A stretch of DNA of 64,000 nucleotides from Trypanosoma brucei (taxonomy: Eukaryota). This document shows, piece after piece, positions 1 through 64,000 of the stretch. The notes below the pieces were generated by a model. That model saw only the letters and a list, made by a program, of their open reading frames with translations. It had not been told where the DNA came from and searched no databases. The position numbers and the translations under genes are program-made. The stretch spans positions 1,056,001 to 1,120,000 of the forward strand of contig CP000066.1 in the NCBI GenBank assembly GCA_000002445.1, read 5' to 3'. Within the stretch, counting starts at the first letter, position 1. Every line of letters starts with the position of its first letter.

Positions 1-3000
1 TGGATTGCAAGTTGCAACATGTTCTTGCCCCGTATGTTGTGGCTAGGAGGGCCGTGAAGCGATACGGCTGCTGTCGGGGTGCATCAAATAGTATTAATGT
101 GGACTGTTCAGCGTCAACCTGCCGGGGTCGTTTTGAAGAAGATTTTTGTGGTATTGAGTCCGTGGCAGATGCAGGACCAGCAGGCTTTGGCCACAACGAC
201 CAGCACACGGAGAGGGGTTTGGACGTTGAGTACTTTCCAGCTTCTCGTTTGAGCGGTAGATACGTTCTGGTTTATTTGACTTCACCGTCTGGGTCTTCGT
301 TTACCAACCATGGGCCTGATTGTGTGATGCGGACAACAGAAAGCTTATGCTCGCCTTTGCTGACGGCTTCTCCTCGCGTTGGAACGCCTGTGCCGAGTGC
401 CAGTTCATCAACTGGGAGGGGATCTAGTGCGTCTCTTCCCATTCTGACTCAGGAGAAGACTGGTACTTCACCTTCCGCGCCGCTATGCCCTGTGGCGTCC
501 TTGCTCTCGCGTTTCTGCATATATTTTGGCTGTCAAACAGAAAGCAGGGATGCTGAGCGTATGTCCCGTTTTGTTGTGTTGGAGGTGCGGCAGGGGATAA
601 GTGTGGAGCCGAGGTGGGAATCTTTGCACAACATGGAAACTAGAAACAGGGCGTCGGCGTCTTTTGGGGATGCTGGCGCTATATCCTTCTCAAGGGCTGT
701 TTCGCCGAAGGGAGTCGATGGAGCCGCATTTACTGAAGACTTCAAGGTCAATGATGCGCTTACAGATCTTTCCACTGCGGACCAAAAATTTGGTGGTTGG
801 TTTTATCTTGAAAACTCAGCGGCATATAGGTGTGTCATTCAGAAATACAATGTTTCTTCTTGGCCGGCGATTTTACTTTTTGATCCGGCGGGGGAGCTTT
901 TAACGGCACGGGCGTATGACCATATAGAGCGTGAAATCTCTACCCTTAGCACGAGCGACGACCCAAACATATTAGCGGTAGTAGATTCGAGGGCAGAGCA
1001 ACACATGCAAGAAGTGGTGGGGATAGGTCCTTATGCAGGTTTTCGGTCTGGATTTCCCTGGATGACACCAGATGCGGGGCGTGATGAGGACAGGGGATCG
1101 AATGCGGTTGATGACGAGGTAGAGGGGGCACCACTTTTGTCTCTTGTCAGGTGGTTGTTGCGGCACGCACGACGCGTCGGGGAGAGTTGTGAAGTGGGTG
1201 CAACTTACCCGCCGGAAGACTCGTGTAATGTGCCCGAGCAACGTTGTCTTGACTCGTGCATGGATGGAGCCACGCACCTTGCACTGTACTTTGGTGCCGT
1301 CTGGCACCCAGCGACCAAACGTTTCTTACCCAAGCTAAAGCGTTTATGGTCAGCCGCCTGCGAAGGTGGTGATGACTGCTGTGTACTTGACGATGACGCT
1401 GGCCGAAACAGTTCTGACGGTGAGGGGGCTGCCGCTTGGGAAGGGGGAAAAAGGGCGTTGAGTGCGTTTGTCGCCGACACTGGGAGCCTCTATGAGCCTC
1501 TGGGCATCGAATCGTGGAGAAGGGGAATGACAAATGACGTCTGTGCTAGTGTCAGCACAGCGGATAGCGATGCGCCATACATACCATCCCGATGTTCGGC
1601 TGTGGAAACGCCAATGGGTTCACCCAAAGAGCACCCGCCATCCTTTCAGAGCCCTACACCGACAGTCGAAGGCCCGCTGGTTTCACCTAGGGTGTTTCGT
1701 AGTGAGTTAGCAGAGGAGAAACAACCCGAGGGATCTCATCACTTCCAAGTAGTGTTTGTCAGTTGCGATATGGACGTGTCCCAGTTGAAGTCTTCGCTCA
1801 CTTCCATGCCGAGTTCGTGGCTATTCGTCTCGTCCGTCCTGGCACCTCAAGCACAGGGTGTGATCAGGGCCTGCTTGGAGTTTTTCGATGTCCGCGTGTT
1901 TCCACGCCTCGTGGTGCTGGACACGTCGCATCGAGTCGGCTTGCAGCATGATGACGGTGGGTTGTCCAAGGTGTGGTCGCGATATCCAATAGCTTTGAAG
2001 GTTGTACGCTCGCACGGGGAGAGATCTGTTCTGAATGGAAGTGGTTTGAGAGAGTTGCTTTCCGGAGATGATCTTAACGACAACGTGGTTCCACAGAGAG
2101 AGGCGAGCACGGGGGAGTGTGGCATCGATGGCTCCGCCAGGCTGCTTGCCCATGGCATCATCACTAACGAGTTGTTGCACCAAGGCTATTTGCATTCTAT
2201 GATGAGGTCTGTCCTTGGGCAAGGAGGATCTCTTTTTGTGCTTTGCTGCATCGGAAGTATTTGCCCCGATCTCCACCAGGAGTGTGTGGCTTCTTTGCGT
2301 GAAGCGTGCACGTCTTGGGCTCAGGAAACGGGACGGTTCTCTGAAGGGGTGCCGAGGCATACGCTAGGTTCGTTAACACTAGGAAAACCGTCGCAAATGA
2401 CAGTAATGGAGGCATCAACGGTGTGTGCAGGGGATTTAACAGGGCCAGCTACTCTTGCTACTGTTTCCCCACTCTCGTGTTTTATAAGGGCCGATTTGAC
2501 GATTAGCAATAGTGGGAGGTCGAGCGGGGAGGTGGCCTCACCTCCTCTGGAGCGTGTCACGACGAGTGTGGATGACAACCGCTCATCGGCCGTTTATTTT
2601 GTGGATGCCATCAGTCTTGTGCGGGGACATGAAGGCAACAGTGGAGAAGGGGCAGGGGAGGGAATCACCCGAAGTGGGCGTCGAAGCGAACTTTGCACAG
2701 AGGGGGGTTTGTCGCAGGAAGATAAGTCACTGCTTCAAGAATATGTAATCTCAGAAGTTTTGGAAGCCAATGAGCATTTCGTACCACCATTTGAAGGCGA
2801 GCCTTTTCTAGTCTACTTGCAGTGGCCTGAGCGGCGTGTGGATGTACTTCGACGCATCGATGACTCTGAGCCACCCTTGAATACGGGTGGTCCTTCGGCG
2901 CGGTCCCCATCTGTCACTGCTTCTGCTAACACCTTGATCCCGGCTTCAGGGACTCCATCGCCCGGCGCAGTGGAGGTCGGAGCTCCCGCCGAGGTTCCCC

Positions 3001-3074
3001 GCAGGTCGCCGCTATGCTCATCCGCACTGGTGAAATCGTTCATTGTGCGGTGTAACATGAAGCGAACTTGTTAA
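1..3074 (+). CDS. Large S/P-rich protein (5' partial, runs off window start) with nucleoredoxin/tryparedoxin-like thioredoxin-fold repeats that lack a CXXC active site
   Basis: Open frame continues to base 3 with no upstream stop; stop at 3072-3074. Motifs resembling tryparedoxin/nucleoredoxin: 'LALYFGAVWHPATKRFLP' (cf. 'YFSASWCPPCRGFTP'), 'FQVVFVSCDMDVSQLKSSLTSMPSSWLFV...VRVFPRLVVLD' (cf. 'FEIIFVSSDRSEESFKQYF..MPWLAVPF...GIPTLIVLD'), 'SSWPAILLFDP'. No WCPPC/CXXC present. Confidence 0.5.
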   Translation, partial: DCKLQHVLAPYVVARRAVKRYGCCRGASNSINVDCSASTCRGRFEEDFCGIESVADAGPAGFGHNDQHTERGLDVEYFPASRLSGRYVLVYLTSPSGSSFTNHGPDCVMRTTESLCSPLLTASPRVGTPVPSASSSTGRGSSASLPILTQEKTGTSPSAPLCPVASLLSRFCIYFGCQTESRDAERMSRFVVLEVRQGISVEPRWESLHNMETRNRASASFGDAGAISFSRAVSPKGVDGAAFTEDFKVNDALTDLSTADQKFGGWFYLENSAAYRCVIQKYNVSSWPAILLFDPAGELLTARAYDHIEREISTLSTSDDPNILAVVDSRAEQHMQEVVGIGPYAGFRSGFPWMTPDAGRDEDRGSNAVDDEVEGAPLLSLVRWLLRHARRVGESCEVGATYPPEDSCNVPEQRCLDSCMDGATHLALYFGAVWHPATKRFLPKLKRLWSAACEGGDDCCVLDDDAGRNSSDGEGAAAWEGGKRALSAFVADTGSLYEPLGIESWRRGMTNDVCASVSTADSDAPYIPSRCSAVETPMGSPKEHPPSFQSPTPTVEGPLVSPRVFRSELAEEKQPEGSHHFQVVFVSCDMDVSQLKSSLTSMPSSWLFVSSVLAPQAQGVIRACLEFFDVRVFPRLVVLDTSHRVGLQHDDGGLSKVWSRYPIALKVVRSHGERSVLNGSGLRELLSGDDLNDNVVPQREASTGECGIDGSARLLAHGIITNELLHQGYLHSMMRSVLGQGGSLFVLCCIGSICPDLHQECVASLREACTSWAQETGRFSEGVPRHTLGSLTLGKPSQMTVMEASTVCAGDLTGPATLATVSPLSCFIRADLTISNSGRSSGEVASPPLERVTTSVDDNRSSAVYFVDAISLVRGHEGNSGEGAGEGITRSGRRSELCTEGGLSQEDKSLLQEYVISEVLEANEHFVPPFEGEPFLVYLQWPERRVDVLRRIDDSEPPLNTGGPSARSPSVTASANTLIPASGTPSPGAVEVGAPAEVPRRSPLCSSALVKSFIVRCNMKRTC

Positions 3075-3211
3075 TATTCGACATGTATCCGTTAGCTGTG
3101 AGCAATTCTCACCCCGCTAATTCTTATGTTTTGCTGCGGAGGGCATCCGCACTATGATTACTTCTCTCTTCTTCCGAACACTTTACATGTATGAGAACAA
3201 AACTCCTAAGG

Positions 3212-3258
3212 TTTCTTTGCCTCCCTTTCTTTCTTTTTGTGTTTCCTCCTTTTCCCAA
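3212..3258 (+). promoter_or_regulatory. Polypyrimidine tract (putative SL trans-splice acceptor signal) upstream of gene at 3495
   Basis: ctttgcctccctttctttctttttgtgtttcctccttttccc; kinetoplastid trans-splicing uses polyY + downstream AG. Confidence 0.45.
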
Positions 3259-3494
3259 CTGTGGCTTTTGCTCACATATCGCGGAGTGCATTTGACGGTT
3301 GCCTTCCAACTCACAGGTAAGTGCGGTGAAGGGGAGGCGGGGAGCGCAAGCAAAGACAGGTGTGAGCTCAGCACCCAAACGGCCCTGTGGGTAAAAGACG
3401 CTACAGGCAGCCGTAACAAAAAACGTTGAAGTCTGCGCGCATTTAGAGCTTCCAAGTTATTTTTGTTATCATTTAGTTTAGTGGCACTCTGTGT

Positions 3495-4571
3495 ATGTCT
3501 TCTGGTGTCCCTGTTTCATCGCAGTGGCCACCTGTCAGAGGTGGGCTGATCATCTTGCGGGCTGCCTTCTCTGGTGCACGTCAAAGTCTTGATGTCGTGA
3601 AGTTTCTGAGCTACGTGGGGTCGAGTGCCGAGGTGAGTCGTAATCTTCGGTCTTGCACACTTGTCAACTTTCTTTTCTTTTTCGGCATTTGGATTTCTTC
3701 TATCGTATTTTCTCCCTTGTGGAGCCTTGCCGTGACTTTGATGCGGGGGCGCTCGACATTGGCTGGTGACCCGGATGCGATCACAAATTCGGCGTCGTTG
3801 AGTAACGTCAATCGTGTTGCGGGAGGAGCCACAGGGGTCGTGACTATATTGTGGACGTGTGTATTTTATTTTGTGTGGGTTTTCCCTATGTACGGAATTA
3901 CACTTCTCTTTGGTATACGTTGGTACAACGCGCTGTACGCAGCTGCGAATAGTGAGAAGCGAAGGCGTGCCCTTCTGATGGCGGCCGCCAGAAGCCCCGG
4001 CAGGCCGGTGGTGCCCGTTAGGGGAGCTGCGGCCGGTGCCGGTCCCAAGCCAACCGCATCCTCCCTCTCATTTAGTGATGTCGTCGTATCCCTCACTGAA
4101 ACTTTGTTTAAGGTTGTTGCTACCAGCTTGTGCACTGTTGTAATGACGGTGGTAGGGACCATTCTCCCCGTGCCCCTGGGCGCATGTGTAGACGTGGCGA
4201 TGAGAAGTTGGTTGCACGCTTTCTATGTGTTTGACTACCGCGTTTCTTCACAGTACGTGACCGATAGGGTTACACAGCGACGCAACTACGTGGGGCTTTC
4301 ATCTGCTATTGAGTTTTTTGAGGCAAATTGGGCGTACTTTCTCGGGTTTGGAGCGTCGCGCTGCCTCGTTACCGGTGTATTGGATTTGACGGGCATAGTA
4401 ACATCGTGGTTTGCCAAAGAAGCCGCTGTGTCAGTGCTATTTGGGGCCCATGTTGTACTTTCTGTTGAAGCAAAACTTCCCCCGCGCGCGCCATTCAGTA
4501 TTCCCATGTTCACTCCTTTTTTTATACTCTGTGACAAGATTATAAGGGCGGTTGTGCATGTGGCGCAATGA
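3495..4571 (+). CDS. Hypothetical polytopic membrane protein (approx. 6-8 predicted TM helices)
   Basis: ATG at 3495; 358 aa; multiple long hydrophobic segments (e.g. LVNFLFFFGIWISSIVFSPLWSLAV, VVTILWTCVFYFVWVFPMYGITLLFG, TSLCTVVMTVVGTILPVPLGACV); coding-like GC versus AT-rich flanks. Confidence 0.55.
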   Translation: MSSGVPVSSQWPPVRGGLIILRAAFSGARQSLDVVKFLSYVGSSAEVSRNLRSCTLVNFLFFFGIWISSIVFSPLWSLAVTLMRGRSTLAGDPDAITNSASLSNVNRVAGGATGVVTILWTCVFYFVWVFPMYGITLLFGIRWYNALYAAANSEKRRRALLMAAARSPGRPVVPVRGAAAGAGPKPTASSLSFSDVVVSLTETLFKVVATSLCTVVMTVVGTILPVPLGACVDVAMRSWLHAFYVFDYRVSSQYVTDRVTQRRNYVGLSSAIEFFEANWAYFLGFGASRCLVTGVLDLTGIVTSWFAKEAAVSVLFGAHVVLSVEAKLPPRAPFSIPMFTPFFILCDKIIRAVVHVAQ

Positions 4572-5366
4572 TGGCCCTTGAACATGGGAGACATCTTCGG
4601 ACTAATGTGTATGGATGGACGAGTGGAAAATATTAGCAATACGTGCATCTACAAATGCAAGCAGACGCCTAACACTGGTTGCATATTTCTACATGTGTGT
4701 ATGTGAACTGTTCAAAAGTCCCCGTGTCTGCCTGCATTTTTATATACGCGTATTGCTAATATTTCTTGAGTGCGATTATTTTTCCCCTCTTTTTTTCACT
4801 TTTTCTTTTTTTTACCTCTTGCTGCCCACCATGCAAATGGGATGAGCGATTCACTTTACTTCTTTCCTCCCCTTTTGTCGAGGTGTGTGATTTCCTCCTG
4901 ATGAGGGAAGAAGGCATTTTTTATGACACCGTTTGTTACATATCAACTGTTGGAGATTCAATATGTGTGTGTGTATCTGGGTGGCAGAAGGGAAATTGGG
5001 GTGTCGCACGGTTTGCCGTGCATTGTTCCCCCGCCATTTTTTGCTCTTGTGCTATATCACTATTATCGTGTTACCCCTTTCTTCATCCTTACCGTTTTTG
5101 GCCCCCCTCTCGTTTGTTTTCCCTCTTGTGTTGTGGAAAAAATAAAAATAAACATGTTAATCTGAGTGGCACGACAAGAAACCGGTGAAAATTTGGCAAC
5201 CCACGTGCGTGTGCGTGTGGGCTTGAGAGTTTGTTGACAAGCACAAAAGGGGAAAAGGAGCGCTGAGGAACTTAGTTAAGGAACAGAACGCTAACATTAG
5301 GAGCGGGAGCAGGTTGTGACCGCCGTAACTTACATCTAAAATTACGTACACACCCATATACATATA

Positions 5367-6587
5367 ATGTACCAAAGCAGAACAATGGTATCTTTTTTGA
5401 TGGCTGCAACTCTTTTTGCGTTGTATTTGTTTCCATTTGGGGCCCGAGGAGACGACCCGAGGCGGAACGATAAATTAGTGGAGGCCCTGAGAGCAGAGTT
5501 TACGTCATCTGGCCTCGCTGCACCACCCGAGCCACCGTCCGATTTGGGTGTGCATGCGACTTGCGTAAAGTTTGGACTCGCGTGCTCCGACGCGTATGTG
5601 GACTTTCTTAAGGATGAAGTCGCAAAACTGCATGGCACTGCCGGTGGGATTCCTCCTTCACAGGCAGAGAAGCCGAAGCGAGTGCCACCAACCAGTGCAG
5701 GTAAGGAACGACGAACTCCGAAGTCCCCAGTGGAGGATAACGATCCCACGCGTGACGTAAAACTGGAGAAGCTACAGCGTTTGCGAAATGTGTATCGTGA
5801 TAAATTGCTGGAGCTACATTCGTCAGAAAAGAGGTGGGAATGTTTCTTCACAAGGATTAGCAGTGTATTGAGTTCTTTATTACTCTCTCATGTTTCCTCG
5901 TTCGTGTTGTGGTTCTGGACTGCCTTTGCGCCTCATGTTCCCGTTGCCATGCTTCTCATGGCGGTACTTACGTGGGTATTTTTCGGCACTCACATCCCCA
6001 ACGAGCACATTTGCTGCCTTCGTGCTGCGAGACCTGCATTCGCAATGGATCAACTCCTTGCCCGCAGTGCCCCTCCGAAATCGGTTGCGAGCCTCGTGAT
6101 TGAGCGGGAGCGGTGCTCTGGTTATGATGATTTCGGTGAATTTAACGACTCCGCTACCGGTGCTTCAGCAGAGGGGGAGGTGCAAGGGCACGAGGTGGAA
6201 CGCCGCGATGAATATTGGGATCTTGTGCGGTTTTCCCTGATTGAAGCGTATGACATGTACCACGCGGAGGTGATAGTCTTGAAGTTGAGATTGGTGCTGA
6301 GTCTGTTGGCATTGCTAATGCTCATTTGGAGCGTTATTTCTCTGCCGCTGCAAACTGTTGATCTGCAGAATGGTGGATTTGTAAAGACTCTGGTGTCCAG
6401 TGTTTTGCCGGAGTGGGTGCCCGCTGTGGCGGGGCTTCACTTTGCGTGGTCATGCGTTGGTGGATTGGTTGCTTTCGCCTGCTGGGAGGTGTTTGCCGCT
6501 GGCGAGATGCTTTGCCGTTTGAATGCGCGTTCCGCCACCATGTGCGACAGCATCCTTAAGGAATGGAGTTGGAAACTTGATGGATAA
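5367..6587 (+). CDS. Hypothetical protein with N-terminal signal peptide, central charged/coiled region and C-terminal TM helices
   Basis: ATG at 5367 (MYQSRTMVSFLMAATLFALYLFPFGARG = signal-peptide-like); hydrophobic helices near C-terminus; 406 aa. Confidence 0.5.
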   Translation: MYQSRTMVSFLMAATLFALYLFPFGARGDDPRRNDKLVEALRAEFTSSGLAAPPEPPSDLGVHATCVKFGLACSDAYVDFLKDEVAKLHGTAGGIPPSQAEKPKRVPPTSAGKERRTPKSPVEDNDPTRDVKLEKLQRLRNVYRDKLLELHSSEKRWECFFTRISSVLSSLLLSHVSSFVLWFWTAFAPHVPVAMLLMAVLTWVFFGTHIPNEHICCLRAARPAFAMDQLLARSAPPKSVASLVIERERCSGYDDFGEFNDSATGASAEGEVQGHEVERRDEYWDLVRFSLIEAYDMYHAEVIVLKLRLVLSLLALLMLIWSVISLPLQTVDLQNGGFVKTLVSSVLPEWVPAVAGLHFAWSCVGGLVAFACWEVFAAGEMLCRLNARSATMCDSILKEWSWKLDG

Positions 6588-7643
6588 TAAGGGGGAGGGA
6601 CACCACAATGACGTGACAGTGGTTGAAGGCATCTTCAATTGACGTGGGGGAAGTTGTCAAGTCTTCGCTGCCCCGAATGTAGGAGTTGGTAGAGATCGGT
6701 ATTGTCGCGTTTGTGGGCTGGCGTGAATATTTGAACCTGGGATGTGCCGATTTGTTCGGGGGTTAAATGGCAGCGCACAGAAGTGTTTTTTATTTTACAC
6801 CGCATGTATGAAAGGAGAAGCGAAAACAAACCAGCAAACAGCTTATGGGGAACTAATAGTAGAGTGTCTCCGCTCCCCCCCTTTTCTTCGTCCATTCTTG
6901 TTTTTTTTTTGTTTGCATGCAGCGGGTAGCTGATGATCATACGCGAGTGCGTGGAGGGGTATAGGGGATACCGGGAAACATTATCGAAAACTGTAGAATT
7001 CCCTTTTATGTAAGAATACAGAATGAGCATTTCCTTTTCCTCTTTTACCGACTTTGTCTTCAATCTTCATTTTTCCCTTCTTCCGTTGTTCACTTGTGGT
7101 TAACACACTTGACTTTTGAAACTTCGTTATCTGTCGGCTACCTTTACTCATTATGAAACCTCAGAACAGTTCAACGGGAGGTGTAATGAACAACTTTTTA
7201 CCCACGCGGGCCTTTCCCCCCTCTATTGGCGTGTGAGTTTGCCTCTCTGTAGATGCATGCATATATATCTATATACATGTACGCACACATGTGTGTGTGT
7301 ATCGCCCCCTTTTTATTTTGTTCCGGTTATTATGTTCCGTGCTGCGCGCCCCTCGGGTTCATAATATTTTCACTTTTTCGTACGTGCGTTCCCCATCTCT
7401 TTTCCCTTTGGGTGGTGCTCAAGCGCCTTTTTTTTTAATTCTAAAAGAAAAATAAACGACCTTTTATTTGAAGTGAGAAGGAGGAGACTGTTATTTAAAC
7501 GCTATTCTTTGGAGGCAAGCGGAAGTCATAGAAAGGAAACAATAACAAGGGCCCCCGTGTGAAGGGCAGGAATCATAGAAAGTGGCAGAGGTGCTGAAAA
7601 GAAACTTACTTACGATCATAACCGCTGATTGTAGTAAAAGGAG

Positions 7644-8780
7644 ATGGGCATTATTAAACATGTGGCAGTTATATTGGACGTGTCTGAAGCGAGCTTGGAG
7701 CAACATGTCTTGGAGAGGGTGCGGCAGTTGGACGAAGACACTGTTGTTCGTCGCCTCTCCGAAGAAAAGGCGGGAAAATTGCCTGATTTTATAAAGCTTT
7801 CGGAGGACATTATAGAAAAGAACGATCTCCGGAAGAGCGGGGAAGGTAGTGTTGAGTCCATACAGCGCTTCGTATGTTTCGTTACAGACAATAAGACGAG
7901 ACAAAACGGCATGGTTGCATATGCAATGCACTGCCTGCAGATTCCAGTTCTGTCACTTACGAAAGGCCAGAAGGCGAAAGGTAATGATGATGCTGAGCAC
8001 TGGGTGTCCACTATATTATACAAGGATCTTGACGGGTCGCACACTGACCCCCTCGCTGCCGTCAACGAGTTCTTCACGTTTCCTGATAAAGTGGGAGAAC
8101 TTCTTGCGGTTGAGGGGAGGGACAGCCAATTAACCCTACAATATTGCCGTGAACTGCGTAGTTACCTTCAGCGTGCGTGGAGTGCAGAGGTGAAGCTCGT
8201 GGGGCCCAATGGTTGTGACATGTCTGAGGAAGGTTTGGACGGGACAAAGTGTGGAGAGACGGATAATGTGGAGGAACAGGTGGAAGTGGAGTCTGGAATC
8301 CATGCCCCACTGGTTAAGGAGCTTTTGGGCAACAGCCAGCTTGAGAGCACCCATCAAAATGACCATCTTTTGCACGGGGCCATGTATGCACTCAACCGCC
8401 ATGAAAATCTTCCAATTATTCGATACCGTCTGCAGCGAGGGGTGAATATCATTCTGTGCCGCCCGATGTCCTCTTCCCTTGAGAAGCTGTTTAATAAGTT
8501 TTCCAGGATGCGAGGGGGAGCAGAGGATGTGCGGCGGTCATTTATTGACGCCGTGAAATCGCTTCTGCAGTTTGAGGGTCGATGGCTTGACATGCCGAGG
8601 CGGAGAGTGGTGTTGATACGAGAGGGCGTGGCTCACAGTTGGAGCGCTTGGCTTGGCAATGAGGTGATCCACCCGTTGGTTGATTGGATACCAGTTGACG
8701 TCAAAGCTGGTAATATCGCTGACCATTGCGCCTCCCTAGAGGCGAGTGTAAAGAAGGCGGTGCGACGGCTTTCCCGTTAA
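7644..8780 (+). CDS. Conserved hypothetical protein (no family recognised)
   Basis: ATG at 7644, 378 aa, coding-like composition, preceded by ~1 kb AT/polyY-rich intergenic region. Confidence 0.5.
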   Translation: MGIIKHVAVILDVSEASLEQHVLERVRQLDEDTVVRRLSEEKAGKLPDFIKLSEDIIEKNDLRKSGEGSVESIQRFVCFVTDNKTRQNGMVAYAMHCLQIPVLSLTKGQKAKGNDDAEHWVSTILYKDLDGSHTDPLAAVNEFFTFPDKVGELLAVEGRDSQLTLQYCRELRSYLQRAWSAEVKLVGPNGCDMSEEGLDGTKCGETDNVEEQVEVESGIHAPLVKELLGNSQLESTHQNDHLLHGAMYALNRHENLPIIRYRLQRGVNIILCRPMSSSLEKLFNKFSRMRGGAEDVRRSFIDAVKSLLQFEGRWLDMPRRRVVLIREGVAHSWSAWLGNEVIHPLVDWIPVDVKAGNIADHCASLEASVKKAVRRLSR

Positions 8781-9181
8781 CAGGAATATACTAAGATTAT
8801 GGCAAATAATTTCCCCCTCTTCTCATTTGATGTGTTGTCTTGTTGCTGGTTGCGTCTCTCACAGTCATTTAAGGCAAAGTTCGCGTCCGGCGGGAGGGAT
8901 GCAACAGGAGGAAAGTAGTTTTCTGTTGTATACCCCACTGTGTGTGTCTTTTCTGTCTTTTATTTTTTCAAGCAAAAGAAAAAATGCTATTTTCTTTCCT
9001 TCCTTGTTTTACTTCGATTCTGTTGTATTACTGTTCCAAGCCCTTTACTTATAGTAAACGGGAGGGTAGAGGGCAAGGGGAGTGTCAAAAGGACTGCGGT
9101 TCGGAGGAAGGGTGAAGAAAAGGAAGAAAGGAACTCTTTTGTTTCGTATAGTGTGTGTGTGTCTTTCTGTTTCTGAGGATT

Positions 9182-10234
9182 ATGGCCAAAATTAATGCAA
9201 CTTATGGTTCCGGCTACTACCTCGCGCCTGACGTGGACTACCGCAGGCTTGAGGAACAACAGAGATTAGAGCGCAAGCGGAAAAAGGTGAAGGGCGAAGC
9301 GGTTTCTCCGTCCGAGAGAGACGCCATACGCCAAACGTTTGCAATGCCATTCAACGTTATTTGTCTTCACTGTAACTGTCGGATTGCACGGGGCGCACAC
9401 GGTTATGTGAACCGTAGGGCGACAGATGAAACATACATGGGGATCCGCATATGGGAGCTGGAAATCCGCTGCATGTTCTGTAAGGGTCACATTTATCTCA
9501 AGACAGATTACGAAACCGCCAAACTGACAGGTGGGTATCATTGCAGTCGCAACTGCAGACGCGGCGAGGGCGACTTCTACGGGACAAACCAAATAAATGA
9601 GGAGGTGAAGGCCCAACGGGCAGCTGAAAAAGCGGATGAGGGAACAGTAGATGCACTGGAGCGTGAGAATGAGGTGATGCTTCAGCTACAGGAAAGAGAG
9701 CGTTTGGTGGAGGAGCTCGTGGAGGCCAGAGCTGGCACGGAGGAGGCTCAGACGCGTGATGAGCTCCTGCAGGTGATCCGAGCCAGGAAGCAGCAAGGAG
9801 CTTTGATGGTGGGGGACGGGATTGAAGGTGAGTTTCAGCCGGAAGCAAAGCGCTCAGCTGAGGAAGAAGAAGAGATGTACCAGCGCTTCGAAGCACAGCT
9901 GCGACTTTGGGGTGGTGAAGGCACTTCGTCTTGGCGGGAGCAACATGATCAACAACAGCGGAGCGGGGCAAAGAAGGGTGGTGGAGGTGAGGAGGAGGAA
10001 GTGACAGCAGCCCTCATAGCGAGGTATGCAGGTGCTGAAGGGAAATATGGAAACGTTTTCGTCGACGATTCGGAGGATAGCAACGACGATGATCGCGAAG
10101 GGAAGTCCGTTCCACTGCCCAGTGCTACCACGACGCCTTTAACGACGTCCCCATCTACATCAGCAAATGAGAAAAGCAACTTAGTTTCAGTCTTGCGGAA
10201 AGGGAGTGCATTGGCTTCCTTGCTTGACGATTGA
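9182..10234 (+). CDS. Splicing factor of the CWC16/Yju2 (CCDC94/CCDC130, DUF572) family
   Basis: First in-frame ATG at 9182; the ORF-track start 9155 is GTG. 'FAMPFNVICLHCNCRIARGAHGYVNRRATDETYMGIRIWELEIRCMFCKGHIYLKTDYETAKLTGGYHCSRN' aligns with Yju2 '[72 protein letters not shown]' (two CxxC zinc knuckles), followed by a charged coiled-coil. Confidence 0.75.
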   Translation: MAKINATYGSGYYLAPDVDYRRLEEQQRLERKRKKVKGEAVSPSERDAIRQTFAMPFNVICLHCNCRIARGAHGYVNRRATDETYMGIRIWELEIRCMFCKGHIYLKTDYETAKLTGGYHCSRNCRRGEGDFYGTNQINEEVKAQRAAEKADEGTVDALERENEVMLQLQERERLVEELVEARAGTEEAQTRDELLQVIRARKQQGALMVGDGIEGEFQPEAKRSAEEEEEMYQRFEAQLRLWGGEGTSSWREQHDQQQRSGAKKGGGGEEEEVTAALIARYAGAEGKYGNVFVDDSEDSNDDDREGKSVPLPSATTTPLTTSPSTSANEKSNLVSVLRKGSALASLLDD

Positions 10235-10507
10235 GATACCTACTGCACCTCTTTTAGTTGTTGCGACGCACGCCATTGCCGTTATTTTAGGCATGATGGC
10301 ATTGTTATTGTCGTTATAGTTCAACAGGAGAAACCTCTTCACCGTGAAGCGATGTTCCTCTTCTTTTTCCCTCTTAACATCGTCAGATTTTTTTTTTTTG
10401 CTCCGCATCACAATAGTGTTTAGGAAGTTTAGCCTCTCCATATTAATTGCTTGACGCAGTCAAACACGCGTTTGAACTTCTGGTGGGTAGAGGTGATAGG
10501 TCCACCG

Positions 10508-10527
10508 TCCTTTGTTTTTTTGCAGCC
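10508..10527 (+). promoter_or_regulatory. PolyY-AG trans-splice acceptor immediately upstream of the Sec16-like start codon
   Basis: cctttgtttttttgcag then ATG at 10556; the ORF-track N-terminus (from TTG 10451) translates this tract and is probably UTR. Confidence 0.5.
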
Positions 10528-10555
10528 TGTAGACAAACCCGTTGCTGCCACGATA

Positions 10556-13500
10556 ATGAATACAAACCGGCCGAACACATCTGGCGTTCCCTCTTCTTCC
10601 TCCACTGCCGGCCCCTTGGCTTTACGGAGCGGAAGCACCGCAGGGGTTGTTGGGGGAACTGACGCTGGTAGAAGCGGCAGCAGATCAATGGATTATAACC
10701 CGTTCTCTCTCATGGATGTTGGGACGGCGAAGATTGGGTTTGAACAATTCCATGGGGTGCCGTCGTCAATGCCGATGCAACAGCAACAGCGCGGGGTGCC
10801 AACAACAGCCACGTCCATGGGCTCTGCTGTTGACTGTCAGCTTCGCAAGTCTTCGGCAGGAACCCAACAAGGAGACCACTCATACTACCAGCAACAGCGG
10901 CAACCTTCTCTGTCCCAACCTCAACAGCGCACGAATCTTTCGCTGGATTTGGCGAGAGTCACCCAGTTGGCATCACAACGCAGCGGCTCAGCCATTACAA
11001 CCACACGACAAGATATCGTGACACCATCCTCCGCGAACCGCTCGGTTTCTCAGAGCTCTGCTCTGGATTTAAAAACCAGGGGGGGCTCTCTAGATACCGT
11101 CACGTCCATGCGCTCTGGAACAGATGGGGAGCCACATGGTAGAGTTGCGAAGCGTTCAGCAATCTTTAGTAACTTCCTCAAAAGGGATCCCCCAGACTTT
11201 TTGAAACCGTCGCCAAACACCTTACTGCGGCGACAAGGGTCAAGCACAGCGGTGACCGCACGTGGGCTTTTTGGTGACCAGTCTCGCTCTGGCAGCACCG
11301 CGACAAACCCAGACGCGCACGTGTCGCGTCCGCAACACCAGGAACAACTACTGGACCCCTCGCCATCGCAAGGGTACTCTCCAGGGTTTGTGCTCTACAC
11401 AGCGAGGGAAAGGGACCGCGTCAAACCTGCATTCTTCAGTCATTCTGCATTGACAGCTCGACCGAGTGCTGAGGATACTTCAACACGGTTTGTTTCATCT
11501 GAGCAGTGTGTTTCCCCCCTCCCGAGCAGCACGAATCAAGCGACAGCTTCGCACCTTCCCCAAGGACCCCCGCTGGGCGTGAACAACCCTGGGGCGACAG
11601 AGCCTCACTTTACTGACAGTGGAAGCGCCTCAACCGTTGTTTCAACGGCCACTGGGACGCATCTGCCCCATGGTTCAGATTCTGTTGTTTCTGCTCCGAA
11701 TGCACTCACCAGTGATTTTCATGTACCCCAAATGGACATAGCCGTGAGAGGTGTGTTGGGAGATACGAGGTTATCTAACGCCACGACATCGTCAGCATCA
11801 CAGAGTCTTGCCTACCTAACTCCAGGTGCTGAGGTTGCTGTCAGCGAAAATTATGCTGAGAAAAACAATATTCTGGTTAGCAGGCCACCTTCAGCTCCTC
11901 ATGCTCACATGCCGTTGCCGGCGGATCCGGGTGTGGGAAGCGTCCTCTCGGCGGACAACGTGGCCATGAATCGGGGTGATGCTCTGGGGCTGCCAATGCC
12001 GCAAGGCATCCCAAATGATGGGTTGAGTCCAAATGGAACCGAAGAAACGGCTTTGGCTCTTCCTCCTCCTCCTTTTCCTGGGTTTGGGCATCCCCATAAG
12101 GTATGCCCCGCTGCTGTTGTGCCTGCCGGTGATGACGTTGCTGCGCCTCATGTAACCTCCGCTACGCACGGCCTTGGTTTCCCGCCCACGGGCCGCCAAC
12201 GGCAGGAGCGGACGGAACACGATACACAGGCTTGTGTGTTTATCGACGGCTTTGACCCGAGCGAAGCCCCCCCAGCTGCGCCGTCCTATGGGGATGCCGT
12301 AGACGGTTCGTCTTCGCAAGAGTGGCACGATGGTTCGCTGCAGGACGCGGTTGCCACAGCGCCTTCTAATGTGGGGTCCGAGGCTTTGCTATTTGAGGGC
12401 CCAACTCAGGCAGGGGAAGTTGGTACTAACATGTGTCCCGTTGAAGAGGGGACATCTCCGGAAGCGCGGCTGCCGGCTTTAGATATGGCTGCTCTCCCTG
12501 TGTCCAGCCGCCGTGAAGGGAAAGGTTGGGGACAACAACATCGTCCACGTGGTGGAGCCCCGTGTTTTGCCGTATTTTCTCCTACGGGCTGTGTTATTGC
12601 AGTGTTTAACGCTCCCAATCCCTCCGTGAAGCCCAGGTTTGTATGCAGTCGTGTCGCGGACATACTTTCTGGGAAGGCGAAAGGTATGAACCCTTCCAAA
12701 GTGGGTGAAGACTATGTAACGACCCTTCGCGTTTCGGCTGCATTCACCCTTAGAAAAATCAATGAAAACAAAGTTCCACTGACGTCTCTCCGCGAAGCCG
12801 TCCAGCAAGTGCCCGACATCCTTCCGCTTCTAAGGGGCGTTTTGTCCTACGCGCTGCGTGACCCGTTGCCTGACTGGCGTAACGGTGGACAGAAGGAGCT
12901 TACCAAAATGCTCTCGGAGGTGGCTGAGCAGGTGCCCCCCTCCAGTGTGATGAACCCTATTCGGCTGTCCGACCCAAATTTGTTGAAGAGGGACCCGGAA
13001 CAGGGTCTGCGGGAGGTGCAACGGTTGTTGCTTATTGGAGAGCGTGAGGCTGCCGTGGGGGTGGCTATGGAGTTTCAGTTATACACGCATGCCATTATTA
13101 TTTCGATGGTGTGCCCCACCAAAGAGCAATACATGGATGTAATCCGTACCGTTGTTGAGAAAGAGTTAAGCCCCCTTTCACCTCTTGCTCACGCCTACTG
13201 TACGTTTAACGAGCTACCGCTTCCTGGATTCGCGAGTTCGCCAACATCTACGTTGCCCAGTGCACCGACGGGAGGGTGTGAGGTTTGCGTTCGGCAGTCC
13301 TGGGTGCAGCACGCGGCACTGTTTGTGTCTAACTTCACTAGGGAAAGTGCGGTGGGCTTGGTACAGCTGGGAGATGCCCTTGTAAAAGAAGGGTTGATTG
13401 ACGAGGCCTATTGTTGTTTTCTGCTCGCTCATCTTACTCCGATGGGAAATGTTGCCCCTCAGCAGCTACCACAACCCCAACAGCAGCACGTCATGAATCT

Positions 13501-14719
13501 TCTTCGTGTGCGACTTGGCGCATTGGGTGGGCACTGCCGTCCTGACGGTGTGCGTGTGGTTCTGACGCCGAAATTGCTGTTTCTAGCTGATGTTGTAGAC
13601 AACATTCGCTGTAACCTTGAAGTGTCTGCACAACCTGCAGCAACGGAAGGGGAGGGTTTAGTGATGCGTCACGGACTTCCCGCTCGCTCGCCTGCCAGCA
13701 AAGTTGTGTTCTGCTATTTGCAAATGTTATGGTTACAGGAGGTGGGTCTGCATGATATGGCGGATCCTTTCATGGCACACACACTCCGGATGGCACCGAC
13801 GTCATCCAAGAACTCGGCACCATTCACTTTGAACCGCCTGCTCGCCTCCGGACCCCCTGTCCCTGCGCCAGCCACTGCAACCGATGCTGCCGTCGCACCT
13901 GTCCCCATTCCCACCCCTGGTACGCCTCAGCCGAAAACGGCTCCACCAGCTCCTGGACTTCTAAACAAAGGGATCGGACCAAGGTTTGGTGCCCAGACGT
14001 CACAAAGAGTACTGCCGCGGATAGGACCAGACGGGTACCGTGTAACCACGATGCCCACTGCCCCGCAGACGTCGCCGCCGGTGCCAATGCTAGCAGGAGC
14101 GTTTACGCCCAACGCACCGGGAGGCGCCCAGACCGCAGGCTCGTCCATACCGCCACCGCCTGCCTCATTCCAGTCAAAAGTAGTGTCTACTGCGCCACCT
14201 CCTCCACCTCTTTCGTGCCAGGTGAAATCAGTCCCTGAAGGCGGTGCGGTAGAGAGTGAACCTACCAACCCGAACTCGGCCAGTTCCTCTTCCACTTCGT
14301 TCCCTGCTGCGCCACCCACTACCGCTCGCGGCCGTCCCGCTGAGCCTGGCCCAACTCAAGATCCCGGAAACAACGAGCGAACACAAGAGCCAACGAAGCA
14401 GCAGAGACAACAGCCGCCCCGCTCAGGCTCTCTTGGTGCCCTCGCCAGTTTCTTGTTCCGGCGCAGCGGCTCCAAAGACAACGAAGCGAAAAAGGACGAA
14501 CCAAAGAAGATGATCATTGACACTGAGAAGCCTCCTAAGTTTGACCCCACGAGGGGTTGCTATCTCTTTCCCGAGTCTGAAGAGGATAAGAAAGTGGCAG
14601 AGATGATCAAGGCGGGTCCTATGATGCGATTTTCCGTGAAGCAGCAAGCCCCGCAGGGACCGGTTAACCGCCGAATGCCCGTAAGGACGAAATATGTGGA
14701 CACATTTAACTCCTCCTGA
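10556..14719 (+). CDS. SEC16: Sec16-like COPII/ER-exit-site scaffold protein (Pro/Ser/Gln-rich, about 1387 aa)
   Basis: First ATG in frame at 10556. Central block 'LLIGEREAAVGVAMEFQLYTHAIIISMVCPTKEQYMDVIRTVVEKELSPLSPLAHAYCTF' resembles the Sec16 central conserved domain ('[57 protein letters not shown]'); long disordered P/S/Q-rich flanks typical of Sec16. Confidence 0.5.
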   Translation: MNTNRPNTSGVPSSSSTAGPLALRSGSTAGVVGGTDAGRSGSRSMDYNPFSLMDVGTAKIGFEQFHGVPSSMPMQQQQRGVPTTATSMGSAVDCQLRKSSAGTQQGDHSYYQQQRQPSLSQPQQRTNLSLDLARVTQLASQRSGSAITTTRQDIVTPSSANRSVSQSSALDLKTRGGSLDTVTSMRSGTDGEPHGRVAKRSAIFSNFLKRDPPDFLKPSPNTLLRRQGSSTAVTARGLFGDQSRSGSTATNPDAHVSRPQHQEQLLDPSPSQGYSPGFVLYTARERDRVKPAFFSHSALTARPSAEDTSTRFVSSEQCVSPLPSSTNQATASHLPQGPPLGVNNPGATEPHFTDSGSASTVVSTATGTHLPHGSDSVVSAPNALTSDFHVPQMDIAVRGVLGDTRLSNATTSSASQSLAYLTPGAEVAVSENYAEKNNILVSRPPSAPHAHMPLPADPGVGSVLSADNVAMNRGDALGLPMPQGIPNDGLSPNGTEETALALPPPPFPGFGHPHKVCPAAVVPAGDDVAAPHVTSATHGLGFPPTGRQRQERTEHDTQACVFIDGFDPSEAPPAAPSYGDAVDGSSSQEWHDGSLQDAVATAPSNVGSEALLFEGPTQAGEVGTNMCPVEEGTSPEARLPALDMAALPVSSRREGKGWGQQHRPRGGAPCFAVFSPTGCVIAVFNAPNPSVKPRFVCSRVADILSGKAKGMNPSKVGEDYVTTLRVSAAFTLRKINENKVPLTSLREAVQQVPDILPLLRGVLSYALRDPLPDWRNGGQKELTKMLSEVAEQVPPSSVMNPIRLSDPNLLKRDPEQGLREVQRLLLIGEREAAVGVAMEFQLYTHAIIISMVCPTKEQYMDVIRTVVEKELSPLSPLAHAYCTFNELPLPGFASSPTSTLPSAPTGGCEVCVRQSWVQHAALFVSNFTRESAVGLVQLGDALVKEGLIDEAYCCFLLAHLTPMGNVAPQQLPQPQQQHVMNLLRVRLGALGGHCRPDGVRVVLTPKLLFLADVVDNIRCNLEVSAQPAATEGEGLVMRHGLPARSPASKVVFCYLQMLWLQEVGLHDMADPFMAHTLRMAPTSSKNSAPFTLNRLLASGPPVPAPATATDAAVAPVPIPTPGTPQPKTAPPAPGLLNKGIGPRFGAQTSQRVLPRIGPDGYRVTTMPTAPQTSPPVPMLAGAFTPNAPGGAQTAGSSIPPPPASFQSKVVSTAPPPPPLSCQVKSVPEGGAVESEPTNPNSASSSSTSFPAAPPTTARGRPAEPGPTQDPGNNERTQEPTKQQRQQPPRSGSLGALASFLFRRSGSKDNEAKKDEPKKMIIDTEKPPKFDPTRGCYLFPESEEDKKVAEMIKAGPMMRFSVKQQAPQGPVNRRMPVRTKYVDTFNSS

Positions 14720-15098
14720 TGCTTGAAAGCATGCTCCGCAGTTAGTTGCACCTGATATTAATCGAGAAAGTCGTGGAAGTGTGTATATGTATGTGCTGTG
14801 CCGAATGATTTTGCATTGATGCCGAATGTAGCGGGTCGATGAATAGATGACTTTGGGACTCCCTTTTCGAGGATGTTCCCCTCCTACTGTGAAGTAGTCG
14901 CATCAAATTGTGTGTGTGAGGCGTGGAAAGGGATGTGCACGTGTGCGTACGTGTGGCTGGCGGCAGGCTCAGAAATGAAGTGATCAGAGGGCATAGTGTT
15001 GTCCTTAGAATGGAGCGGTTAGAATTGTGTTAGGTGGTGGAAAGGCGTCCACAAATCGCGTACGTGGGTGTTGAATAAGTGCGGGATGTGGCCATGGT

Positions 15099-15146
15099 TC
15101 TCCTTTGTTTTGCTGTCGTCACCTTTCTCCCTACTTTTTCTTCGCA
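15099..15146 (+). promoter_or_regulatory. Polypyrimidine tract upstream of lipase-domain gene A
   Basis: tctcctttgttttgctgtcgtcacctttctccctactttttcttcgc. Confidence 0.4.
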
Positions 15147-15343
15147 TAAGCCGACAATAATGCGCGCATGTTTTAAAATAACGATTCTTCTTTTTGTACT
15201 GCTTACACACTGTTATCATGAATGCGTGATTGTACGGTTAATATCCCTGTTTTAGCACGCATTTGCTGGACGTGCTGCAGAAGAAAACGAAGGTGAAAAA
15301 AGCGGACACATCGCTGTGCCATTTTCTTTTTTAAATCAGAAAC

Positions 15344-18300
15344 ATGATGGTGTGCCTTACAATTTTCCTTGATATCTCTTTCCGTATTTGTTTACCCGTT
15401 TTCAATGCGCACTACAGTAAAAGAAGGAAAGGGGGATCGGGGATGCCTATCCCAACGGTAACCATGGGGCCAGACCCGATTTCTGAGCCACTCCTGCATG
15501 ACGCCGACAGGGACGAGATTCCATTCTGTGTAGCTCGTAATATTGGGCGGGAAATGAGACGTGGGTCCAGCAGCGACAGCGGCAATCGTTGGAGACAGGT
15601 GGAACCCGTGTTGGAGTTACAGATTGAAACGCTCTCTACGACGTCAGCGGGGTGGTTTCTGAACTCGTGGTATGGCGCCCTTGTGGTGGCGCTTGTCCTG
15701 CAATCTTTGGTCTCTTTTCAGTGGGGGATGGTGAATATATGTGACAGCTCATCGGTAAGCATTCGCAACCTGGATTCGTGGAGAAGTTCTTGCGTGGAAA
15801 GGTACGAGTATCAGTCGGCTGACCTTAACTGTTCGGGGACTAAGGTTCTGGTGCAGGCATGTGATCCACCGCCACACTCTTCGCATCGTGCAATGCTCCC
15901 ATCTCTTCTAGGATGCGGAGCGGTACCGTTATCAGCACCATCTTACGCGGAGGACTCACCGGGCCCTAATCACGACGGGATGAGCATGCGGAGTGGAGGC
16001 TATATTCCAAAGCAACAACAGCAGCGTCTTTTCAACCTACGGTGGGTAGACCGAAACGTGATTGATATACCGGCAAGTAAGGCCAACCGCTTTCCGCGCG
16101 TCGTTTTCAGTTTAGCATCGCCGCAGGACGCTATTTCTGGAGATATTCCCTTTAAGACTTATCAGTTGCAGGTTGTTCTGGAAAAGTTTCCGGTGCATGC
16201 GCCTTCGGAAGGAGATATAAATGTTAACAGTGGTACCAGCCGGCCGGCAACCACTGGCGTGTACCGATACAACACAACAACCACGTGTTTTCGGACCACA
16301 CCACGATGCTCTTCAGTGGTGTTGCCGCAGGATGTCGTGGTGGTTGGCGGGAATTCGAGAATCACATTAACCATCATCGGTGCTGTGGAGGAGCTGGCGT
16401 CTGTCGCTTCCATGTCCTCTGTTGGTATTGCGTTTCAGCGTTCTTTCTACACCATCTTTACAATTGCATGTCGCTACACCCTCATTGTGATCTCCGGTGT
16501 TCATTTGATCTTCTTTCTTTACCGAATTCGGCGGACGCAGACAATCTATGAGCATTACTGGGTGACGGCCTTGAACGTGGCACTGATACTTTACCTTGAC
16601 CCATTTTTCGCCGCCGGAGTTGACGACGAAAACGGTGTAGAACTTTATCGCTTCTTTGAGTACCACATGCCGAATTATTTCATTGCCTTTTTGAACTGTT
16701 TTATTTTTGCGCTTGTTGGAGCCTCCATTAACGCTTCTGGGGAGGTAGGAGAGACTAAAAGGAGACTGAAGGGGGAAACCGTTCCAGGGTGTGACGCTCC
16801 TGTGCTTGAGGAACCGTCGCCTCGCCCGGGTCGGCCACTAGCGACCGTTCCTCCCGATATGCCTCCTTCTTCACCTGGTGGCGATCCAAGGGATTTGCAA
16901 CGAAAGGAAAAAAATTCATGGACAAGTGAGGCTCATGACAGTTCTGTATTACTTGCCTCCCCTGATGGGGATCGTGCGGCACTCGTGCGACGACGTGGTA
17001 TGCCTCTGTGGGTTACCGTTTCAATCACTTACTACTTCGTTATTCTCGTAGGTCTTGACGTGGGGAGGGCGTTCGTTGAGAATTGGGATTGGGGAACCGT
17101 TGCGGATTGTGCTACATTCTGTTGCCGTTACCTTGCGTCAATGTTCTACACAATGCTCCTGTTGCTTGTTTTTGCGTCGAACGTGCTACTTTTATGGCTC
17201 AAACGAAATCTGGGCAGACAGCCCTACCTAGAGACACGACCACGGCAGCTGGCATGCCGTGTGTTTATCTTCGTGTTTGCTAGTGCTATGGTCTATTTCG
17301 TTGTCCAGGCTGTTCTTATCGATCTACTCTACCCTCATATTGTGCGGATTGTCGTCTATCAGCCATTCAGTCAGCTCGCCCCCGTGATGGTTTCATCTTG
17401 CTTTGTGAGTCACATAACATTTGTGTACACACCCACCACTGCCTCACGGAGGGTGCCCATACGGCCAAACAACCCCATGTGGCGCCGTGTCGTTTGGTCA
17501 CGGCAGTGGTATCAGTGGCTTCAGTTTCACGGTGGCATATTGTACATATTTCACAACGAAGAGCAGGAACGATACTTCAACTTTTTACAGAACAAGCAGA
17601 GGTTGGCGAAAGTCCTTCACCGTCGGTCGGGTCGCGTCCCTGTCGCCACTGAGCACGAGGGTGTAGGGCCCATTTGCTCCACGGCAGAGTGTGTTTGGAA
17701 TGGTGACGGACCACTAGGGACATACGATGCGGAGAGCTCTGATAGTTCAGACTCCAGTGGCGGCGAAAGCAGCTTTTCTTATAATAGCAGTCACAATGAA
17801 GATGATGATGTTGCGTCAAGCGGACGTGGTTCGCGGCGTCGCAACTGGTCGCGCATTCGGAGGGGTGTTTCGACACTGTTCGAACGTGCGGAGTGTCGGT
17901 TCGTGGAGAAATCTGCTTTGCTTCTGGATTCTCTCGAGGGGGCCATTCTTGACCCTTTGCAGTCTCTCCAACTTGGTGGCAATAGGCGTGTGCCCTTTTT
18001 TAACCTCGAGGCCGCGATTGATTGCCTGAATCTGTCGTGGGAGGCATACGCACCTCTGTGTAGTGATGTAGATGCTTCGAGGCGAGATGCTGATGGCGGG
18101 GGGAATGGCACCTCATCTTATTGCGCTGACTGCACTCCCTGTGCGTTTCCCCCAGAGACAAGGGGAGAAGGCGATAGTGATAAAAGCACCTTAGACGAGC
18201 GGGCATTTTTAGAAGGGGCTGTGGACAGCAGTGCAGTGACGACCGTCGATAACAGGCCCATTGATGGTGATTTGCAATCTTTTACAGTTGCGAGGGAGGG

Positions 18301-19192
18301 GTCGTCCACCAGTGTGGGACCTGCTATGTGTACCAAACAATACGGTTATAAGCCAATCGCTGTGTTTGAGGCACTTGATGTAGTGGCTGTTTGTGCTGTC
18401 ATGGACACTGAATTTTTGCACCATCGTGGCAAGGTCCCTCGAATCGTTATCGCATTCCGAGGAACAGCAAATATGAGCAACGCCAGGGAGAACATTCGTG
18501 TTCGGCAGCGTCCGTGGCGGGAAGTAGACGGTGTCCGGCAGTGGTGGGGCCTCACGAAGCGTGCAAGAGTCCACTCGGGTTTCCTTAACATTTGGATCTC
18601 ACTGAAGCCTGCTGTGCTTCATACACTTCACAGGTTCTTAAAGGAGAATTCTTCCACTGTTTACCGTGTGTTTTGCACGGGCCACAGCATGGGGGGTGCT
18701 GTGGCTTGTCTTTGTGCCTACAGTGTGCGGCGTATGCTGCGGGAGATAGAATACCCCTTGGATGAGGTAACGGTTTACACGTTTGGTCAGCCCCCGATGG
18801 GGAACGCAGCGTTTCAAACCGCTTACGACAAGGCGATTCCCCGAACGTTTCGTGTTGTAAACGAGAGTGACGCGGTGTCCCTCTTTTCCCTGTTCGGGGG
18901 CACGCACGTTGGCACCGAAGTGGATATTGACCGCCATGGCAATTACATCTGTAAGCCCATGTTTATTGAGATGTTATTCAGACCCACGGGAGGGAAGGGA
19001 TTTGCTTTAAAAAATCATACCCTTGCTGCCTATGCCCAATCTCTTAATGCCGTTGCGGATCGGAACAGCGGTAGGGAGTGTAAGGTGCGCTGCCTGCAGC
19101 CGTATGTGCGTGATGTTGTAGACCCATCACTTAGCGCTCTTTCCAGTGCTGCCGCCAACGTCTCTGTTGAACACCAAGCTGCGAACGTGTAA
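15344..19192 (+). CDS. Polytopic membrane protein with C-terminal class-3 (fungal-type) lipase domain; DAGL-like architecture (paralog A)
   Basis: ATG 15344; 1282 aa; multiple TM helices in N-terminal half; C-terminal 'RIVIAFRGTANMSN', nucleophile elbow 'GHSMGGAVACLCAYSV' (GXSXG), 'VVNESDAVS', 'DRHGNYI' consistent with a Ser-Asp-His lipase_3 triad. Confidence 0.75.
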   Translation: MMVCLTIFLDISFRICLPVFNAHYSKRRKGGSGMPIPTVTMGPDPISEPLLHDADRDEIPFCVARNIGREMRRGSSSDSGNRWRQVEPVLELQIETLSTTSAGWFLNSWYGALVVALVLQSLVSFQWGMVNICDSSSVSIRNLDSWRSSCVERYEYQSADLNCSGTKVLVQACDPPPHSSHRAMLPSLLGCGAVPLSAPSYAEDSPGPNHDGMSMRSGGYIPKQQQQRLFNLRWVDRNVIDIPASKANRFPRVVFSLASPQDAISGDIPFKTYQLQVVLEKFPVHAPSEGDINVNSGTSRPATTGVYRYNTTTTCFRTTPRCSSVVLPQDVVVVGGNSRITLTIIGAVEELASVASMSSVGIAFQRSFYTIFTIACRYTLIVISGVHLIFFLYRIRRTQTIYEHYWVTALNVALILYLDPFFAAGVDDENGVELYRFFEYHMPNYFIAFLNCFIFALVGASINASGEVGETKRRLKGETVPGCDAPVLEEPSPRPGRPLATVPPDMPPSSPGGDPRDLQRKEKNSWTSEAHDSSVLLASPDGDRAALVRRRGMPLWVTVSITYYFVILVGLDVGRAFVENWDWGTVADCATFCCRYLASMFYTMLLLLVFASNVLLLWLKRNLGRQPYLETRPRQLACRVFIFVFASAMVYFVVQAVLIDLLYPHIVRIVVYQPFSQLAPVMVSSCFVSHITFVYTPTTASRRVPIRPNNPMWRRVVWSRQWYQWLQFHGGILYIFHNEEQERYFNFLQNKQRLAKVLHRRSGRVPVATEHEGVGPICSTAECVWNGDGPLGTYDAESSDSSDSSGGESSFSYNSSHNEDDDVASSGRGSRRRNWSRIRRGVSTLFERAECRFVEKSALLLDSLEGAILDPLQSLQLGGNRRVPFFNLEAAIDCLNLSWEAYAPLCSDVDASRRDADGGGNGTSSYCADCTPCAFPPETRGEGDSDKSTLDERAFLEGAVDSSAVTTVDNRPIDGDLQSFTVAREGSSTSVGPAMCTKQYGYKPIAVFEALDVVAVCAVMDTEFLHHRGKVPRIVIAFRGTANMSNARENIRVRQRPWREVDGVRQWWGLTKRARVHSGFLNIWISLKPAVLHTLHRFLKENSSTVYRVFCTGHSMGGAVACLCAYSVRRMLREIEYPLDEVTVYTFGQPPMGNAAFQTAYDKAIPRTFRVVNESDAVSLFSLFGGTHVGTEVDIDRHGNYICKPMFIEMLFRPTGGKGFALKNHTLAAYAQSLNAVADRNSGRECKVRCLQPYVRDVVDPSLSALSSAAANVSVEHQAANV

Positions 19193-20013
19193 CCAAACAG
19201 TGTATGTGAGACTTGAATTTTGGAAATATCGTATACCTTTCTTTCATAGTCGGTTTTGTGTTCACGAAAAAAAAAAACCGCTTCGTTTACTTCTTCCTTT
19301 ACTGTTGTCTATGTGCACGCATGTTGACTCACCTATAATCTGAGAGGCAGCGCGAGCAAGAGACAGACATGAGACGGTGCAGTTGTTCAAGTACCATTCA
19401 TGGGTTTGGTGGATGATGGGGATGCGGGGTCGCTCTCCACATCGTGTCGTGGGGGAGGGGGAGGGCATTTATTGGTCGGGAGAGTTCGAGAGGTGTCGAC
19501 GGTTATTGCTCCATCTTTGTGTGTGTGCACACTTGCGTATGCAGTCCCTTTTTGCCTTCATTTCGCTCTTTTGATGTCTCGTATTAGCTGTGGACGCGCG
19601 ATGCCGTGGGATCTTATGCGTGATCTCTCTGCTTAGACCGCACTTTACGATTTGGCAGCTCTCTCTTGTTGTTTTCCCTCCTTTCTCTATTTTCCTGTTT
19701 GCCGGTCATTTTTGTCAACCTCCCAACCAAAGCCTGACCACCGGGTGGTGCAGTGCCGTTGGCTGTAAACGTGACTTTGAGTGCAAAAGAGACCTATCTG
19801 TTTCCCCCCTTTACCCAAGTTAAAAAGAGTTGTTTCTTGCACTATCCGACTGTTATTCGTGCCTGTGTTTCCTTCCTGTGCCCCCTTCTTTCGCTCCAGC
19901 TGTCCCATTTACCCCCATCACTTGTGGCATTCAAAACAAAGCAGTGACGCCAACGACACCGACGAAAAACAAACAGGCGTAAAGGGACTTTTGCATTCGG
20001 TCAAGTACTGAGG

Positions 20014-20036
20014 TTTGTTTTTTTTTTCTTCCGGAG
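20014..20036 (+). promoter_or_regulatory. PolyY-AG tract 35 bp upstream of lipase-domain gene B start
   Basis: tttgtttttttttttcttccggag preceding ATG 20071. Confidence 0.4.
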
Positions 20037-20070
20037 ACGGAACTCAGAAGGGAGGCCAGAGCCCATCGAG

Positions 20071-23000
20071 ATGGAGAGGAGACAGGCGGGCGGGAATTTG
20101 CTGGACTCTATGAATTCTGCATCAGTGCACGTGAACGACCTTCCAGCTGAGTTCCCCCGTTTTCCACCGCAAACAATTAGCACGGGCGTTGCTTCTCAGA
20201 GTCACCGCAAAAAGTCACCGGCTTCGGGACCCCCGATGAACGGGAGTCATTCTTTTTCTCGTCATACAAACACAGGAACTGTACCTGCCATACCGCGCGC
20301 CCCACGGCGGTGCCGACTTACAAACAACGCACCATTCCCGGACCCCGCCTGCGTGGACTGCCAAAGGCATAGCTGCTCAAGACATTCAGGCGGCAGCACG
20401 TTGGCGGGGGGAGTGGAGCTGCAGATTGAAGGGCTTACGCGCTTCGTTTGGCGGTGTATTTACTTTTTATGGTTGGCAGCCCTTGTCGCCGGTATAGTTT
20501 TGCAATCCTTGCCCTCTATTACATGGAGGGTGCTGGACATCTGTGGAAGGGATGCGCCTGATATGTGGAAATATGGGACATGGAATAGCAACTGTGCGAC
20601 CATAGAGCTGGAGGACAGACACACCGATACCTACCGTGTTCAGTGGAATGGGCGACCATATTCTGTGGACTTTGGTGACCCGTTGCTGCGGTTCCGTAGC
20701 CTCGTAATTAACCTGGCCAGTCCTGACGACTGGGAGGTTTTCCATCCTGACGAGCGCAGGTTCACACTGAGGGTTGCGATTCCCTTTATGGAGGAGAACA
20801 GCAACTGGTCTACTGCCCCGTTGCCGATAGTGTGCCGTCGTGGGGACGATCGATGCGTTTACATAAACCTGCCGCCGGGTGCGGTTTTGAATGACACTGG
20901 TGGAGGACGCGTGTCTCTATCTCTTAGCGATGTCCCCGGAAGTATCGCTCGAAATATAAATAACTCAGCGGTTGGTATCCTTTTTCAAGGGCGTGCTTAC
21001 GCCCTTACAGTGTTGATTTGGCGCTACATAGCCCTTACAATAACGGTTTTGCATGCTATACGGTTCGTAGTGAACCTGAAATACAACAACAGCCTCTATG
21101 AACAGTGGTGGGTTTTGGTGCTGCTGTTGGCGTCTGTGTTGTATCTCAACCCCCTCACCGCCCTTGCCATATCTCCAGATCGGCTTCCACTGCCGCTGGA
21201 GTTCCTTGAACTTCACGTACCATGGTGGTTTGTAGCGGTGGTGGTGAGCTATATGTTTTCTGTTATTACTGCGTCCATGCCGCGCGCTGCGAATCCCACG
21301 AAACAGGAAGGCGCTAAAAACCTGGGATGCCTTAGCCGCATGAAGGCCTGCTTCTGCCGCAGCCGCAGCATATATGACCCTCCGTTGTGGACGAAGGTAG
21401 TGGGAGTGCTTTTTATCATTATAGCCATTGGGCTTGACATAGCAGTGGCCTGGCGGTGCTGCTCTGCAACGCTACATGGGAGGGGGTCGGGTAAGAAAAT
21501 CTACATTTACCTTCTCTGTTCTCTTTTCGGCTTTGGGTCGCTGGTCTGTTGTATTATGCTCTACCGTCTACGTCGGAGCATGTCAAAGAAATCATACCTG
21601 GATTCGAGACCTCAGCAACTTGCCTGCCGTGTTTTCATGTTTATGTTCTTTACGGCCATCATTTTCAGTATTACACAATTCGCTCTGTTTTACGTGCTCG
21701 ATTTCAGAATCCCGGGTATGTTGGCGTGGCAACCACTTATACAGCTACCGGCGTTGTTGGTATGGCCAGTTTTGGTCAATGTCATGACTCTAATATACAC
21801 TACCCGTCACCGCCCAGAGACGGTTCCCGTTCATCCGCGAGACACGCGCTGGAAAGAAAGTGTCTGGCCTGACGATTGGTACCGATGGCTTGTTCGCCAT
21901 GGCGGCAGCATGTACATTTTTCATACAGAGAAGGAGGAGGCCTCCTTCAATTGGAAACAACTGGAGTACCGCGTACGGCGGTACCTTGTGAGGTTAAAGA
22001 GAAGGGGTAGTGTGCATAACTTATCTCTCCTTCTGCAGAGCATACCCAATGACTCTTCATCTCCACCGGTTGAGGGGCCGAGTGACCCCTCGATAAATTA
22101 TACCATTATGTGCTCCGTTCACTCCCGTCCCCAGGATATAGAGTTCTGGAAGGGTCTGAGAGAGTCGATTTGTAATCGAGGCGCAGCCGAGATTGTCAAC
22201 ATGGACATGACGTCCACGTGCTTCCTACCGTACGTTGAAGCAGGGAGGGAAAACGATTTGGGGCCCGAGAGACCGTCAGGCGCATCCCAAGTGATGAGAC
22301 AAAATGTTGGCAGGGAAGGAGGTGGGTCCCGAGCTCCGCTGCTAGAAAACGATGGGGGAGCTCTCAACGGTTCCGTGGCGTTGAGGTTGAGCTCCACCAC
22401 CGGGGATGCACCTCCCGGTGACGGGGAGCGTCGTCTGGGGTCTGTGGATGATCATTCAGAGGATAGCGGCGACGATGGAGGGTCAACTAATAACCCAAAG
22501 AGTGTGTGGCAAGCACTCCGTGGTGTAATTTCCGCGTCGGTGAGGGGAGCCGGGAGGAACTTATTCGAACGACCTGCTCATGCGTTTGAGCGTGCCGAAA
22601 CCTATCTTTTGGATGCTGTTCAGCAAAGGATGCACGAACCCCTGTACCTCCCGTTTTTCAATCTTGAGACAGCCATTGACTGCTTCAACATAGCGTTTGA
22701 ATCGTACAATTGGAAGGGACAGTCGCACGCCCGGGCCCAAGAAAGAAAGGTTGGAACCTCGGGCCGCTGCCGCGGCTCTTCAAACTACCGTTCAAATGCT
22801 CGCGAATCCGCTGCTTACCCCCGGGAAACGGACCCAGACGCGTGCAGCACGTCGCAAGGTGATGTTGAGATGCGCAAATTTTGCCCTAGTACAGAACAAC
22901 AGTCTGTGGCAGCCACTCCAGACCATAACGGGACGCCCACTATCGATGTGGAACAATACGGTTATAAGCCAATCGCTGTGTTTGAGGCACTTGATGTAGT

Positions 23001-23769
23001 GGCTGTTTGTGCTGTCATGGACACTGAATTTTTGCACCATCGTGGCAAGGCCCCTCGAATCGTTATCGCATTCCGAGGAACAGCAAATATGAGCAACGTG
23101 AGGGAGGACATCAAGATGCGCCGCCGTGCTTGGGATGAAATGAAGACCGATAGGGACAATGCGTCTCTGAAGTCGAGTTGCTGCTGGGAACCAACGGTCC
23201 ACTCCGGATTTTTGGAGATCTGGGAAGCACACCAAACTTCTATTGAAGAAAAACTTGGCGGGTTCTTAAAGGACAATTCTTCCACTGTTTACCGTGTGTT
23301 TTGCACGGGCCACAGCATGGGGGGTGCTGTGGCTTGTCTTTGTGCCTACAGTGTGCGGCGTATGCTGCGGGAGATAGAATACCCCTTGGATGAGGTAACG
23401 GTTTACACGTTTGGTCAGCCCCCGATGGGGAACGCAGCGTTTCAAACCGCTTACGACAAGGCGATTCCCCGAACGTTTCGTGTTGTAAACGAGAGTGACA
23501 CATTTGCAACGTTCCGGCTTTACGGCACGCAAGTTGGCACCGAAGTGGATATTAACCGCCATGGCAATTACATCTGTAAGCCCACGTATATGGAGCAACG
23601 GTGCCACCCAATGAAGAATAAGGTGTTTGGAATCGAGGGCCATCAGGTGAAGTCTTATGCCCGCTCGCTCAATGCCTTGGCGCTCGACACATCCTGCAAG
23701 ATACGTGCTTCCGGCGATCCAGAGGCGTCATATGTGGCCGAGCCTGGACGCGAGCCGGATGCCATGTAA
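20071..23769 (+). CDS. Polytopic membrane protein with C-terminal class-3 lipase domain (paralog B, tandem to A)
   Basis: ATG 20071; 1232 aa; same architecture; C-terminal region shares 100%-identical nucleotide blocks with paralog A (e.g. 23261-23499 = 18633-18871); 'GHSMGGAVACLCAYSV' present. Confidence 0.75.
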   Translation: MERRQAGGNLLDSMNSASVHVNDLPAEFPRFPPQTISTGVASQSHRKKSPASGPPMNGSHSFSRHTNTGTVPAIPRAPRRCRLTNNAPFPDPACVDCQRHSCSRHSGGSTLAGGVELQIEGLTRFVWRCIYFLWLAALVAGIVLQSLPSITWRVLDICGRDAPDMWKYGTWNSNCATIELEDRHTDTYRVQWNGRPYSVDFGDPLLRFRSLVINLASPDDWEVFHPDERRFTLRVAIPFMEENSNWSTAPLPIVCRRGDDRCVYINLPPGAVLNDTGGGRVSLSLSDVPGSIARNINNSAVGILFQGRAYALTVLIWRYIALTITVLHAIRFVVNLKYNNSLYEQWWVLVLLLASVLYLNPLTALAISPDRLPLPLEFLELHVPWWFVAVVVSYMFSVITASMPRAANPTKQEGAKNLGCLSRMKACFCRSRSIYDPPLWTKVVGVLFIIIAIGLDIAVAWRCCSATLHGRGSGKKIYIYLLCSLFGFGSLVCCIMLYRLRRSMSKKSYLDSRPQQLACRVFMFMFFTAIIFSITQFALFYVLDFRIPGMLAWQPLIQLPALLVWPVLVNVMTLIYTTRHRPETVPVHPRDTRWKESVWPDDWYRWLVRHGGSMYIFHTEKEEASFNWKQLEYRVRRYLVRLKRRGSVHNLSLLLQSIPNDSSSPPVEGPSDPSINYTIMCSVHSRPQDIEFWKGLRESICNRGAAEIVNMDMTSTCFLPYVEAGRENDLGPERPSGASQVMRQNVGREGGGSRAPLLENDGGALNGSVALRLSSTTGDAPPGDGERRLGSVDDHSEDSGDDGGSTNNPKSVWQALRGVISASVRGAGRNLFERPAHAFERAETYLLDAVQQRMHEPLYLPFFNLETAIDCFNIAFESYNWKGQSHARAQERKVGTSGRCRGSSNYRSNARESAAYPRETDPDACSTSQGDVEMRKFCPSTEQQSVAATPDHNGTPTIDVEQYGYKPIAVFEALDVVAVCAVMDTEFLHHRGKAPRIVIAFRGTANMSNVREDIKMRRRAWDEMKTDRDNASLKSSCCWEPTVHSGFLEIWEAHQTSIEEKLGGFLKDNSSTVYRVFCTGHSMGGAVACLCAYSVRRMLREIEYPLDEVTVYTFGQPPMGNAAFQTAYDKAIPRTFRVVNESDTFATFRLYGTQVGTEVDINRHGNYICKPTYMEQRCHPMKNKVFGIEGHQVKSYARSLNALALDTSCKIRASGDPEASYVAEPGREPDAM

Positions 23770-24872
23770 GTTGTTCCTGGCCTTTGGGTTGCGAATGCAT
23801 TCGCCGTGCGGATGAAAGAAGAGGAAGCGTGGGATAAAAGTGTGCGGCTGTGGGGTATATTTGGGGAGTTCAGGGTGTTGTGAAGCATTTGGGATGGGGA
23901 AAGTGACATCGAAACGGCGCTAATACTTGCTTGCTCGAAGTTGTGTGTTCCCTTCTCACTTAGCTTTACCTCAGATTAGTGACTTCCACATCCCCAGCTG
24001 CTGTGAGGGTGGTTGCACATCCGTAATTCTTCTCCACAATTGCTGAGGATCTTTTGCCTTTTGTTTTTGAGTTGCTTTTTCTTGCCGTTGTTACGTCACT
24101 AATCATTTTGTATGGAAGGTAGTGGGAGCGAAGAGAGCCAAGTGATATATTTACCGCTCCATCCTTCGTTTGTTTAATTTTTTTCGGTTTGTCTTGCTCA
24201 CCATCTTGGGTGTTGGGGCTGCTCGGGATGCTGCGGTGTGGTTGTGTGGCTGGGGCATGGTGTCTCGCGGCTTGCCTCCATTATTGTTTATGTTTATTTG
24301 GCGGTGACGATGCCTGGTCATGCGTGCGTTTTTTCCCCCTTTTGTACGTCTTCACCAAAGTTGTACCGCTTCTCTTTTTTTTCCATTTCGCTGAGGGGGC
24401 TTCTCTTTCATTGGGTGGTAAACCCCATTCGCGCATGTGTGGTTCCCACCGTCGTAACCTCTTTCTTGCTTTATTTTTTTTAAGTTTACTGCAAATGGTC
24501 AAACGCACACGTTGACGTACCGTATTTCATACTGGAAAGGGCTTTCATGGCTTCCTCTTTCATTATTTTATCATCTGTATCTTGAAGATACCCATGCACA
24601 ACTGACATTGTGGTTAAATCACCCATGCCTGAGAATAGTGGCTTGTACCAACTTCATCTGTTCCTTATTTTTCTTCCTTTCCAAACACCGTCCCCAATTC
24701 AGAGAAGGAGAAGCATTTTTTATATTTCTTTTAAAGGAGGGAGCAAAAGGGAGTGCGAGTAAGGGGAAAGTTGACATAGTGGGAAAGTAAATAAATAAAT
24801 AGGGAAAAGGGAAGCAGAGGAGGAGCAAAAAGTGTATTTTGAAGGAGAGAGCGAAACCAGAATACGGCGCTG

Positions 24873-25286
24873 ATGAGCAACCGGGAGCCAATGTCGCCAT
24901 TACCCACGCAACCAACTTCTGTCCCCAGTGTGGCCTCATTGAAGGCAGTTCTCACGCCGCAGGTGGTGCTGCAGACGGCACAGGCCTCACTGGAGCTTCC
25001 CAAGGCAGATGAGATGTGGTCTAATTGGTACAAGGAGTCCGAGGACCGGTTTCTCGACTTTATTTCCTTCGATGCAACGGAGGGTGGTGGTAACGGAGGT
25101 GTTGTCCGCTCTGGAAGCTCACATCGGACGTTGAGTGCACGGCGCATTAGTGGACAATTTGAAGAAGAGGTGATGAAATCATGGGAAGAGGACTGGGAAG
25201 ATGAGGATGTGGAGGATACATTTGATGCCGTCATGGGGCGGATTGGGCGCTATGAGGCTTCAAGGGCCGCTTCGTCACAGAAGTAG
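24873..25286 (+). CDS. Small acidic hypothetical protein (137 aa)
   Basis: ATG 24873; coding-like composition between AT-rich flanks; no family recognised; could be spurious. Confidence 0.3.
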   Translation: MSNREPMSPLPTQPTSVPSVASLKAVLTPQVVLQTAQASLELPKADEMWSNWYKESEDRFLDFISFDATEGGGNGGVVRSGSSHRTLSARRISGQFEEEVMKSWEEDWEDEDVEDTFDAVMGRIGRYEASRAASSQK

Positions 25287-25993
25287 AAGTATGACTTACT
25301 CATCAGCAGCTGTACAAAAGACGTGTATTTGTGTGTGTGTGTTTGTGTGTGTGTGGGAGGCGTGGAAAGGTGTTAAAGCTCTTTTGCTTTAAATTTTATT
25401 GTTTGGTGGGAAGGTGGAGTGGCAGAGTGCAAGCATAAAGCGAGATGGAAGAAAATATGAGTGCATGATGTCGGTAAAAAGTTACTTCATCTTGTTTTCT
25501 GTCTTTATTCTTCTCTTTTTTTCGTTGGCCACCTTCTGTACTATTTACTGGCTTGTGGTGTGTCGAATCACTCTACTGAGGAGCGTGTGGTGCTTCGGTA
25601 TATATATTTGCCTGCTAGTGTGTTTCTTTTTTTTTTTTGTTGGCCTTGTGTGGGGACTTGTGGCGTGTTGAAGAGGTCGTTTTAAATTCCCCCACAGTGG
25701 CGTGCTGGATGTGTTCTCTGTTGGGAGAAGGGGAAATTGAAATCATTTTACCCGTCAAGAGGGCAAATGTGTGGTGTTCCTTTCTTTTTTGTTTTCCGTT
25801 TCTACCGAGGCTGTTTGTTTGTTTCATGCTTCCCTTTCTTCACTTTTGGTTATTCTACGCTTCATTTACGTTCCCCTCCGCTATTCTCTTGATTATGGGT
25901 TAGGTTTTGCACCCCGTAACTGCGCTCAGTAGGAGGAGTTTGACGAGACACACACCTGCACATAAGCGTAAATAGATAAATAATCTTTGTGAA

Positions 25994-26956
25994 ATGTGGG
26001 TGAGGACATTCCTGCGGCTCTGCGGGTGCAAATCACCCAATGCGGCAGCTATAACTTCTGGATCGTCATGGATGACTGCTGCTGCATGGGCCAGTCTTGG
26101 AAGCGAATTTTCCTCTGTGAGTGAGAGCAAATTCCTGCAGCAGGTACCGGATGGATTCCTCACCTCACGGGCAACAACTGACATGATGCCCGCAGAGCAG
26201 CTCCTTCTATCCATGGTGGAGGAAAATGAGGAACGTTACAAGGGCGTGGATGTGAGGGATCCTTCATCTATGGCGGTGTATGAGGGGGAAAGGCCGCGAT
26301 GGATGACACTCGGAGGGCAGGTCCGCGCGGTGTCGGAGTTTGTGTCCGGGCATTTATGCCATCACATTTCATTACCCGCGTGGAAGGAGCTGTTTGACCT
26401 TCAATACGCTGAGATGGACTTGACGTACTGGCTGTATGTGTTGCATGTGCACATGGTTAGTCGCCGCGCCACTAGTGTTCCCATCGAGAAGTTTAACCGC
26501 CGTCGTGAGGTGTTGGAGGAGATTCTTTTGACTATGTTTGACAGTTGGGCTGCGACGTCGGAGGATGTGATGGGACGACCTCCGCTTAACAAAATCCGTT
26601 TCTACATTAAGGACATGTACTATGTTACGGCGGTTAACTTTGAGGAAGCCCTCTTACACGATGGCCCCGGGGCCGATTTGATGCTGTTGGGGTTCTTGAT
26701 GAAGTTCTGTCCGCTGCCGCGTCCCGAAGATGTCCCTCTTTACACCTATTACTCTCTAGTGCATTACATTCGCTTTCATACTGCTTTACTAGATCGGATT
26801 CCCGATGAGTCTATAGCGAAGGGCAACTTCAACTTCCTCTCACCGACTGACCCCCGAATATTTGAGCAGTACAGTGAGGTAACACTTGACCAAGTTATTA
26901 GAAGTTGGACGGTGGAGGCTAGTGAAGAGGAGGTAAAATGCCATGCGGCACCGTGA
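25994..26956 (+). CDS. Ubiquinol-cytochrome c chaperone (CBP3/UQCC1)-like protein
   Basis: ATG 25994; 'LTYWLYVLHVHMVSRRAT' and 'MFDSWAATSEDVMGRPPLNKIRFYIKDMYYVTAVNFEEALLHD' resemble UQCC1 'FYSWFLITLLHVWMCLVRMK' and 'MWEDVQQRGRVMGVNPYILKKNMILMTNHFYAAILGYDEGIL'. Confidence 0.55.
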   Translation: MWVRTFLRLCGCKSPNAAAITSGSSWMTAAAWASLGSEFSSVSESKFLQQVPDGFLTSRATTDMMPAEQLLLSMVEENEERYKGVDVRDPSSMAVYEGERPRWMTLGGQVRAVSEFVSGHLCHHISLPAWKELFDLQYAEMDLTYWLYVLHVHMVSRRATSVPIEKFNRRREVLEEILLTMFDSWAATSEDVMGRPPLNKIRFYIKDMYYVTAVNFEEALLHDGPGADLMLLGFLMKFCPLPRPEDVPLYTYYSLVHYIRFHTALLDRIPDESIAKGNFNFLSPTDPRIFEQYSEVTLDQVIRSWTVEASEEEVKCHAAP

Positions 26957-27868
26957 TATGACGAGGGCTGCGGTTGTTGCCTTTGCATGTTGACAAGTGA
27001 GTGAGCCAGTAAGGAGTGTGGTAAAAGCTGTAGGGGTTTGGACGCTGGGAGTCGCAGGTGGTGTAATGTTTTCCATTTTTCCTTTTTTATGTCAGCTCTT
27101 TTGTTTGTTTTGTTTTTGTTCTGTGTGTTGTTGTCGAGCGCCCTCAGTGCACTTTGGTAATGAGGGCTTACGTATAAAAGAAGATTGTCGTTTGGTTCTG
27201 TTTTACATTTTGTGTTTTCCCTATTTTGTTTGGTTGTCATGGAGGGGATGATGAGCGGTGTGTCGACGGAGGTATCGTGAACTCACTCCCGTTAGTGTGG
27301 TATTATTTTCATTATTATTATTATTATTATTTTTCTCCTACACTAAACATTAAAGTTGGTAACGCGATGTATTTTTTTATTTTTTCCACACCAAAGACAT
27401 GTATACATGAATTACATTTATTACTATTATTGTCATTATTATTATTTTCCACCCTTTAACACATGCCCGGGCACCGAGCACTTGGCCCTTGTACGTTGCC
27501 ATCTGGGCCTGCGAGTTGTTCCAGTGCTGTGATTATGAGCAACAACCTCCATCACGTATAAATTCAAATTACATTAATGAGGGAATGGAAAAGGTAAACG
27601 GACTCTGAGCATACACATTACTAACGAGGCACGCGATGTCGTGTTATTTTCCATATCCGGAGAGCTGAGGAAAAGCAAGAAAGAAAGAAAGAAAGGAGAG
27701 GGAGATTGTTTCACACGTTACACCATATCCTCCTCCCCTTTCCGATATTTGTTGGTGGTTGCAGTCGCCGCCGCCGCTCCTCTTCCCCCCTCCACTGGAT
27801 ACGAGTGGCTTATAAGTGAAAGATCGCGATGCCATGTGGGATATCGCATAGCTCCTATCTTGTTCATC

Positions 27869-27925
27869 AGTGTTTCTCCCTCTTATTCCTCCCTGGTTTC
27901 TCTCTCCTTTTTTTTCTTTTTTAAC
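27869..27925 (+). promoter_or_regulatory. Polypyrimidine tract upstream of carnitine acyltransferase gene
   Basis: gtttctccctcttattcctccctggtttctctctccttttttttcttttttaacg. Confidence 0.4.
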
Positions 27926-28018
27926 GATCTAATCCTACGTATGCATCAGAAGTGTTACTGTTGTGTACCTCCGCCAGCGATCTCTTAGTATTTATTTCGC
28001 AGTGCTATCTAAATTATC

Positions 28019-29884
28019 ATGAAGCGCATCCCCGTAAAGGACCTTGCCGTCAACGTTCTGAAGCTCCCTCGATTGCCCATTCCCACACTTGAGGCAACAG
28101 CGGAGCGGTACCGCGCATCCATATGGCCACTGAAGTCCGCCGAGATGGTGAAAAATCACTTGCAGAAGTTTGATACCTTTCTTACTTCCTCCGCTGGGGG
28201 CTTGCAGGCGGCACTTGTGGAGGCAGATACCGCTGCTGCCGCATGTGGCGTATACCCGTATTCGTATATTGAGGCCTTGTGGGAAGACATGTATTTGAGC
28301 AATCGTGAACCCGTATTAGTGAATGTCAACCCCGCCATCACCACCAAGAAACTAAAGAATGCGGGTGATACGCAAGCGGCTGTCGGGGCGGCTGTCGTAC
28401 ACAGCATTGCGCGGTGGGTGTATAACGCCGTGAACAAGGGAGTAGAGGTATTTGACGAAACACGCGATGTGTCCCCGCTACTGCGGCAGTTTGGAGCTTC
28501 GGTCATTCCAGGTGAGAAGAAGGATACGTTTCACACCACACCGATGGAGAAACTTCGTCACATCATTGTGCTTCACGACGGCCACCCGTATGCAGTGCGC
28601 GTGTTTGACGACAAGCAGGTCCCTCTTGACCGTGCGGTGGTCCAAAAGTCAATTGAGTACGTTCTGTCAATCACGCCAGATGCAGACAACACAACACCCG
28701 TGTCAGTTCTTACGGCGGGGAACCGCCAGACTTGGGCAGGCGCTTATGCCGAGTTGGTGAAAACACCGGAGAACGCGGAGAACCTCAAAAAGATTCAAGA
28801 GGGCATTGTGGTTGTTTGCCTCGACACTGAGAGTTGGGGAGGTGACGGCAAATTAGTGGACGGTGCTTCCCTGCACGGCAACAACACGGAGTTTGAGAAC
28901 CGATGGTACGACAAGCATCAAATTATTGTATCTGCAGATGGGCGGGTCGCATTCAACTTCGAGCATTCCGGCAGCGACGGCGTTCAGTGGCTCCGGTGGA
29001 TCAGTGATATTATCAGTGATGTTGAGGGAGGTGATGGAAGTTCTGTTTCCACCTCTGCCACCAGCTTGGATCCTGCGAAGGTTGGCACCTTGGTTCAGCC
29101 CTTGACCTTGACGTTTGGGAAGACATTCGCTGCCCACATTCGCGCGGCACGCGCCGGGGCTCTCGAGCTCATTGCTGGAACGGCGTTGGAAGACGTGACC
29201 ATTCCGTATGGCAAAACTCAGTTGAAGCAGCTTGGTGTGAGCCCCGATGCGTTTGTGCAGATGTGCCTTCAGGTGGCCCACCACAAATGTCGGAATAAAC
29301 TCGCACCAACGTATGAGGCGGCCTCCACCGGTCGTTTCTTTCATGGGCGTACTGAGACGATTCGGTCAGCGACTCGGGAAATGCAGCTCGTGGCGGAGGC
29401 CGTCAACCGTATGACGAAGGCTAATGCCGCATCCGATGAGGAGGGAAGTACAACATATGTGGCGAGTGTTGAGGAGCAGGTGGCACTGCTAAAGGCGGCT
29501 GCAGAGCGTCATGTGAGGTTGGCGAAGGCAGCGGCGAATGGTGAAGGCATCGATCGGCACTTGACAGCTCTGAAGCGGCTGGCAGTTGAGCGCAATGATG
29601 CCGCAGCGCTCGCTTTCTTCAACGACGAAACGTACACTTCGTGCTCCACGTGGAGATTAAGTACAAGTAATTTAACAGCGCCGTGGGTAGAGCGATTCAT
29701 GTTTGGTCCTGTAACCGCTAACGGCTACGGTTTAGGTTACACCATTGATGGAACGGAGGTGCGGCTGACAGTGTCGGCTTTCACCAGAAGCCCATCCACC
29801 GACGCGGGGGATATGAAGCTCGCCGTTTCTGAGGCCGCATCAAATGTTTACGGTTTGCTTAAGGCAGGGACTAAACTAAAATAG
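28019..29884 (+). CDS. Carnitine/choline O-acyltransferase family protein
   Basis: ATG 28019; 621 aa; family-typical N-terminus 'LPRLPIPTLEATAERY' and catalytic-His motif 'NFEHSGSDG' (EHSxxDG); overall carnitine acyltransferase-like length. Confidence 0.85.
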   Translation: MKRIPVKDLAVNVLKLPRLPIPTLEATAERYRASIWPLKSAEMVKNHLQKFDTFLTSSAGGLQAALVEADTAAAACGVYPYSYIEALWEDMYLSNREPVLVNVNPAITTKKLKNAGDTQAAVGAAVVHSIARWVYNAVNKGVEVFDETRDVSPLLRQFGASVIPGEKKDTFHTTPMEKLRHIIVLHDGHPYAVRVFDDKQVPLDRAVVQKSIEYVLSITPDADNTTPVSVLTAGNRQTWAGAYAELVKTPENAENLKKIQEGIVVVCLDTESWGGDGKLVDGASLHGNNTEFENRWYDKHQIIVSADGRVAFNFEHSGSDGVQWLRWISDIISDVEGGDGSSVSTSATSLDPAKVGTLVQPLTLTFGKTFAAHIRAARAGALELIAGTALEDVTIPYGKTQLKQLGVSPDAFVQMCLQVAHHKCRNKLAPTYEAASTGRFFHGRTETIRSATREMQLVAEAVNRMTKANAASDEEGSTTYVASVEEQVALLKAAAERHVRLAKAAANGEGIDRHLTALKRLAVERNDAAALAFFNDETYTSCSTWRLSTSNLTAPWVERFMFGPVTANGYGLGYTIDGTEVRLTVSAFTRSPSTDAGDMKLAVSEAASNVYGLLKAGTKLK

Positions 29885-29978
29885 GTGTAGAGTAGCATAT
29901 GGAAGAAATGGATAGTACGGATAGTGGGCTGCTGTAAGTGCGACCGCGGAGAGCACAAGGAGTGAGGCGCTAGTGGCC

Positions 29979-29982
<4 letters not shown>

Positions 29983-30011
<29 letters not shown>
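29983..30011. repeat. (TA)n microsatellite
   Basis: atatatatatatatatatatatatatata read directly. Confidence 0.85.
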
Positions 30012-30019
<8 letters not shown>

Positions 30020-32131
30020 GTTTGTTTTAATTCACAAACACGGCAAAGGCAGTTTCAAGGAAAACTCAATCTGAATTTTGTTTGGTTATCATCATTTTCA
30101 TCATGAGATGCGAAGCGTTTTATGCGTGTAAATACCTTCAGTTTGTTTTTTCTTTTACGTTAGTAAAGTCCAGCGAGGAAAAAATAATAATAATTCATAA
30201 GCGGAAAGTATGTACACATATATATATATATATATTTATATACGTGTGTGCGCTTTTGTGTATGTCTACGCGTTGGAGGCGTAGTTTTTTTTTCCTTCTT
30301 TAATGATTTTGTTCTTAGTATTTTGTGTCTGGATGTGTGCTTGTGGTGCATACCGTGACAGTTTCTTTTCCAACCTCCCTTTTCTCTCTGCGTGTCTGCG
30401 TGTGCGTGCTTGTCTTACTGGTGGTGACGAGTTTTGGGTGAGGATAGAGGGACAAAAGGAATGTTTGATGGATTTGTGGGGTTTCAGCTTTCTTCTTTAC
30501 TTGTTTTTTTTTCTTTTCTTCGTTTTTTATTCATTCTATTCCTTTAGTTCATCCATGTCCTCTACTCGTCTCTCCCACAGTTTTCTTCCGCAATGTTTGT
30601 AATCCTTCGCACCTCCCTCTCTTCGAGGCCCACCCCAGTCTCTATCGCATACTTTTTCCCGCTGGTTATCTTAGTTCCCTTTTCTCTCTTTCTTTCTTTC
30701 TTTCTTTTTTTCCCTCCTCCTCCCTCTTCCCTCTCTTTCCTGTCCCTTTCTCTTTTTCTTTTTAGTTTTTTTTATTTTTCGTTTCGTGGTGTCAATGCCG
30801 GTGGTGCAGCTGAGGATTGAGAGGCCCCGGTAGCGCTTGCGGGAGGTGGGATTTCTCTCGTGTGGTGGCGACCCAACATATATATTTATATATACAAAAA
30901 TAAGCTGAGAGGAGGGACACACACGCAAAAAAAAAGATGAAAGATAAAGTGGGGGATTTTACAGATAGCGGAGGAAATGAGTGGGGTGCAATGGTTGGAA
31001 GGGAGAGGGGGGGGGGCGGGGGGAGCGGAGTTGCTTTTCGTAGTACAGTTGTGATTACTTCTGTTGTTATTTCCCTGCCGCTTACTCGCTGGGTATTTTG
31101 ACCATTTTTCTTCTATTGTTTTACCTTTTTTTTTTCATTCTCCTTCCTCGTTTACCGTTTTGTTTCGTTCGTTTCTCCCCCATGTTTTCTGTGTGACTGG
31201 TATCAGTAGTGTTAAATGTTCTTTTTTTTTTCTTTTTGAAATATTGGTTACTGCAGTGACCATCCAAAACGGAGTTATTAGGGAAATCGAGAATAATGGG
31301 GAAGTAGAGGAAAATGACCAGAAAATGGACACAGACACGTACACACGTACACACAGACACATATACATAAATACCTTAAATATAGGTGGTGTGGAAGAAA
31401 ATGAGTGTGAGAAGGAGGAATAGTGAGGTTGTGGGACACGATGGGGATATGGTAGTGAATGGAGAGGTAATGTTTGCGTGGAGGTTGTGAGAGAGGTTAA
31501 AAAGTTTTGGACGTAAGATTGAAGTGGGATAAGTGGCATTTGGTCCATCAGTGGGTGATGGTCACCTTCTTACAACATTGTCACACACAGGTGCTTCTGG
31601 TTATACATGCACACATATATATATGTGTGTGTATGTGGTTGTTTTTGGGTGTTATGCACTTTCGCACTTGTATGTTCTTTGCCTTTATTAAGCATTTTTT
31701 ACTTGTCTATTTTCTTCCGCTACCCTCAGGAGGGAACTATTTAATTAGACTGACGGTTGAGGCGCATCAACCCCTTGCACGCTGGCCGCAGGATTTCGTG
31801 TACCATAGCCCACTTTTTTCCTCCTTTCTTTCCTCTCATCCTGATATGTATTCTCATGCTAGTCCTTCCCGCGACTTCGCTTTCTTTTCCCATCTGGAGC
31901 ACCATGCTCAACCCACCCGTTGCATGTGCATTACCATATTCCCACGCTGTATCAAACTATTGCCCACCTCTCCGTCCCTTTCTTTTTGCTTTCCCCCCAC
32001 TGTTTTACGTGGTGGTGCTTCGGTGCACTCGACCATGCTAGAAAAGAGCTTGGTTGTGGGTTGTACAATTGTTCGTGGTTTCATTACCCCTGCTCATCAT
32101 TTCGCTTCTCAGTTAGTACTGCACGGAGGTA

Positions 32132-33199
32132 ATGACCTCAGTGCCGGGTGTGAACAATGCTGAGCAACGCATACTTGCAAGTTTGGCGTTGGCTGGGCAG
32201 GGTGCGCTGTTACTCGCAACACTGCAGCAGGACCTCGGGCTTCACCACCGCACAATGGCTGCAGCGTTGCGGGGCTTGATGGAAGGCGGGCGGGTGGTTC
32301 TGCGCCATGGGAACCGCGAGGGTGATATGTACGTTGCACTCGTGAACAGCATGCCAGAGGGGCCCTCACTGGTACTTGACGCCATACGTGCCAGTGGGAA
32401 CAGCGGCATTGACCAGGCTGCGCTCTGTAGTTCCCTGCGCTTGCCTAAGGGGGAGATTATTAAATCGTTGCAGATGCTGCTATCACAGAAGCGTATTAAG
32501 GAGCGTCGCTGCTTTTCCAACCGTGCAAAACGCATCTACCTCCTATTCGAGTTTGAGCCAAGTGACGAAGTGACTGGCGGGACATTCTATGGCGGAGAAG
32601 ACTCCCGTGAAATGGACATAGGTTTTGTGGACGAAATGCGGCGGCGCATTATGTTACTTGTGGCTCAGCGGCATTCCGTCTCCTTGGAACAGATTACGCA
32701 GCATTTGCAGGAGGCGCGCGGCGGCAGCTCTTCTGCTGATGTGAATGCCACAGCAGGGGGTACGGTCGTGATGACAACATCTCCCAACGGCACGGTGGCA
32801 ACGTTACTGGGCGACAGTACTGGAAGTTGTAGTGGGGGGGGAAGTGTGGGGGCGGGCTGTGTTAAACGAATTTCTCAGCGCGATGCGCAGTTGCTCGTGC
32901 AGACGTTAGTACTTGATGGTTTACTCGATTGCGTAACGCCCTCACCTGCCGTTCCCGCGCAGTACCAATTGGCCACGGGTCGGAATGTAATGAGGCACTT
33001 TTCGGCCGTGCCCACCGCTGCCGGCGCCGGCTCCGGGACGAAGTGGGTGCCGGCGCCCGTTTCACAGCCGAGTGCGTGGGCGATGCCGGCTGTCGGTCTT
33101 CCTTGCATGGGTTGTGCGCAGCTTCATGTTTGTACGGCAAGTGGCAACGGTGTGGTAAACCCACGCAACTGCGCCTACCTCAAGGAGTGGATGTCGTGA
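32132..33199 (+). CDS. RPC34: DNA-directed RNA polymerase III subunit RPC34 (C34/POLR3F-like)
   Basis: ATG 32132; 'KRIYLLFEFEPSDEVTGGTFYGGEDSREMDIGFVDEMRRRIMLLV' matches POLR3F 'KVYMLYNLQPDRSVTGGAWYSDQDFESEFVEVLNQQCFKFL'; C-terminus 'CMGCAQLHVC...RNCAYLKEWMS' matches 'CGLCPVFDDC...SNCIYMTEWLEF'. Confidence 0.8.
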   Translation: MTSVPGVNNAEQRILASLALAGQGALLLATLQQDLGLHHRTMAAALRGLMEGGRVVLRHGNREGDMYVALVNSMPEGPSLVLDAIRASGNSGIDQAALCSSLRLPKGEIIKSLQMLLSQKRIKERRCFSNRAKRIYLLFEFEPSDEVTGGTFYGGEDSREMDIGFVDEMRRRIMLLVAQRHSVSLEQITQHLQEARGGSSSADVNATAGGTVVMTTSPNGTVATLLGDSTGSCSGGGSVGAGCVKRISQRDAQLLVQTLVLDGLLDCVTPSPAVPAQYQLATGRNVMRHFSAVPTAAGAGSGTKWVPAPVSQPSAWAMPAVGLPCMGCAQLHVCTASGNGVVNPRNCAYLKEWMS

Positions 33200-33618
33200 C
33201 GGATCTTCCCTTCTTCTTTCTTCGCCGGATCACGCAGTAGATCTGTGCATGAGTGACTATATCCGTACAGCGAGAAAACTGCACACACCGGGGTGGTTGA
33301 GATGCAGCCCCACCATCACTTGGCATACCGCTGTTGAGGGCTCCGAGGGTGCAGGCGCTTCTGCCGTTTGCGGTCAGTGAACTTTTTCTGCATATACCAC
33401 GAGACGCACTGTATTTCCATTAAGCTTTGTTAACCGCTTTCCGTCCACGAGATTCGCCTCTCGCGAGATGTCGGCCTGCTCTTGGCACTGTCATGGTTCC
33501 TTGTGTTGTTATCTTCTTCTTCAGGCCACTGGTTACATTTTTGCCCATTTGTTTGCGTCTTTTTCTCATACTCTTCCGTTGCTACACATTTGCTTTATAC
33601 CGCCATGAAGGGAGGAGG

Positions 33619-34761
33619 ATGGTTATTTGGTTTTCCGCTGGTGATGGTGTGGGCTTTCCCACCCCAACACCATGGGAAATTCAACCCCCACGGGGCTTAA
33701 CCTCCGCTGATGGTTGCCGAGGTGGCCTGAGGGATGGTGGGGAGCCGGCTGTAATCTCCCGTCAACAGCGACAACAAAAGCCTTCTCGGCATCAACAACA
33801 GCATCATTGTGTGAGACAGCCGAAACCGAAGGTTGTGATCCAGCAGAGTGATCTGCGTGATGAGCAATTCCAGCGGCTGAGCGTGCTGGGGGAGGGTTCG
33901 TACTCTGTTGTGGTTGCCGCCCGGCACCTCCCTTCACGTCAAGTCGTTGCGCTGAAAGAACTGTCGCGACAGCGGCTCCGTGATGCTAAGTTAGAGACTC
34001 AGCTGCAGTGGGAGATCAATCTCCACCGAACTTTGCGGCACCCCAATATTGTGCGTTTGCTCAGCTATTACATAACTCCGCGAAGTGTCGTGCTTGTGCT
34101 GGAACTATGTAGGGGTGGGTCGCTGCTGCGGAGGCTTCAGGCGACGGCGGAGAGACGATTTGACGAGGGCCGGGCGACACGTTATATTCGACATGTTGCT
34201 CAGGCACTGGCATATCTTCACGAACACGGCATTGTTCACCGTGACCTAAAGCCGGGAAATATTCTCGTCGACGCCAGAGGTGTAGCACGGCTTGCTGACT
34301 TCGGCTGGAGTAAGGGTCTTGCCGGCTCTGCAGCCGCTGCTGTGATAACAAACGGGTATGATGCGTCTGAAGTGGCGCCACGCTGCGCGGCGGGTGAAAC
34401 CGACGCATGTAGTGAGACGGAGGACGGCCACGGGAGGCTGACAGTGTGTGGGACGCTTGATTATATGCCACCAGAACTTTTGGGCGGCACGCCATGCTCC
34501 TACAAGGCTGATATGTGGTCGCTGGGTGCACTCTTGGTGGAAATACTGTCCGGACAACCGCCCTTTTACCGCACGTCTCAGCAGGAGACGTTACAGGCTA
34601 TTCAAGACGAGGGCCCGCAGCTAGATGTTGATGGTAGTGTCCTTTCACCACTTGCCCGTGATCTCGCCTTGCAGTTGCTGCAGAAAGACCCCAACGTGCG
34701 CCCGACCGCTGCCGAGGTGCTGCAGCATCCGTGGTTACGGGGAAAACGTCCTCGCGTGTGA
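33619..34761 (+). CDS. Aurora-family Ser/Thr protein kinase with enlarged activation segment
   Basis: Start re-called at ATG 33619; the ORF-track start 33427 is TTG and translates a polypyrimidine tract. Motifs: glycine loop 'LGEGSYSVV', 'VALKEL', 'HRDLKPGNILVD', Aurora-typical 'DFGWS', 'CGTLDYMPPE', 'DMWSLGALLVEIL'. Confidence 0.75.
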   Translation: MVIWFSAGDGVGFPTPTPWEIQPPRGLTSADGCRGGLRDGGEPAVISRQQRQQKPSRHQQQHHCVRQPKPKVVIQQSDLRDEQFQRLSVLGEGSYSVVVAARHLPSRQVVALKELSRQRLRDAKLETQLQWEINLHRTLRHPNIVRLLSYYITPRSVVLVLELCRGGSLLRRLQATAERRFDEGRATRYIRHVAQALAYLHEHGIVHRDLKPGNILVDARGVARLADFGWSKGLAGSAAAAVITNGYDASEVAPRCAAGETDACSETEDGHGRLTVCGTLDYMPPELLGGTPCSYKADMWSLGALLVEILSGQPPFYRTSQQETLQAIQDEGPQLDVDGSVLSPLARDLALQLLQKDPNVRPTAAEVLQHPWLRGKRPRV

Positions 34762-35896
34762 GGTGAAGTATATATGTTTATTAATTCATACACACGCACA
34801 TATATATATAAATATATATATGTGCGTGTGTATGTGTGTGTACCTTTACTCCCATCATGTAATCACAGACAGGCAGATGCGGTCATTCAGTTATGGGAAC
34901 GTAGGTATTTGTATGGGTGCACACCTGGAGAGGACATTGGGAGGGGGAGGGGGAGGGGTCACGCGTGGGCTCTGGTTTAAGTACGTATTTGTCCAGTCGT
35001 CGTGGTCTTTGCTGTAATTTGAAATGGCAGCGCGTTTGCCATCATTACACGTACTGCCGTTGCTGCCTTCCTCAATTTGTCATATGTGCCACCAGGGGTT
35101 TTCAAAATCTATCGGGGCCTTTCCATTTCTTAGTGTATTTTTACTGATTTCGCCTTTTTTTTTTCATTGGCCCGCTTTTTGTTTTTGTTTTTTTGTTGTG
35201 GGTTTTGGTGGCTCTGCGTGTTGCTTACGCACACAAATTTGTAATGTAAAGAGGTTGTGCATAACAGTGGATACACGCCATATTTCCCTCCATGCTTCTC
35301 TTCTGTGTCCATATGTTTGTTTGTTTGTTTGTTTTTAGTTGTTATCACCTTTACATGGCCATTCAACGGGCGTAACCAGGGCCGGTGTGTAGTGGGTCGC
35401 CCCCTTTCTCACTCTCTGTCATTATTATTGTGTATATTTTGCACATTTTGTACTTTATCATGGTTCGTTTTAATATCTCTTTCATTCCCTTGTTTCATTA
35501 CCTAGTGTGTGCATCTCTCTCTGTGTATGTCTGTGTGTGTCTGTCTTTGTGTAATTTGTGCCTCCTCTTTTATCTAAAATAATATATATATATCTTTTCA
35601 CCTTTTTTTTTGGTTGACAGCGTCGGGTTGTTGTCAACAGCTTTCGCTGCGCAGGGTTTTCGCTGCCTTAACCCTGACGCTGCCGCCTCCTATTCTTTCT
35701 GCTTTAGCGGGCCTCTGCTGTGTTTGACATCAGTGTTTTGGGCCTCTTTTTCCTTTTGTGTTTTTTTAAGGAGTGTTTGTGTGTGTGTGTGGGGGGGGGG
35801 GCACTTTTTTCCTCAGAGTGAATCGCATTTTTTGTCTGTCCTAAACATATGTGCTGCGGGCTCGACATGTTCATGTCTTTACCATCGCTTTCAATA

Positions 35897-35924
35897 TTCC
35901 TTTTTTTTTCCCCCTCTCCTGTAG
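35897..35924 (+). promoter_or_regulatory. PolyY-AG trans-splice acceptor upstream of RRM gene copy 1
   Basis: cctttttttttccccctctcctgtag; the ORF-track start 35851 is GTG. Confidence 0.45.
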
Positions 35925-36096
35925 CAACGCTTCAGTGAGTCGTTCGCACGTTATCTTTACGTTACAGAGCAAATTAACAATCAAGCGTGCCTTCACTAAA
36001 AGGAGAAAAAAAAGAACAATAAAGGAAGTAACTTACAGCGACATTATTACCCCTATTATTATAATCTCTGCACGAATTACGCGGTACCAAAAGCAC

Positions 36097-37377
36097 ATGT
36101 CCCAGGAAGGGGTTCATCCTTATTCATCTCAAAGTAACGCCGCTCCCCTTCCCATATGTCCTACCAGCCCATACGAGTGGGATATTTCTTCAGGAACTCA
36201 TGATTCCGCTGGAGAAATGATGTCTTTGAGCATCTCTCGAGAATCTCCACCGTGCCCACGACGGCATGGAAGGCGATCGGATCGGACGCAACCGCGGGGA
36301 CCCTTTGTGAAGCTACCGGAAAGCAAATTAACACCAAACGAATGCCAAAGCAAAACGAACCTAATTGTACGTAATCTTTCCAATCGCGTGGATGAAGCGG
36401 TGCTTAAGCAAATCTTTTCGCCATATGGAGAAATTCTTTCTGCGGCTGTAATGCGAAATATTCATACGGGTGACAGTCTCGGAACGGCTTTTGTGCGTTT
36501 CGCCACAACAGAACAGGCGCGTGCGGCTCTGGTGGGTTGTCATGGGCGAGTGGTTTGTGGCCGTGTGCTGTCGGTTCAATGGGCGAAGAGGCAACACGAT
36601 GGCACTCCCGTAGGCGAGGCCCGAAAGAAAATTGTGAAGTTATTCATACGTAACATTCCTTTGGATGTGGGACCTGAAGATGTGCAACGTCTCTTTGAAC
36701 GTTTCGGTACTGTGGAGAGCGTATCACTGCACAAAGACACTGCTGCTGCAACTCCCACTACTGACAACAACCGACCCCAACGCCGCATTGCATTTGTGAC
36801 ATTTACGGAATCTGGTGTTGCTGATCGTGCAGCTGAGGCTGTACACAACACTCGTCCCTTCCCATCTCATGGTTCCGTCCCATTAATGGTAAAACTTGCA
36901 GAAGATCATTCGGAGCGCCGGCTCGCTGCTGCCGCTGCTGTGGCTGGTGGAGGTTCGGGGCATAACTCCCGTCGAAGACCGGAAAATCATCAGTCAAATT
37001 CCACCTCATCCCTAACTGCAAGTTGCGTTGGAGACATGACTCCAACAATTTCCGATGCGGGTCGCTTTAGCGCAGCGTCGGTTCATGTTGCTGTTCCCGA
37101 CTCACCTGAGGCTTCCCTAATAAATAACTTGCCATTGCCACGAGGCGGTGTAAAGCAACAAAGTCAACCGAGAGAAGCGGAGCGGTCTCAGCTCCCACTT
37201 GCTGCTGTGCTCGATATTTCTTTACTTTCGTGTTGCTCAGCACTTGCAGCGGAGGGGCTTCCACACATGTCGCCGGAAACGTCGAGTGTCAGCGGAAGTG
37301 ACCGCCAATGGGCGCGGTGTTATGTGCATGATCCATACAATCCGAGCCGTTCCCGCCAATACTTGGATGAAAAGTAG
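36097..37377 (+). CDS. RNA-binding protein with two RRM domains (family copy 1)
   Basis: First ATG in frame at 36097 (MSQEGV...). RRM1 'NLIVRNLSNRVDEAVLKQIFSPYGEILSAAVMRNIHTGDSLGTAFVRFATTEQARAAL'; RRM2 'KLFIRNIPLDVGPEDVQRLFERFGTVESVSLHKD...RRIAFVTFTESGVADRAAEAV'. Confidence 0.7.
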   Translation: MSQEGVHPYSSQSNAAPLPICPTSPYEWDISSGTHDSAGEMMSLSISRESPPCPRRHGRRSDRTQPRGPFVKLPESKLTPNECQSKTNLIVRNLSNRVDEAVLKQIFSPYGEILSAAVMRNIHTGDSLGTAFVRFATTEQARAALVGCHGRVVCGRVLSVQWAKRQHDGTPVGEARKKIVKLFIRNIPLDVGPEDVQRLFERFGTVESVSLHKDTAAATPTTDNNRPQRRIAFVTFTESGVADRAAEAVHNTRPFPSHGSVPLMVKLAEDHSERRLAAAAAVAGGGSGHNSRRRPENHQSNSTSSLTASCVGDMTPTISDAGRFSAASVHVAVPDSPEASLINNLPLPRGGVKQQSQPREAERSQLPLAAVLDISLLSCCSALAAEGLPHMSPETSSVSGSDRQWARCYVHDPYNPSRSRQYLDEK

Positions 37378-40300
37378 TGTTTTGTACAGATGGTTAACGC
37401 GTATTATGTGTATTTGTTTTGTTTCCTTCTTTTTATTTTGCTCATGTCAGTTTATTTATTCTTTTTTTCCCCCCTCCCCCTTCCATTCTCCCTTTTTTTT
37501 TCTGTTGTTGGTATTCTTTTAATTGGTCCAACTTTTTTTCTCGTCCGCCATGTGTGTGTGTGTGTGTGTATGTGTGTTTTGTTTTTGTTTTTGTCTCCAC
37601 TGTATTTTGTATTTTCCTTCCTTCCTTCACCACACTTCTTTTTTTTTTTGTTGTCGACCACTATCTGTATTTATTTTATATCCTCATGTGTTTGTGCTTT
37701 TGCTTTGTTGTATATCCTAATATATATATATATATATAATATACGTTAACTTTATTATTATTATTATTTTACGTTATTTATTTATTATCCTCCGATTGAG
37801 CTCGTGTCTTCCCGTTTCTCTGTATTTACACATTCTTCTTTTTTTTTTCCCCCTTTCCCTCTCCTTTGCGGTTACACTTGTGTTTATTTGCTTCATTTAT
37901 TTATTCGGTTTATTTTCTCCTGGTTCGCACGTGTACTGTTTTTCTTTTTTTTTTCTTTTTTCTTCCTGTTGTGTCCCATCAGGGGGAAAATAAATTCAAT
38001 CTTATATTTTGTATTTGACTACTCTTCCCTTCTTTTTGAGTTTTTGTTTTTCTCAAATTTCTTATTTTAAAAAAAAAAGAAATAAAAAAAACAAATCTCT
38101 TTTTTTTTTTTTTGATACGTTTTTATCTCCGTGTTTATTCTTCATTTCCCAATTATTTGCTTTCCTCGGTTGTCACGGCGGTCCGCCGTCCCCTTTTTAT
38201 TTATTTGTTTTTTTCTTTTTCTTATAGACACGACTTATATTTGTGAATATATATATATATTTTTACACCTTCCTCTTGTTCTTTAGTCATTTATTTACTA
38301 TTAACTAATTAATTTCACTTTCTTTTGTTTAATTATTTTTTTAAATTTTATTTGTAGTTATTATTCCAATAAATATATAATATAAATAAATGCTTGAAGG
38401 AACTGAAGTGTGTCCAAGTGGAGACTTGTTTTTGTTTTTTTAATAAAAAGAGAAGAAGATATAGAAAGTAAAGGGATGAAACAAGAGGAAAAAAAAGGGG
38501 GAAAAGTAATGAAAGTTCCTTTTATTTTCATAATAATATATTTATATATATATATATATATTTATTTATTTATATATTTATGTATTGTTTGTTTTGTTTA
38601 TTTAATGGCAAACTTCACGTGTGCGTATGCGTGTAACGGGAGGGAAAACCAAAAAAGAGTGAAAAGGAAATATTTCTCCGTTTGTTTGTTTGTTTGTTTT
38701 TTGAGTTTCTGGTTTTAAAAGAAAAAAAGTAATACAAAACAAAATAAAGCAAAATAGCGAAATGACGAAATAAATGACATTTGTACGAAAGTCATGATAT
38801 TAATAAATATATATAATTAATCACTTCTAATGCCTGGTTTCCACCGTTATTATTATTATTATTATTATTATTGTTTCGATTGTTATGTTTCTTCCTTCCT
38901 TCTATTTTGTTTGTTTGTTCGTTTGTGTTCCGACTCAAATGAAGCGGGAGGGAAAACAACACAACACAAGACAAAACATAACGAAAAAAAAATGAAATGA
39001 AATAAAGTAAAGTAAAAGTATCGGAATCAAATGAGTTAAAACGCTGGGAGAATTAAAATGATTGAGCGAAAAGAGTAAAGGAAGAATATATATATATATA
39101 TATAGAAGGAGGAATAATGCATAAAGGAATTATGAGGTGGGGAATAAATAAATAAATAAATAAATAAATAAATGAGTGAATAAATGAATTATTGAGGGAA
39201 ATGTGGACACTACTCAGTTCATTTCCGTAACGATTCCGCGCACCTTTTTAATTTTATTATATTATTATTTATGTTGTTATTATTACTATTTTTATTATCG
39301 TTGCTTTCGTGATGCGGTCCTCTCTTCATTTCCCCTTCTTTTTTTCTCAAATAATAGTTATTTGTTGTTGTTGTTGTTTTTGCCTGTCCCCGTGTTCTTT
39401 CTTCTTGTTTCTTTTAAAAAATTTTATTCACCATTATATTAAAATTAAAATTATTATTATTATTATTGTAATATCATTATTTATTCGGTGTCTTGTTATG
39501 TCCCTCTCCCCGAAAAATAAATAATAAAAAGAAAAATAAATTAATATTTCAAATTCACGGCACTCGGAAGCGGAGGAGAAAAAGGAAATAAACAAACGAT
39601 AACAATAATAGAAAGAATAGAAATAATCAAAAATAAATTATTCATATTTATTTATTTATTCATTCATGTTAAATAATGACGAGAAGAAGTTGAAAATAAA
39701 AAAAAAATAAAACAAAAAAAAGAAAAAAGTAGAAGTAAATGAAAGGAAAACAAAAGACCGAAGTGATTTGTTTTATCTTATTTAGGGTGCTTTAAAACAT
39801 TTGGCCGACAAATACAATACGTGAAGTTATTTTCTCTTCTTTTTATTATATTTATTTTGCCTGAACCTTATTTGTTATTTAATCGCCCTTCTTTTTTCTT
39901 TTTTGTTTTTTGTTGTTGATAGCTCCTCTGAAATGAAAGAAAAAAAAACAAGATAAAAAAAAAGAAACATATATATATATATATATATATGAGCGGAAAT
40001 GTATGTTTTTTTTTTTTTTTTGGGGGGGGGTGTGTGAGGGAAAGTTTTCCCTTTCTTTCCTTTTTATTTTCTTTTCACAGTTGTTCCTCCTCACTCAAAA
40101 ACAAAACAACAACAACAAAAAAAAAAAACAGCTACTATTACTACTGCTAATTGTGTCACCATTTATTTCCTGCTATTATAATTGTTAAATGCTTCCGTTA
40201 TTATTATTGTTTTTATTATTATTGATATTAATATTATTGATTTTGTTATGGTTGAACTCCCTTAAGTACATGTGCTTCTCTTCATTTTCCCCCTCTTTTC

Positions 40301-41681
40301 TTCTCTTCTCTTTTCTTTTTTTTTTTCTTTCCTTTAAAAAAAAAAAATCATTTGTTTTGTTTTCTTCTTTACATATCAGCGAAGGAATTACAATAAATTA
40401 AACAGCAGCAGCGACATTTCCGTCCAGAGTTAAAAACAAAAAACAAAAACAAAACAACAACAAAGAAGGAAACTGAAGGAAGGAAGTGATCGAATTAAAG
40501 AAAGAAAAGGCAAAGGCAAAAACAAAACAAATAAAATAGTGCGAAAAGAAAGGGAAGGAAAGTGGAAAGGCAGAGAGAAAGAAAAAAAAAAGAACAAAAA
40601 AAAAAGGGAAAGAAGAGAGAGAGAGAGAGAAGAAAATAAATAAATAAAAGCGAAAGGGGAAAAGGGAATTCATTTACTTGTATTTGTACTTGTGTATTTA
40701 TAAGTAAATACAAAAGAAGAAAAAGGACCAAAAAAAAAAAAGATACAACAACAGCAGCACCCCCCCCCACACACACAAAAAAAAAAGAAGCGGAATAACA
40801 CGGACACACACAAAAGTGAAAGTGAGCGTGTCACGTGAGAAGCAACAAAAAAAAAAAGAAGAGCAAAAGGAGGGTCGGATAAGTCCTTGGGTGATTTTTT
40901 TTTTTTTTTTAAAGGAGAAAAAAGGTGCGGAAAAAAAAAAAGAAAATTAAAACAAAGGGTACGAGGCGCACTTTACCGGGCCACATTGCTTTTTTTTTTT
41001 TTCAATACCATATTTTGGTTGGTTGGTTGTTGTTGTTTTGTCTTGTGTTTCTTTTGCTCTTAAAGGGTGAGTGTAGTTGACACAACTGCAAACACAAGAA
41101 GGGAGAAGAAATAACATATACGCATTTAATAAAGGGAGACAAATACAGCAACCACCACAAAATAGCTGAAAAGGTTGCAAAGGAAGAGAGAGAGAGAGAG
41201 AAAAAAAAAACACCAACACCAACAACAACAACAACAACAAACGATCTGAGAAGTGACTGAAATCACTCGCAGCGGTTTTTGAGCGTGAGTGAACTTCACA
41301 ATACAGGCGAGAGGCAGCCGCACAGCCTCCTTTCACCCTTCACTCACGAGGGTTCCGTGAGGCAGTTAAGGAGCGTGACGAATTAATAAAAAAAAGAAAC
41401 AAGAAAAAAAAAAGAAGAGGAGGAGAAACAGCAACATCAGGTGATATAGCTGTGGGACTGTGAAGAGGAGGTTTCACACACAAGAGGGAGTGTGGTACCA
41501 AAACTATACATACAGATAAAAGCAAGTGCGCATAACCTTCAAGGGAATACGAGAGGGCGTTGTTTGTGTATTTGTTTGCGTTTTTGCGTGTGAGTTTGCG
41601 TGTGTGTGTGTCTGAGAGAGAATAGTAAAAAACAACAACAACAACAACAGCAACAAACAAACCCCAACTGCAGGGTGAGTC
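37378..41681. repeat. 4.3 kb ORF-free AT-rich low-complexity/microsatellite span (probable long 3' UTR/intergenic region)
   Basis: Homopolymer A/T runs, (TA)n, (AAAT)n 39144-39172, (TTA)n 38845-38872, (GA)n 40612-40632, (AAC)n 41220-41250; only short F/L/K-rich ORFs translating low complexity. Confidence 0.7.
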
Positions 41682-43463
41682 ATGGAAGTTCCTTTTGAAG
41701 AAGGGACGCAGTTGGTTCATGCAATTGAGCGGTCCCAGCAACGGATTTTGGATGCCTCAGCGGTGAGTGACGTGGAGACGGTACCACCGCCGACAACTAC
41801 TGCAAATGCAAATGCAACTGCTGCTGTTGCTGTTGCTCTTAAGGGTTTAGCCACCACATCTGCGCATGTGCCGCTGCCACTCTTTGGTTTGGATGATGAG
41901 GGTCGAAGTGGCAAAACGCCATTGAATAATGAAAGCGGTCCGGGAACGAGCAGTAGTGGAAGCCATAGCAGCAGCAGCAATGTTCCTGTTGCGAGTTTGC
42001 GAGCCGGTACCGCTGGTACTCCTACCGTCACCCCGGCTGCGGACTCCCGTGCGGAATCTCAAAGTAGGACAAATCTCTTTGTGAGCAATATTCCCCATTT
42101 GTTAGGGAAAAATGAGTTGGTAGATTTATTTTCGCCATATGGAGAAATTCTTTCTGCGGCTGTAATGCGAAATATTCATACGGGTGACAGTCTCGGAACG
42201 GCTTTTGTGCGTTTCGCCACAACAGAACAGGCACAGGCGGCGATGGAGGCTCTAACGGGTTATGTGCTGGAGGGCCGCTCGATGGTTGTTCAATGGGCGA
42301 AGAGGCAACACGACGACACTCCCGTAGGCGAGGCCCGAAAGAAAATTGTGAAGTTATTCGTACGTAACATTCCTTTGGATGTCAGTGACGCCGATCTAAC
42401 TGAAGTGTTCAGCGCGTTTGGTCCAGTGAAGGGCGTGTCAATACATAAAGACACCACGCCAAACGCCGGTCGCCACTTGGAACGTCGCATCGCCTTCATT
42501 ACGTTCCACACCGACGGAGTCGCTGAGAGGGCAGCTGAGGCCATCCACAACACTCGTCCCTTTCACAGTTGTGGAAAAATTCCCCTTATGGTGAAGCTTG
42601 CGGAGGATAACCCCAGACATGGACGCAGTCACAACGCACAAAGTGGCCGCAGCGCTTGGGGACGGAATGGCAACACAAATCAAAACAACGATGGCAGCGT
42701 CAGTCGCAGTAGTCCAAGTGGCAGCGTTAGAAGTAACAAGTCATTAGGGATATCGGGCCATGGTTCCGCGAGAGGGGATATTCGTGGACTCGGTATTGAC
42801 ACACCAGGTGGCCTTCCGGGACTTTTTTCGCTCGGAACCGATGCTTGCGGTTTCCCGGGAGGCGCTTTTGCCGTCTTTCCGACTATGATCCCACAGGGCG
42901 GTGTTTTTGTGCCTCAACCCGTTCTAAACGTTGGCGTAGGCGTAAATGGTCAGGCAATGGCACTGAGGACTCCAATGTTTTGGCATCAGGCCGGCTCCAC
43001 CATTCCGGTTGGTGTTATGGGCCAAAGTCAATCCGCAAATATGGGAGCCACAGGCGGCAATTGTTCACATCAGGGGTTTGCATCCGTTTCTGAGGGTTCA
43101 TCATCCGAGCAGCAGCGTGTGGACATCTTTTCGTCCTTTGCACAACCGCCGCCATTCCCCACAGATCCGTTAGCGGGTCTTGTAGATTCCACGGGGTTTT
43201 CGTTTACGGCTCCTCCTCCTCCTCCTCCTGCTCCTGCTCCTCTTTCTTCTTCTGCAGTGGAGGTCGGCCCGGTTGTAAAAGATGATGTGGAGCCAACGAT
43301 GTGTCCGCATCCGAGCAGTAGTGATGTGTATGACGCCGATTCATCATTATCGCTTGATTTTCTGGAGAATTTGGGCGCGGCGGAGTTGTGCCACGTGACG
43401 ACTCCGTCTGGTGATGAGGACCACCGCCTGCATGCCCCCGGCTCATTTGTGCCGTTTTTGTAA
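41682..43463 (+). CDS. RNA-binding protein with two RRM domains and Gly/Gln/Ser-rich disordered C-terminal tail (family copy 2)
   Basis: ATG 41682; RRM1 'NLFVSNIPHLLGKNELVDLFSPYGEILSAAVMRNIHTGDSLGTAFVRFATTEQAQAAM', RRM2 'KLFVRNIPLDVSDADLTEVFSAFGPVKGVSIHKD...RRIAFITFHTDGVAERAAEAI'; nucleotide blocks identical to copy 1 (42129-42232 = 36415-36518). Confidence 0.75.
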   Translation: MEVPFEEGTQLVHAIERSQQRILDASAVSDVETVPPPTTTANANATAAVAVALKGLATTSAHVPLPLFGLDDEGRSGKTPLNNESGPGTSSSGSHSSSSNVPVASLRAGTAGTPTVTPAADSRAESQSRTNLFVSNIPHLLGKNELVDLFSPYGEILSAAVMRNIHTGDSLGTAFVRFATTEQAQAAMEALTGYVLEGRSMVVQWAKRQHDDTPVGEARKKIVKLFVRNIPLDVSDADLTEVFSAFGPVKGVSIHKDTTPNAGRHLERRIAFITFHTDGVAERAAEAIHNTRPFHSCGKIPLMVKLAEDNPRHGRSHNAQSGRSAWGRNGNTNQNNDGSVSRSSPSGSVRSNKSLGISGHGSARGDIRGLGIDTPGGLPGLFSLGTDACGFPGGAFAVFPTMIPQGGVFVPQPVLNVGVGVNGQAMALRTPMFWHQAGSTIPVGVMGQSQSANMGATGGNCSHQGFASVSEGSSSEQQRVDIFSSFAQPPPFPTDPLAGLVDSTGFSFTAPPPPPPAPAPLSSSAVEVGPVVKDDVEPTMCPHPSSSDVYDADSSLSLDFLENLGAAELCHVTTPSGDEDHRLHAPGSFVPFL

Positions 43464-44361
43464 CACACAGATGACTATAAAAGAATACGAAGGGTGTGTA
43501 TGTGTGTGGGTTACGAGTTTGTGTACCCTTCGTTCCATTTCGTTTCGCTCCGTTCCGTTTCTTCTCGTTTTCGTTTTCGTTTTTGTTTCGTTTTCGTTTT
43601 CGTTTTTGTTTTGTTTGTTTTTTTAATTTGGGGGACGGGGGATGGGAGGGGTTCCCACTTTTCGGAAACTTGTCTGCGTTCGTGCTTCTGTGTGCCTTTA
43701 GAAGAGGATCAAAAGGAGGAGGAGAGGAGTAGGAAGAAAGGGGGCAAATGATTTTTTTTTTTAAAAAAGAAAATAATAACAAGAGGGAAATGGCAGAGTG
43801 TACGGAGGGGAGTTATTGTACCCTTACTCACCTGTAAAAAAAAAAAAGAAATAGAAGAGTAAATAATAAAATGAAAAACAAAACAAAAAAAAACAACAAC
43901 AAAAGGAAAGGAAAGGAAAGGAAATGGATTCGGTGATTAGAACATAGTGAGCACAAATGGTTGGAGAAGAAAGTTCATAAAAAGAAGGTTTGCAAATGTG
44001 CGCGTTGTAGTGAATTTGGTGTACGTGTGTACGGCGGGGTGGGTTAGGGGTGGCAGGGAAGGAACAAGGAATGTTGTATATTTTTGTAATGAAAAATATA
44101 GTGAAACAAGAGGAATGTCACGCGTTTTTATTGTTATGTGCGCTTTATTATCACTGCTATTGTTATTGTTATCATTATTATTATTATTATTATTACTGTT
44201 ATTGTTATTGTTTTGTTGCTTACCAGAGAGATTTAATGAAGGATTCAGGTACGTGATTGATTGTGTGAAGAATATTGATGATGGATACGGATATGAATAT
44301 ATGAATATATGAATAATATTGTGATAATGATATACAGGACTGAAGTGTGTATGTGTGGAGA

Positions 44362-44392
<31 letters not shown>

Positions 44393-47300
44393 AGACAAGA
44401 GTTATGGGCGCAGGATGCGGGGAGATGTGCGCATTTAATGTGACCAATGAAAAAAAAGGAAAATGAAAATGAAAATATAATAATAATAAGAATAATGTTT
44501 TTCCCCCTTTTTTTAAAAAAGAAATGGAGTGTGAAATGAAAAGAATTAGAGCAGACACGGAAGAGAGTGAGGTAATGAAGCAGAGGAGGGAGATGAGTAG
44601 GAATAATAGAAAGGAATGCCGAAGCTGTGGGAAAGAGAGAGGCGAAAGAAACGAAGCGGAAAATAAAAAGAGGGATGTAACATATCCTTATGTAAATTAA
44701 TGGCTACTTCATTACCCTCAACTCTTTCTTCGATCCCTTTCCTCTCTTAACTCGTCACTTTATATTGTATTATTATTATTATTGATTATATTGTATTATC
44801 TTGTTTAATCTCTTGTGTCCCCCGTTCCGTTTTACCTTCCCACGACATTCAAATAAATTTTTCAATCGTTGACTTCTCGTTCCACCTTCTTTTCCTTCAT
44901 TTCATTTCATTTCACTTCATTTTCCTTTCCTTTCCTTTCCTGTTCTCTTTTTCTTTGCTCTTTTTTTCTTGTCTTTCTCTGTTCATTTCTTTTTCTTTTT
45001 ATCACTTGTTCCCCCCCGCGCGCGCTATTTACCTCCGTTTCCTCTCTTATTTTTGTTGTGTATGTTCGGGCTCTCTTTTTTTTTTCTTTTTTTTTTCTCG
45101 TTGTTTCTGTTCGATATTATTTGTTTTTGTTCTGTCGTGTTTTGTTCGGTGTTCTTTTTTTTTTTTTTTAAGTTTTAGTTTTTTGTTGTTGCGTGTGTTT
45201 TACCTTTTCCCCCATCATCTTGTTTTTTTCCCTGTCATTGTCTCTTGGGATCCGTTTTTGTTTCTGTTTCTCTATTGTTACTTTCCCGTTCATAGTGTAC
45301 GCTTTTCTTTCTTTTTCTTTAATGATAATAATAATAATTATTATTATTGTTTTTATTATATTAAATCAAACGATTCTTTTTCCCTCTTTCGTTTTTTTTT
45401 CAAACAAATTCCCAATACGGCAAAAATCCGGAAGAATGAAAGTAAAGGAATTAAAAAACAAAACAAAAAAAAACAAAAAAAAGCAAAGACGGGAGGAGGA
45501 ACGAGAACAAGAATAGACTTTTTTAAAACAAATGAATTGAACTGAAATGAATTCATATATATTCTCATTTTAAAGGAGGAAAACAACAAGGGAAAGAGGA
45601 AAAAAGAAAACTAATATTTATGATATGAAGGGAAATATTTCTCCCGTTTTGTTCGTTTTTCTCATGGGTGCATTCGAGCAAAATAAATGAGACAACTCAA
45701 GACGAAATAAAGTGAAAAAGAGAAGGAAAAAAAAAAAAGAAAAAGAACAACAAAGAAATGAGGGAATGAAGAAAATATCTCTCGGTCTTCCATTAGTTCA
45801 CTCACCACCTCCACTCATATAAAAAATATATATATATAAATAATTAATTAAATATATCAATATAAATTTATACATTTATTATTTTATTATTACTACTAAT
45901 ATTATTACAGTTATTATCATCATCATCATCATCACTATCATCATCATTATTGTTATTATTGTTCTTTTTTTTTCTTTATTGTTTATTGTTTTTAAAATTA
46001 TTATTATTATTATTATTATTGTTATTGTTGTTCATCGTAGTTGTGATGGCGGCAACAAATAATGAGTGGAGGTTGCATGGCCAAACTAAAAGGAAGAGGG
46101 AAACGAGGGGAAACGAGGAAAAGGAAAAAAAAAGAAAAAAGAAAAGAGTGAAATTAAATGAATTAAATGAAATGTATAATATATAATGTATAATCCACCA
46201 ATATTTTGTTTTTTTTGTTTTTGTTTTTGTTTTTTTGCCTTTGGTTTACTTGTGAAAGAAAGGAAAGAAAGACCAAACAAAATGAATTGAAGTAAATGGC
46301 AAAAAAAAAGAAAAAAAAGTAACAAAAGCAAAAGACAAAGGGGGAAAAAACAACAACAACAAAAAGGTGTGAGATTATACAAAATTGTATGTTCCTTTAA
46401 GAATTTGTGTTTGTTTGTGGTTTGTTTATTATTATTATTATTATTATAATTTTCATCGTGACTCATTACCGTTGAAAGTAGTCGTCCATTTTGACAAAGC
46501 GGAGAGGCGAAGGGGGAGTGGTGGTGGTGGTGGTGAAGTGGAGAAGTGGAGAAGTGGAGAGGGGGGGGGGAAAAAACAAAAGAAAAGAAGAAATTTTGTA
46601 TGAGAGAAAATCAAATTTAAAAACAAAAACAAAACAAAAAAAAACAAACAAAATGTATAAATATAAATAAAAGAAAAAGAAAAGAAAAAAAATGACATAT
46701 TGGGGAATTACACCACGTCAAGTGTACGAAAAAAGTGAAATTGAATTGAATTGAATGAGATAAGATGAGATGAGATGAAACGCAAAATGTACACACGTAA
46801 AAAAAGGGGGGGGAGGAAAAAGAAAAGAAAAGAAAATAATAATTCCTTTTTTTTAAAAAAAAAGGAGGAACTGAAGAAATATCGCCATGGGAGGAGAGAC
46901 GGTGACCGCTAAAGTGACCGATATGACACAAATAACAATTAAATAAAATGAGCGAATGAGCGCTTTCGTTTAGCAAAAAAAAAAAAAATAATAATAATGA
47001 TAATAATAATTAAAAGTGACGGGCTTTCGTTATTATTTCCAAGTGGCAGAAAAAAAAAAAGAAAAATAAAGGAAAGTGAAGAATATGTTGTGTGCGTGTG
47101 TTTTCTTTTTCTTTTTTTCTTTTTTTTTTTTCTCTCCTTCTCACAAATTAAAAGAAAAACAAAATAGTAATAAAAGAGAGAGAGAGTGAGTGAGTGAAGA
47201 AAGGAAGAAAGGAAGGAAAAAGAGGTAACAGAAAAAATGAAAAGGAAAAGAATAAAGGAGAATATACCTTTATGCAGAAATAAATAAATAAATAAATAAA

Positions 47301-47870
47301 TGTACACATTCATATACGTTATGGTCACATAAATTTAGAGAAGGATATGAAGAAGGAGGAGGAGGTAAAAAAAGAAAAAAAAATAAAGGAATGCAAAAAA
47401 AATAAAATATATAAATAAATATATATATATATACACAGTTCGAATGAAGATTAACAAGTGAAAAGTTGATGGGATTATGGAATTCCAAAAATAAATAAAA
47501 AAAAAGAGGAAAAATAAAATGGGGGGGAGGGAAGAGAGACCGGGTTACGCAATAATAATAATAATAATAATATTTTTTCCCTCCCTCTTTTCTATTTTCT
47601 TCTTCTTCTTTTTTCTTTTTTTCTTTTTGTGCCTCACACGTGTGTATTTATTTATATATGTGTTTATATTCCGTCTCATATCTTTTTCCCACCATCACTG
47701 CTATGGTTTTGATAGCGGAATTCAGCAGAAGATACAACACCAACACGTTGCATTTACACGGGCACATTTTTTTTTTTTTGCTTCTTCATATATTTTTACT
47801 CACGCGGTTTTTTTGTTGGTATATTTGGTAAAATGCCCCGGTGTTTTTATTGTTTTTTCTTGTTATTGCC

Positions 47871-47906
<36 letters not shown>

Positions 47907-48089
47907 GTGTTCGCTGCTTTTCCCTCCCAAACCGTAACGCCGTGTGTCATGTAAACAAGTGATTTTTGTTGTTTCCTTTTTTTCTTTTTCTTTTCCTTTT
48001 TTATTTTATTTTAATTTGATTAATTCTTCCTTTCTTTCCTATCAAAAACAAAACAAAACAGAAAATAAATAAAAACACATATACACATA

Positions 48090-48102
<13 letters not shown>

Positions 48103-48146
<44 letters not shown>
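48103..48146. repeat. (CA)n dinucleotide microsatellite, about 22 units
   Basis: acacacacac... read directly. Confidence 0.9.
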
Positions 48147-48148
<2 letters not shown>

Positions 48149-48404
48149 GAATAAATAATAATAATAATAAAACAACCGTTCATTTGCCACCGTTAGCATA
48201 TTTTACTAACAACAGCATCATTTCAATAATATTAATATCAATAATAATAATAATAATAACGGTAGTAATGGTAACTATTATATTATCAATATTATTATTA
48301 CGTTATTATTGTTATGTTTATTTATTTATTTTGAATTGTTTTTGATATTATTATTATTATTGATATTATTGTTGTTGTTGTTCTTATGTTAATGAGATAT
48401 GAGG

Positions 48405-48408
<4 letters not shown>

Positions 48409-48455
<47 letters not shown>
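48409..48455. repeat. (TA)n dinucleotide microsatellite, about 23 units
   Basis: tatatata... read directly. Confidence 0.9.
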
Positions 48456-48458
<3 letters not shown>

Positions 48459-51400
48459 TACATTTATTATTATTATTATTATTATTTTAAAGAGCGTGGC
48501 ACCGAAGTGCTGAATAAAAGTGAAAATGAAAATGAAACGAAATTTTATGTTATGTTATGTTGTGTTGTGTTGTGTTATGTTTTTATTTTATTTTTGAATG
48601 GAGATGGGAAAGAAACACATAAGGCACTGAAAATGGAATGCATCGTTCATCGTTTTTTTTTTGTTTTCTAGAAACAACCCCGGAGAAACCCGAAGGGGAA
48701 ATACAAAAAAAAAAGGAAAGGGAATATAATATGTATATTTTTATATTTATAGCAATGGGATGATGAAAGGTGGAGGGAAGAATATGCGAGGATACGTATG
48801 GAGTTTTATGTTGTATTAATAATTTCAGCAAAAAAAAAAAGGAGGAGGAGGAAAGGAAGAACAGGAAAATAAAAAGGAAAAATAAAAAAAAAAGATAAAA
48901 TAAAAGCAAAAAAAAAAACTTGAAATATGTGTGGACGTGATAACATAATCACGCCTTTCCCCTGTTCTTTGCTTTTAATTTTTATTTTTGTTAGCGTTGT
49001 TTTTCTTGTCATTTGCTACGAAAGACCTGAGATAAATGCGTATCTGTTTTGTTGTTTTTTTTTCTTTTGTTAATAATCTCTTTATTATGTTATATTATAT
49101 TATATATTGTACTCAAATTAAATTAAATTAAATTTTTGTACTGTATTGTCTTGTCTTTTCTTGTCGTAACGCTGCCAGTAGTCGCAGCAGCAGTTTTGGT
49201 CTCGAGGGAAGAGATGGATTGAAATGAATTTTAGAAAAAAAAAACAATAGGAAATAATAATAATAATAATTATTATTATTATTATTGTTGTTATTGTTAT
49301 TGTTATTGGTAAAACCGAAATAATTGTAAAGCAACGAGGAGGGGATGGTAATGAAAGTGGTGAAAAGGTACGAGTGGTGCATGGAACTCTTTTCTTTCTT
49401 TTTTTTAGAAAAAAAAGAAAGAAAAGAGAATGACATGAAGAATTTTTATGCCCGTTATACTTTAGATGTAAAGGAATAACAACAGAAACAAAAACAAACG
49501 ATAATAATAATATTAATAACAACAATATCATCATCATCAAGGAAGTCGCTTAACAAAAAAAAAAAGAAAATGTACACAAAGGTGCAAAAATGCACAAACT
49601 TATAAATATATAAATATAAATATAAATATGTATGAATACATGTTTGTATTTTGTATTTTGTATATATTTATATATACGTAAATTTCTTTAAGTGTTACGA
49701 TTGCTATGTTGAAGTGAAGCGATTCATTTGACGGAGCGGTACCCGGTAATCGCACGAATTTTATTTATGCCATTTCCTTACCGGACTGTCCTCTTTTTTT
49801 TTTTTTCTTTCACTTCCTCTTCATATTGTTCCTTTTCTGATTTATTGTTTTTGTTTTATTTACTTATTTTTATTTCCTCCCCTCTTAGGCATATTTCCCC
49901 CACCTTCCTTCCCTCCGTGGTTTCATTTGCTATCGGCAGTACCGATCTGTGTTCTTTTTTTTTTTAAAATAAAAGAAAAAGGAAAACAAAAAAAAACTTT
50001 TGGCTTTGATATTTCCCCCGATTATTATTGTTATTATTGTTATTATTGTTATTATTATTATTGTTATTGTTATTATTGTTTTTGTTATCGTTTGTTTTCA
50101 TTGCTGTGTTTTCATCGTGTAACCGCATCTTTTTTTTTTGTTATTTGTTTTTCTTTCCTTTTGTGTACGCTTATATTTGTACAAATATATTTGCATATGT
50201 ATCTGCGTGAATGCGTGGTTTGTGTTTTGTTTTTGTTTTATTTTATTTTCCTGCTTCTCACTTGCACGTCAGTTTCAACATCAACAACATCAACATCAAC
50301 ATCAACAACAAAAAGAAAAAGAAAAAAGAAAAAGAAAAAGAAAAAGAAAGCAGCTCTGCCCACATTCCCTCACCCGTTTCCTGTTTTTTTCACTTACACT
50401 TTTTGTTTTTGTTTTTGTTTCCATTTTGCTCTGCTCGACTCTTTTTTGTTTTTTTTTTGTTTTCAAGTTTGTTTCCACCGCGTGACTTTCTTTTTCCATC
50501 CCAGTGTGTTATGATTAGGATTATGACAGCTATAGTTACTACAATTATAATTATAATTACAATTGCAATTTATTGTTATTATGATTGTGGTTGTTGTTAT
50601 TTGCCCCCTTTTCATTGTTCGTCTGTGTCATTCTTCCACGCCCCTCTGCCTTTTTTTCTTTTCCTTTTTTTCTTTTCTTTTCTTTTTTTTCTTTTCCCAT
50701 TTTGTTTGTTCGTTTGTTGTTTTGAATTTATTCATTCATTCATTCGTTTTCTCTTTGCCTTTTATTTTTACTTTTAATTGAATGAAAGGCTTTTCACTTA
50801 TGTGTGTTGCCACCTGCGGGAATTTTTTTCACACACCTCATCTCTTTTTTTTTTCTCTCTCTCTCTCTCTTTCTCTTTCTCTTTCTCTTCTTTTTCTTCT
50901 TTTGCCACTTTTCCCTTCTTTCTTCAGCTGAGTCAAACAATCCGTAATATATATAAATAAATATATAAAAATATAAATATATATATATATATCTTTTCCC
51001 TGTTGTTTTTTTTTCTTCTTCTTTTACTGATATTACTCACATATGTATTCTTTTACTTGAGCCCTCATTCCATTTATCTTTTTTCCTTCTTATTCTTCTT
51101 TGTTCTTTTTCTTTTTTTCATATTTCACTTTATTCGAATAACTTTTGCTCGTGTAAATGATAAAAATAAAATAGAAAGAACAAAGAAGAAGAAAGGGAGA
51201 CAGCCATACAAAGAGGTGGGAAATAGGAAAAGGTAGAAGAAAATAATAAAAAAAAAAGAGAGAGTGAGAGTAAGAGTGAGAAATAGTGCGCGTGTTTGTG
51301 TGAAAGTTGTTCGCATTAGTGTTTTTGACGACACGTGAGCGGACGGTGCTTTTTTTGTTTGTTTGTTTGTTTTGTTTTGTTTTCAGTACTTAACCAACGG

Positions 51401-51570
51401 AAAGAGAAAAGGGAGAGAGAGAGAGAAAAAAAAAGAAAGAAAAAAATATATAAATATACACATAAATATATAAATAGTAGCAAAGGTTGAAAAGAAAACA
51501 ATAGCACCGTATCGAAGTCAAAAGGAAGTGAGTGAGTGAGTGAGTGCGTAAGAGGAAGGAGGAGAATAAA

Positions 51571-53223
51571 ATGCCTCCAAAACGCTCAAAAGGTGTAACA
51601 TTTAAACTCGTCCACCAGCCATATGATGACGCGGAGAACACCGGAGGGCGTAAAGCCATAATGGTGGAAGAGCGAATAGTGCGTCAGCATTTACCGGCAT
51701 CGGGTTCAGGACGCGGACGCCGTCAGCGGGATGATGATGACAGCTTTTGTGATGATGGAGGAGCCTCTATGTCAACTGTAAGTCGTTGGGCACAAGAATG
51801 GGATGAGACATCGGCACCAACTGAACGTAACGCAGGAATGTTAGAAGGTGAAGAGGATTACTTAAATAGGCACAACTTTCTTTTGGCACAGGACCCTGAT
51901 GATGATGATGATAATAATAATAATAATAAAAATAAAAATGATGAATGTGCTGATGATGGCGGCTATGAGGATATTAGTGATAATGACGGTGGTGCATGTG
52001 AAGGAGTTACTAAGAAGTCTAGAAGTGAAGCCGCTGACGGTGAGGAGGAAAGTAGTGACGATAAATTGTTTGATGACCAGGAGGAAGGTGAAGTAACGGA
52101 TGAGTTTCTGAGACAGTTGGTTTTTGGCGGAGAAGACGATGATTTGGATGTTGACAGGCGCCGATGTGGTGATGATGATGATGATGATGATGACGGCAAT
52201 GATGACGGAAGTACAAACCGTGACAACGTCCCGGCAAGTTTTGTGCCACATGACACGACACGGCGTGCGATTGACCGCCAGTTCACACAACTGATGCGTG
52301 AGTTCACCGTTGATGAGAGGTTAAATGACGCTTATACCGATGACCCGCGGACGCAAGGTGCGCTAGACGCTGACCAGTACCTCCGCGCTATGGAAGAGTT
52401 TGTCGTTGAGCGTGCCGGTATTGATTATAGAACTGCTGAGCCAATGCGAAATAAGGGCCTTATTCACCAGCTAAAGAGCATGGCATACGGCGTTCCAACC
52501 GACATGACGGCTTCGGGTGATGTAATCACAACGACAATTTTGCCTGACAAAAAAATACGTTTCGCAACGGAATTTAAACGGGAGACAGAGGAGATCCGGA
52601 GAGCCGCTCGGGAGCGTATATTGCGCCGTCAGGCTGAGGCTCAGAAGAACGCTGCGGACGGTGAAGTGAAAATAGGTCATGATAGCATGGGCGCTAGTGA
52701 AGAAATGGATGATGATTGTAATCACGATGATGGCACATTTCAGGTGAGGAATGCTGCAAAAGCGAATAACTCATCAGAATGTGGCAGCGAGTCGCAGGAG
52801 GAGGAGGAGGAGGGGGAAACATATGTTGTGCGGAGGATCGTAGATAAGTCCAACCGCCTTGATTGCGAGACAGTTTTATCAACTTACTCCACGTACTTCA
52901 ATCAACCTAACGTCATACGGGCCCCAGACGCGGGAAAGAAGCGGAAGGGTAAAAAAGTTACTCAACCGCACCGTGACAATAATGAGGGTGATGACATGTC
53001 GCAGGAGGTGCCGGACTTGAGCACGTCGGTGTTGTCCTTAGCGAAAGGAAAGAATGAATCGAAGGAGGAGAAAAAGATGCGAAAGCAGTTGGTAAAGGAT
53101 CTGAAGCGCGAACGCCGTGGGAAGAAGAAGGAACTTCGACAAGTGTACAAGACAATGGAGGCTGAAGAAGCCCGCCGTGTGAAGGAGTCGCAAACGGCGA
53201 GGAAGACATTGTCCTTCTTGTAA
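51571..53223 (+). CDS. LTV1: Ribosome biogenesis factor LTV1 (low-temperature viability protein) homologue
   Basis: Start re-called at ATG 51571; the ORF-track start 51544 is GTG. N-terminus 'MPPKRSKGVTFKLVHQPYDDAEN' matches LTV1 'M.KKKFIDKK.SVTFHLVHRSQ.DPL'; highly acidic D/E/N runs; C-terminal basic KR-rich tail. Confidence 0.8.
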   Translation: MPPKRSKGVTFKLVHQPYDDAENTGGRKAIMVEERIVRQHLPASGSGRGRRQRDDDDSFCDDGGASMSTVSRWAQEWDETSAPTERNAGMLEGEEDYLNRHNFLLAQDPDDDDDNNNNNKNKNDECADDGGYEDISDNDGGACEGVTKKSRSEAADGEEESSDDKLFDDQEEGEVTDEFLRQLVFGGEDDDLDVDRRRCGDDDDDDDDGNDDGSTNRDNVPASFVPHDTTRRAIDRQFTQLMREFTVDERLNDAYTDDPRTQGALDADQYLRAMEEFVVERAGIDYRTAEPMRNKGLIHQLKSMAYGVPTDMTASGDVITTTILPDKKIRFATEFKRETEEIRRAARERILRRQAEAQKNAADGEVKIGHDSMGASEEMDDDCNHDDGTFQVRNAAKANNSSECGSESQEEEEEGETYVVRRIVDKSNRLDCETVLSTYSTYFNQPNVIRAPDAGKKRKGKKVTQPHRDNNEGDDMSQEVPDLSTSVLSLAKGKNESKEEKKMRKQLVKDLKRERRGKKKELRQVYKTMEAEEARRVKESQTARKTLSFL

Positions 53224-54464
53224 AGGTAGAGAAATGAAAAGTTTTTGTCGTTTGTTTCCTTTTAATTGCCACTTTTGTGTGGATTCACGCCAGGAGGTGC
53301 CACACGGTGTTTTGCAATGTAGCGATGTGTTGTTACCGCTCCATGTGTTTCTCCTGTTGTCCGTCGCAATTAAAACTTCACTTCCGTTTAGCAGCCGTTT
53401 GTAGTGGTTACTGGCCGTTGTGATTGGTGAATCAATTAATGTCTTGCAGTGTATATGCGTTTATGCATACTTTTCACCTCTCCTGCAGGTGCTTCTTTTT
53501 GGGGAAGTGGAATTCATATGCACACGCAACACAAGGTGAGCACAATCTAAAAGTATTCGAGTAACTTTATTTGTGGTAATACAGGAAAAAAGTGAAATAC
53601 AAATATATATATATAAGAGATGCAAATGTAGGGGGGGGGAGCTAAGAAGAGAAGAGCAGTGAAACAACAACAACCGCTAGGGATTCGGCTAAGGGAAGAG
53701 TAAACGTGGGGAATGTTAGTGAATTTCAACTGCGCCACGTCCGTGGTCAACACACACACACACATATATGTCATGTATATATCATGTATATAATATATAT
53801 ACATATATATGTGTGTTTATTTATGAGTGCGTGTTAGAATCGAGAAGCATTACGCCTTATGTCTCTTGCTGAATCATGTGTCTTTTTTTTTTTTTTAAAA
53901 AAAGCACATGAGTGTAGCAGCGCCCTTCTGTTTGTTGCATTTCAAGGTTTTTTTTATTTTTACTTCCCCTTTCTCTTTTTCACATTCCGCAGTATAACGT
54001 TGCACAGTTTGCAAAGGCCGAGAACTCCTCTAAGAAGTCGCATGAACTTTAACACTCTCCTCCAACTCTATTGCTTGTCGCTATCTTACTCCCTTCCTTC
54101 CTTCCTTCCTTCCTTTTCATTTCATTTTATTTTATTTACTCTACTTTTACTTGCGCATTTTCTTATTGTTGCTGTTGTTCCCTGCTTTTGTAATATTAGT
54201 TTATTTTATCTGATACACTTGTGACCCTTTGGAGGGGGAGGGGTGAGGAAACCAACGTATCACCAGGTTTGTAAGGTGCAAAACGAAGGAAGCGGGTAGT
54301 TTCAGGGGGAGGGGCCCTGTTCGGCGTTCATAACAAATCTAAACACTGAAACAGACAGAAAAAAAAAAGAAATAATTATACATACATTAAAAACTCACAA
54401 AAGTAGCCTAGCAGTAGGAGGCATCTTGTAGAGGGAATAACCGAACAGGGGTAACGCACCGCAC

Positions 54465-55598
54465 ATGATGCCGTGCAAGTCATTTCCTCCGTCCTCTAAA
54501 TTATTGAGGCATCGGTCAAGCGAACTTTATAGCCGTGACAATTTATTCATGTGTAACTTATCGGCTGCCGTGGATGAAGCGGTGCTTAAGCAAATCTTTT
54601 CGCCATATGGAGAAATTCTTTCTGCGGCTGTAATGCGAAATATTCATACGGGTGACAGTCTCGGAACGGCTTTTGTGCGTTTCGCCACAACAGAACAGGC
54701 GCGTGCGGCTCTGGTGGGTTGTCATGGGCGAGTGGTTTGTGGCCGTGTGCTGTCGGTTCAATGGGCGAAGAGGCAACACGATGGCACTCCCGTAGGCGAG
54801 GCCCGAAAGAAAATTGTGAAGTTATTCATACGTAACATTCCTTTGGATGTGGGACCTGAAGATGTGCAACGTCTCTTTGAACGTTTCGGTACTGTGGAGA
54901 GCGTATCACTGCACAAAGACACTGCTGCTGCAACTCCCACTACTGACAACAGCCGACCCCAACGCCGCATTGCATTTGTGACATTTACGGAATCTGGTGT
55001 TGCTGATCGTGCAGCTGAGGCTGTACACAACACTCGTCCCTTCCCATCTCATGGTTCCGTCCCATTAATGGTAAAACTTGCAGAAGATCATTCGGAGCGC
55101 CGGCTCGCTGCTGCCGCTGCTGTGGCTGGTGGAGGTTCGGGGCATAACTCCTCATCATTTTGTGTTCCTCAGCCCCGTTTTGTTGGCCGACAGCAGCCAA
55201 AAGTTCTGCGCCCCCCATCGGGCGAACGTTTGCCCGTGCAACCGCTTTGTGTTTTGGGCTCGAAAGGAAGCGGCCCATCACCAATTCTCCGCTCTCCAAA
55301 TATTGTGGCAGCTACGCGAGTTGATGATTTTATGGATATTGCGGTTGGGCGTTGGAAAATGCCGGAACCCCTTTCTACTACAATAAACACATGTTGTACC
55401 GTTATGCCACAGGCTCCGGTTGGAACCAATGGTAAATTTTTTACCGTTTCAGGTAGTGGACTCTGCGCGGCATCGCGATCAGCCATAAGTTGTTCCATAT
55501 GTGAGAGCAAAAAAGGCATGAGGTACACTCATGAACCATACCGAAGCGTTGTGTGTAACCCCACTGGCATTCCGGTGCCGCCTTCACCAGTGGATTAA
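54465..55598 (+). CDS. RNA-binding protein with two RRM domains, short N-terminus and divergent C-terminus (family copy 3)
   Basis: ATG 54465; 583-bp block 54569-55151 is identical (1 mismatch) to copy 1 36387-36969, encoding both RRMs; flanks diverged. Confidence 0.65.
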   Translation: MMPCKSFPPSSKLLRHRSSELYSRDNLFMCNLSAAVDEAVLKQIFSPYGEILSAAVMRNIHTGDSLGTAFVRFATTEQARAALVGCHGRVVCGRVLSVQWAKRQHDGTPVGEARKKIVKLFIRNIPLDVGPEDVQRLFERFGTVESVSLHKDTAAATPTTDNSRPQRRIAFVTFTESGVADRAAEAVHNTRPFPSHGSVPLMVKLAEDHSERRLAAAAAVAGGGSGHNSSSFCVPQPRFVGRQQPKVLRPPSGERLPVQPLCVLGSKGSGPSPILRSPNIVAATRVDDFMDIAVGRWKMPEPLSTTINTCCTVMPQAPVGTNGKFFTVSGSGLCAASRSAISCSICESKKGMRYTHEPYRSVVCNPTGIPVPPSPVD

Positions 55599-58191
55599 GC
55601 GACGCCTTGCCTACCCTTTGCCTTGCCTTTCTTTGCCTACCCTTTGCCTTGCCTTCCTTCTTTCCTTCTTTCCTTTATTTCGTGTTGTTTTTTTTTGTTT
55701 CTTTTCAAAAAAAAAACAAAGGAAAGTTATGTGGTGATATGATTTGCATTTTTTTTTTCATATATATATATATATATATTGAATAAGTTGTGCCGTTTCT
55801 CTGGCATGCTAGCTCTTTAGTTTATTATTATTATTATTACTGCACCTTCAGCAGCAGTGGATGAAATGAAGGGGAGAGACGGGAGTATTTGCTGATCCGT
55901 TCTTTTTTTTTCATTTTATTATTTTCATTAGTTTTATTATGTTTATTTGGACCATGTGCGTGGGTCTTTATTTATTTCAACGTCGTCTCCTCTCATGATT
56001 TATTCACCACATTTTGTTTGTTTATTTTTATTTTCCCCTCCTCTCCTCCCCTCTCCCGTATTTATTTTATTTGCTTCCAGTATTTCCCTTGAGTCAAGGG
56101 TGAGGTGACAGTCATTAATGACATCAATAATTTCCTCCCACTTGCCTAATGACGTTGAGACGATTCTTTTCGAGTCTCTTTTATTTATTTATTTATTTAT
56201 TTTTTCTCTCTTATTTTTATTTATTTAACTTTATTTATTTAGTTTTATTGCTCTCCGAGTGTTTATTATTGTTAATATCATTTATGACGTTTGATTTATC
56301 CTTTTTATTTTTTATTATTTTTGAATAGAAGGCGACTGAAAATAGGAGGGGGGGGAATTACGAAGTTGAGCGGGGTTTTGTTATATTTGGCCCCTGCAGT
56401 GCTTGAAAAAAGCTCAAAGACAATAACTTCGGCTCCTCCTAATCAAATGAAATGACGCTCTGAATAAATTCCCGTTTATTTTTTGTGTTTATTTATTTTT
56501 TTTATTTGCTTATTTTGTTTGTTTTCTTCAAGGTTATTATTATTATTACTGTTACTATATATATATATATATATATATGATATTTATTTTACGTTTATTT
56601 TTACGTTATTAAAAAAAAAAATATAATGATTCATTCATTTTATTTTTATTTATTTCGTTTAGTTCTGCTTGTGAGTGATTTGTGTATCTGTTAGAGAGGA
56701 TAAATAAAATTAGAGAGAAGAAAAAATAAAATAAAATGAAAAAGAAAATGAAAGGAAAGAGGGAAGAGGAGGAAAATAATAATAATAATTATTATTATTA
56801 TATACAAGTGATGGGACTGGCATATTTTACATAAACCAGTGTGTGTGTATGTATTTTTATCTTGTTAATATTTTAATACGTACGAATTGATTGACAATGA
56901 TGATGAAGGAGGGAAATAAATAAATAAATAAATAATTGAAACAAAATCGAGCCGAAAGGGAAAATGCAGAGGTGACAACAACAATAACAAAAACTGGTAG
57001 CAAAGCTAATATGAATGTCAATGAAAATAATGACAATAATAATAGTAATAATGACAATTATATAATATTAATAATGACAATACCGAAAAAGGTATTACTT
57101 TTGTTTTTGTTTCTATTTACCCTTTCCTCCCTCCTCTTCCCTCCTCTTTTCTTTTACCCATCAGCCGAAGTGTTTGTATTTTTTTTTCCTGTTTATTATT
57201 ATTATTTATTATTATTGTTGTTATTATTGTTGCGGGTTTTTGTTACTGTTTTTGCTACTAATGTTGAGCTGTTCCTCATTTCCTTTCCTTCTTTCTTGTT
57301 TGTTTGTTTAAGTTTCATTATTATTATTATTTATTTATTTTTTTAAAGGAAAACTCTCTTGTTTTAATGAGAAGTGAAATGCGATCACATAAATCAATAA
57401 ATGGATGAATTAAAAGAAAAGAAAAGAAAAAAAATGCCTGATTTTGCGTGAACTTAATCTCTCCACATTTATTTATTTCTTGTGTTGTTTATCTTATTCT
57501 TTACGTAATGCAGTTTTAATGGAGCAATGGTGAGGAGATGACACACAAATATATACAGAATCAAAGTCCCGAAGCAAAAGAGAAGGAGAGAGAGGAAAAA
57601 AAAACGGTAAGATATTTAAGATGACGGTAGATTTTTTTTTTAAAAAAAAGGAGAGATAAAAGGAAATAACAAAAGAAGTGAAGTGTCAACATAAAAAAAA
57701 AAAAGAAAAGAGAAAGGAAGAAAGAGAACAGCAAAGAAATGAGGAAAAAGAAATATATAAACACATAAATGGTGAAAATGACATTTCATCCCTTTTTTTG
57801 GTGATGCTCATATTTCTTCACTGGAGCTATCAGCGATACTTCCGGCACCAAAAAAGAAAAAAAAAATAAGAATTTGTTTTGACTTCATAGCATAATGTTT
57901 GTTTGTCTTTTTTTCTATCCATATCTTCTCATTGATTTTTGTTAATTAAATGGTAGCGTCATATTTAGCGTCTCATTTTGGTGGTTGTTGTTGCTGTTGT
58001 TGTTCAAGCCGCGTGTTAGGCGCATTATTATTATTATTACAACTAGTCCTTAGTCACAAACAGAAATACGCACACGCATATATATATATATATATTGTGG
58101 GTTTTTTTTACTTTGTGTTAAACAATAAATAAATAAATAAATAAAAAACGCATTTAGTTGCTTAGCGCACTTTATAGGACACATCCGTTCA
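55599..58191. repeat. 2.6 kb ORF-free AT-rich low-complexity span downstream of RRM copy 3
   Basis: (TA)n 55760-55790 and 56555-56580, (ATAAATAA)n, (ATT)n; no credible ORF. Confidence 0.65.
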
Positions 58192-59085
58192 ATGGTTTCC
58201 TTCACTTGTAGCGTCTGTCAAGACGTTGTGAAAAAACCCAAAGTTGCGGGTCACGGGAATATGTGCCGCGGCGCCTCTTTTGCGTGTGTGGATTGCATGG
58301 AAGTGTTTGACATTCACACTGTTAAGGGCCACACTTCATGTGTAACGGAGGTTGAAAAATATCAGGGAAAATGGCGGCGCAACACTTCAGGTGGATTTCA
58401 GCCGCAGCAACAACAAAACCAAAAACTTAATGGACATCAAAAATCTGCTAATGATAGTGATGATGAAAACCACTACGGTAATGGTAAAAGCGATAGTAAA
58501 GGATACATCAATGGTAATAATGCGGGAAGGAATGGTGCAGATAAGAAAATGCGACGGCCCGCCATGCAGCTAAGCAGCGATTCAGACGACGATGACGACT
58601 CGTGGGTAAAACAAAAGAAGAAAACTTCCAATAAGGCGGGAGAAGCAGAAAAAACAACTCAATCAACAGATGCATCATCATCATTATCATCATCATCCGT
58701 AGTGGCAGCGAAGGCGGTATCAAATGTTTTAATTACCGCTGCGACGGTTTATGAAGCGGAAGGCGCTGAAGTGCGGCGGGGGAAACGACATCGGTTAGAA
58801 CCATTAGTGCTACCGCGTTCCGTGTGCTCGACGGAGGCATCCGATTGCGTTGTTCCAAGTTTTGTATTGGGAAGTGATGATGAGGTGACAAAAGTGGTGC
58901 GGTGGGTTCTTGAAGATGCGGCACCGGCAACACTCAACATGAAAGAACTCGCACGGAAACTTGTGGAATGTTATGAGGCCCGGCTCGCACGGAAGTTGCG
59001 ATGTGTTGTGGAGTCACTCATACGCCGGGGGAAACTCCGCCTTGAGGAGGGTGTGGTAATGATGCGAGATGAAGAGGCGGGATAA
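58192..59085 (+). CDS. LYAR-type C2HC zinc-finger nucleolar protein homologue
   Basis: ATG 58192; 'MVSFTCSVCQDVVKKPKVAGHGNMCRGASFACVDCMEVFDIHTVKGHTSCVTEVEKYQGKW' matches LYAR 'MVFFTCNACGESVKKIQVEKHVSVCRNCECLSCIDCGKDFWGDDYKNHVKCISEDQKYGGKGY'; acidic/Ser-rich middle, basic C-terminus. Confidence 0.75.
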   Translation: MVSFTCSVCQDVVKKPKVAGHGNMCRGASFACVDCMEVFDIHTVKGHTSCVTEVEKYQGKWRRNTSGGFQPQQQQNQKLNGHQKSANDSDDENHYGNGKSDSKGYINGNNAGRNGADKKMRRPAMQLSSDSDDDDDSWVKQKKKTSNKAGEAEKTTQSTDASSSLSSSSVVAAKAVSNVLITAATVYEAEGAEVRRGKRHRLEPLVLPRSVCSTEASDCVVPSFVLGSDDEVTKVVRWVLEDAAPATLNMKELARKLVECYEARLARKLRCVVESLIRRGKLRLEEGVVMMRDEEAG

Positions 59086-60801
59086 CAATGTGTGTAACAG
59101 TTGTAATTGTAACTATTGTAATTGTAATTGTAACTGTTGTTATTGTTATTGTTTTTACAGGAGAAAAGGAAGTAGGAGTTAAAAATAAGGGGGTTAATAC
59201 ATAACATGTGTGAGAGATTGCAGAGGAGGAGGAGGAGGAGGAGGAATTAAAATAAAATAAAGATAAGAAGAAGAAAAATGAAGAAAGTAATAACGGTCAC
59301 AAGGGCGGCAGGAGAGGAAGGAAGAGTTAAGGAAGAAAAATAAGTGCTCGTTTAGTGAACTTAATAACTTTTGACTCAGGAAAGTTAACGGAATGAGGAC
59401 GGGTCTTATTCTTTGTCGTTTTTTTCTTTTCGTTCGTCTTATTGTCCTCGTTTCGCCGTCTACGGCTTCGGCATGCTTCTTTAGCATCAGTTCTACACTT
59501 ACAGTTCTCTTGTTGTTTTGGATCCTCTTGTTTTTCAAAACGGGAGATAAAGGTGAGAGATGACAACATAAAACAAAAAAAAGAAGTATATGAAAAAAAC
59601 AGTAATAATATTAATATTATTAAAGATGTTAGTGAAAACAACGATATCAAAATAAGGGGGACCCAGACGAAAATAATTGAGATAAGCCCATTTCTTTTTT
59701 TTTTTTTACTCGCGTGGGGAATGCGGCCTTGCGGGTTCACATGAATTCGGATCTCTATTATTATTGTGATGATGATGATGATGATATTGCGTTAGTTGGG
59801 CATATTTTCTGCGTTTGCATGTCTGTATTTTCCTTCATGCTGTCGCTTCGCTTAATCCTCTCATGTATCATTTGTTTCTTTTTTTTTGTTGTTGTTGCTC
59901 TACTGTTGACATAATTTACTGTCGTCACTTGTCATTTTATTTCTTTATTTCCTCGATCTTACTTCTTCATTCGGTAGCGTAGTTACGCCTCAATTCGATG
60001 TTCCGCCCGTTTTAAATGGAAGACGCCGCATGCGCATGTACATGTTATTATACATGTTATTATACATATTAATGTATATATTAATGTATATATTAGTGTA
60101 TATATATATATATGTCACAGTGTGCCATACGTTGTTTTAAACACGATGGAGAATCCCTCTCTTCCTCCTCCTCTTTATTTTACGGGTGAATATAAATAAA
60201 TGTTGGTGGAGATAAATATTCCTTCTCATTTGCACAGTGTGTGTTTGCCAGCACCGACTGATGTATTTCGGGTTCGTGTGTCGTTTAGGGATGCTTTTGT
60301 TGGGTTCTTCCGGTAAAGGGGAAGAAAAGTACACGACATCATTTCGTTTTATTGTGTTTGGGAATGAATCACTAAACAAATGCATCGCGCAAGGCTGCTG
60401 AGGCCAGGAGTTGCAGTTCGCACACGAACACAAACATTTGCGTATATATATATATATTCCTTTTTTCTCTTTCTCTCTCCCTTTTCTCTTTCCCAATTCC
60501 CAGTTTAGTGTAAAGTGAGTGCGTGAAAGCATTCAGGCGTGGTAACAACAGCAATTGGTTCCGGTTGACACGGCCAACCATCACCAACTCAACCCACCAT
60601 AGCGGAGCATAAACGAAAACGTGCCCCGCCGTATTTGTACAGTGGCGAGTTGTGGTGTTGGTAACAAAAACAGAGGGAAGCGTTTTATTTTTCTTCGCTG
60701 TCTCAACTCATTTGCCATAAGGCTCCCTCCCCCCCCTCAAAAAGTAAAAATAAAAAAATAAAACCGTGCTCTCGTAGTGGTGGGGGCATTGTTGGATTCT
60801 A

Positions 60802-62163
60802 ATGAAGTGCTGGTCTCCGCATTCTGTACGGAAGAATCTTGCAAAACACCTGCGGGATCTTAAGGAGGATTCGGACGCCCCGCCAGCACTCCGCTGCCTC
60901 GCAGCGGAAAGCAGTTGGGACAGTATTGATGCATTTGGTGATACCTGCAATGAAGGAAGTGGTGCAACTTGGGGCTATTCCGAGCTGGAGTTTAGTGGGG
61001 GAGAAATTGATGAGGCGATCCGAGAGGAAGTGTCCTCGCGACAATCGTCATTAACTCCGGTTGGAACCAAAAGGGAGCTTTGTATTGGTGACAGTGCGGA
61101 AGAAGTATCTGGGTTCATACGGACACTCAGTTCAGGGTCACCGGTAGGCCGTTCTGTGAAGGGTGGCGGTGGGCGTAAAGTTAGTTGCACCCCAAAGGGA
61201 CGGTTTATGAACCACGACGGTGCTAGGGCTTTATCTGTTTTACTTCCCCTTACGGGTTTAAGACATCATCCAACGTTTCCTGTAGATCCGTCGCTTAGTT
61301 GCAGTCAGGTGCGCAAGTCGGGTGGGAATAAGTTCAAGTCTGCGCCGTTGCTACTGTGTGACAACAAACAAAGGAAACCAATTTCTAGCCGTCAACCAAA
61401 GGGTTCTTTTCGGAATCATCGGGCACATCTGCACCAACCACTTGCATCGCTGCAGCCCGAATCGTTCTTTGCTTCCTACCCTTGCGGTAGGTTGCATCAC
61501 CTCGTTAGAAATCCAAAAGTCAAACAGTTTGTGGCATATAGAAGCGGCAACGGCAACAGCGACGTGTCGAACTTTGCTCTGGACGCCACGGTGACACGCC
61601 GTTCCCGCCGCCAGAGAGTAAATGAGCATTTGTTCGTGGATGGAGAAGTGAAACCCCACCCGCGTAGCCGGACACACTCCAAACATTTATCCGAGTCCCT
61701 CCTAACCCCTACCGCCAGCGCGCCTATTTTGGAGCTTTTGGCCCCGCGGAAAACGCCGCACAGAAATGCGGGTGAAGGCGTACGTGGGGGAACGCTAAGT
61801 GTTCGTAGTCAGTTCGACTATTGCTTCAGCCCGGGAGGAACCTCACGGAGCTCAAACAACAATCGCATCATCCGCCAGGGTTCTGCGGAATGGTTCGAGC
61901 GCGCCTCTGGTGGGCAAAACAGTCAATCGAATTTGTATTGGAGGCATGCAACTCGCGTGCGTGCCGCCCTCACAATGCGAGGTATGGGAGATGGCGGTGA
62001 TGCGGGTGCGGCGCTATCGCAAGAATGCGGCAGTCCAGTCAGTTCATTATGGGCGAGCACAACTTTCACAATTGATATGCGGCCTTCCCTGTGCGATGCG
62101 CCTTTAGACATCCTCATGACATCATCCGCAACAACAGGCAGTCCATACACCACCATTGGGTAA
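60802..62163 (+). CDS. Hypothetical Ser/Arg/Gly-rich basic protein (453 aa), no family recognised
   Basis: ATG 60802; coding-like GC, long ORF bounded by AT-rich flanks; low-complexity composition, so the call is tentative. Confidence 0.4.
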   Translation: MKCWSPHSVRKNLAKHLRDLKEDSDAPPALRCLAAESSWDSIDAFGDTCNEGSGATWGYSELEFSGGEIDEAIREEVSSRQSSLTPVGTKRELCIGDSAEEVSGFIRTLSSGSPVGRSVKGGGGRKVSCTPKGRFMNHDGARALSVLLPLTGLRHHPTFPVDPSLSCSQVRKSGGNKFKSAPLLLCDNKQRKPISSRQPKGSFRNHRAHLHQPLASLQPESFFASYPCGRLHHLVRNPKVKQFVAYRSGNGNSDVSNFALDATVTRRSRRQRVNEHLFVDGEVKPHPRSRTHSKHLSESLLTPTASAPILELLAPRKTPHRNAGEGVRGGTLSVRSQFDYCFSPGGTSRSSNNNRIIRQGSAEWFERASGGQNSQSNLYWRHATRVRAALTMRGMGDGGDAGAALSQECGSPVSSLWASTTFTIDMRPSLCDAPLDILMTSSATTGSPYTTIG

Positions 62164-63667
62164 CTTTTGTGTGCAAGTCTTCCCTTTTGTTGACCATTTT
62201 TTCCATTTTCGTTTCTCCTCTTTTCTTTTCTTTTTATTTCCGTTTTCGTTCTATTTCCGGTTGGAAGGATACGGAGTTGTGCTGGTGAGCACCGAAACGC
62301 TATTTTAAATATCAACTGTTTGCTCTCTTCTCTCCCCTTTGCTTGTTCGAGGTGCTGAGATTGCTTCTTTCCACTTTATGATTGCTTATTTCGCGTGGCT
62401 GCGAGTTACGCTGCGGGACTACTGTGCAATGTACCGGAAGGTGCCTCGTGCATGGGCGTCGAAGGCAGTACGCGGTTATAAACATATGCAATAACATACA
62501 ATAATATACATTAATATGTATACAATATATATATTAATCCAAGTATATGTACAAGTATGCGAATAAAAAAGTATATTACATAAACAAGAGCGGAAGGCGG
62601 GTGTTTACGGATGTAGCAGCACACATGCTTGCATACACTGAGAACCCCGCGGTGTAAGTTCTTCGCTTCGCTTTTCAACATTTTTTTCCCCCCTGAAACC
62701 CGACCGTTGTGTTTCGTTTTTCTTTTTTTTTTTTCGCCTCATCGTCGTGGTGGTGGGTGTGGGCTCATTTGTTGTGTGCGCGTTATTGTGTTTAAAAGGG
62801 GGGGGGGTGCGTACCACGCTGTTGAAATACTTTTAGTGCTGCCGCGGCCCTTGCGGGGAGATAAACAGAGGAAAGGCGTGAGGAATATATATATATATAT
62901 ATATATTTCTGTAGTTTTGGAAACGCTGGAGAGCTCTCGTTTTTTTTTGGGGGGGGGGGAGGTCGGGGAAGGGGGCGTTTTCGCCTCCCGCCACTCATGC
63001 GGAGATGGTGTGCTACCGGCATTGCATAAACTCGTGAATACTGCCATTTATTTATTTCATTAGTTTCTCTTTATATTTCTTCTGTTTCTTCGCCATGTAG
63101 TTTTTTTTTTTTGGAATATATATATATATATATATTTATTTATTTATTTATTTATATATTCCTTTCCAGAAAGGAGTAGTTGGTAGGGGATATATGACTC
63201 CTGTATTTGGTACCGCTGCTTTCTTTTGTAGGTTGCGGTCCTCGTCTCTGCGACGATTTTGCCTCAATCATCAACGCAGGGCTCGCAGTAGCGGCAGTTC
63301 AATTGGTATTGCTCATGAAGTTACTTCACTTCACCCATATGGTTGCAGCAACAATGTTGTTGGTTCTACACGGGTTTGGAATGAAACGGAGAATTGGTGC
63401 AGTCTTTGCTTGGAGCCACTTAACAGTTGGAGCGAGCACCGCGGGAAGCGCGATCACATTTGTTTGGAGATGTTTTATAATGCGATAACTCAATACGGGC
63501 GCCGCTGGTCACCATCGACATTATGGTGGGAAGTGGAGGAATGCACTTTGCTGCGTCGCCATGCTTCTCCGCGACTTGTGTTGGATGGTGGCGAGGGTTT
63601 TTTTAGTGGTTGTATTTTGGATTATGTACGCGACTCAACTGGAAAGAGGGGAGGTCTTAGTCTTTTG

Positions 63668-64000
63668 ATGGATTATTACGATCGAATGGAGCATTACAAG
63701 CGGCGTTTGGAGCTCTACGCTTGCATTCAACATTTGATTGACAATGGTATCGTGCGCACCGATCGGGGTTCGCTGGGCGGCGGCGCGTCATTCCACGGTT
63801 CTCTCGTGACATTCAAGGAATTATTTCCAAATTTAGTAAATATGTTTCCATTTGCGGACGCAAAGGAGATCTCCGCCTTAACACAAATGATAGCCTCGAC
63901 GTATAACGGTGAAACGGTATTCGACTTGTGTAACTTCCAGGGGTTGCTTCCAGCGGGTCAAGGAGGAGGCGATACAACAGGAGGAAAAGGCAATACTTCA
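63668..64000 (+). CDS. Hypothetical protein, 3' partial (open to window end)
   Basis: ATG 63668 (MDYYDRMEHYKRRLELYACIQHLIDNGIVRTDRGSLGG...) with no stop before base 64000; absent from the ORF track because no stop lies in the window. Confidence 0.35.
   Translation, partial: MDYYDRMEHYKRRLELYACIQHLIDNGIVRTDRGSLGGGASFHGSLVTFKELFPNLVNMFPFADAKEISALTQMIASTYNGETVFDLCNFQGLLPAGQGGGDTTGGKGNTS

What the first reader, a model, noticed from the sequence alone, without database searches (positions are those of the whole stretch)
1..3074. Large protein built from redox-dead nucleoredoxin/tryparedoxin-like thioredoxin folds
ORF1 contains at least two or three segments that align with the two conserved motifs of tryparedoxin/nucleoredoxin domains. 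The first motif is a hydrophobic beta-strand plus YFxAxWCPPC. The second is 'xVFVSxDxxxxxxxxxxxxMPWxxxPF...IPTLVVLD'. Every candidate active-site position is substituted, for example WHPAT instead of WCPPC, and no CXXC exists anywhere in the 1020 aa. Kinetoplastid redox metabolism is built around tryparedoxins, so a giant scaffold of catalytically inert tryparedoxin folds with S/P-rich linkers may be a pseudo-enzyme: a docking platform for peroxidases or trypanothione-dependent partners rather than an oxidoreductase.
Basis: inference. Interest (0 to 1): 0.5.

Follow-up and report, generated by a model that had tools for sequence, protein, structure and literature searches.

The report
Cysteine-less triple tryparedoxin-fold protein of trypanosomes
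This Trypanosoma brucei gene encodes a conserved 1024-residue protein made of three thioredoxin-type folds, two derived from tryparedoxin and one resembling a PDI b' domain, which are all split by long disordered loops and lack redox cysteines; it is a real, uncharacterised pseudo-oxidoreductase, but of a kind already known in principle.

Summary
Window 1-3074 (+) is the whole CDS, minus the A of its ATG, of T. b. brucei TREU927 XP_843972.1/Q57WB6, probably Tb927.3.3800.

- **Disordered stretches lie mostly inside the folds.** They make up about half of the protein.
- **No redox cysteines.** No ortholog, from Trypanosoma to Leishmania, has cysteines at the active-site positions. In D2, WCPPC is W-H-P-x-x throughout (W-D-P in T. 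vivax).
- **Conserved gene order.** The gene lies two genes downstream of the canonical tryparedoxin genes in T. brucei, T. cruzi and L. major.

"Redox-dead" is well supported. The proposed docking of peroxidases or trypanothione is not: the tryparedoxin residues for those contacts are not conserved. I found no paper on this gene. It is a new variant of a known kind, of moderate interest.

The parts
1..3074 (+). Complete CDS (minus the A of the ATG) of a 1024-aa protein, T. b. brucei TREU927 XP_843972.1 / UniProt Q57WB6. The gene ID Tb927.3.3800 is inferred. Residue n starts at base 3n-3.
   Evidence: identical to P0006. for the start codon. for the gene ID.
1..1061 (+). Domain 1 (res 1-354): a degenerate tryparedoxin-type fold split by long insertions. 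Folded pieces are res 4-16, 75-97 (GRYVLVYLTSP, beta1), 164-198 (alpha1, beta2 VVLEVRQ), 249-318 (GGW ... WPAILLFDPAGELL, cis-Pro P289) and 347-354 (FPW, the C-terminal tryparedoxin motif). The active-site loop is replaced by a ~65-aa disordered insertion.
   Evidence: hhalign of the trimmed 12-ortholog alignment against the TXN/NRX family gives prob 97.4%, E 9.5e-12, covering TXN residues 23-142; shuffled or reversed controls give at most 1%. The PDB profile search alone was only E 0.17. AF2 pLDDT is 62-88 per 10-residue block in the folded pieces. Coordinates were checked.
1128..2069 (+). Domain 2 (res ~377-690): the best-preserved tryparedoxin-type fold. The N-half is res 412-455 (THLALYFGAVWHPATKRFLP). 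A ~120-aa disordered insertion (res 456-577) follows alpha1. The C-half is res 579-688 (QVVFVSCD, MPSSW, FPRLVV with cis-Pro P635, HGE).
   Evidence: Pfam Thioredoxin_8 at E 5.5e-10 and 3.9e-9. BLASTP to TbTXN1 in two collinear pieces. The PDB profile search hits tryparedoxins at 1e-6 to 1e-3. hhalign prob 99.7%, E 1.9e-25. Coordinates were checked.
1302..1316 (+). WHPAT, the counterpart of the tryparedoxin active site WCPPC. W, H and P are conserved in the orthologs (D instead of H in T. vivax). The resolving-Cys position is T, S or M.
2181..3071 (+). Domain 3 (res ~728-1024): a thioredoxin fold with no sequence similarity to TXN, closest to non-catalytic PDI b' domains. Its elements are helix 728-741, beta1 743-751 (LFVLCCIGS), alpha1 756-783, an insertion, beta2 865-869 (VYFVD), an insertion, alpha2 906-923 (LLQEYVISEVLE), beta3 935-942 (EPFLVYLQ), beta4 946-950, an insertion, and a C-terminal helix 1008-1023.
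1365..1730 (+). The largest intra-domain disordered insertion (res ~456-577), given as an example of the low-complexity, poorly conserved stretches that make up about 54% of the protein.
   Evidence: pLDDT is below 50. Identity between T. brucei and T. cruzi is 18% in low-pLDDT stretches against 45% elsewhere. The insertions are expanded several-fold in Leishmaniinae orthologs.

Best explanation
The ORF is a genuine gene, conserved across trypanosomatids and probably Tb927.3.3800. It encodes a catalytically inert protein of three thioredoxin-fold modules.

**Shown.**
- Two modules (D1, D2) are diverged tryparedoxin-type domains. The third (D3) resembles a PDI b' domain.
- All three are interrupted by long disordered insertions that evolve fast.
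- The redox cysteines are absent in every ortholog examined. The fold-defining tryparedoxin residues are kept: W39, P41, D71, the MPW motif, the cis-proline and the C-terminal FPW.
- The gene lies next to the canonical tryparedoxin genes in conserved synteny.

**Inferred.**
- The gene arose from the local tryparedoxin gene cluster.
- The protein cannot carry out dithiol-disulfide exchange.
- It works as a non-catalytic binding or adaptor protein. The preserved active-site groove of D2, now carrying a conserved His, and the b'-like D3 would hold client proteins non-covalently. The disordered insertions would act as flexible tethers that may be regulated.
- It probably does not use trypanothione or the peroxidase-docking surface of tryparedoxin, because those contact residues are not conserved.
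For: **Identity and conservation.** The protein is 100% identical to the TREU927 protein. Orthologs occur in T. cruzi, T. rangeli, T. grayi, T. vivax, Lotmaria, Porcisia, L. major and Leptomonas, all with the same conserved blocks. Identity is 45% in folded blocks and 18% in disordered stretches. pN/pS between T. b. brucei and T. b. gambiense is about 0.27, from only 11 differences.

**Folds.**
- Pfam Thioredoxin_8 at E 5.5e-10.
- The D2 profile hits tryparedoxins in the PDB at 1e-6.
- hhalign gives D1 97.4% and D2 99.7%, against at most 1% for controls.
- AF2 folded blocks have block-mean pLDDT mostly 70-92.
- Foldseek top hits are all tryparedoxins.

**Loss of catalysis.** C40 and C43 are replaced in all 12 aligned orthologs, and the S36/T47/Y80 network is lost. 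No CxxC is conserved.

**Synteny.** Tryparedoxin genes lie two genes upstream in T. b. gambiense, T. cruzi and L. major.

**Precedents.**
- Inactive, insertion-bearing TXN-like paralogs sit at the same Leishmania locus, and LiTXN5 was inactive in assays (PMC2935891, Text S1).
Against: - There is no direct functional, localisation or interaction evidence. The gene appears only in an orthology table of the spatial-proteomics paper and not in the stored TrypTag supplements.
- D3 rests on predicted structure alone.
- The domain alignments used for hhalign were trimmed by me to ortholog-conserved blocks.
- A strictly conserved W-H-P motif and one nearly invariant Cys in D3 (C762) leave room for some unconventional chemistry.
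Confidence: 0.6

Rival explanations
1. The inert tryparedoxin folds would act as a docking platform that uses the tryparedoxin interaction surface to bind tryparedoxin peroxidases (2-Cys peroxiredoxins, GPx-type peroxidases) or trypanothione and its conjugates.
For: D1 and D2 are true tryparedoxin-family domains. The groove-forming residues W39, P41, D71 and the cis-Pro are conserved in D2. The gene lies next to the tryparedoxin genes.
Against: The residues that Castro et al. 2010 list for trypanothione binding (R44, E72, R128) and for peroxidase contacts (E72, S38, E107) are not conserved. R128 is an invariant Glu in D2 and Leu/Tyr in D1, R44 is variable, and E107 is mostly R, H, K, S or T (PMC2935891 Text S1). 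Gene adjacency carries little functional meaning in trypanosomatid polycistrons (established knowledge).
Confidence: 0.12
2. The protein would be a structural cytoskeletal component, like the CXXC-less tryparedoxin-like proteins TrxL1 and TrxL2 that line the lumen of Toxoplasma cortical microtubules. The Trx folds would bind a polymer lattice or recruit other proteins to it.
Against: The similarity may only reflect shared membership of the Thioredoxin_8 family. The N-terminal helix that links neighbouring TrxL1 molecules was not looked for here. More than half of the protein is disordered, and over 4000 aa in one ortholog, which fits poorly into a microtubule lumen. There are no localisation data.
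Confidence: 0.1
3. The protein would still be chemically active through a non-canonical site, for example a monothiol mechanism, or His-based or metal-binding chemistry at the conserved W-H-P motif.
For: W-H-P is conserved in nearly all orthologs and is W-D-P in T. vivax. A Cys in D3 (C762, 'LH..C') is nearly invariant. An unrelated centrohelid TXN-like protein has WHPTC.
Against: No Cys is conserved at or next to the active-site positions of D1 or D2. The WLC Cys in D2 is Phe in T. brucei itself. The activating hydrogen-bond network is lost. LiTXN5, a related degenerate paralog, was inactive in all assays.
Confidence: 0.1
4. The gene would be a decaying relic of tryparedoxin duplications with no function, or a mis-annotated ORF.
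For: About half of the sequence is low-complexity and poorly conserved. No protein-level evidence was found in the supplementary tables held for two large T. brucei protein surveys.
Against: The ORF is intact, with the same conserved blocks in the same order, in both Trypanosoma and Leishmaniinae. Some motifs are invariant: GGW, WP, FPW, WHP, MP..W. Folded blocks are 45% identical between T. brucei and T. cruzi.
Confidence: 0.03

Closest known systems
Tryparedoxin (TXN1, Tb927.3.3780/3760; PDB 1o73, 6gxg), Pfam Thioredoxin_8
   Different: There is no WCPPC: C40 and C43 are replaced in all orthologs. The trypanothione-binding and peroxidase-binding residues and the hydrogen-bond network are lost. 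Each fold is split by insertions of about 50 to 120 aa, far longer in the 2000-5000-aa orthologs. There are three folds in one chain of 1024 to 5093 aa.
Inactive tryparedoxin-like paralogs of Leishmania (LiTXN5, LiTXN6, LiTXN7; Castro et al. 2010, PMC2935891)
   Same: They are degenerate TXN-like proteins with internal insertions and substitutions that preclude activity. LiTXN5 and LiTXN6 are encoded beside TXN1 and TXN2 on chromosome 29, and LiTXN5 was shown to be inactive.
   Different: They are single-domain proteins of 30 to 65 kDa, and some keep at least one active-site Cys or carry a TM tail. The present orthogroup (L. major P0097, 2453 aa, two genes downstream of TXN1) is not in that catalogue.
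Nucleoredoxin (multi-module Thioredoxin_8 proteins of animals and plants)
   Same: It has several TXN-type modules in one chain. The best non-orthologous hits of the whole-protein profile are 300-490-aa proteins of this family with several matching stretches, and a separate word-index search returned a hit that its source names 'nucleoredoxin'. From my own memory, not tested here, mammalian nucleoredoxin also ends in a PDI b'-like domain.
   Different: Nucleoredoxins keep at least one WC[PG]PC site: 60 of the 67 domains extracted from those hits carry WCPPC, WCGPC or WCAPC. Here there is none. No orthology is shown, and D3 has no sequence similarity to anything.
Toxoplasma TrxL1/TrxL2 (PDB 7miz), CXXC-less Trx-like microtubule inner proteins
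   Different: They are small single-domain proteins of about 190 to 220 aa without disordered insertions. They are in a different phylum, and there is no evidence that the trypanosome protein is microtubule-associated.
Non-catalytic b/b' domains of the PDI family (PDILT, ERp27, ERp57, PDI)
   Different: There is no sequence similarity, no signal peptide or ER-retrieval motif is evident (my reading of the sequence), and the fold is interrupted by disordered insertions. The similarity rests on a predicted structure.

Membership tests
Thioredoxin_8 / tryparedoxin-nucleoredoxin family (fold membership) | A significant match to the family profile over the whole domain | tested here: met
   D2: Pfam PF13905 at 39.9 bits against a cut-off of 27; PDB tryparedoxins at 1e-6; hhalign 99.7%. 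D1: hhalign 97.4% with E 9.5e-12, with controls at 1% or less, although Pfam and the single-profile PDB search were not significant. D3: not met at the sequence level.
Thioredoxin_8 / tryparedoxin-nucleoredoxin family (fold membership) | The family-specific structural motifs: W of WCPPC, buried D71, MPW, cis-Pro, C-terminal FPW | tested here: met
   D2 keeps all of them in the 12 orthologs; FPW is degenerate only in T. brucei, T. vivax and one unnamed Trypanosoma-type ortholog. D1 keeps W86, the cis-Pro and FPW only.
Tryparedoxin (functional enzyme) | The redox-active WCPPC dithiol (C40, C43) | tested here: not met
   In D2, C40 is H (D in T. vivax) and C43 is T, S or M. In D1 the loop is replaced by an insertion. 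This holds in all 12 orthologs. The T. brucei protein has no CxxC.
Tryparedoxin (functional enzyme) | The trypanothione-binding residues R44, E/D72 and R128, and the S36/T47/Y80 hydrogen-bond network (Castro et al. 2010, Text S1) | tested here: not met
   R44 is variable. R128 is an invariant E in D2 and L/Y in D1. E72 is kept only in D2 of the long (2000-2700 aa) orthologs. S36, T47 and Y80 are replaced.
Tryparedoxin (functional enzyme) | Trypanothione-dependent disulfide reductase activity | not testable with these tools
   This needs recombinant protein and Holmgren or peroxidase-coupled assays.
Nucleoredoxin | Several Thioredoxin_8 modules with at least one WC[PG]PC site | tested here: not met
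   Two Thioredoxin_8-type modules are present, but no module has the site.
PDI-family b' domain (for D3) | A redox-inactive Trx fold that superposes on b' domains | tested here: inconclusive
PDI-family b' domain (for D3) | A hydrophobic substrate-binding pocket, and an ER location | not tested
   Model coordinates could not be inspected. No signal peptide or KDEL-type motif is apparent in the sequence (my reading).
TrxL1/TrxL2-type microtubule inner proteins | Location in the microtubule lumen, dependent on SPM1 | not testable with these tools
   Only fold similarity was measured.

The most novel reading that the evidence does not exclude
Trypanosomatids would keep, next to their tryparedoxin genes, a dedicated pseudo-tryparedoxin. 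Its Cys-to-His groove (W-H-P) and b'-like domain would capture tryparedoxin clients or oxidised proteins non-covalently, and its giant disordered insertions would organise them. That would make it a regulator or hub of the trypanothione redox network, or of a cytoskeletal structure as with Toxoplasma TrxL1/2, rather than an enzyme.
Probability: 0.12. Interest if true: 0.65.

Novelty: new variant of a known kind. Interest (0 to 1): 0.38.

Why it matters
The trypanothione-tryparedoxin system is specific to the parasite and is a drug target. A pseudo-tryparedoxin conserved across trypanosomatids and encoded beside the active enzymes is a candidate regulator or adaptor of that system, and it has escaped the published catalogue of tryparedoxin-like genes.

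It is also an extreme case of Trx folds that tolerate very large disordered insertions inside the fold, hundreds to apparently more than a thousand residues in the longest orthologs. Such insertions hide domains from standard domain searches: Pfam sees only one of the three folds.

Against this, redox-dead Trx-fold proteins are a familiar category, and no function has been shown here.

Tried and rejected
**Searches that gave nothing useful.**
- A single-sequence PDB search with the full protein gave no hits. Profiles trimmed of insertions were needed.
- Pfam on D1 and D3 alone gave nothing. PDB profile searches gave only E 0.17 for D1 and nothing for D3.
- The word-index homolog search with the concatenated conserved blocks (A5) failed to retrieve the orthologs and returned only two distant nucleoredoxin-like proteins. 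The exhaustive representative search was what found the family.
- The search for related loci on genome contigs was pointless. That collection holds only bacteria and archaea, and the pattern chosen was an artificial block junction.
- The afdb50 fold library was unavailable.
- Tandem-repeat and Rfam scans of the window found nothing.

**Literature.** Searches for the gene IDs and accessions found no paper that treats this gene. The TrypTag supplements held as text do not contain the ID. The spatial-proteomics supplements list it only in an orthology table.

**Ideas considered and rejected.**
- D1 and D2 as a recent internal duplication: each is far closer to the TXN family profile than to the other (D1 against D2, P = 0.005).
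- Absence of CxxC as evidence by itself: 31% of shuffled sequences also lack one.
- A large missing N-terminus: rejected.
Full report
**1. What is at the coordinates.**
Frame 3 of the + strand is open from base 3 to a stop at 3072-3074. The first two bases of the window are the TG of the start codon. With the Met restored, the protein is 1024 aa. It is identical to "hypothetical protein, conserved" XP_843972.1 of T. brucei brucei TREU927, which UniProt Q57WB6 auto-names "Thioredoxin domain-containing protein". It differs at 5 residues from the T. b. gambiense copy.

In the gambiense locus the reading frame opens only 8 codons upstream, and the annotated ATG is the first in-frame ATG. The N-terminal motif (L/M)QH(L/V)(L/F) is conserved in the orthologs.

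The gene ID is most likely Tb927.3.3800, for two reasons.
- Sec16 (window 10451-14719, Pfam TPR_Sec16) is Tb927.3.3850 (PMC11858755), and counting genes back from it gives 3800.
- Tb927.3.3800 shares an orthogroup with TvY486_0303150 (PMC10361982 supplement), a number adjacent to those of the T. vivax tryparedoxin genes listed by Castro et al. 2010.

**2.
- Pfam Thioredoxin_8 matches the protein at E = 5.5e-10, 39.9 bits against a cut-off of 27. Its two stretches both fall in res ~420-450 and 579-646.
- BLASTP against T. brucei tryparedoxin, read from the upstream locus, aligns TXN 33-54 to res 429-450 and TXN 44-126 to res 564-649. This is one tryparedoxin fold with an insertion of about 120 aa after helix 1.
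- WHPAT sits at bases 1302-1316.
- There is no CxxC among the 35 cysteines, but 31% of shuffles also lack one, so this count alone proves little.

**3. The family.**
An exhaustive profile search found 17 proteins at E below 1e-10.
- About 1000-aa orthologs occur in T. cruzi, T. rangeli, T. grayi and T. vivax.
- Orthologs of 2000 to 2700 aa occur in Leishmaniinae (Lotmaria, Porcisia, L. major, Leptomonas). One protein of unknown source is 5093 aa.
- An E-INS-i alignment shows the same short conserved blocks in the same order everywhere, separated by unalignable low-complexity sequence whose length varies several-fold.
- In T. brucei the low-confidence stretches make up 550 of 1023 residues. They are S/G/A/P-rich and 18% identical to T. 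cruzi, against 45% for the rest.
- Beyond the orthologs, the next hits (E 1e-7 to 1e-3) are nucleoredoxin-like multi-domain proteins.

**4. Three thioredoxin folds, not "two or three segments".**
I trimmed each putative domain to its ortholog-conserved blocks. I compared these with a tryparedoxin/nucleoredoxin family alignment of 68 domains by hhalign.

| Domain | Probability | E-value | TXN residues covered |
|---|---|---|---|
| D1 | 97.4% | 9.5e-12 | 23-142 |
| D2 | 99.7% | 1.9e-25 | 27-142 |
| D3 | 2.9% | not significant | none |

- Versions of D1 and D2 with reversed or shuffled columns give at most 1%.
- The D2 profile also hits solved tryparedoxins at 1e-6 to 1e-3. D1 reaches only E 0.17 against ResA-type Trx folds, and D3 hits nothing.
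- The family-specific C-terminal FPW of tryparedoxin follows D1 in every ortholog (res 352-354). It also follows D2 in most of them, for example DPDGKQFPW in Lotmaria against DPDGANFPW in TbTXN1.

An AlphaFold2 model of the full protein (15-sequence alignment, mean pLDDT 52) has folded blocks with block-mean pLDDT mostly 70-92 that coincide with the conserved blocks.
- Foldseek's top 21 PDB hits are all tryparedoxins or the related Wuchereria 16-kDa thioredoxin (E 1e-3 to 3e-2, TM 0.53-0.69 on the target).

The N-half of D1 (res 74-198) and all of D3 were missed. D1 and D2 are each much closer to the tryparedoxin profile than to each other (P = 0.005).

**5. Redox-dead, and ancestrally so.**
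I mapped tryparedoxin's functional residues, as listed in Castro et al. 2010 Text S1, onto the 12 aligned orthologs.
- **D2, kept:** W39, P41, D71, P85/W86 and cis-Pro110 are invariant.
- **D2, lost:** C40 is His in 11 orthologs and Asp in T. vivax. C43 is T, S or M. R44 is variable. R128 is an invariant Glu. E107 is mostly basic or polar. E72 survives only in the long (2000-2700 aa) orthologs. S36, T47 and Y80 are replaced.
- **D1:** the active-site loop is replaced by a disordered insertion of about 65 aa. Only W86, the cis-Pro and FPW survive.
- **L. major and Leptomonas** also have G(A/D/G)WHPGM.
- **The only CxxC motifs** in any ortholog are non-conserved. One lies at res 44 of the T. cruzi-clade proteins, in the first insertion.

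**6. Genomic context.**
- In T. b. gambiense the gene is preceded by two copies of a unit made of a 144-aa tryparedoxin gene (TXN1a/b) and a 286-aa gene.
- In T. cruzi a tryparedoxin gene and a 308-aa gene precede it.
- In L. major chromosome 29, TXN2, TXN1 and a 370-aa weakly EF-hand-like gene precede the 2453-aa ortholog.
- Downstream, Saf4/Yju2 and Sec16 are also syntenic.
- Castro et al. place two further degenerate, insertion-bearing TXN-like genes (LiTXN5, LiTXN6) just upstream of TXN2 and TXN1.

The locus is therefore an old cluster of tryparedoxin paralogs. Origin of D1 and D2 by local duplication and fusion is a reasonable inference, but I did not test it by phylogeny.

**7. How it most likely works.**
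*Shown:* the protein has three Trx folds, lacks the dithiol and the residues that activate it, is under purifying selection in the folded blocks, and evolves freely in the insertions.

*Inferred:* it cannot catalyse thiol-disulfide exchange and acts through binding. Two features suggest protein or peptide binding. One is the preserved groove architecture of D2 with a conserved His. The other is a b'-like D3, since b' domains are the substrate-binding modules of PDIs (established knowledge). The disordered insertions would then serve as tethers or regulatory regions.

No localisation, interaction or phenotype data were found.

**8. Novelty and verdict.**
Redox-inactive Trx-fold proteins are well known. 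Examples are PDI b/b' domains, ERp27, TrxL1/2 and LiTXN5-7. Automatic annotation already labels this protein as thioredoxin-domain-containing. Three things appear new relative to what I could find:
- the three-fold architecture, of which Pfam sees only one fold;
- the folds being split by very large disordered insertions;
- Cys-less sites conserved across trypanosomatids, with conserved linkage to the tryparedoxin genes.

Castro et al.'s catalogue of TXN-like genes does not include it. I rate it a new variant of a known kind, of moderate interest (0.38). The structural claim is solid and the functional claim is open.

Noticed in passing
L001 1631-9506 (T. b. gambiense chr 3, directly upstream of the window): There is a tandem duplication of a unit made of the 144-aa tryparedoxin gene plus a 286-aa gene. 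A degenerate tryparedoxin fragment (L001 ~5019-5200, '...IPTLIKTNGETGAIIGTQAHTRVIGDPKGANFPWP') lies next to an assembly gap.
   Followed up: partly
L001 8646-9506; L002 8298-9224; L004 6007-7119; L003 3541-4665: A 286-374-aa gene always lies between the tryparedoxin genes and the giant TXN-like gene in Trypanosoma and Leishmaniinae. It has a weak EF-hand_7 hit in L. major and Porcisia. Its function is unknown.
   Followed up: no
window 15344-19192 and 20071-23769 (+): These are two adjacent paralogous proteins of about 1250 aa with a C-terminal class-3 lipase domain. The first also has a Wntless-like TM domain hit.
   Followed up: no
window 35851-37377, 41682-43463, 54465-55598 (+), and the AT-rich stretches 38-41, 44-51 and 56-58 kb: Three genes for RRM-domain proteins are separated by unusually AT-rich non-coding stretches (GC 0.25-0.31 against about 0.5 elsewhere). 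These are presumably very long UTRs or intergenic regions. No tandem repeats or Rfam hits were found.
   Followed up: partly
P0055 (Pterocystis sp., centrohelid, 142 aa): This stand-alone tryparedoxin-like protein has the motif YFGAGWHPTC. It carries the same Cys-to-His replacement at the nucleophile position as D2, but keeps the second Cys. The change is presumably independent.
   Followed up: partly
P0030-P0037, P0097, P0098 (Leishmaniinae and unknown kinetoplastid orthologs): These orthologs are 2 to 5 times longer (2044-5093 aa), apparently through expansion of the low-complexity insertions between the same conserved blocks. The organisms behind P0036 and P0037 (Logan assemblies) were not identified.
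   Followed up: partly
P0002, P0004 and P0026, residue 44: The T. cruzi, T. rangeli and one related ortholog carry a CxxC (CDMC, CDEC, CEAC) in the first disordered insertion near the N-terminus. It is absent from T. brucei, T. grayi, T. vivax and the Leishmaniinae orthologs.
   Followed up: no
window 1821-2360 (-): A 179-aa antisense ORF lies inside the CDS. It is probably a chance ORF and was not examined.
   Followed up: no
window 3495-4571 (+): The next gene downstream (358 aa) has no Pfam hit here, but its T. cruzi counterpart carries an EI24 domain. It is probably Tb927.3.3810, listed as '2xTM hypothetical' among yeast two-hybrid hits of SF3a60 (PMC3961280).
   Followed up: no

What the first reader, a model, noticed from the sequence alone, without database searches (positions are those of the whole stretch)
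15344..23769. Tandem pair of giant membrane-lipase genes whose 3' halves are mosaics of identical conversion tracts
Genes A and B are clearly homologous along their length but diverged at protein level in the N-terminal TM region and the middle. Their lipase-domain region nevertheless contains three perfectly or near-perfectly identical nucleotide blocks in the same order: 18336-18482 = 22952-23098 (147 bp, 1 mismatch), 18633-18871 = 23261-23499 (239 bp, 1 mismatch) and about 18908-18960 = 23534-23586 (2 mismatches). Diverged sequence lies between them, for example ARENIRVRQRPWREVDG... in A against VREDIKMRRRAWDEMKTD... in B. This patchwork indicates repeated short-tract gene conversion restricted to the catalytic domain.
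Basis: seen in the sequence. Interest (0 to 1): 0.6.

Follow-up and report, generated by a model that had tools for sequence, protein, structure and literature searches.

The report
Gene-conversion mosaic in trypanosome lipase pair
Two neighbouring, anciently duplicated membrane-lipase genes of Trypanosoma brucei keep copying short stretches of their catalytic core onto each other; the pattern is real and recurs at the same spots in every Trypanosoma species examined, but it is a well-known kind of process (gene conversion between tandem duplicates).

Summary
The window is T. brucei TREU927 chromosome 3. Genes A (15344-19192) and B (20071-23769) are the tandem 'lipase domain protein' pair that Jackson (2007) catalogued but did not analyse. 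Along about 3.2 kb of alignment the copies are 48% identical, with saturated synonymous sites. Three blocks are the exception: 18336-18482, 18633-18871 and 18899-18959. There 142 of 143 comparable codons are identical, and the longest perfect run is 225 nt (shuffle maximum 19).

The interpretation, repeated short-tract interlocus gene conversion within the lipase domain, is supported and extended:
- The duplication predates the Trypanosoma/Phytomonas-Leishmania split.
- Outside the blocks, A-type and B-type genes are cleanly orthologous across five species.
- In the catalytic core the two copies group by species in all five (bootstrap 0.87-1.0) and share species-specific synonymous changes.
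- Four T. brucei genomes share polymorphisms at paralogous sites and differ at one tract edge, so conversion is ongoing.
- The unconverted gaps correspond to the lid region and the loop after the catalytic Asp.
- The Phytomonas pair, separated by a ClpB gene, has no identical blocks.

This is a clean new example of a known phenomenon. Interest is moderate to low.

The parts
15344..19192 (+). Gene A: 'lipase, putative' (1282 aa). It has a Wntless-like multi-pass membrane domain, a long linker and a C-terminal class 3 lipase domain.
   Evidence: ORF. It is 100% identical to the TREU927 protein XP_843978. Pfam gives Lipase_3 at 1.7e-27 and WLS-like_TM at 3.1e-07. The true start is probably Met34 (15443), see 'noticed in passing'.
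20071..23769 (+). Gene B: 'lipase domain protein, putative' (1232 aa, Tb927.3.3870), the ancient tandem paralogue of A.
   Evidence: ORF. Its cluster includes TREU927 XP_843979. Pfam gives Lipase_3 at 3.3e-26. The ID and bloodstream-form up-regulation come from PMC2771046. The span 15344-23769 equals array 16 in Table S3 of PMC1855330.
18336..18482 (+). Conversion block 1, A copy (paired with B 22952-23098). It covers the beta strands up to the RIVIAFRGT strand. It is homogenised only in the T. brucei lineage.
   Evidence: 1 mismatch in 927, 0 in GCA_003543875.1. Paralogue identity is 0.97-0.99 in T. brucei and 0.56-0.60 in the other species. Diagnostic A-type and B-type states interleave.
22952..23098 (+). 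Conversion block 1, B copy.
18483..18632 (+). Unconverted gap 1, A copy (paired with B 23099-23260, which carries a 12-nt indel). It covers the lid-equivalent helix, a variable loop, the VHSGF strand and most of the following helix. It is paralogue-specific in all species.
   Evidence: Paralogue identity is 0.44-0.50 in every species. The 'all A' clade has bootstrap 0.99. Orthologue dN/dS is about 0.1-0.3. It aligns to the Rhizomucor miehei lipase segment FRGSSSIRNWIADL.... Model residues 60-110.
23099..23260 (+). Unconverted gap 1, B copy.
18633..18871 (+). Conversion block 2, A copy (paired with B 23261-23499). It covers the strand before the nucleophile, GHSMGG (Ser), the next helix, the EVTVYTFGQP strand and PRTFRVVNESD (catalytic Asp). 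Sub-blocks at about 18662-18720 and 18765-18871 are homogenised in all five species.
   Evidence: Quartet patterns in 18765-18871 are 9-26 concerted, 0 orthologous and 0 cross in most species pairs. Core paralogue dS is 0.00-0.22, against orthologue dS of 0.52-0.85.
23261..23499 (+). Conversion block 2, B copy. Site 23274 keeps the ancestral B state in 927 and OVI but carries the A state in gambiense and GCA_003543875.1.
18872..18898 (+). Unconverted gap 2, A copy (paired with B 23500-23523, which carries a 3-nt indel). This is the loop directly after the catalytic Asp. It is paralogue-specific except in T. grayi, where A carries the B-type sequence.
23500..23523 (+). Unconverted gap 2, B copy.
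18899..18959 (+). Conversion block 3, A copy (paired with B 23524-23584), encoding GTHVGTEVDIDRHGNYICKP. It is homogenised in all species.
   Evidence: Paralogue identity is 0.83-0.93 in all species.
23524..23584 (+). Conversion block 3, B copy.

Best explanation
Genes A and B descend from a tandem duplication older than the split between Trypanosoma and the Phytomonas/Leishmania lineage. They have since diverged to saturation and are kept as two distinct orthologous lineages.

Within the C-terminal class 3 lipase domain, short stretches of 60-250 bp are repeatedly copied from one gene onto the other by non-allelic (interlocus) gene conversion. The mechanism is homologous-recombination repair that uses the neighbouring paralogue, 4.6 kb away, as template. 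This has happened independently in every Trypanosoma lineage examined and is still going on within T. brucei. It acts in both directions.

The converted stretches cover the catalytic scaffold: the strand before the nucleophile, the GHSxGG Ser elbow, the strand carrying the catalytic Asp, and the following beta hairpin. The stretches that never homogenise are the lid-equivalent region, the loop after the Asp and the His-bearing tail.

Shown here: the conversion itself, its recurrence, its recency, and the positions of the tracts.

Inferred: that the tract edges are held in place by (a) purifying selection that keeps the lid and loops paralogue-specific, together with (b) the indels and high divergence there, which block heteroduplex formation. 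Also inferred: that direct adjacency of the genes favours the process.
For: Age of the duplication and orthology:
- Synteny Sec16-lipase-lipase-...-carnitine acyltransferase holds in T. cruzi, T. rangeli, T. conorhini, T. grayi and three further T. brucei genomes. The same locus occurs in Phytomonas and L. enriettii.
- The protein tree without the block region splits {Trypanosoma A + Phytomonas copy 1} from {B + Phytomonas copy 2 + Leishmania copy 2} with bootstrap 1.0.
- The nucleotide tree of the rest of the gene gives an 'all A' clade with bootstrap 1.0.
- Quartet site patterns outside the blocks are overwhelmingly orthologous, e.g. 33:596:21 for T. cruzi/T. rangeli.

Conversion:
- Inside the blocks 142/143 synonymous-capable codons are identical, against 71/208 outside. 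The perfect run is 225 nt against a shuffle maximum of 19.
- The core tree (228 columns) groups A with B by species with bootstrap 1.0, 0.87, 0.97, 0.99 and 0.97.
- In 18765-18871 the patterns are 9-26 concerted, 0 orthologous and 0 cross for most species pairs.
- Species-specific synonymous differences shared by both copies are visible in the alignment.
- Core paralogue dS is 0.00-0.02 (T. brucei) and 0.18-0.22 (T. cruzi, T. rangeli, T. conorhini). Orthologue dS in the same columns is 0.52-0.85.

Ongoing and bidirectional in T. brucei:
- The same T/C and C/T polymorphisms occur at the paralogous sites A18384/B23000 and A18737/B23365.
- B23274 carries the ancestral B state in two genomes and the A state in two others.
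- A18929 carries the B state in two genomes.

Multiple events: block 1 diagnostic sites read nnBnnABBAnnBBnA.

Structure:
- The profile hits Rhizomucor miehei lipase at 2.7e-15. The FRGS + lid segment aligns to the end of block 1 and the start of gap 1.
- The AF2 model has pLDDT 82. Foldseek top hits are RML and feruloyl esterase A.
- Ser128, Asp189 and His238 are invariant in a 59-sequence alignment.
- Gap 1 is under purifying selection within each paralogue lineage, with dN/dS about 0.1-0.3.

Contrast: the Phytomonas pair, separated by a ClpB gene, has no identical blocks (maximum 24/30 nt). Its core is only 68% identical at protein level, against 88-95% in Trypanosoma.
Against: - No direct observation of a conversion event exists. 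All evidence is comparative.
- Several of the other-species assemblies may be short-read drafts. Consensus polishing with cross-mapped reads could exaggerate the identity of short paralogous blocks. This does not apply to the clone-based TREU927 sequence (background knowledge, not checked here).
- The T. grayi A copy carries a 4-nt frameshift inside block 2, so part of that comparison rests on the nucleotide alignment only.
- The four T. brucei 'strains' are haploid consensus assemblies of diploids.
- The selection-bounded part is not proven. Indels of 12-15 nt in gap 1 and 3 nt in gap 2, plus high divergence, could by themselves stop heteroduplexes.
- There is no GC3 excess in the converted blocks, so there is no signature of GC-biased conversion.
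- The Phytomonas contrast is a single species.
Confidence: 0.9

Rival explanations
1. There is no conversion. The blocks are identical because the nucleotide sequence itself is under extreme constraint, for example codon usage, mRNA structure or an embedded functional element, on top of protein-level selection.
For: The blocks encode the most conserved protein motifs of the lipase fold: GHSxGG, VYTFGQP, RTFRVVNESD and DRHGNYICKP.
Against: - The same blocks differ between species at many synonymous sites (orthologue dS 0.52-0.85, saturated against T. brucei), while the two copies within a species share those differences.
- The core tree groups copies by species.
- In Phytomonas the same motifs differ freely between the two copies at both nucleotide and protein level.
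- Block 1 is identical only in T. brucei.
Confidence: 0.02
2. The pattern is an assembly or polishing artefact. Reads from one paralogue were used to build or correct the other, creating false identity.
For: Short identical paralogous stretches are prone to cross-mapping in short-read drafts. The GCA_003543875.1 assembly shows indel errors in gene A.
Against: - The pattern is present in nine independent assemblies of five species, including the finished TREU927 chromosome.
- Block edges are sharp and reproducible among four T. brucei genomes, with only a few single-site differences.
- An artefact would not produce species-specific shared synonymous states at the same protein positions in each species.
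Confidence: 0.02
3. A single event, either one long conversion tract or an unequal crossover that replaced the whole lipase domain, was followed by rapid re-divergence of the segments between the blocks.
For: The three blocks are colinear and lie within 640 bp. In T. grayi the identity also runs through gap 2.
Against: - Gap 1 and gap 2 retain A-type versus B-type orthology with the other species (gap 1 'all A' bootstrap 0.99; T. brucei gap 1 diagnostic sites are mostly A in A and B in B).
- Their synonymous sites are saturated.
- Block 1 mixes A and B states.
- The block content differs by lineage.
- Tract-edge sites are polymorphic.
Confidence: 0.03
4. Conversion is real, but the tract edges are purely mechanical. 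Conversion persists only where protein-level constraint has kept enough nucleotide identity to seed heteroduplex, forming self-reinforcing islands. It stops at indels and divergent DNA. No selection acts to keep the lid or loops different.
For: - Gap 1 contains a 12-15-nt indel and gap 2 a 3-nt indel in every species.
- Paralogue identity in the gaps is only 0.33-0.50.
- Recombination frequency falls with sequence dissimilarity, as discussed in PMC1855330.
Against: - In T. brucei conversion invaded block 1 and the middle of block 2, which are only 56-60% identical or strongly diverged between paralogues in the other species. Divergence alone is therefore not an absolute barrier.
- Gap 1 is flanked on both sides by converted DNA in T. 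brucei, yet stays paralogue-specific in all five species and is under purifying selection (dN/dS about 0.1-0.3).
- In T. grayi gap 2 was converted despite the indel.
Confidence: 0.35

Closest known systems
Tandem gene arrays of T. brucei with chimaeric copies and 'mixed dynamics' (Jackson 2007, PMC1855330), and the PGK A/B/C array cited there as a chimaera created by gene conversion
   Same: The organism and the process are the same. Tandem duplicates are partly homogenised by gene conversion while other parts retain orthology with other species. 21 of 47 arrays had chimaeric copies. This very locus is listed there as array 16.
   Different: That study analysed only arrays of four or more copies. 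The two-copy lipase pair was catalogued but not analysed. Here the tracts are very short (60-250 bp) and interleaved with unconverted segments inside one domain. They recur at the same positions in five species. The flanking UTRs share no similarity.
[quoted passage not shown]
   Same: Paralogues are more similar to each other than to orthologues in defined stretches over long evolutionary times. Divergent islands are interpreted as regions under selection for different function (abstracts).
   Different: The taxon is different. Here the situation is inverted: most of the gene is divergent and conversion survives only as small islands in the catalytic core.
Rhizomucor miehei triacylglycerol lipase and relatives (class 3 / fungal-type lipases, Pfam PF01764; PDB 4TGL, 3TGL, 6QPP)
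   Same: The fold and the Ser-Asp-His arrangement match. Profile E-value is 2.7e-15 and Foldseek E-value about 1e-13. The segment after FRG(S/T) corresponds to the RML lid. The lid position in RML is from my own knowledge of the RML structures.
   Different: The trypanosome proteins are about 1250-aa membrane proteins. The lipase domain is fused to a Wntless-like multi-pass domain through a long low-complexity linker. The lid-equivalent region is longer and has low model confidence. No enzymatic data exist.
sn-1 diacylglycerol lipases (DAGL alpha/beta): a membrane-anchored class 3 lipase architecture (from memory, not tested)
   Same: An N-terminal multi-pass membrane region is followed by a Lipase_3 catalytic domain.
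   Different: As I recall, DAGL has four TM helices and no Wntless-like domain. No homology of the membrane parts was tested or found here. The membrane domain of gene A finds only 44 representatives, and all those named are euglenozoans.

Membership tests
Interlocus (non-allelic) gene conversion / concerted evolution of tandem paralogues | In the affected segment, paralogues within a genome are more similar to each other than to their orthologues in other species. | tested here: met
   The core tree groups A with B by species with bootstrap 0.87-1.0 in five species. Quartet patterns in 18765-18871 are concerted only.
Interlocus (non-allelic) gene conversion / concerted evolution of tandem paralogues | Homogenisation includes synonymous sites, so protein-level selection cannot explain it. 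| tested here: met
   142/143 codons are identical inside the blocks, against 71/208 outside. Core paralogue dS is 0.00-0.22, against orthologue dS of 0.52-0.85.
Interlocus (non-allelic) gene conversion / concerted evolution of tandem paralogues | Flanking sequence keeps the older, orthologous history, so this is a tract and not a recent whole-gene duplication. | tested here: met
   For the rest of the gene the 'all A' clade has bootstrap 1.0, and for gap 1 it is 0.99. The split including Phytomonas has bootstrap 1.0.
Interlocus (non-allelic) gene conversion / concerted evolution of tandem paralogues | Polymorphisms are shared between paralogous positions within a species. | tested here: met
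   A18384/B23000 and A18737/B23365 carry the same two alleles among four T. brucei genomes. My own rough estimate of the chance of two such coincidences is about 1e-3 to 1e-4.
Interlocus (non-allelic) gene conversion / concerted evolution of tandem paralogues | Non-reciprocal transfer during recombinational repair is observed directly. | not testable with these tools
   This needs an induced-break or mutation-accumulation experiment.
Class 3 lipase (Pfam PF01764, alpha/beta hydrolase) | The Pfam Lipase_3 profile matches above the gathering threshold. | tested here: met
   A scores 96.5 bits and B 92.3 bits, against a cut-off of 22.
Class 3 lipase (Pfam PF01764, alpha/beta hydrolase) | GxSxG nucleophile elbow plus Asp and His of the catalytic triad are present. 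| tested here: met
   GHSMGG, NESD and N/G-H are present in both copies. S128, D189 (invariant) and H238 (in at least 90% of sequences) are conserved in a 59-sequence alignment.
Class 3 lipase (Pfam PF01764, alpha/beta hydrolase) | The fold matches solved class 3 lipases. | tested here: met
   The AF2 model has pLDDT 82.4. Foldseek top hits are RML 6qpp/4tgl/3tgl, Gibberella lipase and feruloyl esterase A, with E-values of 1e-13 to 1e-12.
Class 3 lipase (Pfam PF01764, alpha/beta hydrolase) | Lipolytic activity. | not testable with these tools
   No biochemical data were found. Only one expression paper mentions Tb927.3.3870.
Wntless-like transmembrane domain (Pfam PF06664) | The profile matches above the gathering threshold. 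| tested here: inconclusive
   A scores 30.4 bits against a cut-off of 28.3, with a partial match to profile positions 3-96 of 247. B has no hit. Orthologues carry weak or faint precomputed hits. One distant relative matches profile positions 2-246 of 247 at 1.3e-10.
Wntless-like transmembrane domain (Pfam PF06664) | Topology of one N-terminal helix, a luminal domain and then seven helices (from memory of Wntless). | tested here: inconclusive
   The hydropathy scan gives about 1 + 6-7 hydrophobic segments in both proteins. No topology predictor or structure model was run.
T. brucei tandem gene pair no. 16 of Jackson 2007 | Same chromosome coordinates, copy number and length. | tested here: met
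   Table S3 lists 'lipase domain protein', chromosome 3, 2 copies, 3849 bp, 1071344-1079769. That span is 8426 bp, equal to window 15344-23769.

The most novel reading that the evidence does not exclude
The tract edges are set by selection. For the whole history of the genus Trypanosoma, conversion has acted as shared maintenance of one catalytic scaffold for two enzymes. Meanwhile the lid, the post-Asp loop and the His-bearing tail, which are the substrate-facing parts, together with the membrane domains and UTRs, are actively kept paralogue-specific. On this reading the pair is a natural, replicated experiment. It has five lineages, plus Phytomonas as a non-converting control where a ClpB gene separates the copies. 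It shows which parts of a lipase define its functional identity, and that adjacency is required for conversion to persist.
Probability: 0.4. Interest if true: 0.5.

Novelty: new member of a known kind. Interest (0 to 1): 0.35.

Why it matters
The locus gives an unusually clean and replicated picture of how gene conversion and divergence coexist inside a single protein domain. The same 60-110-bp catalytic-core stretches are homogenised independently in five Trypanosoma species. Conversion is ongoing among T. brucei genomes. The lid-equivalent segment between the stretches has stayed paralogue-specific since before the genus radiated.

There is a practical consequence. Phylogenies, orthology calls, dN/dS scans and short-read variant calls across these two genes will be misleading unless the converted blocks are masked.

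For the biology, the pattern points to the lid region and the post-Asp loop as the parts that distinguish two otherwise uncharacterised Wntless-like-domain lipases. One of these, Tb927.3.3870, is reported as up-regulated in bloodstream forms.

It does not reveal a new mechanism.

Tried and rejected
- **GC-biased conversion:** GC3 inside the blocks is not raised (0.55 against 0.54-0.57 in T. brucei, mixed in other species). There is no signal.
- **T. congolense:** only truncated proteins were available (P0012 and P0006 lack the lipase domain; P0013 is an A-type lipase fragment). No DNA could be fetched. I therefore could not date block 1 relative to the T. brucei/T. congolense split. T. vivax did not appear in any search.
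- **Leishmania A copy:** the L. enriettii locus fetched (L008) holds only the last 202 nt of the upstream copy. The Leishmania pair was not compared.
- **Third donor:** a whole-window repeat search found only the two copies of each block. Protein searches found only A-type and B-type genes per genome. The rest of the T. brucei genome could not be scanned.
- **UTR and intergenic similarity:** none was found between the two genes.
- **Literature:** no paper in the held library discusses conversion at this locus. The gene IDs occur in one expression study only.
- **T. grayi codon values:** the core dS for T. grayi (0.876) is unreliable. The protein-guided alignment was truncated at the frameshift. 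The nucleotide alignment shows near-identity there.

Full report
**Identity of the window**

Gene A (15344-19192) is 100% identical to 'lipase, putative' of Trypanosoma brucei brucei TREU927 on a 1,653,225-bp chromosome. Gene B (20071-23769) falls in the cluster of 'lipase domain protein, putative' of TREU927, T. b. gambiense and T. equiperdum. Table S3 of Jackson (2007, PMC1855330) lists tandem pair no. 16 as 'lipase domain protein', chromosome 3, 2 copies, 3849 bp, 1071344-1079769. That 8426-bp span is exactly window 15344-23769. The window is therefore chromosome 3, about 1,056,001-1,120,000.

That paper analysed only arrays of four or more copies for concerted evolution and conversion. Pair 16 is absent from its Table 1 and Table S1. 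The only other mention I found is an expression study that lists Tb927.3.3870 as 3.1-fold up in cultured bloodstream forms.

**The observation**

The repeat finder gives three and only three direct-repeat families between the genes. A base-by-base table gives:
- Block 1: 18336-18482 = 22952-23098, one mismatch.
- Block 2: 18633-18871 = 23261-23499, one mismatch.
- Block 3: 18899-18959 = 23524-23584, two mismatches.

The protein alignment shows homology along the whole length, with low identity and many indels outside the blocks. Over 3177 aligned nt, identity is 48%. The longest perfect run is 225 nt, against a maximum of 19 in 2000 shuffles. Among codons for identical degenerate amino acids, 142/143 are identical inside the blocks and 71/208 outside. 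Third positions outside the blocks are at random-level identity.

**What the genes are**

- Both have a C-terminal Pfam Lipase_3 domain. A also has a marginal WLS-like_TM hit.
- Hydropathy suggests one N-terminal helix, an extramembrane region and then six or seven helices.
- A profile of the lipase domains hits Rhizomucor miehei lipase at E = 2.7e-15.
- An AlphaFold model of the A lipase domain has pLDDT 82.4. It matches RML, Gibberella lipase and feruloyl esterase A by Foldseek.
- Ser (GHSMGG), Asp (NESD) and His are conserved.
- The membrane domain is rare. phmmer against 1.84 billion representatives found 44 proteins. Named members come from Phytomonas, Lotmaria, Leishmania and a diplonemid. 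Six of six distant hits tested also end in Lipase_3.

**Age of the duplication**

The order Sec16 - lipase - lipase - ... - carnitine acyltransferase - Rpc34 - kinase is conserved in T. cruzi, T. rangeli, T. conorhini, T. grayi, T. b. gambiense and two T. equiperdum assemblies (window ORFs). In Phytomonas EM1 and Leishmania enriettii the same two genes sit at the same locus, but with a ClpB/HSP100 gene between them.

A protein tree that omits the block region splits {all Trypanosoma A + Phytomonas copy 1} from {all B + Phytomonas copy 2 + L. enriettii copy 2} with bootstrap 1.0. The duplication is therefore older than the split between Trypanosoma and that lineage.

**Test of conversion against other species**

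I aligned the lipase regions of both copies from five species and the full genes as codons.

*Outside the blocks*, quartet site patterns are overwhelmingly orthologous. For T. cruzi/T. rangeli the counts are 33 concerted, 596 orthologous and 21 cross. An 'all A' clade has bootstrap 1.0.

*In the core* (18662-18720, 18765-18871 and 18899-18960; 228 columns), the two copies group by species. Bootstrap is 1.0 (T. brucei), 0.87 (T. cruzi), 0.97 (T. rangeli), 0.99 (T. conorhini) and 0.97 (T. grayi). In 18765-18871 the patterns are 9-26 concerted, 0 orthologous and 0 cross for most species pairs. The alignment shows species-specific synonymous changes shared by the two copies of each species.

*Divergence values*: core paralogue dS is 0.00-0.02 in T. 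brucei and 0.18-0.22 in T. cruzi, T. rangeli and T. conorhini. Orthologue dS in the same columns is 0.52-0.85, and paralogue dS elsewhere is saturated. The last homogenisation in each lineage therefore postdates speciation.

*Lineage differences*: block 1 and the middle of block 2 (18721-18764) are homogenised only in T. brucei. Block 1 paralogue identity is 0.97-0.99 there, against 0.56-0.60 in the other species.

*Gap 1* keeps A-type versus B-type in all species ('all A' bootstrap 0.99). It evolves under purifying selection within each type, with dN/dS about 0.1-0.3.

*Donor direction:* in T. brucei block 1, sites that are fixed differences between A and B in the other four species read nnBnnABBAnnBBnA in both copies. 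The shared sequence is therefore itself a patchwork of both parents.

**Ongoing conversion within T. brucei**

I compared TREU927, T. b. gambiense DAL972, T. equiperdum OVI and T. b. equiperdum GCA_003543875.1.

| Site(s) | States | Reading |
|---|---|---|
| A18384 / B23000 | Same T/C polymorphism in both copies; the gambiense copies differ from each other | Shared polymorphism |
| A18737 / B23365 | C/C in two genomes, T/T in the other two | Shared polymorphism |
| B23274 | Ancestral B state in 927 and OVI; A state in the other two | The left edge of block 2 is polymorphic |
| A18929 | B state in two genomes | Transfer from B to A |

**Anatomy relative to the fold**

- Block 1 ends at ...RIVIAFRGTANMSN.
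- Gap 1 starts where RML has its lid (FRGSSSIRNWIADL). The lid position in RML is from my own knowledge of the RML structures. Gap 1 continues through a low-confidence loop carrying the 12-15-nt indel, the VHSGF strand and most of the next helix.
- Block 2 covers the strand before the nucleophile, Ser128, two helices and two strands, and ends at the catalytic Asp189.
- Gap 2 is the loop right after the Asp.
- Block 3 is the following hairpin.
- The His238 region and the tail are paralogue-specific.

**Mechanism**

*Shown:* short-tract interlocus conversion, recurrent in each lineage, recent, and acting in both directions.

*Inferred:* the edges persist because converted lid and loop variants are selected against, helped by indels and divergence that hinder heteroduplex formation.

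- The argument for selection: T. brucei shows that conversion can invade segments that are only about 56-60% identical in other species. Yet gap 1, flanked by converted DNA on both sides, is never homogenised in any of the five species.
- The purely mechanical alternative cannot be excluded.
- Adjacency may matter. In Phytomonas, where ClpB separates the copies, there is no identical block (maximum 24/30 nt). The core is only 68% identical at protein level, against 88-95% in Trypanosoma. This is one species only.
- It agrees with Jackson's view of conversion as a spatial phenomenon that is disrupted by intervening sequence.

**Rivals**

- Nucleotide-level constraint is contradicted by between-species synonymous divergence and by Phytomonas.
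- Assembly artefact is contradicted by nine assemblies, including the finished TREU927 chromosome.
- A single long event followed by re-divergence is contradicted by the orthology of the gaps.

**Comparison with what is known, and verdict**

Partial gene conversion in T. brucei tandem duplicates is established. Jackson 2007 found chimaeric copies in 21 of 47 arrays, and the PGK array is a classic case. Long-lasting conversion and divergence islands are described in other taxa.

A second case lies in this same window. Two RRM-protein genes 18 kb apart share about 560-580 nt of perfect identity flanked by unrelated sequence.

The lipase pair is therefore a new, very clear member of a known kind. 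Its particular merit is that the same tracts recur across five species, with a structural reading of the edges. Interest is moderate to low (0.35).

Noticed in passing
window about 36390-36960 and about 54570-55140 (ORFs 35851-37377 and 54465-55598); also 42101-42400 (ORF 41682-43463): Three genes each encode a two-RRM protein (Pfam RRM_1). The first and third are perfectly identical over about 560-580 nt covering the RRM region. They lie 18 kb apart and are flanked by unalignable sequence. The middle gene shares sub-blocks of 100% and about 90% identity. [quoted passage not shown]
   Followed up: partly
L009 (Phytomonas EM1) 15070-17673 and L008 (Leishmania enriettii) 2271-4868: In Phytomonas and Leishmania a ClpB/HSP100 gene lies between the two lipase paralogues. 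In all Trypanosoma loci the lipase genes are directly adjacent. The Phytomonas pair shows no converted blocks.
   Followed up: partly
L004 (T. grayi) about 8884-8890: Gene A of T. grayi has a 4-nt insertion (GAAG) inside converted block 2 that shifts the frame. The downstream frame still encodes a conserved, stop-free A-type tail. It is either a sequencing error or a very recent lesion. In the same gene, gap 2 carries the B-type sequence (AVSLIGVYGCH).
   Followed up: partly
window 15344-15442: The first 33 codons of the annotated gene A (MMVCLTIFLDISFRICLPVF...) are not matched in the other species. The T. equiperdum OVI model is 1249 aa, 33 residues shorter than the 1282-aa TREU927 model, which fits a start at Met34, MPIPTV.... 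The real start is probably 15443.
   Followed up: no
window 15626-17443 (membrane domain of gene A): The Wntless-like membrane domain fused to a class 3 lipase is a very small family. It has 44 representatives among 1.84 billion. Named members come from trypanosomatids and a diplonemid, and all six distant hits tested end in Lipase_3. I found no functional study of it in the held literature.
   Followed up: partly
window about 37400-41680 and 43470-51540: Unusually long non-coding stretches lie around the RRM-protein genes. They are full of low-complexity ATT, TA and poly-purine/pyrimidine repeats (families D1-D14). No ORF of at least 250 aa lies there.
   Followed up: no
window 20071-23769: Gene B (Tb927.3.3870) is reported as 3.1-fold more abundant in cultured bloodstream forms than in procyclic forms (PMC2771046). 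Gene A is not listed there. The two genes share no UTR similarity, which is consistent with separate regulation.
   Followed up: no

Follow-up and report, generated by a model that had tools for sequence, protein, structure and literature searches.

Fusions of an N-terminal seven-helix receptor-like module with a cytosolic lipid-modifying or signaling enzyme are known in protists, where they include the GPCR-PIPK proteins and the oomycete "GPCR-bigrams." Among the GOST (GOLD-domain seven-transmembrane) proteins, human TMEM181 is an orphan that has been tied to sensitivity to the Escherichia coli CDT toxin. The fungal and plant class-3 lipases, such as the Rhizomucor miehei lipase, plant "lipase-like" proteins, and PLA1, are soluble or secreted proteins of ~270 to 420 aa. 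To our knowledge, the animal Lipase_3 enzymes are essentially the sn-1 diacylglycerol lipases (DAGLs). In DAGL alpha and beta, the N-terminal part contains four transmembrane (TM) segments (PMC2173631, PMC9205912), and the N terminus is cytosolic (PMC2173631). The GOST proteins WLS and TMEM87A possess a membrane-facing slot that holds a bound phospholipid, and a role in carrying lipidated cargo, shared between the GOLD domain and the membrane-open cavity, has been proposed for GOST proteins (PMC9711517).

The window analyzed here, a 64,000-nt stretch of Trypanosoma brucei DNA (GCA_000002445.1 CP000066.1:1056001-1120000), contains two neighboring ORFs, both uninterrupted and both on the + strand, as are all features described below. 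Paralog A (positions 15344 to 19192; 1282 aa) is annotated as "lipase, putative" (Q57WC2/XP_843978) and matches the T. brucei brucei TREU927 protein at 100% identity, in line with the kinetoplastid origin suggested from the sequence. Its true start may be M34 (window position 15443), judging from a T. equiperdum gene model that is 33 aa shorter. Paralog B (20071 to 23769; 1232 aa) is annotated as "lipase domain protein, putative" (Q57WC3/XP_843979) and is probably Tb927.3.3870, a gene ID assigned via the product name in PMC2771046. The two proteins share 49% identity over the C-terminal 473 aa and 30 to 33% in the membrane half, which agrees with the original prediction of a paralogous pair. 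The sole mention found in the literature is that the Tb927.3.3870 transcript is 3.1-fold higher in cultured bloodstream forms (PMC2771046); no enzymatic, localization, or phenotype data were found. Annotation pipelines had previously labeled this architecture, and no paper studying it was found.

A GOST membrane module of the TMEM181/Wntless type

The membrane half of both proteins is a GOST unit of the TMEM181/Wntless type. Many N-terminal TM helices had been predicted, and hydropathy gave eight clear segments in paralog B and seven over the threshold in paralog A, with TM3 under it. The AF2 model of the paralog B membrane half also has eight TM helices (pLDDT, 82; pTM, 0.82), and its fold is that of the GOST proteins, with an N-terminal TM helix, a lumenal GOLD beta-sandwich, and a seven-TM bundle. 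In paralog B, TM1 (aa 124 to 145; 20440 to 20505) is helix 12-33 of the model. It is followed by a lumenal GOLD-like beta domain (aa 146 to 307; 20506 to 20991; AF2 beta strands 40-194) with the conserved Cys255 and Cys262 and three sequons, by the seven-TM bundle (aa 308 to 576; 20992 to 21798), and by a conserved cytosolic juxtamembrane segment (aa 577 to 642; 21799 to 21996) delimited from alignments and the AF2 model. In paralog A, TM1 (aa 105 to 130; 15656 to 15733) was identified by hydropathy and by alignment with TM1 of paralog B and of TMEM181-like proteins. The lumenal GOLD-like domain (aa 131 to 370; 15734 to 16453), recognized by profile comparison with TMEM181-like proteins, has the conserved Cys315 and Cys322 and two N-glycosylation sequons, and the seven-TM bundle (aa 371 to 697; 16454 to 17434) was defined by a WLS-like_TM match, hydropathy, and alignment with paralog B. 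The cytosolic loop between TM4 and TM5 of paralog A carries a Pro/Ser-rich insert of ~85 aa (aa 466 to 552). The cytosolic juxtamembrane segment of paralog A (17435 to 17626), which corresponds to the helices after TM8 in the paralog B model, is family specific and conserved, with invariant alignment columns and the consensus VPIRPxNPxWRxVVWSxxWYxWLxxHGGxLYIFxNExxE.

The link to TMEM181-type proteins is based on profiles and that to Wntless is structural, because paralog B has no Pfam WLS-like_TM match and a search of the membrane-module profile against PDB sequences returned none at an E value below 1. Paralog A matches WLS-like_TM (PF06664) at 30.4 bits against a cutoff of 28.3, over aa 368 to 460 only. 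In the membrane-module alignment, 14 of 22 sequences, 11 of them fusion members, have this domain at an E value of ≤0.01, and in the Entosiphon and Diplonema members the match extends over the whole model, at scores below the threshold. A profile search with the N-terminal region retrieved stand-alone proteins with the Pfam domains TMEM181_GOLD and WLS-like_TM; the T. brucei proteins themselves are under the TMEM181_GOLD threshold. By hhalign, six trypanosome sequences matched seven stand-alone TMEM181-like proteins with 98.7% probability (E = 3e-16), and 19 fusion members matched TMEM181-like proteins with 99.6% probability (E = 1e-23) over 435 columns from TM1 to TM8, a comparison that spans the GOLD-like region and its two invariant Cys residues. 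The N-terminal module is thus homologous to that of the TMEM181-type proteins from end to end (TM1, GOLD, and 7TM), with shared invariant positions (paralog B numbering) at Cys255 and Cys262 in the GOLD domain and at R318, E344, P361, R513, and Y576. The stand-alone proteins, of ~450 to 500 aa, end just past TM8, whereas the euglenozoan proteins continue with the conserved juxtamembrane segment, then a long linker, and then the class-3 lipase. When the paralog B model was compared with the PDB by Foldseek, the best four matches were human Wntless (E = 4e-10 to 4e-9), followed by TMEM87A, and the Wntless match takes in the lumenal domain. Wntless (WLS/GPR177; human structures 7KC4, 7DRT, and 8TZS) shares the Pfam family WLS-like_TM and the arrangement of eight TM helices plus a lumenal beta domain, but its sequence identity with the T. 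brucei proteins is ~10% and it has no enzymatic domain.

The cytosolic loops have K+R counts of 1, 7, 1, and 7, compared with 1 in each of the three short lumenal loops, and the sequons and conserved Cys residues are located in the lumenal domain of ~160 to 240 aa. The even number of TM helices, the positive-inside rule, and the match to the Wntless topology together predict that the lipase domain faces the cytosol, as had been proposed. Between the two modules, paralog A has an acidic and Ser-rich linker (17627 to 17857) that is not conserved among orthologs and is probably disordered. The S/D-rich stretch expected between the TM region and the catalytic domain, SSDSSDSSGGESS (aa 798 to 810; nt 17735 to 17773), is located in this linker and occurs in paralog A only. 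The linker of paralog B (aa 643 to 815; 21997 to 22515) is variable, without conservation relative to paralog A or to orthologs.

Class-3 lipase domain and active site

Both proteins carry a C-terminal class-3 lipase domain, at positions 17858 to 19123 in paralog A (E = 1.7e-27) and 22516 to 23766 in paralog B (E = 3.3e-26). The predicted Lipase_3 assignment (PF01764) was borne out by scores of 96.5 and 92.3 bits, respectively, far above the cutoff of 22, and a PDB profile search with the lipase domain matched the R. miehei lipase (E = 2e-18). The predicted structure of the domain has low confidence (pLDDT, 42). The domain of paralog A opens with a helix (PFFNLEAAIDCLNLSWEAY), which is followed by a variable insert of ~95 aa; the catalytic core starts at aa 999. 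The anticipated motifs were located in both proteins, with GHSMGG at aa 1113 (A) and 1080 (B), RIVIAFRGT at aa 1033 and 996, VVNESD at aa 1171 and 1138, and RHGN at aa 1197 and 1163.

The active site was assigned from an alignment of 41 class-3 lipases that includes an R. miehei sequence, in which the S144/D203/H257 numbering came out as expected; Ser and Asp were also aligned with the R. miehei lipase by independent PDB profile searches. The nucleophile, Ser1115 of GHSMGG in paralog A (18686 to 18688) and Ser1082 in paralog B (23314 to 23316), aligns with R. miehei S144, and its column is invariant (41/41). The predicted triad Asp of VVNESD, Asp1176 in paralog A (18869 to 18871) and Asp1143 in paralog B (23497 to 23499), is likewise present in all 41 sequences and aligns with D203. 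The His proposed with it, H1198 of DRHGN, does not hold, since it aligns with R. miehei N227 and only 10 of the 41 sequences have His at this position. The triad is completed instead by His1225 in paralog A (KNHTLAAY; 19016 to 19018) and His1191 in paralog B (EGHQVKSY; 23641 to 23643), in a column that aligns with H257 and contains His in 39 of 41 sequences, the other two being truncated. In the oxyanion motif RG[TS], R and G are each found in 40 of 41 sequences, and the third position is T in 37 and S in 3. Both proteins, as read from their sequences, therefore have the complete Ser-Asp-His triad, nucleophile elbow (GHSMGG), and oxyanion motif (RGT) of a class-3 lipase. The spacing from Asp to His is 49 residues compared with 54 in the R. 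miehei lipase. In their catalytic core, triad, oxyanion motif, and spacing, the T. brucei domains resemble the fungal and plant enzymes, from which they differ in the ~95-aa variable insert after the first helix and in being tethered to a GOST module.

Proposed function and alternative explanations

Each gene very probably encodes one polypeptide with two modules, a GOST unit and a class-3 lipase. From a cytosolic N terminus, this polypeptide would pass through TM1 to a lumenal, disulfide-containing, and glycosylatable GOLD-like domain and continue through seven TM helices, the juxtamembrane segment, and the linker to a cytosolic lipase. The fusion is proposed to be an endomembrane-tethered, cytosol-facing acyl-ester hydrolase whose substrates would be glycerolipids in the cytosolic leaflet. 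Analogy to other class-3 lipases suggests that it may cleave at sn-1, as a phospholipase A1, a DAG lipase, or a TAG lipase. The GOST module would determine where the enzyme is located. Because its relatives have a lipid-accessible seven-TM cavity and a lumenal GOLD domain, the module may also sense lipid and cargo, linking the activity of the lipase to cargo or to a ligand in the lumen or membrane. This regulatory role is suggested only by the relatives, and the module could be a mere anchor. The mechanism is put forward tentatively, at slightly under an even chance, and the explanation as a whole, which blends anatomy and mechanism, is regarded as somewhat probable. In a Rosetta stone reading, which we consider unlikely, the lipid-accessible 7TM cavity, the GOLD domain, and the lipase would form a single working unit in which a lipid of the membrane, or lumenal cargo with a lipid anchor (perhaps GPI-anchored proteins in trypanosomes), is sensed or presented and the cytosolic acyl hydrolase is switched. 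If this is true, the fusion would inform the orphan TMEM181 branch of the GOST proteins, and stand-alone TMEM181-type proteins elsewhere in eukaryotes would partner separate Lipase_3 enzymes.

According to the original prediction, the arrangement parallels DAGL more than it does soluble fungal-type lipases, and the two proteins might then be kinetoplastid counterparts of DAGL alpha and beta, i.e., membrane-anchored DAG lipases that make signaling monoacylglycerols. Like DAGL, the T. brucei proteins place a cytosolic Lipase_3 catalytic domain behind a polytopic anchor whose N terminus is cytosolic (PMC2173631), and their variable loops and linkers could be regulatory. However, the published description of DAGL gives it four TM segments without a lumenal domain, whereas the T. 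brucei proteins have eight TM helices along with a GOLD domain that shows homology to TMEM181/WLS. The triad Asp and His are also not separated by a large insert, and their fungal-like spacing of 49 aa cannot accommodate a large regulatory loop there. In one word-seeded search, none of 32 lipase-domain homologs bore a DAGL name, and the nearest named relatives outside Euglenozoa were soluble class-3 lipases of plants, oomycetes, ciliates, and bacteria. The resemblance to DAGL is thus a loose analogy only, and a DAGL identity is improbable.

The chance is similarly small that the GOST module works in trafficking as a Wntless-like chaperone for a lumenal or secreted protein with a lipid modification, plausibly GPI-anchored cargo in trypanosomes, with the lipase remodeling the local membrane or signaling cargo occupancy. 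WLS is the best fold match, a carrier role for lipidated cargo has been suggested for GOST proteins (PMC9711517), and the lumenal domain has conserved Cys residues and sequons. This domain is, however, the least conserved structured part between paralogs A and B, and the profile search detected no sequence similarity to WLS proper. As far as we know, kinetoplastids also have no Wnt, the client of WLS. It is very improbable that the fusion results from misjoined gene models, although T. congolense has separate models for the membrane part (P0006) and the lipase part (P0090), given that both T. brucei ORFs are uninterrupted in the window and that the fusion recurs in >55 independent genomic and transcriptomic representatives; separate mature mRNAs for membrane and lipase portions were not seen. 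The same very low probability covers a noncatalytic pseudoenzyme like plant EDS1/PAD4; both of these are among the weak PDB matches of the lipase domain, but the Ser, Asp, His, and oxyanion motif are invariant or nearly so throughout the family, and no loss of the triad was seen in orthologs.

Distribution and evolution of the fusion

A total of 81 homologs were found among 1.84 billion representatives, and nearly all of those longer than 800 aa carry GHS[LM]G[GA] in a lipase at the C terminus. The Lipase_3 domain was detected by Pfam in prokinetoplastid, diplonemid, and euglenid members. The GOST-lipase fusion is ancient, as every named member is euglenozoan, from kinetoplastids, diplonemids, and one euglenid (Trypanosoma, Leishmania, Phytomonas, Lotmaria, Papus, Apiculatamorpha, Lacrimia, Artemidia, Diplonema, and Entosiphon). 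It is similar in design to GPCR-PIPK and the "GPCR-bigrams" but differs from them in 7TM class (a GOST module, which includes a GOLD domain and an additional helix, TM1), enzyme (Lipase_3), and lineage (Euglenozoa).

The trypanosomatids have two ancient paralogs, the duplication of which predates trypanosomatid diversification. The nucleotide sequences of the tandem copies in T. brucei show that their catalytic cores are being homogenized, with recent gene conversion evident in two tracts. One tract (18336 to 18482), encoding QYGYKPIAVFE...RIVIAFRGT, comprises 147 nt with one mismatch relative to positions 22952 to 23098. The other (18647 to 18871), delimited by exact-match extension, consists of 225 nt identical to positions 23275 to 23499 and runs from the nucleophile elbow through the triad Asp.

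Tandem paralogues and gene conversion

A "lipase, putative" on a 1.65-Mb contig of Trypanosoma brucei brucei TREU927, the source of the sequence, matches the first ORF at 100% identity. Two plus-strand ORFs fill exactly the interval 15344-23769 claimed by the original prediction. Paralogue A (15344-19192, +) encodes a protein of 1282 aa (UniProt Q57WC2, "lipase, putative"), and paralogue B (20071-23769, +) encodes a protein of 1232 aa (Q57WC3, "lipase domain protein, putative"). Their proposed paralogy is borne out by 49% identity over the C-terminal 473 aa and 30 to 33% over the membrane half. In a neighbour-joining tree built on the membrane module, two paralogue clades each contain Trypanosoma and Leishmania, and the duplication is therefore older than the trypanosomatid radiation. 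Despite this age, the paralogues share two tracts, both restricted to the lipase catalytic core: one of 225 identical nt (18647-18871 = 23275-23499) and one of 147 nt with a single mismatch (18336-18482 versus 22952-23098). Identity around the tracts falls to ~57 to 73%. This pattern indicates recent gene conversion between the tandem paralogues, which makes the pair a clean case of conversion limited to the catalytic core. In the lipase tree, paralogue B is drawn toward the paralogue A clade because of this conversion. The GHSMGG motif is also present in T. vivax paralogue B, which bears on the direction of the conversion. Codons 1 to 33 of paralogue A (15344-15442) specify a nonconserved hydrophobic peptide, MMVCLTIFLDISFRICLPVF..., which is missing from the 1249-aa T. 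equiperdum model of paralogue A, and the true start may be M34 at 15443.

A Wntless/TMEM181-type membrane module fused to a lipase

Both proteins consist of two modules, an N-terminal membrane half and a C-terminal class-3 lipase. The predicted polytopic character of the N-terminal half is confirmed by hydropathy, which gives 1 + 7 transmembrane (TM) segments with a large loop behind TM1; paralogue B shows this arrangement clearly, and TM3 of paralogue A lies below the threshold. The proposed anchor type, that of metazoan sn-1 diacylglycerol lipases (DAGL), is not supported. Pfam WLS-like_TM (PF06664) exceeds the cutoff in paralogue A, the single-sequence Pfam matches being marginal. When six trypanosome sequences of the N-terminal module were built into a profile and searched against 1.84 billion representative proteins, only 81 homologues emerged; this exhaustive search was needed, as a separate homology search yielded only 6 matches for the full-length protein and 2 for the N-terminal module. 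The short matches, found in Diphylleia, Rhizamoeba, and others and ~450 to 500 aa long, are stand-alone TMEM181_GOLD plus WLS-like_TM proteins (E values of 1e-40 to 1e-60). In a profile-profile comparison, the trypanosome module matched seven stand-alone TMEM181-like proteins with a probability of 98.7% (E value of 3e-16), and with 19 fusion-family members, the match reached 99.6% (E value of 1e-23) over 435 columns, from TM1 to TM8. An AlphaFold2 model of paralogue B residues 113 to 642, built from a 22-sequence alignment, was confident (pLDDT of 82; pTM of 0.82) and contains one N-terminal helix, a beta domain, seven TM helices, and C-terminal helices. Its best four Foldseek matches in the PDB are human Wntless over the full length (E values of 4e-10 to 4e-9), followed by TMEM87A and then GPCRs. 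The membrane-module profile gave no meaningful match among PDB sequences, and the Wntless link therefore rests on the fold searches. Taken together, the profile and fold evidence supports placing the module in the TMEM181/Wntless branch of the GOST (GOLD-domain seven-TM) proteins.

The loop charges obey the positive-inside rule for an N-in, C-in arrangement, which agrees with the topology of Wntless, and the N-glycosylation sequons and two family-invariant Cys residues fall within the predicted lumenal domain. These features suggest that the lipase domain faces the cytosol. A Pro/Ser-rich insert of ~85 aa (paralogue A aa 466 to 552; 16739-16999) occupies the cytosolic TM4-TM5 loop; it is absent from paralogue B and is present, although poorly conserved, in the Trypanosoma orthologues of A.

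Nearly all N-terminal-module homologues longer than 800 aa carry a GHS[LM]G[GA]-containing lipase at the C-terminus, as detected with a local HMM built on the lipase half. Pfam Lipase_3 was confirmed in prokinetoplastid, diplonemid, and euglenid members, and the WLS-like_TM matches of Entosiphon and Diplonema span the full model length below the threshold. The named members (Trypanosoma, Leishmania, Phytomonas, Lotmaria, Papus, Apiculatamorpha, Lacrimia, Artemidia, Diplonema, and Entosiphon) are all euglenozoan. By these sequence comparisons, the fusion is conserved and old. The cytosolic segment behind TM8 (17435-17626 in A and 21799-21996 in B), with the motif VPxHPxDxRWKxxVWPxxWYxWLxxHGGSxYIFxSExEE, is specific to the fusion family. 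From euglenids to trypanosomes, it ranks among the best-conserved parts of the protein. Stand-alone TMEM181-like proteins lack this segment, which may serve to dock or couple the lipase. The motif is separated from the lipase by the S/D-rich stretch noted originally, which is variable, acidic, and Ser-rich. The T. congolense orthologue of A is divided between two protein models, P0006 (992 aa; membrane module) and P0090 (282 aa; TCIL3000_3_2480; lipase only), which probably reflects broken assembly or annotation, not true fission.

Active site of the lipase half and alternative readings

Pfam Lipase_3 matches both proteins well over the threshold (E values of 1.7e-27 for A and 3.3e-26 for B), and solved fungal class-3 lipases also match both, with Rhizomucor miehei lipase at an E value of 3e-11 for a single sequence and 2e-18 for a six-sequence profile. 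Every motif string quoted in the original prediction was located in the proteins. A 41-sequence alignment was composed of A and B, six distant family members, 32 unrelated class-3 lipases, and R. miehei lipase. The Ser and Asp proposed within GHSMGG and VVNESD, Ser1115 and Asp1176 of paralogue A, fall in invariant or nearly invariant columns, as does the RG[TS] oxyanion motif. Ser1115 and Asp1176 align with R. miehei S144 and D203 and are independently confirmed by the PDB matches. The His proposed within DRHGN, H1198, is His in only 10 of the 41 sequences and aligns with N227, whereas H1225 (KNHTLAAY) is His in 39, the remaining two being truncated, and aligns with H257. The predicted Ser-Asp-His triad is thus conserved with a different His: on this alignment, the catalytic His of paralogue A is H1225, not H1198, which corrects the active-site assignment needed for mutagenesis. 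Asp and His lie 49 residues apart, much as in fungal lipases, and the paralogue B triad is S1082/D1143/H1191. H1225 lies ahead of a predicted helix in an AlphaFold2 model of the lipase half, which was built from only six sequences and was too poor for further use (pLDDT of 42), and the His was therefore assigned from the alignment. The domain also carries a variable insert of ~95 aa behind its first helix. In every feature that can be tested from sequence, both proteins are members of Lipase_3, with an intact catalytic apparatus.

Conservation of the triad leads us to reject a pseudoenzyme, and retention of the fusion in more than 55 representatives leads us to reject a gene-model artefact. 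The original prediction likened the polytopic membrane half preceding a class-3 lipase to DAGL, but in DAGL alpha and beta the catalytic domain follows four TM segments (PMC2173631, PMC9205912), in contrast to the 1 + 7 TM module of A and B. DAGL orthology is rejected on this defining membrane architecture. In a word-seeded search, the closest named lipase relatives outside Euglenozoa were plant, oomycete, ciliate, and bacterial class-3 lipases.

Proposed function and neighbouring features

Apart from Wntless, little is understood about GOST proteins, and TMEM181 has orphan status. Automatic annotation already records both Pfam domains, for example, in the product names of Leishmania orthologues, and no paper discussing the GOST-lipase architecture was found in the literature. 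The family is not a new enzyme class; what appears new is a GOST module serving as the membrane part of an enzyme. Wntless, TMEM181, and TMEM87A are classed together as GOST proteins, and Wntless and TMEM87A have a membrane-facing slot with phospholipid bound in the 7TM cavity (PMC9711517). A and B are large multi-pass proteins that, to judge from other GOST proteins, presumably belong to the endomembrane system. The fusion protein probably acts as an acyl-ester hydrolase that is tethered to endomembranes and faces the cytosol. Its substrates would be glycerolipids of the cytosolic leaflet, cleaved at sn-1 if it behaves like other class-3 lipases, and the GOST module would serve in targeting and possibly in lipid or cargo sensing. 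That a TMEM181-type module is covalently joined to an intact lipase throughout the lineage gives a concrete functional clue, pointing to lipid handling or lipid-coupled trafficking, an idea open to testing in a parasite with tractable genetics. Two uncharacterised "putative lipases" of trypanosomes are recognised as conserved from euglenids to Leishmania, and the main value lies in the clue to the orphan TMEM181 branch and in a corrected basis for experiments. The sole literature trace found for the two lipases is a microarray table entry, "lipase domain protein Tb927.3.3870" (probably paralogue B, by its product name), 3.1-fold up in cultured bloodstream versus procyclic forms (PMC2771046). 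The gene identifier Tb927.3.2480, guessed from T. congolense TCIL3000_3_2480, was rejected, as it denotes TbArv1.

The lipase pair lies inside a same-strand gene run, with a Sec16 homologue on one side and a carnitine/choline acyltransferase among the genes on the other. Such runs are the usual polycistronic layout in kinetoplastids, and neighbouring genes therefore carry little functional information. The ORF at 10451-14719 (+; 1422 aa counted from a TTG codon) has a Sec23-binding Sec16 domain (Pfam TPR_Sec16; E value of 1.6e-14) and probably encodes the ER-exit-site protein Sec16. A full-length choline/carnitine O-acyltransferase (28019-29884, +; Pfam E value of 3e-145) lies ~4 kb downstream of the pair as a second lipid-metabolism gene in its transcription unit, probably by coincidence given kinetoplastid gene organisation. 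Scans of the window found no tandem repeats (score of at least 200) and no Rfam families. Long AT-rich stretches at ~38000-41600, 44000-51500, and 56000-58000 (GC content of 25 to 31% versus ~50% elsewhere) contain no ORF of at least 200 aa. They flank RRM-protein genes at 35851 and 41682 and may represent UTRs or intergenic regions of unusual length.

Follow-up and report, generated by a model that had tools for sequence, protein, structure and literature searches.

The window analysed here, a stretch of 64,000 nucleotides, is taken from chromosome 3 of Trypanosoma brucei brucei TREU927 and contains three genes for proteins with two RRMs. All features described below lie on the forward (+) strand. 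Copy 1 (36097..37377; 426 aa) is Tb927.3.3930, or DRBD6B, with two RRM_1 domains (Pfam) and a C-terminal YVHDPY. Copy 2 (41682..43463; 593 aa) is Tb927.3.3940, or DRBD11, which combines a long N-terminus, two RRMs (Pfam) and a G/Q/S/P-rich tail. Copy 3 (54465..55598; 377 aa) is Tb927.3.3960, or DRBD6A, with a short N-terminus, two RRMs (Pfam) and a C-terminal YTHEPY. A gap of 4.3 kb separates copies 1 and 2, and one of 11 kb, which contains Tb927.3.3950, separates copies 2 and 3. The DRBD proteins were reportedly named by De Gaudenzi et al. in 2005.

The proteins of copies 2 and 3 match TREU927 XP_843986.1 and XP_843988.1 exactly. Copy 1 falls in the same protein cluster as XP_843985.1, and its protein is 99.5% identical to 426-aa proteins of T. 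b. equiperdum and T. b. gambiense. The HDPY motif ties copy 1 to Tb927.3.3930, as the HEPY motif ties copy 3 to Tb927.3.3960. In the TREU927 annotation, copy 1 has 386 aa and starts at 36217; the comparison favours 36097 as the probable start, because the first 40 aa are kept in T. vivax and T. theileri. With two RRM_1 domains each and identity to Tb927.3.3930, Tb927.3.3940 and Tb927.3.3960, all three copies are kinetoplastid DRBD6/DRBD11 tandem-RRM proteins. Their best sequence matches in the PDB are PABP (E = 2e-35), Sxl (6e-16) and HuC/HuD/HuR (about 1e-14). Like the members of the PABP/Sex-lethal/ELAV-Hu class, they have two canonical RRM_1 domains in which RNP2 and RNP1 motifs are present. 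The DRBD6/DRBD11 family differs from this class in being kinetoplastid-specific and in having tails unrelated to those of PABP, Sxl or Hu; moreover, copies 1 and 3 bear the trypanosome MKT1-binding HxPY motif.

This motif is HDPY in copy 1 (37327..37338) and HEPY in copy 3 (55530..55541); both are of the type seen in MKT1 interaction partners, and each is kept in the orthologs of its own copy. Both proteins end in Y-x-H-(D/E/N)-P-Y, a mark of MKT1 partners, while no HxPY motif is present in copy 2 in any species compared. The published two-hybrid partners of MKT1 include Tb927.3.3930 with its H(N/D/E)PY motif. Copies 1 and 3 would fit the MKT1-interacting RNA-binding proteins, with the motif seen here and the interaction taken from the published screen. 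In a tethering screen, DRBD11 (copy 2) was a repressor and DRBD6A (copy 3) an activator. The initial annotation of this locus had proposed that the three proteins have the same RNA specificity and different effector tails. This fits copy 2 when set against copies 1 and 3, but not copies 1 and 3 themselves, the tails of which share HxPY.

Shared tracts within the RRM cores

A 583-bp block of copy 1 (36387..36969) recurs in copy 3 (54569..55151) at a constant offset of 18182, with 582/583 positions identical. It encodes aa 97–291 of copy 1; it starts at alpha1 of RRM1, spans RRM2 and continues for 21 further codons. The sole mismatch is at 36770, which is A (Asn) in copy 1, and G54952 (Ser) in copy 3. 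Copy 2 shares with the other copies just two short tracts of RRM1. Tract A (36415..36518 in copy 1, aa 107–141) includes RNP1 of RRM1 and is identical in all three copies, with 104/104 matches to 42129..42232 in copy 2 and to 54597–54700 in copy 3. Tract B (36574..36668 in copy 1, aa 160–191) covers the end of RRM1, the linker and RNP2 of RRM2, and matches 42288..42382 in copy 2 at 92/95 positions. The offset between copies 1 and 2 is constant at 5714. Both tracts are also common to copies 2 and 3, where tract B shows the same three mismatches as copy 1 does. The borders of the 583-bp block, its single mismatch and both blocks shared by copies 1 and 2 (the second with three mismatches) were thus reproduced as the initial annotation had given them.

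Tracts A and B are separated by an unconverted island (36519..36573) that corresponds to alpha2-beta4 of RRM1 and reads ARAALVGCHGRVVCGRVLSV in copy 1 and AQAAMEALTGYVLEGRSMVV in copy 2, with 26/55 nucleotides identical. Outside the tracts, copies 1 and 2 are just 47–56% identical. The 104-nt run between them was reached by 0/5000 codon shuffles of the aligned core, the maximum over all shuffles being 54. An all-against-all blastn of the window found no similarity elsewhere between the three loci; flanks and UTRs are unshared, and the likeness is restricted to an internal part of the CDS. The sequence on the 5' side of the block had been described as 60–70% similar, which was not borne out: the 57 nt 5' of the block are identical at 25 positions (44%, ungapped). 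The 3' side is unrelated, as was claimed, with 22/100 positions identical over the next 100 nt, which is the random level. There is no sign of GC-biased conversion, as GC3 is 0.41 in the block and 0.40–0.51 in the tails. Taken together, the sequences share discrete tracts with abrupt borders that are longer than expected by chance.

The tracts do not coincide exactly with the RRM core, as was first thought. The block does cover the RRM region; however, it leaves out RNP2/beta1 of RRM1 and overshoots RRM2 by 21 codons, which encode a poorly conserved Ala/Gly linker. None of the tracts includes RNP2 of RRM1, which reads NLIVRNL in copy 1 (36358..36378), NLFVSNI in copy 2 (42072..42092) and NLFMCNL in copy 3 (54540..54560). 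The 5' ends of all tracts are at least 10 codons downstream of this motif. RNP2/beta1 of RRM1 is outside the tracts in five species and stays paralog-specific; in copy 1, RNP2 is NLI-x-R-x-L in all species.

Cores and tails across species and strains

The order of genes around the three copies in T. theileri (RPC34, kinase, copy 1, copy 2, hypothetical gene, copy 3, zf-LYAR) is that of T. brucei, and in T. melophagium the order kinase, copy 1, copy 2, hypothetical gene, copy 3 was found as far as the loci extend. Partial gene order was recovered for copies 1 and 2 in T. vivax, for copies 2 and 3 in T. cruzi and for copy 3 followed by zf-LYAR in T. congolense. When the 4.3-kb spacer that follows copy 1 and the 8.1-kb spacer that follows copy 2 were compared with the other species by blastn and tblastx, no conserved genes or elements were found beyond the T. 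theileri/T. melophagium pair. A tree of the tails groups the sequences by paralog: the T. theileri and T. melophagium pairs of copies 1, 2 and 3 each have 100% bootstrap support, and copy 3 of T. b. brucei joins copy 3 of T. congolense with 81%. The RNP2 and HxPY signatures are likewise paralog-specific and common across species. The N-terminus of copy 3, which had been called truncated, is better described as ancestral, since the short form is kept in T. congolense, T. theileri, T. melophagium and T. cruzi. Judged from these sequences, gene order and the N- and C-terminal tails show the three paralogs to be older than the Trypanosoma radiation, because both group by paralog across species.

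The tree of the cores groups the sequences by species instead. Copies 1 and 3 of T. b. brucei, copies 1 and 2 of T. vivax, copies 1 and 3 of T. theileri and copies 1 and 3 of T. melophagium were paired with 100% support each, and the clustering of all three copies by species had a bootstrap of about 65%. Core dS was 0.05–0.80 between paralogs within a species and 0.65–0.80 between T. theileri and T. melophagium orthologs, and was saturated between T. brucei and T. congolense or T. vivax. Where the amino acid is the same, 71–97% of the codons are identical within species as against 31–71% between species; the figure for copies 1 and 3 is 97%, and that for T. brucei against other species is 31–45%. 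Identical runs of 104–336 nt, synonymous sites included, were found between paralogs within T. brucei, T. vivax, T. theileri and T. melophagium, and such lengths were reached by 0–2 of 5000 codon shuffles. The runs between orthologs of different species were 8–35 nt long, non-significant and interrupted by periodic third-position mismatches. No identical blocks like those of T. brucei occur in T. congolense copy 3 or in T. vivax copies 1 and 2, which agrees with what the initial annotation had predicted for conversion. At the protein level, T. congolense copy 3 has an identical run of 67 aa with copy 2 of its own species, and of at most 16 aa with T. brucei copy 3. In the core, paralogs within a species are thus closer to each other than orthologs between species, at synonymous sites too.

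The three copies were homogenised independently after the split of T. theileri and T. melophagium, and in both species a paralog-specific CHG/CNG island persists inside the converted RRM1. Copies 2 and 3 of T. cruzi served as a negative control. They encode the same conserved core at 63% identity, and no identical run exceeds 13 nt; these paralogs show the outcome of selection alone.

Strains of T. brucei were compared as well. In T. b. gambiense DAL972, the block has the same ends, and copies 1 and 3 match in it at 583/583 positions. A36770 is limited to copy 1 of TREU927 and to a chimera in the T. equiperdum OVI assembly, and copy 1 of DAL972 and of the chromosome-scale assembly of T. b. equiperdum has G at this site, like copy 3. 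Because A36770 is private in this way, it is a post-conversion point change or a polymorphism. In the chromosome-scale assembly of T. b. equiperdum, copy 1 has three changes within 4 nt, all matching copy 2, and through this 3-nt copy-2 patch tract A is 9 nt longer (113 nt). The chimera in the OVI assembly has the N-terminus of copy 1 and the C-terminus of copy 3, joined within the block, while the tail of copy 1 and copy 2 are on orphan contigs of 2.2 kb and 6.8 kb. The T. congolense contig with copy 3 is 6.3 kb long, and its end is 944 bp upstream of the gene. It had been advised to exclude assembly collapse, and the same structure was indeed recovered from DAL972 in three copies and from the chromosome-scale T. 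b. equiperdum assembly in copies 1 and 2. The independent assemblies and the strain-private variants of the block indicate that the identity is real in the genome and does not stem from assembly.

Probable gene conversion and its alternatives

The pattern is very probably the result of recurrent, domain-limited interlocus gene conversion among the RRM cores of DRBD6B, DRBD11 and DRBD6A. The recent ectopic conversion, or concerted evolution, of dispersed two-RRM paralogs that had been suggested for this locus is supported by cores that group by species and by tails and gene order that follow the paralog. The genes are ancient syntenic paralogs, the tandem-RRM coding cores of which would have been repeatedly overwritten by one another via non-allelic (interlocus) conversion. 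This may take place during homologous-recombination repair that uses as template a paralog 5.7–18 kb away on the same chromosome, presumably with the involvement of RAD51-type recombination. Since the start and resolution of conversion would need remaining similarity between the copies, the tracts would be limited to the RRM1–RRM2 segment. The N-terminal tails, RNP2/beta1 of RRM1 and the C-terminal effector tails would evolve as ordinary orthologs and stay paralog-specific. Each conversion would renew the identity needed for the next, and therefore the process could be self-sustaining; it may have halted where divergence became too great, as in T. cruzi.

The latest event between DRBD6B and DRBD6A, that of the 583-bp block, is probably no older than the divergence of the subspecies. 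Its identity would fit one conversion in the ancestor of T. brucei followed by little mutation, and would fit repeated events equally well. DRBD11 has taken part in shorter exchanges, of 104 and 95 bp, the ends of which still vary among strains. Conversion thus appears to be ongoing, on the basis of the complete identity (583/583) in DAL972, the private mismatch of TREU927 and the patch in T. b. equiperdum. Clues to its direction conflict: RRM1 of copies 1 and 3 has a copy-1-type 'CHG', and the 'HSERR-AAAA' overhang on the 3' side is similar to T. congolense copy 3.

In principle, the RRM core could be kept identical without any transfer of DNA by strong purifying selection on the protein, on codon usage or on an RNA element within the ORF. 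The core protein is highly conserved across Trypanosoma and some runs of 15–35 nt are common even to orthologs. Yet orthologs with nearly the same protein differ at most synonymous sites, with dS saturated against T. congolense and T. vivax, the T. cruzi paralogs are 63% identical under the same protein constraint, and the block extends 21 codons into the poorly conserved linker. Selection without transfer is virtually negligible as an explanation. Nucleotide-level selection or an embedded RNA, as a separate candidate, was ruled out by the synonymous divergence between species together with a search of the window for Rfam families, in which no match was found. That one copy's reads were used to build both is hardly credible either. 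It is true that the repeat does break assemblies, as seen in the OVI chimera with its orphan contigs and in the contig of T. congolense copy 3. Nevertheless, TREU927 and DAL972 resolve three copies with distinct flanks and the same block borders, the chromosome-scale T. b. equiperdum assembly resolves copies 1 and 2, and the pattern is also present in assemblies of four other species; A36770 and the 3-nt patch inside the block indicate that the copies were assembled separately.

A very recent duplication would leave the copies as alike as they are (one mismatch in 583 bp), T. vivax is without copy 3 and T. cruzi without copy 1, and copy 3 might thus be a young duplicate of copy 1, or the reverse, that acquired new ends later. 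Against this origin, which we consider most unlikely, copy 3 is syntenic between the hypothetical gene and zf-LYAR, and its short N-terminus, NLF-type RNP2 and YTH(E/N)PY tail are found in T. congolense, T. theileri, T. melophagium and T. cruzi. Copy 1 has signatures of its own in T. vivax, T. grayi, T. theileri and T. melophagium, and flanks and UTRs are without similarity. A recent segmental duplication was ruled out, as there is no similarity beyond the CDS cores. Reciprocal unequal crossing-over (NAHR) is unlikely too, if a little less so. The copies are direct repeats on one chromosome and the OVI chimera is the exact product of a crossover within the block; a single crossover, however, would delete or duplicate 18 kb with DRBD11 and Tb927.3.3950, and species and strains alike have kept the gene order and the copy number. 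A mosaic of short tracts with unconverted islands needs double exchanges, which are operationally the same as conversion.

Consequences and related systems

If interlocus gene conversion has shaped these genes, DRBD6A and DRBD6B would be near-redundant activators with nearly the same RNA-binding surface and a common MKT1-recruiting motif, differing in RNP2 and the N-termini. DRBD11 would share part of RRM1 only, and its different tail would be repressive. The shared RNA-binding module would be kept uniform while the effector tails diverge. It is conceivable, though rather doubtful, that conversion has been selectively retained because it keeps antagonistic regulators (the activators DRBD6A and DRBD6B and the repressor-like DRBD11) on the same RNA motif, with RNP2/beta1 and the tails protected; if true, the RNA-binding 'reader' of a regulon would co-evolve as one unit. 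The position of RNP2 outside the tracts in five species, the CHG/CNG island and the independent homogenisation after the T. theileri/T. melophagium split are compatible with such retention.

The identity also has practical consequences. Because of the 583-bp identity, DRBD6A and DRBD6B are indistinguishable to RNA-seq reads, RNAi fragments, CRISPR guides and peptides that derive from the RRM core, and DRBD11 can be separated only partly. In one proteomics study, the three DRBDs were reported as a single protein group. This paralog ambiguity should be borne in mind when published results on 'DRBD6' from expression studies and screens are interpreted. The repeat lies behind the chimeric gene model in the OVI assembly of T. 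equiperdum, and phylogenies of these proteins based on the RRMs would give a false signal of species-specific duplications.

The process itself is familiar, and this DRBD case appears to be undescribed. In it, regulators of distinct function show concerted evolution that is limited to one domain, with strong statistical support and independently in several Trypanosoma lineages. Interlocus conversion limited to a domain or segment is known from the human gamma-globin genes HBG1/HBG2, RHD/RHCE and the opsin genes. These have in common with the DRBDs the abrupt intragenic borders, a similarity that is higher between paralogs than between orthologs, and tracts bounded by the loss of homology. They differ in organism and gene class, and in the DRBDs three paralogs exchange sequence in a mosaic, independently in at least four trypanosome lineages. 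In T. brucei, the VSG genes undergo segmental (mosaic) gene conversion, which makes diversity at the expression site under immune selection. Here too, gene segments are copied between non-allelic loci by homologous recombination in the same organism; in contrast, DRBD conversion removes diversity, and does so between housekeeping regulatory genes in the chromosome core.

Chimaeric copies in 21/47 tandem arrays of T. brucei were attributed to partial gene conversion (Jackson 2007, BMC Evol Biol 7:54, PMC1855330). The organism and the process are the same, as is the cladistic criterion, namely that paralogs cluster by species. The DRBD cluster is unlisted in that catalogue, in which array 16/16a of chromosome 3 (1.05–1.08 Mb) is followed by array 17 (1.148 Mb), and it is not a tandem array of the catalogued kind: instead of adjacent head-to-tail repeats, the copies lie at distances of 5.7 kb and 18 kb and enclose an unrelated gene. 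The DRBDs differ further from these arrays in that they are old paralogs with different tails and reported activities, among which conversion is limited to one domain.

Gene identities and shared coding blocks

All ORFs of more than 200 aa in the window lie on the + strand, a sign of a polycistronic unit. Three of them, copy 1 (36097-37377), copy 2 (41682-43463) and copy 3 (54465-55598), encode proteins with two RRM_1 domains each. The products of copies 2 and 3 are identical to annotated proteins from chromosome 3 (1.65 Mb) of T. brucei brucei TREU927, and that of copy 1 corresponds to a protein annotated with 426 aa in both T. b. gambiense and T. b. equiperdum. The TREU927 annotation of copy 1 is 386 aa long and starts at an internal Met (36217). 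The 40 codons upstream of it (36097-36216) hold a P-(I/V)-C-P...(E/D)-W motif that is kept in copy 1 of T. vivax, T. theileri and T. melophagium, and the annotations of DAL972 and T. b. equiperdum use the 426-aa form, which looks correct. Published MKT1 two-hybrid work described Tb927.3.3930 as DRBD6B, with an HDPY motif, and Tb927.3.3960 as DRBD6A, with an HEPY motif, both being two-hybrid partners of MKT1; Tb927.3.3940 is DRBD11 in the literature. The C-termini YVHDPY of copy 1 and YTHEPY of copy 3 fit these motifs; copies 1, 2 and 3 are therefore DRBD6B, DRBD11 and DRBD6A, respectively.

The coordinates, match counts and offsets of the shared blocks in the initial annotation were all reproduced on re-comparison, and the offsets are constant. 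Copies 1 and 3 match at 582 positions over 583 bp (36387-36969 versus 54569-55151), with A36770/G54952 as the lone mismatch. Copies 1 and 2 are identical over 104/104 nt in one tract (36415-36518 versus 42129-42232) and differ at three positions in another (36574-36668 versus 42288-42382), and both tracts are also common to copy 3. Between these two tracts, 26/55 positions of copies 1 and 2 are identical, and their RRM2 regions are 56% identical. Identity drops sharply at both edges of the 583-bp block, to 22/100 on the 3' side and to 25/57 (44%) in the 57 nt on the 5' side, where a similarity of 60-70% had been given. No GC3 excess was found in the block. An all-against-all blastn of the window revealed no similarity among the three loci beyond these matches. 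The shared DNA comes from the interior of each coding sequence and is not a duplicated segment with its flanks.

The spacers that follow copy 1 (37378-41681, 4.3 kb) and copy 2 (43464-51570, 8.1 kb) are unusually long and of low complexity. The corresponding lengths are 3.9 and 7.0 kb in T. vivax and 4.0 and 7.5 kb in T. theileri; the T. cruzi spacer is short (2.4 kb). Comparison of the spacers among distant species revealed no conserved ORF or sequence; the spacers could represent long regulatory 3' UTRs.

Ancient paralogs with homogenised cores

Gene order, sequence signatures and a tree of the tails show that the three paralogs are ancient. The order in T. theileri is RPC34, kinase, copy 1, copy 2, a hypothetical gene, copy 3 and zf-LYAR, and T. 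melophagium has the same order from the kinase to copy 3, within the extent of its loci. Copy 3 of T. congolense adjoins zf-LYAR. Across species, copy 1 is marked by the RNP2 NLI-x-R-x-L and the C-terminus Y(V/M)H(D/N)PY...SR-x-Y; copy 2 by a long N-terminus, the RNP2 NLF-x-SN(I/F) and the lack of an HxPY motif; and copy 3 by a very short N-terminus, the RNP2 NLF-x-x-(N/H)-L and the C-terminus YTH(E/N)PY. A neighbour-joining tree of the tails sorts by paralog, with the T. theileri/T. melophagium pairs of copies 1, 2 and 3 each at 100% and copy 3 of T. brucei with copy 3 of T. congolense at 81%.

Copy number varies among lineages. T. vivax holds copies 1 and 2 only (L001 20055-21524), and a tblastn search at its syntenic site found no third copy; T. 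cruzi holds copies 2 and 3 only, without copy 1 (L013 3002-4143). The Leishmaniinae matches comprise a single homolog for each species, which carries YRHNPY at its C-terminus. The ORF between copies 2 and 3 (51571-53223, +), presumably Tb927.3.3950 from its position, encodes an acidic protein of 550 aa that includes low-complexity regions; it gave no match in a Pfam search and is syntenically conserved in all trypanosomes examined.

The tree of the RRM1-RRM2 core, built on a codon alignment, sorts by species. Copies 1 and 3 of T. brucei, copies 1 and 2 of T. vivax, and copies 1 and 3 of T. theileri and of T. melophagium pair at 100% each, and all three copies cluster in both T. theileri and T. 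melophagium (~65%). Synonymous divergence in the core is 0.05 between copies 1 and 3 of T. brucei, 0.16 and 0.22 for the same pair in T. theileri and T. melophagium, and 0.43 between copies 1 and 2 of T. vivax; it is 0.65-0.80 between T. theileri and T. melophagium orthologs, and saturated between T. brucei and the T. congolense or T. vivax orthologs. Mismatch maps of within-species pairs show perfect runs of 104-336 nt interrupted by short divergent islands, and those of ortholog pairs about one mismatch per three bases. The comparison of orthologous loci, which the initial annotation had proposed as a check on conversion, thus bears it out: long identical runs occur within species only, and ortholog runs reach just 8-35 nt. 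In codon-shuffle tests, the within-species runs were reached in 0-2/5000 trials, and the ortholog runs were nothing unusual. Codons for the same amino acid are identical in 71-97% of cases within species versus 31-71% between species.

Some species-specific residues are common to all paralogs of one species: 3/3 T. melophagium copies have DITVDDL..LFQQYGPVKDVTL where 3/3 T. theileri copies have DVT..EL..LFRQYGPVKEISI, and both T. vivax copies share SAAIMRN, TTENARA and ARAKIMK. In RRM1, T. congolense copy 3 is identical to its own copy 2 over a run of 67 aa, whereas its identical runs with T. brucei copy 3 do not exceed 16 aa. T. cruzi serves as a control, as its pattern is the outcome of purifying selection without conversion: the products of copies 2 and 3 have the conserved core in common, yet the DNA identity is 63% and the longest run 13 nt.

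Recency, assembly and proposed mechanism of conversion

Conversion in T. brucei is recent and still under way. T. b. gambiense DAL972 has copies 1 and 3 identical at 583/583 positions, with both block boundaries at the same nucleotides as in the window; the A at 36770 is confined to TREU927 copy 1 and the sequence from T. equiperdum OVI. In copy 1 of a chromosome-scale T. b. equiperdum assembly, three bases within 4 nt (at the equivalents of 36519, 36521 and 36522) depart from TREU927, and all three are those of copy 2, which lengthens the copy 1/copy 2 tract to 113 nt. Because the three changes are clustered and all match the paralog, they represent a conversion patch rather than point mutations. 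Its position at a tract edge indicates that tract edges are polymorphic among strains.

Near-identical blocks could also arise as an assembly artefact, and one assembly illustrates this. T. equiperdum OVI (CZPT02000499.1; L009 3001-4320) contains a 439-aa chimeric model with the N-terminus of copy 1 and the C-terminus of copy 3, the junction being inside the block. The chimera sits directly between the kinase and zf-LYAR genes, the intervening 18 kb being absent, and the copy 1 3' tail (P0044) and copy 2 (P0012) are found elsewhere in this assembly, on small orphan contigs (2.2 kb and 6.8 kb). This is most simply, and probably, an assembly collapse; a real deletion allele produced by NAHR is possible. 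TREU927 and DAL972 each resolve the three copies with distinct flanks, and strain-private variants are present inside the 583-bp block; to the extent that assemblies can demonstrate it, the identity of the block is therefore real.

The within-species nucleotide identity falls in discrete tracts that include silent sites, and the converted pairs differ by lineage, giving a mosaic. We infer that the tracts arose by homologous-recombination repair with a paralog as the template, i.e., interlocus gene conversion, which is well documented in T. brucei arrays (Jackson 2007, PMC1855330). The limits of the tracts would be the limits of alignable sequence. In every tract the 5' edge is 10 codons or more downstream of the RNP2 start, and the 3' edges are mostly at or just past '...MVKLAED'. 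Conversion would perpetuate itself until divergence passes the recombination requirement; in T. cruzi this point has apparently been passed and conversion has stopped. RNP2 is converted in no case, and a paralog-specific island of about 10 codons (copy 1 CHG(K/R)RVFGR versus copy 3 CNGRS(V/L)(C/F)GR) survives amid converted sequence in RRM1 alpha2-beta4 of T. theileri and T. melophagium. As a hypothesis only, selection against homogenising paralog-specific RNA contacts may account for the survival of the island or the exclusion of RNP2.

Functional implications and relation to known systems

In published screens, DRBD6A scored as an activator on tethering to a reporter mRNA, and DRBD11 fell among the suppressors. 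The 'DRBD6' mRNA increases upon heat shock and is at its highest in salivary-gland parasites, where DRBD11 is likewise up-regulated. The proposal that the proteins combine the same RNA specificity with different effector tails holds only in part for DRBD11 versus DRBD6A/B, since what DRBD11 has in common with them is limited to two short tracts of RRM1. It fails for DRBD6A versus DRBD6B, which have nearly the whole RNA-binding surface and the effector motif in common and differ in the RNP2 stacking position (Phe versus Ile) and in their N-termini. The case is instructive as domain-limited conversion that recurs in several lineages, with T. cruzi as an escape, and it has a practical bearing on the assignment of reads and peptides and on genome assembly.

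Elsewhere in the window, two adjacent large ORFs at 15344-19192 and 20071-23769 (+; 1282 and 1232 aa) share a 650-nt block that is 84% identical (18336-18970 versus 22952-23595). By size and position, they match the 3849-bp 'lipase domain protein' pair, a known tandem pair listed as array 16 (chr3:1071344-1079769; Jackson 2007, PMC1855330). This match would put the window at about chr3:1,056,001-1,120,000.

The core of the three RNA-binding proteins is a generic tandem RRM of the same type as in PABP, Sxl and Hu. Partial gene conversion was reported in 21/47 arrays (Jackson 2007, PMC1855330); the three-gene cluster is absent from the text, tables and array catalogue of that study, and the few papers that name DRBD6 or these gene ids do not discuss the identity. 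The cluster is therefore a new and well-documented instance of a known process, in which the copies, unlike those of the catalogued arrays, are dispersed rather than tandem.
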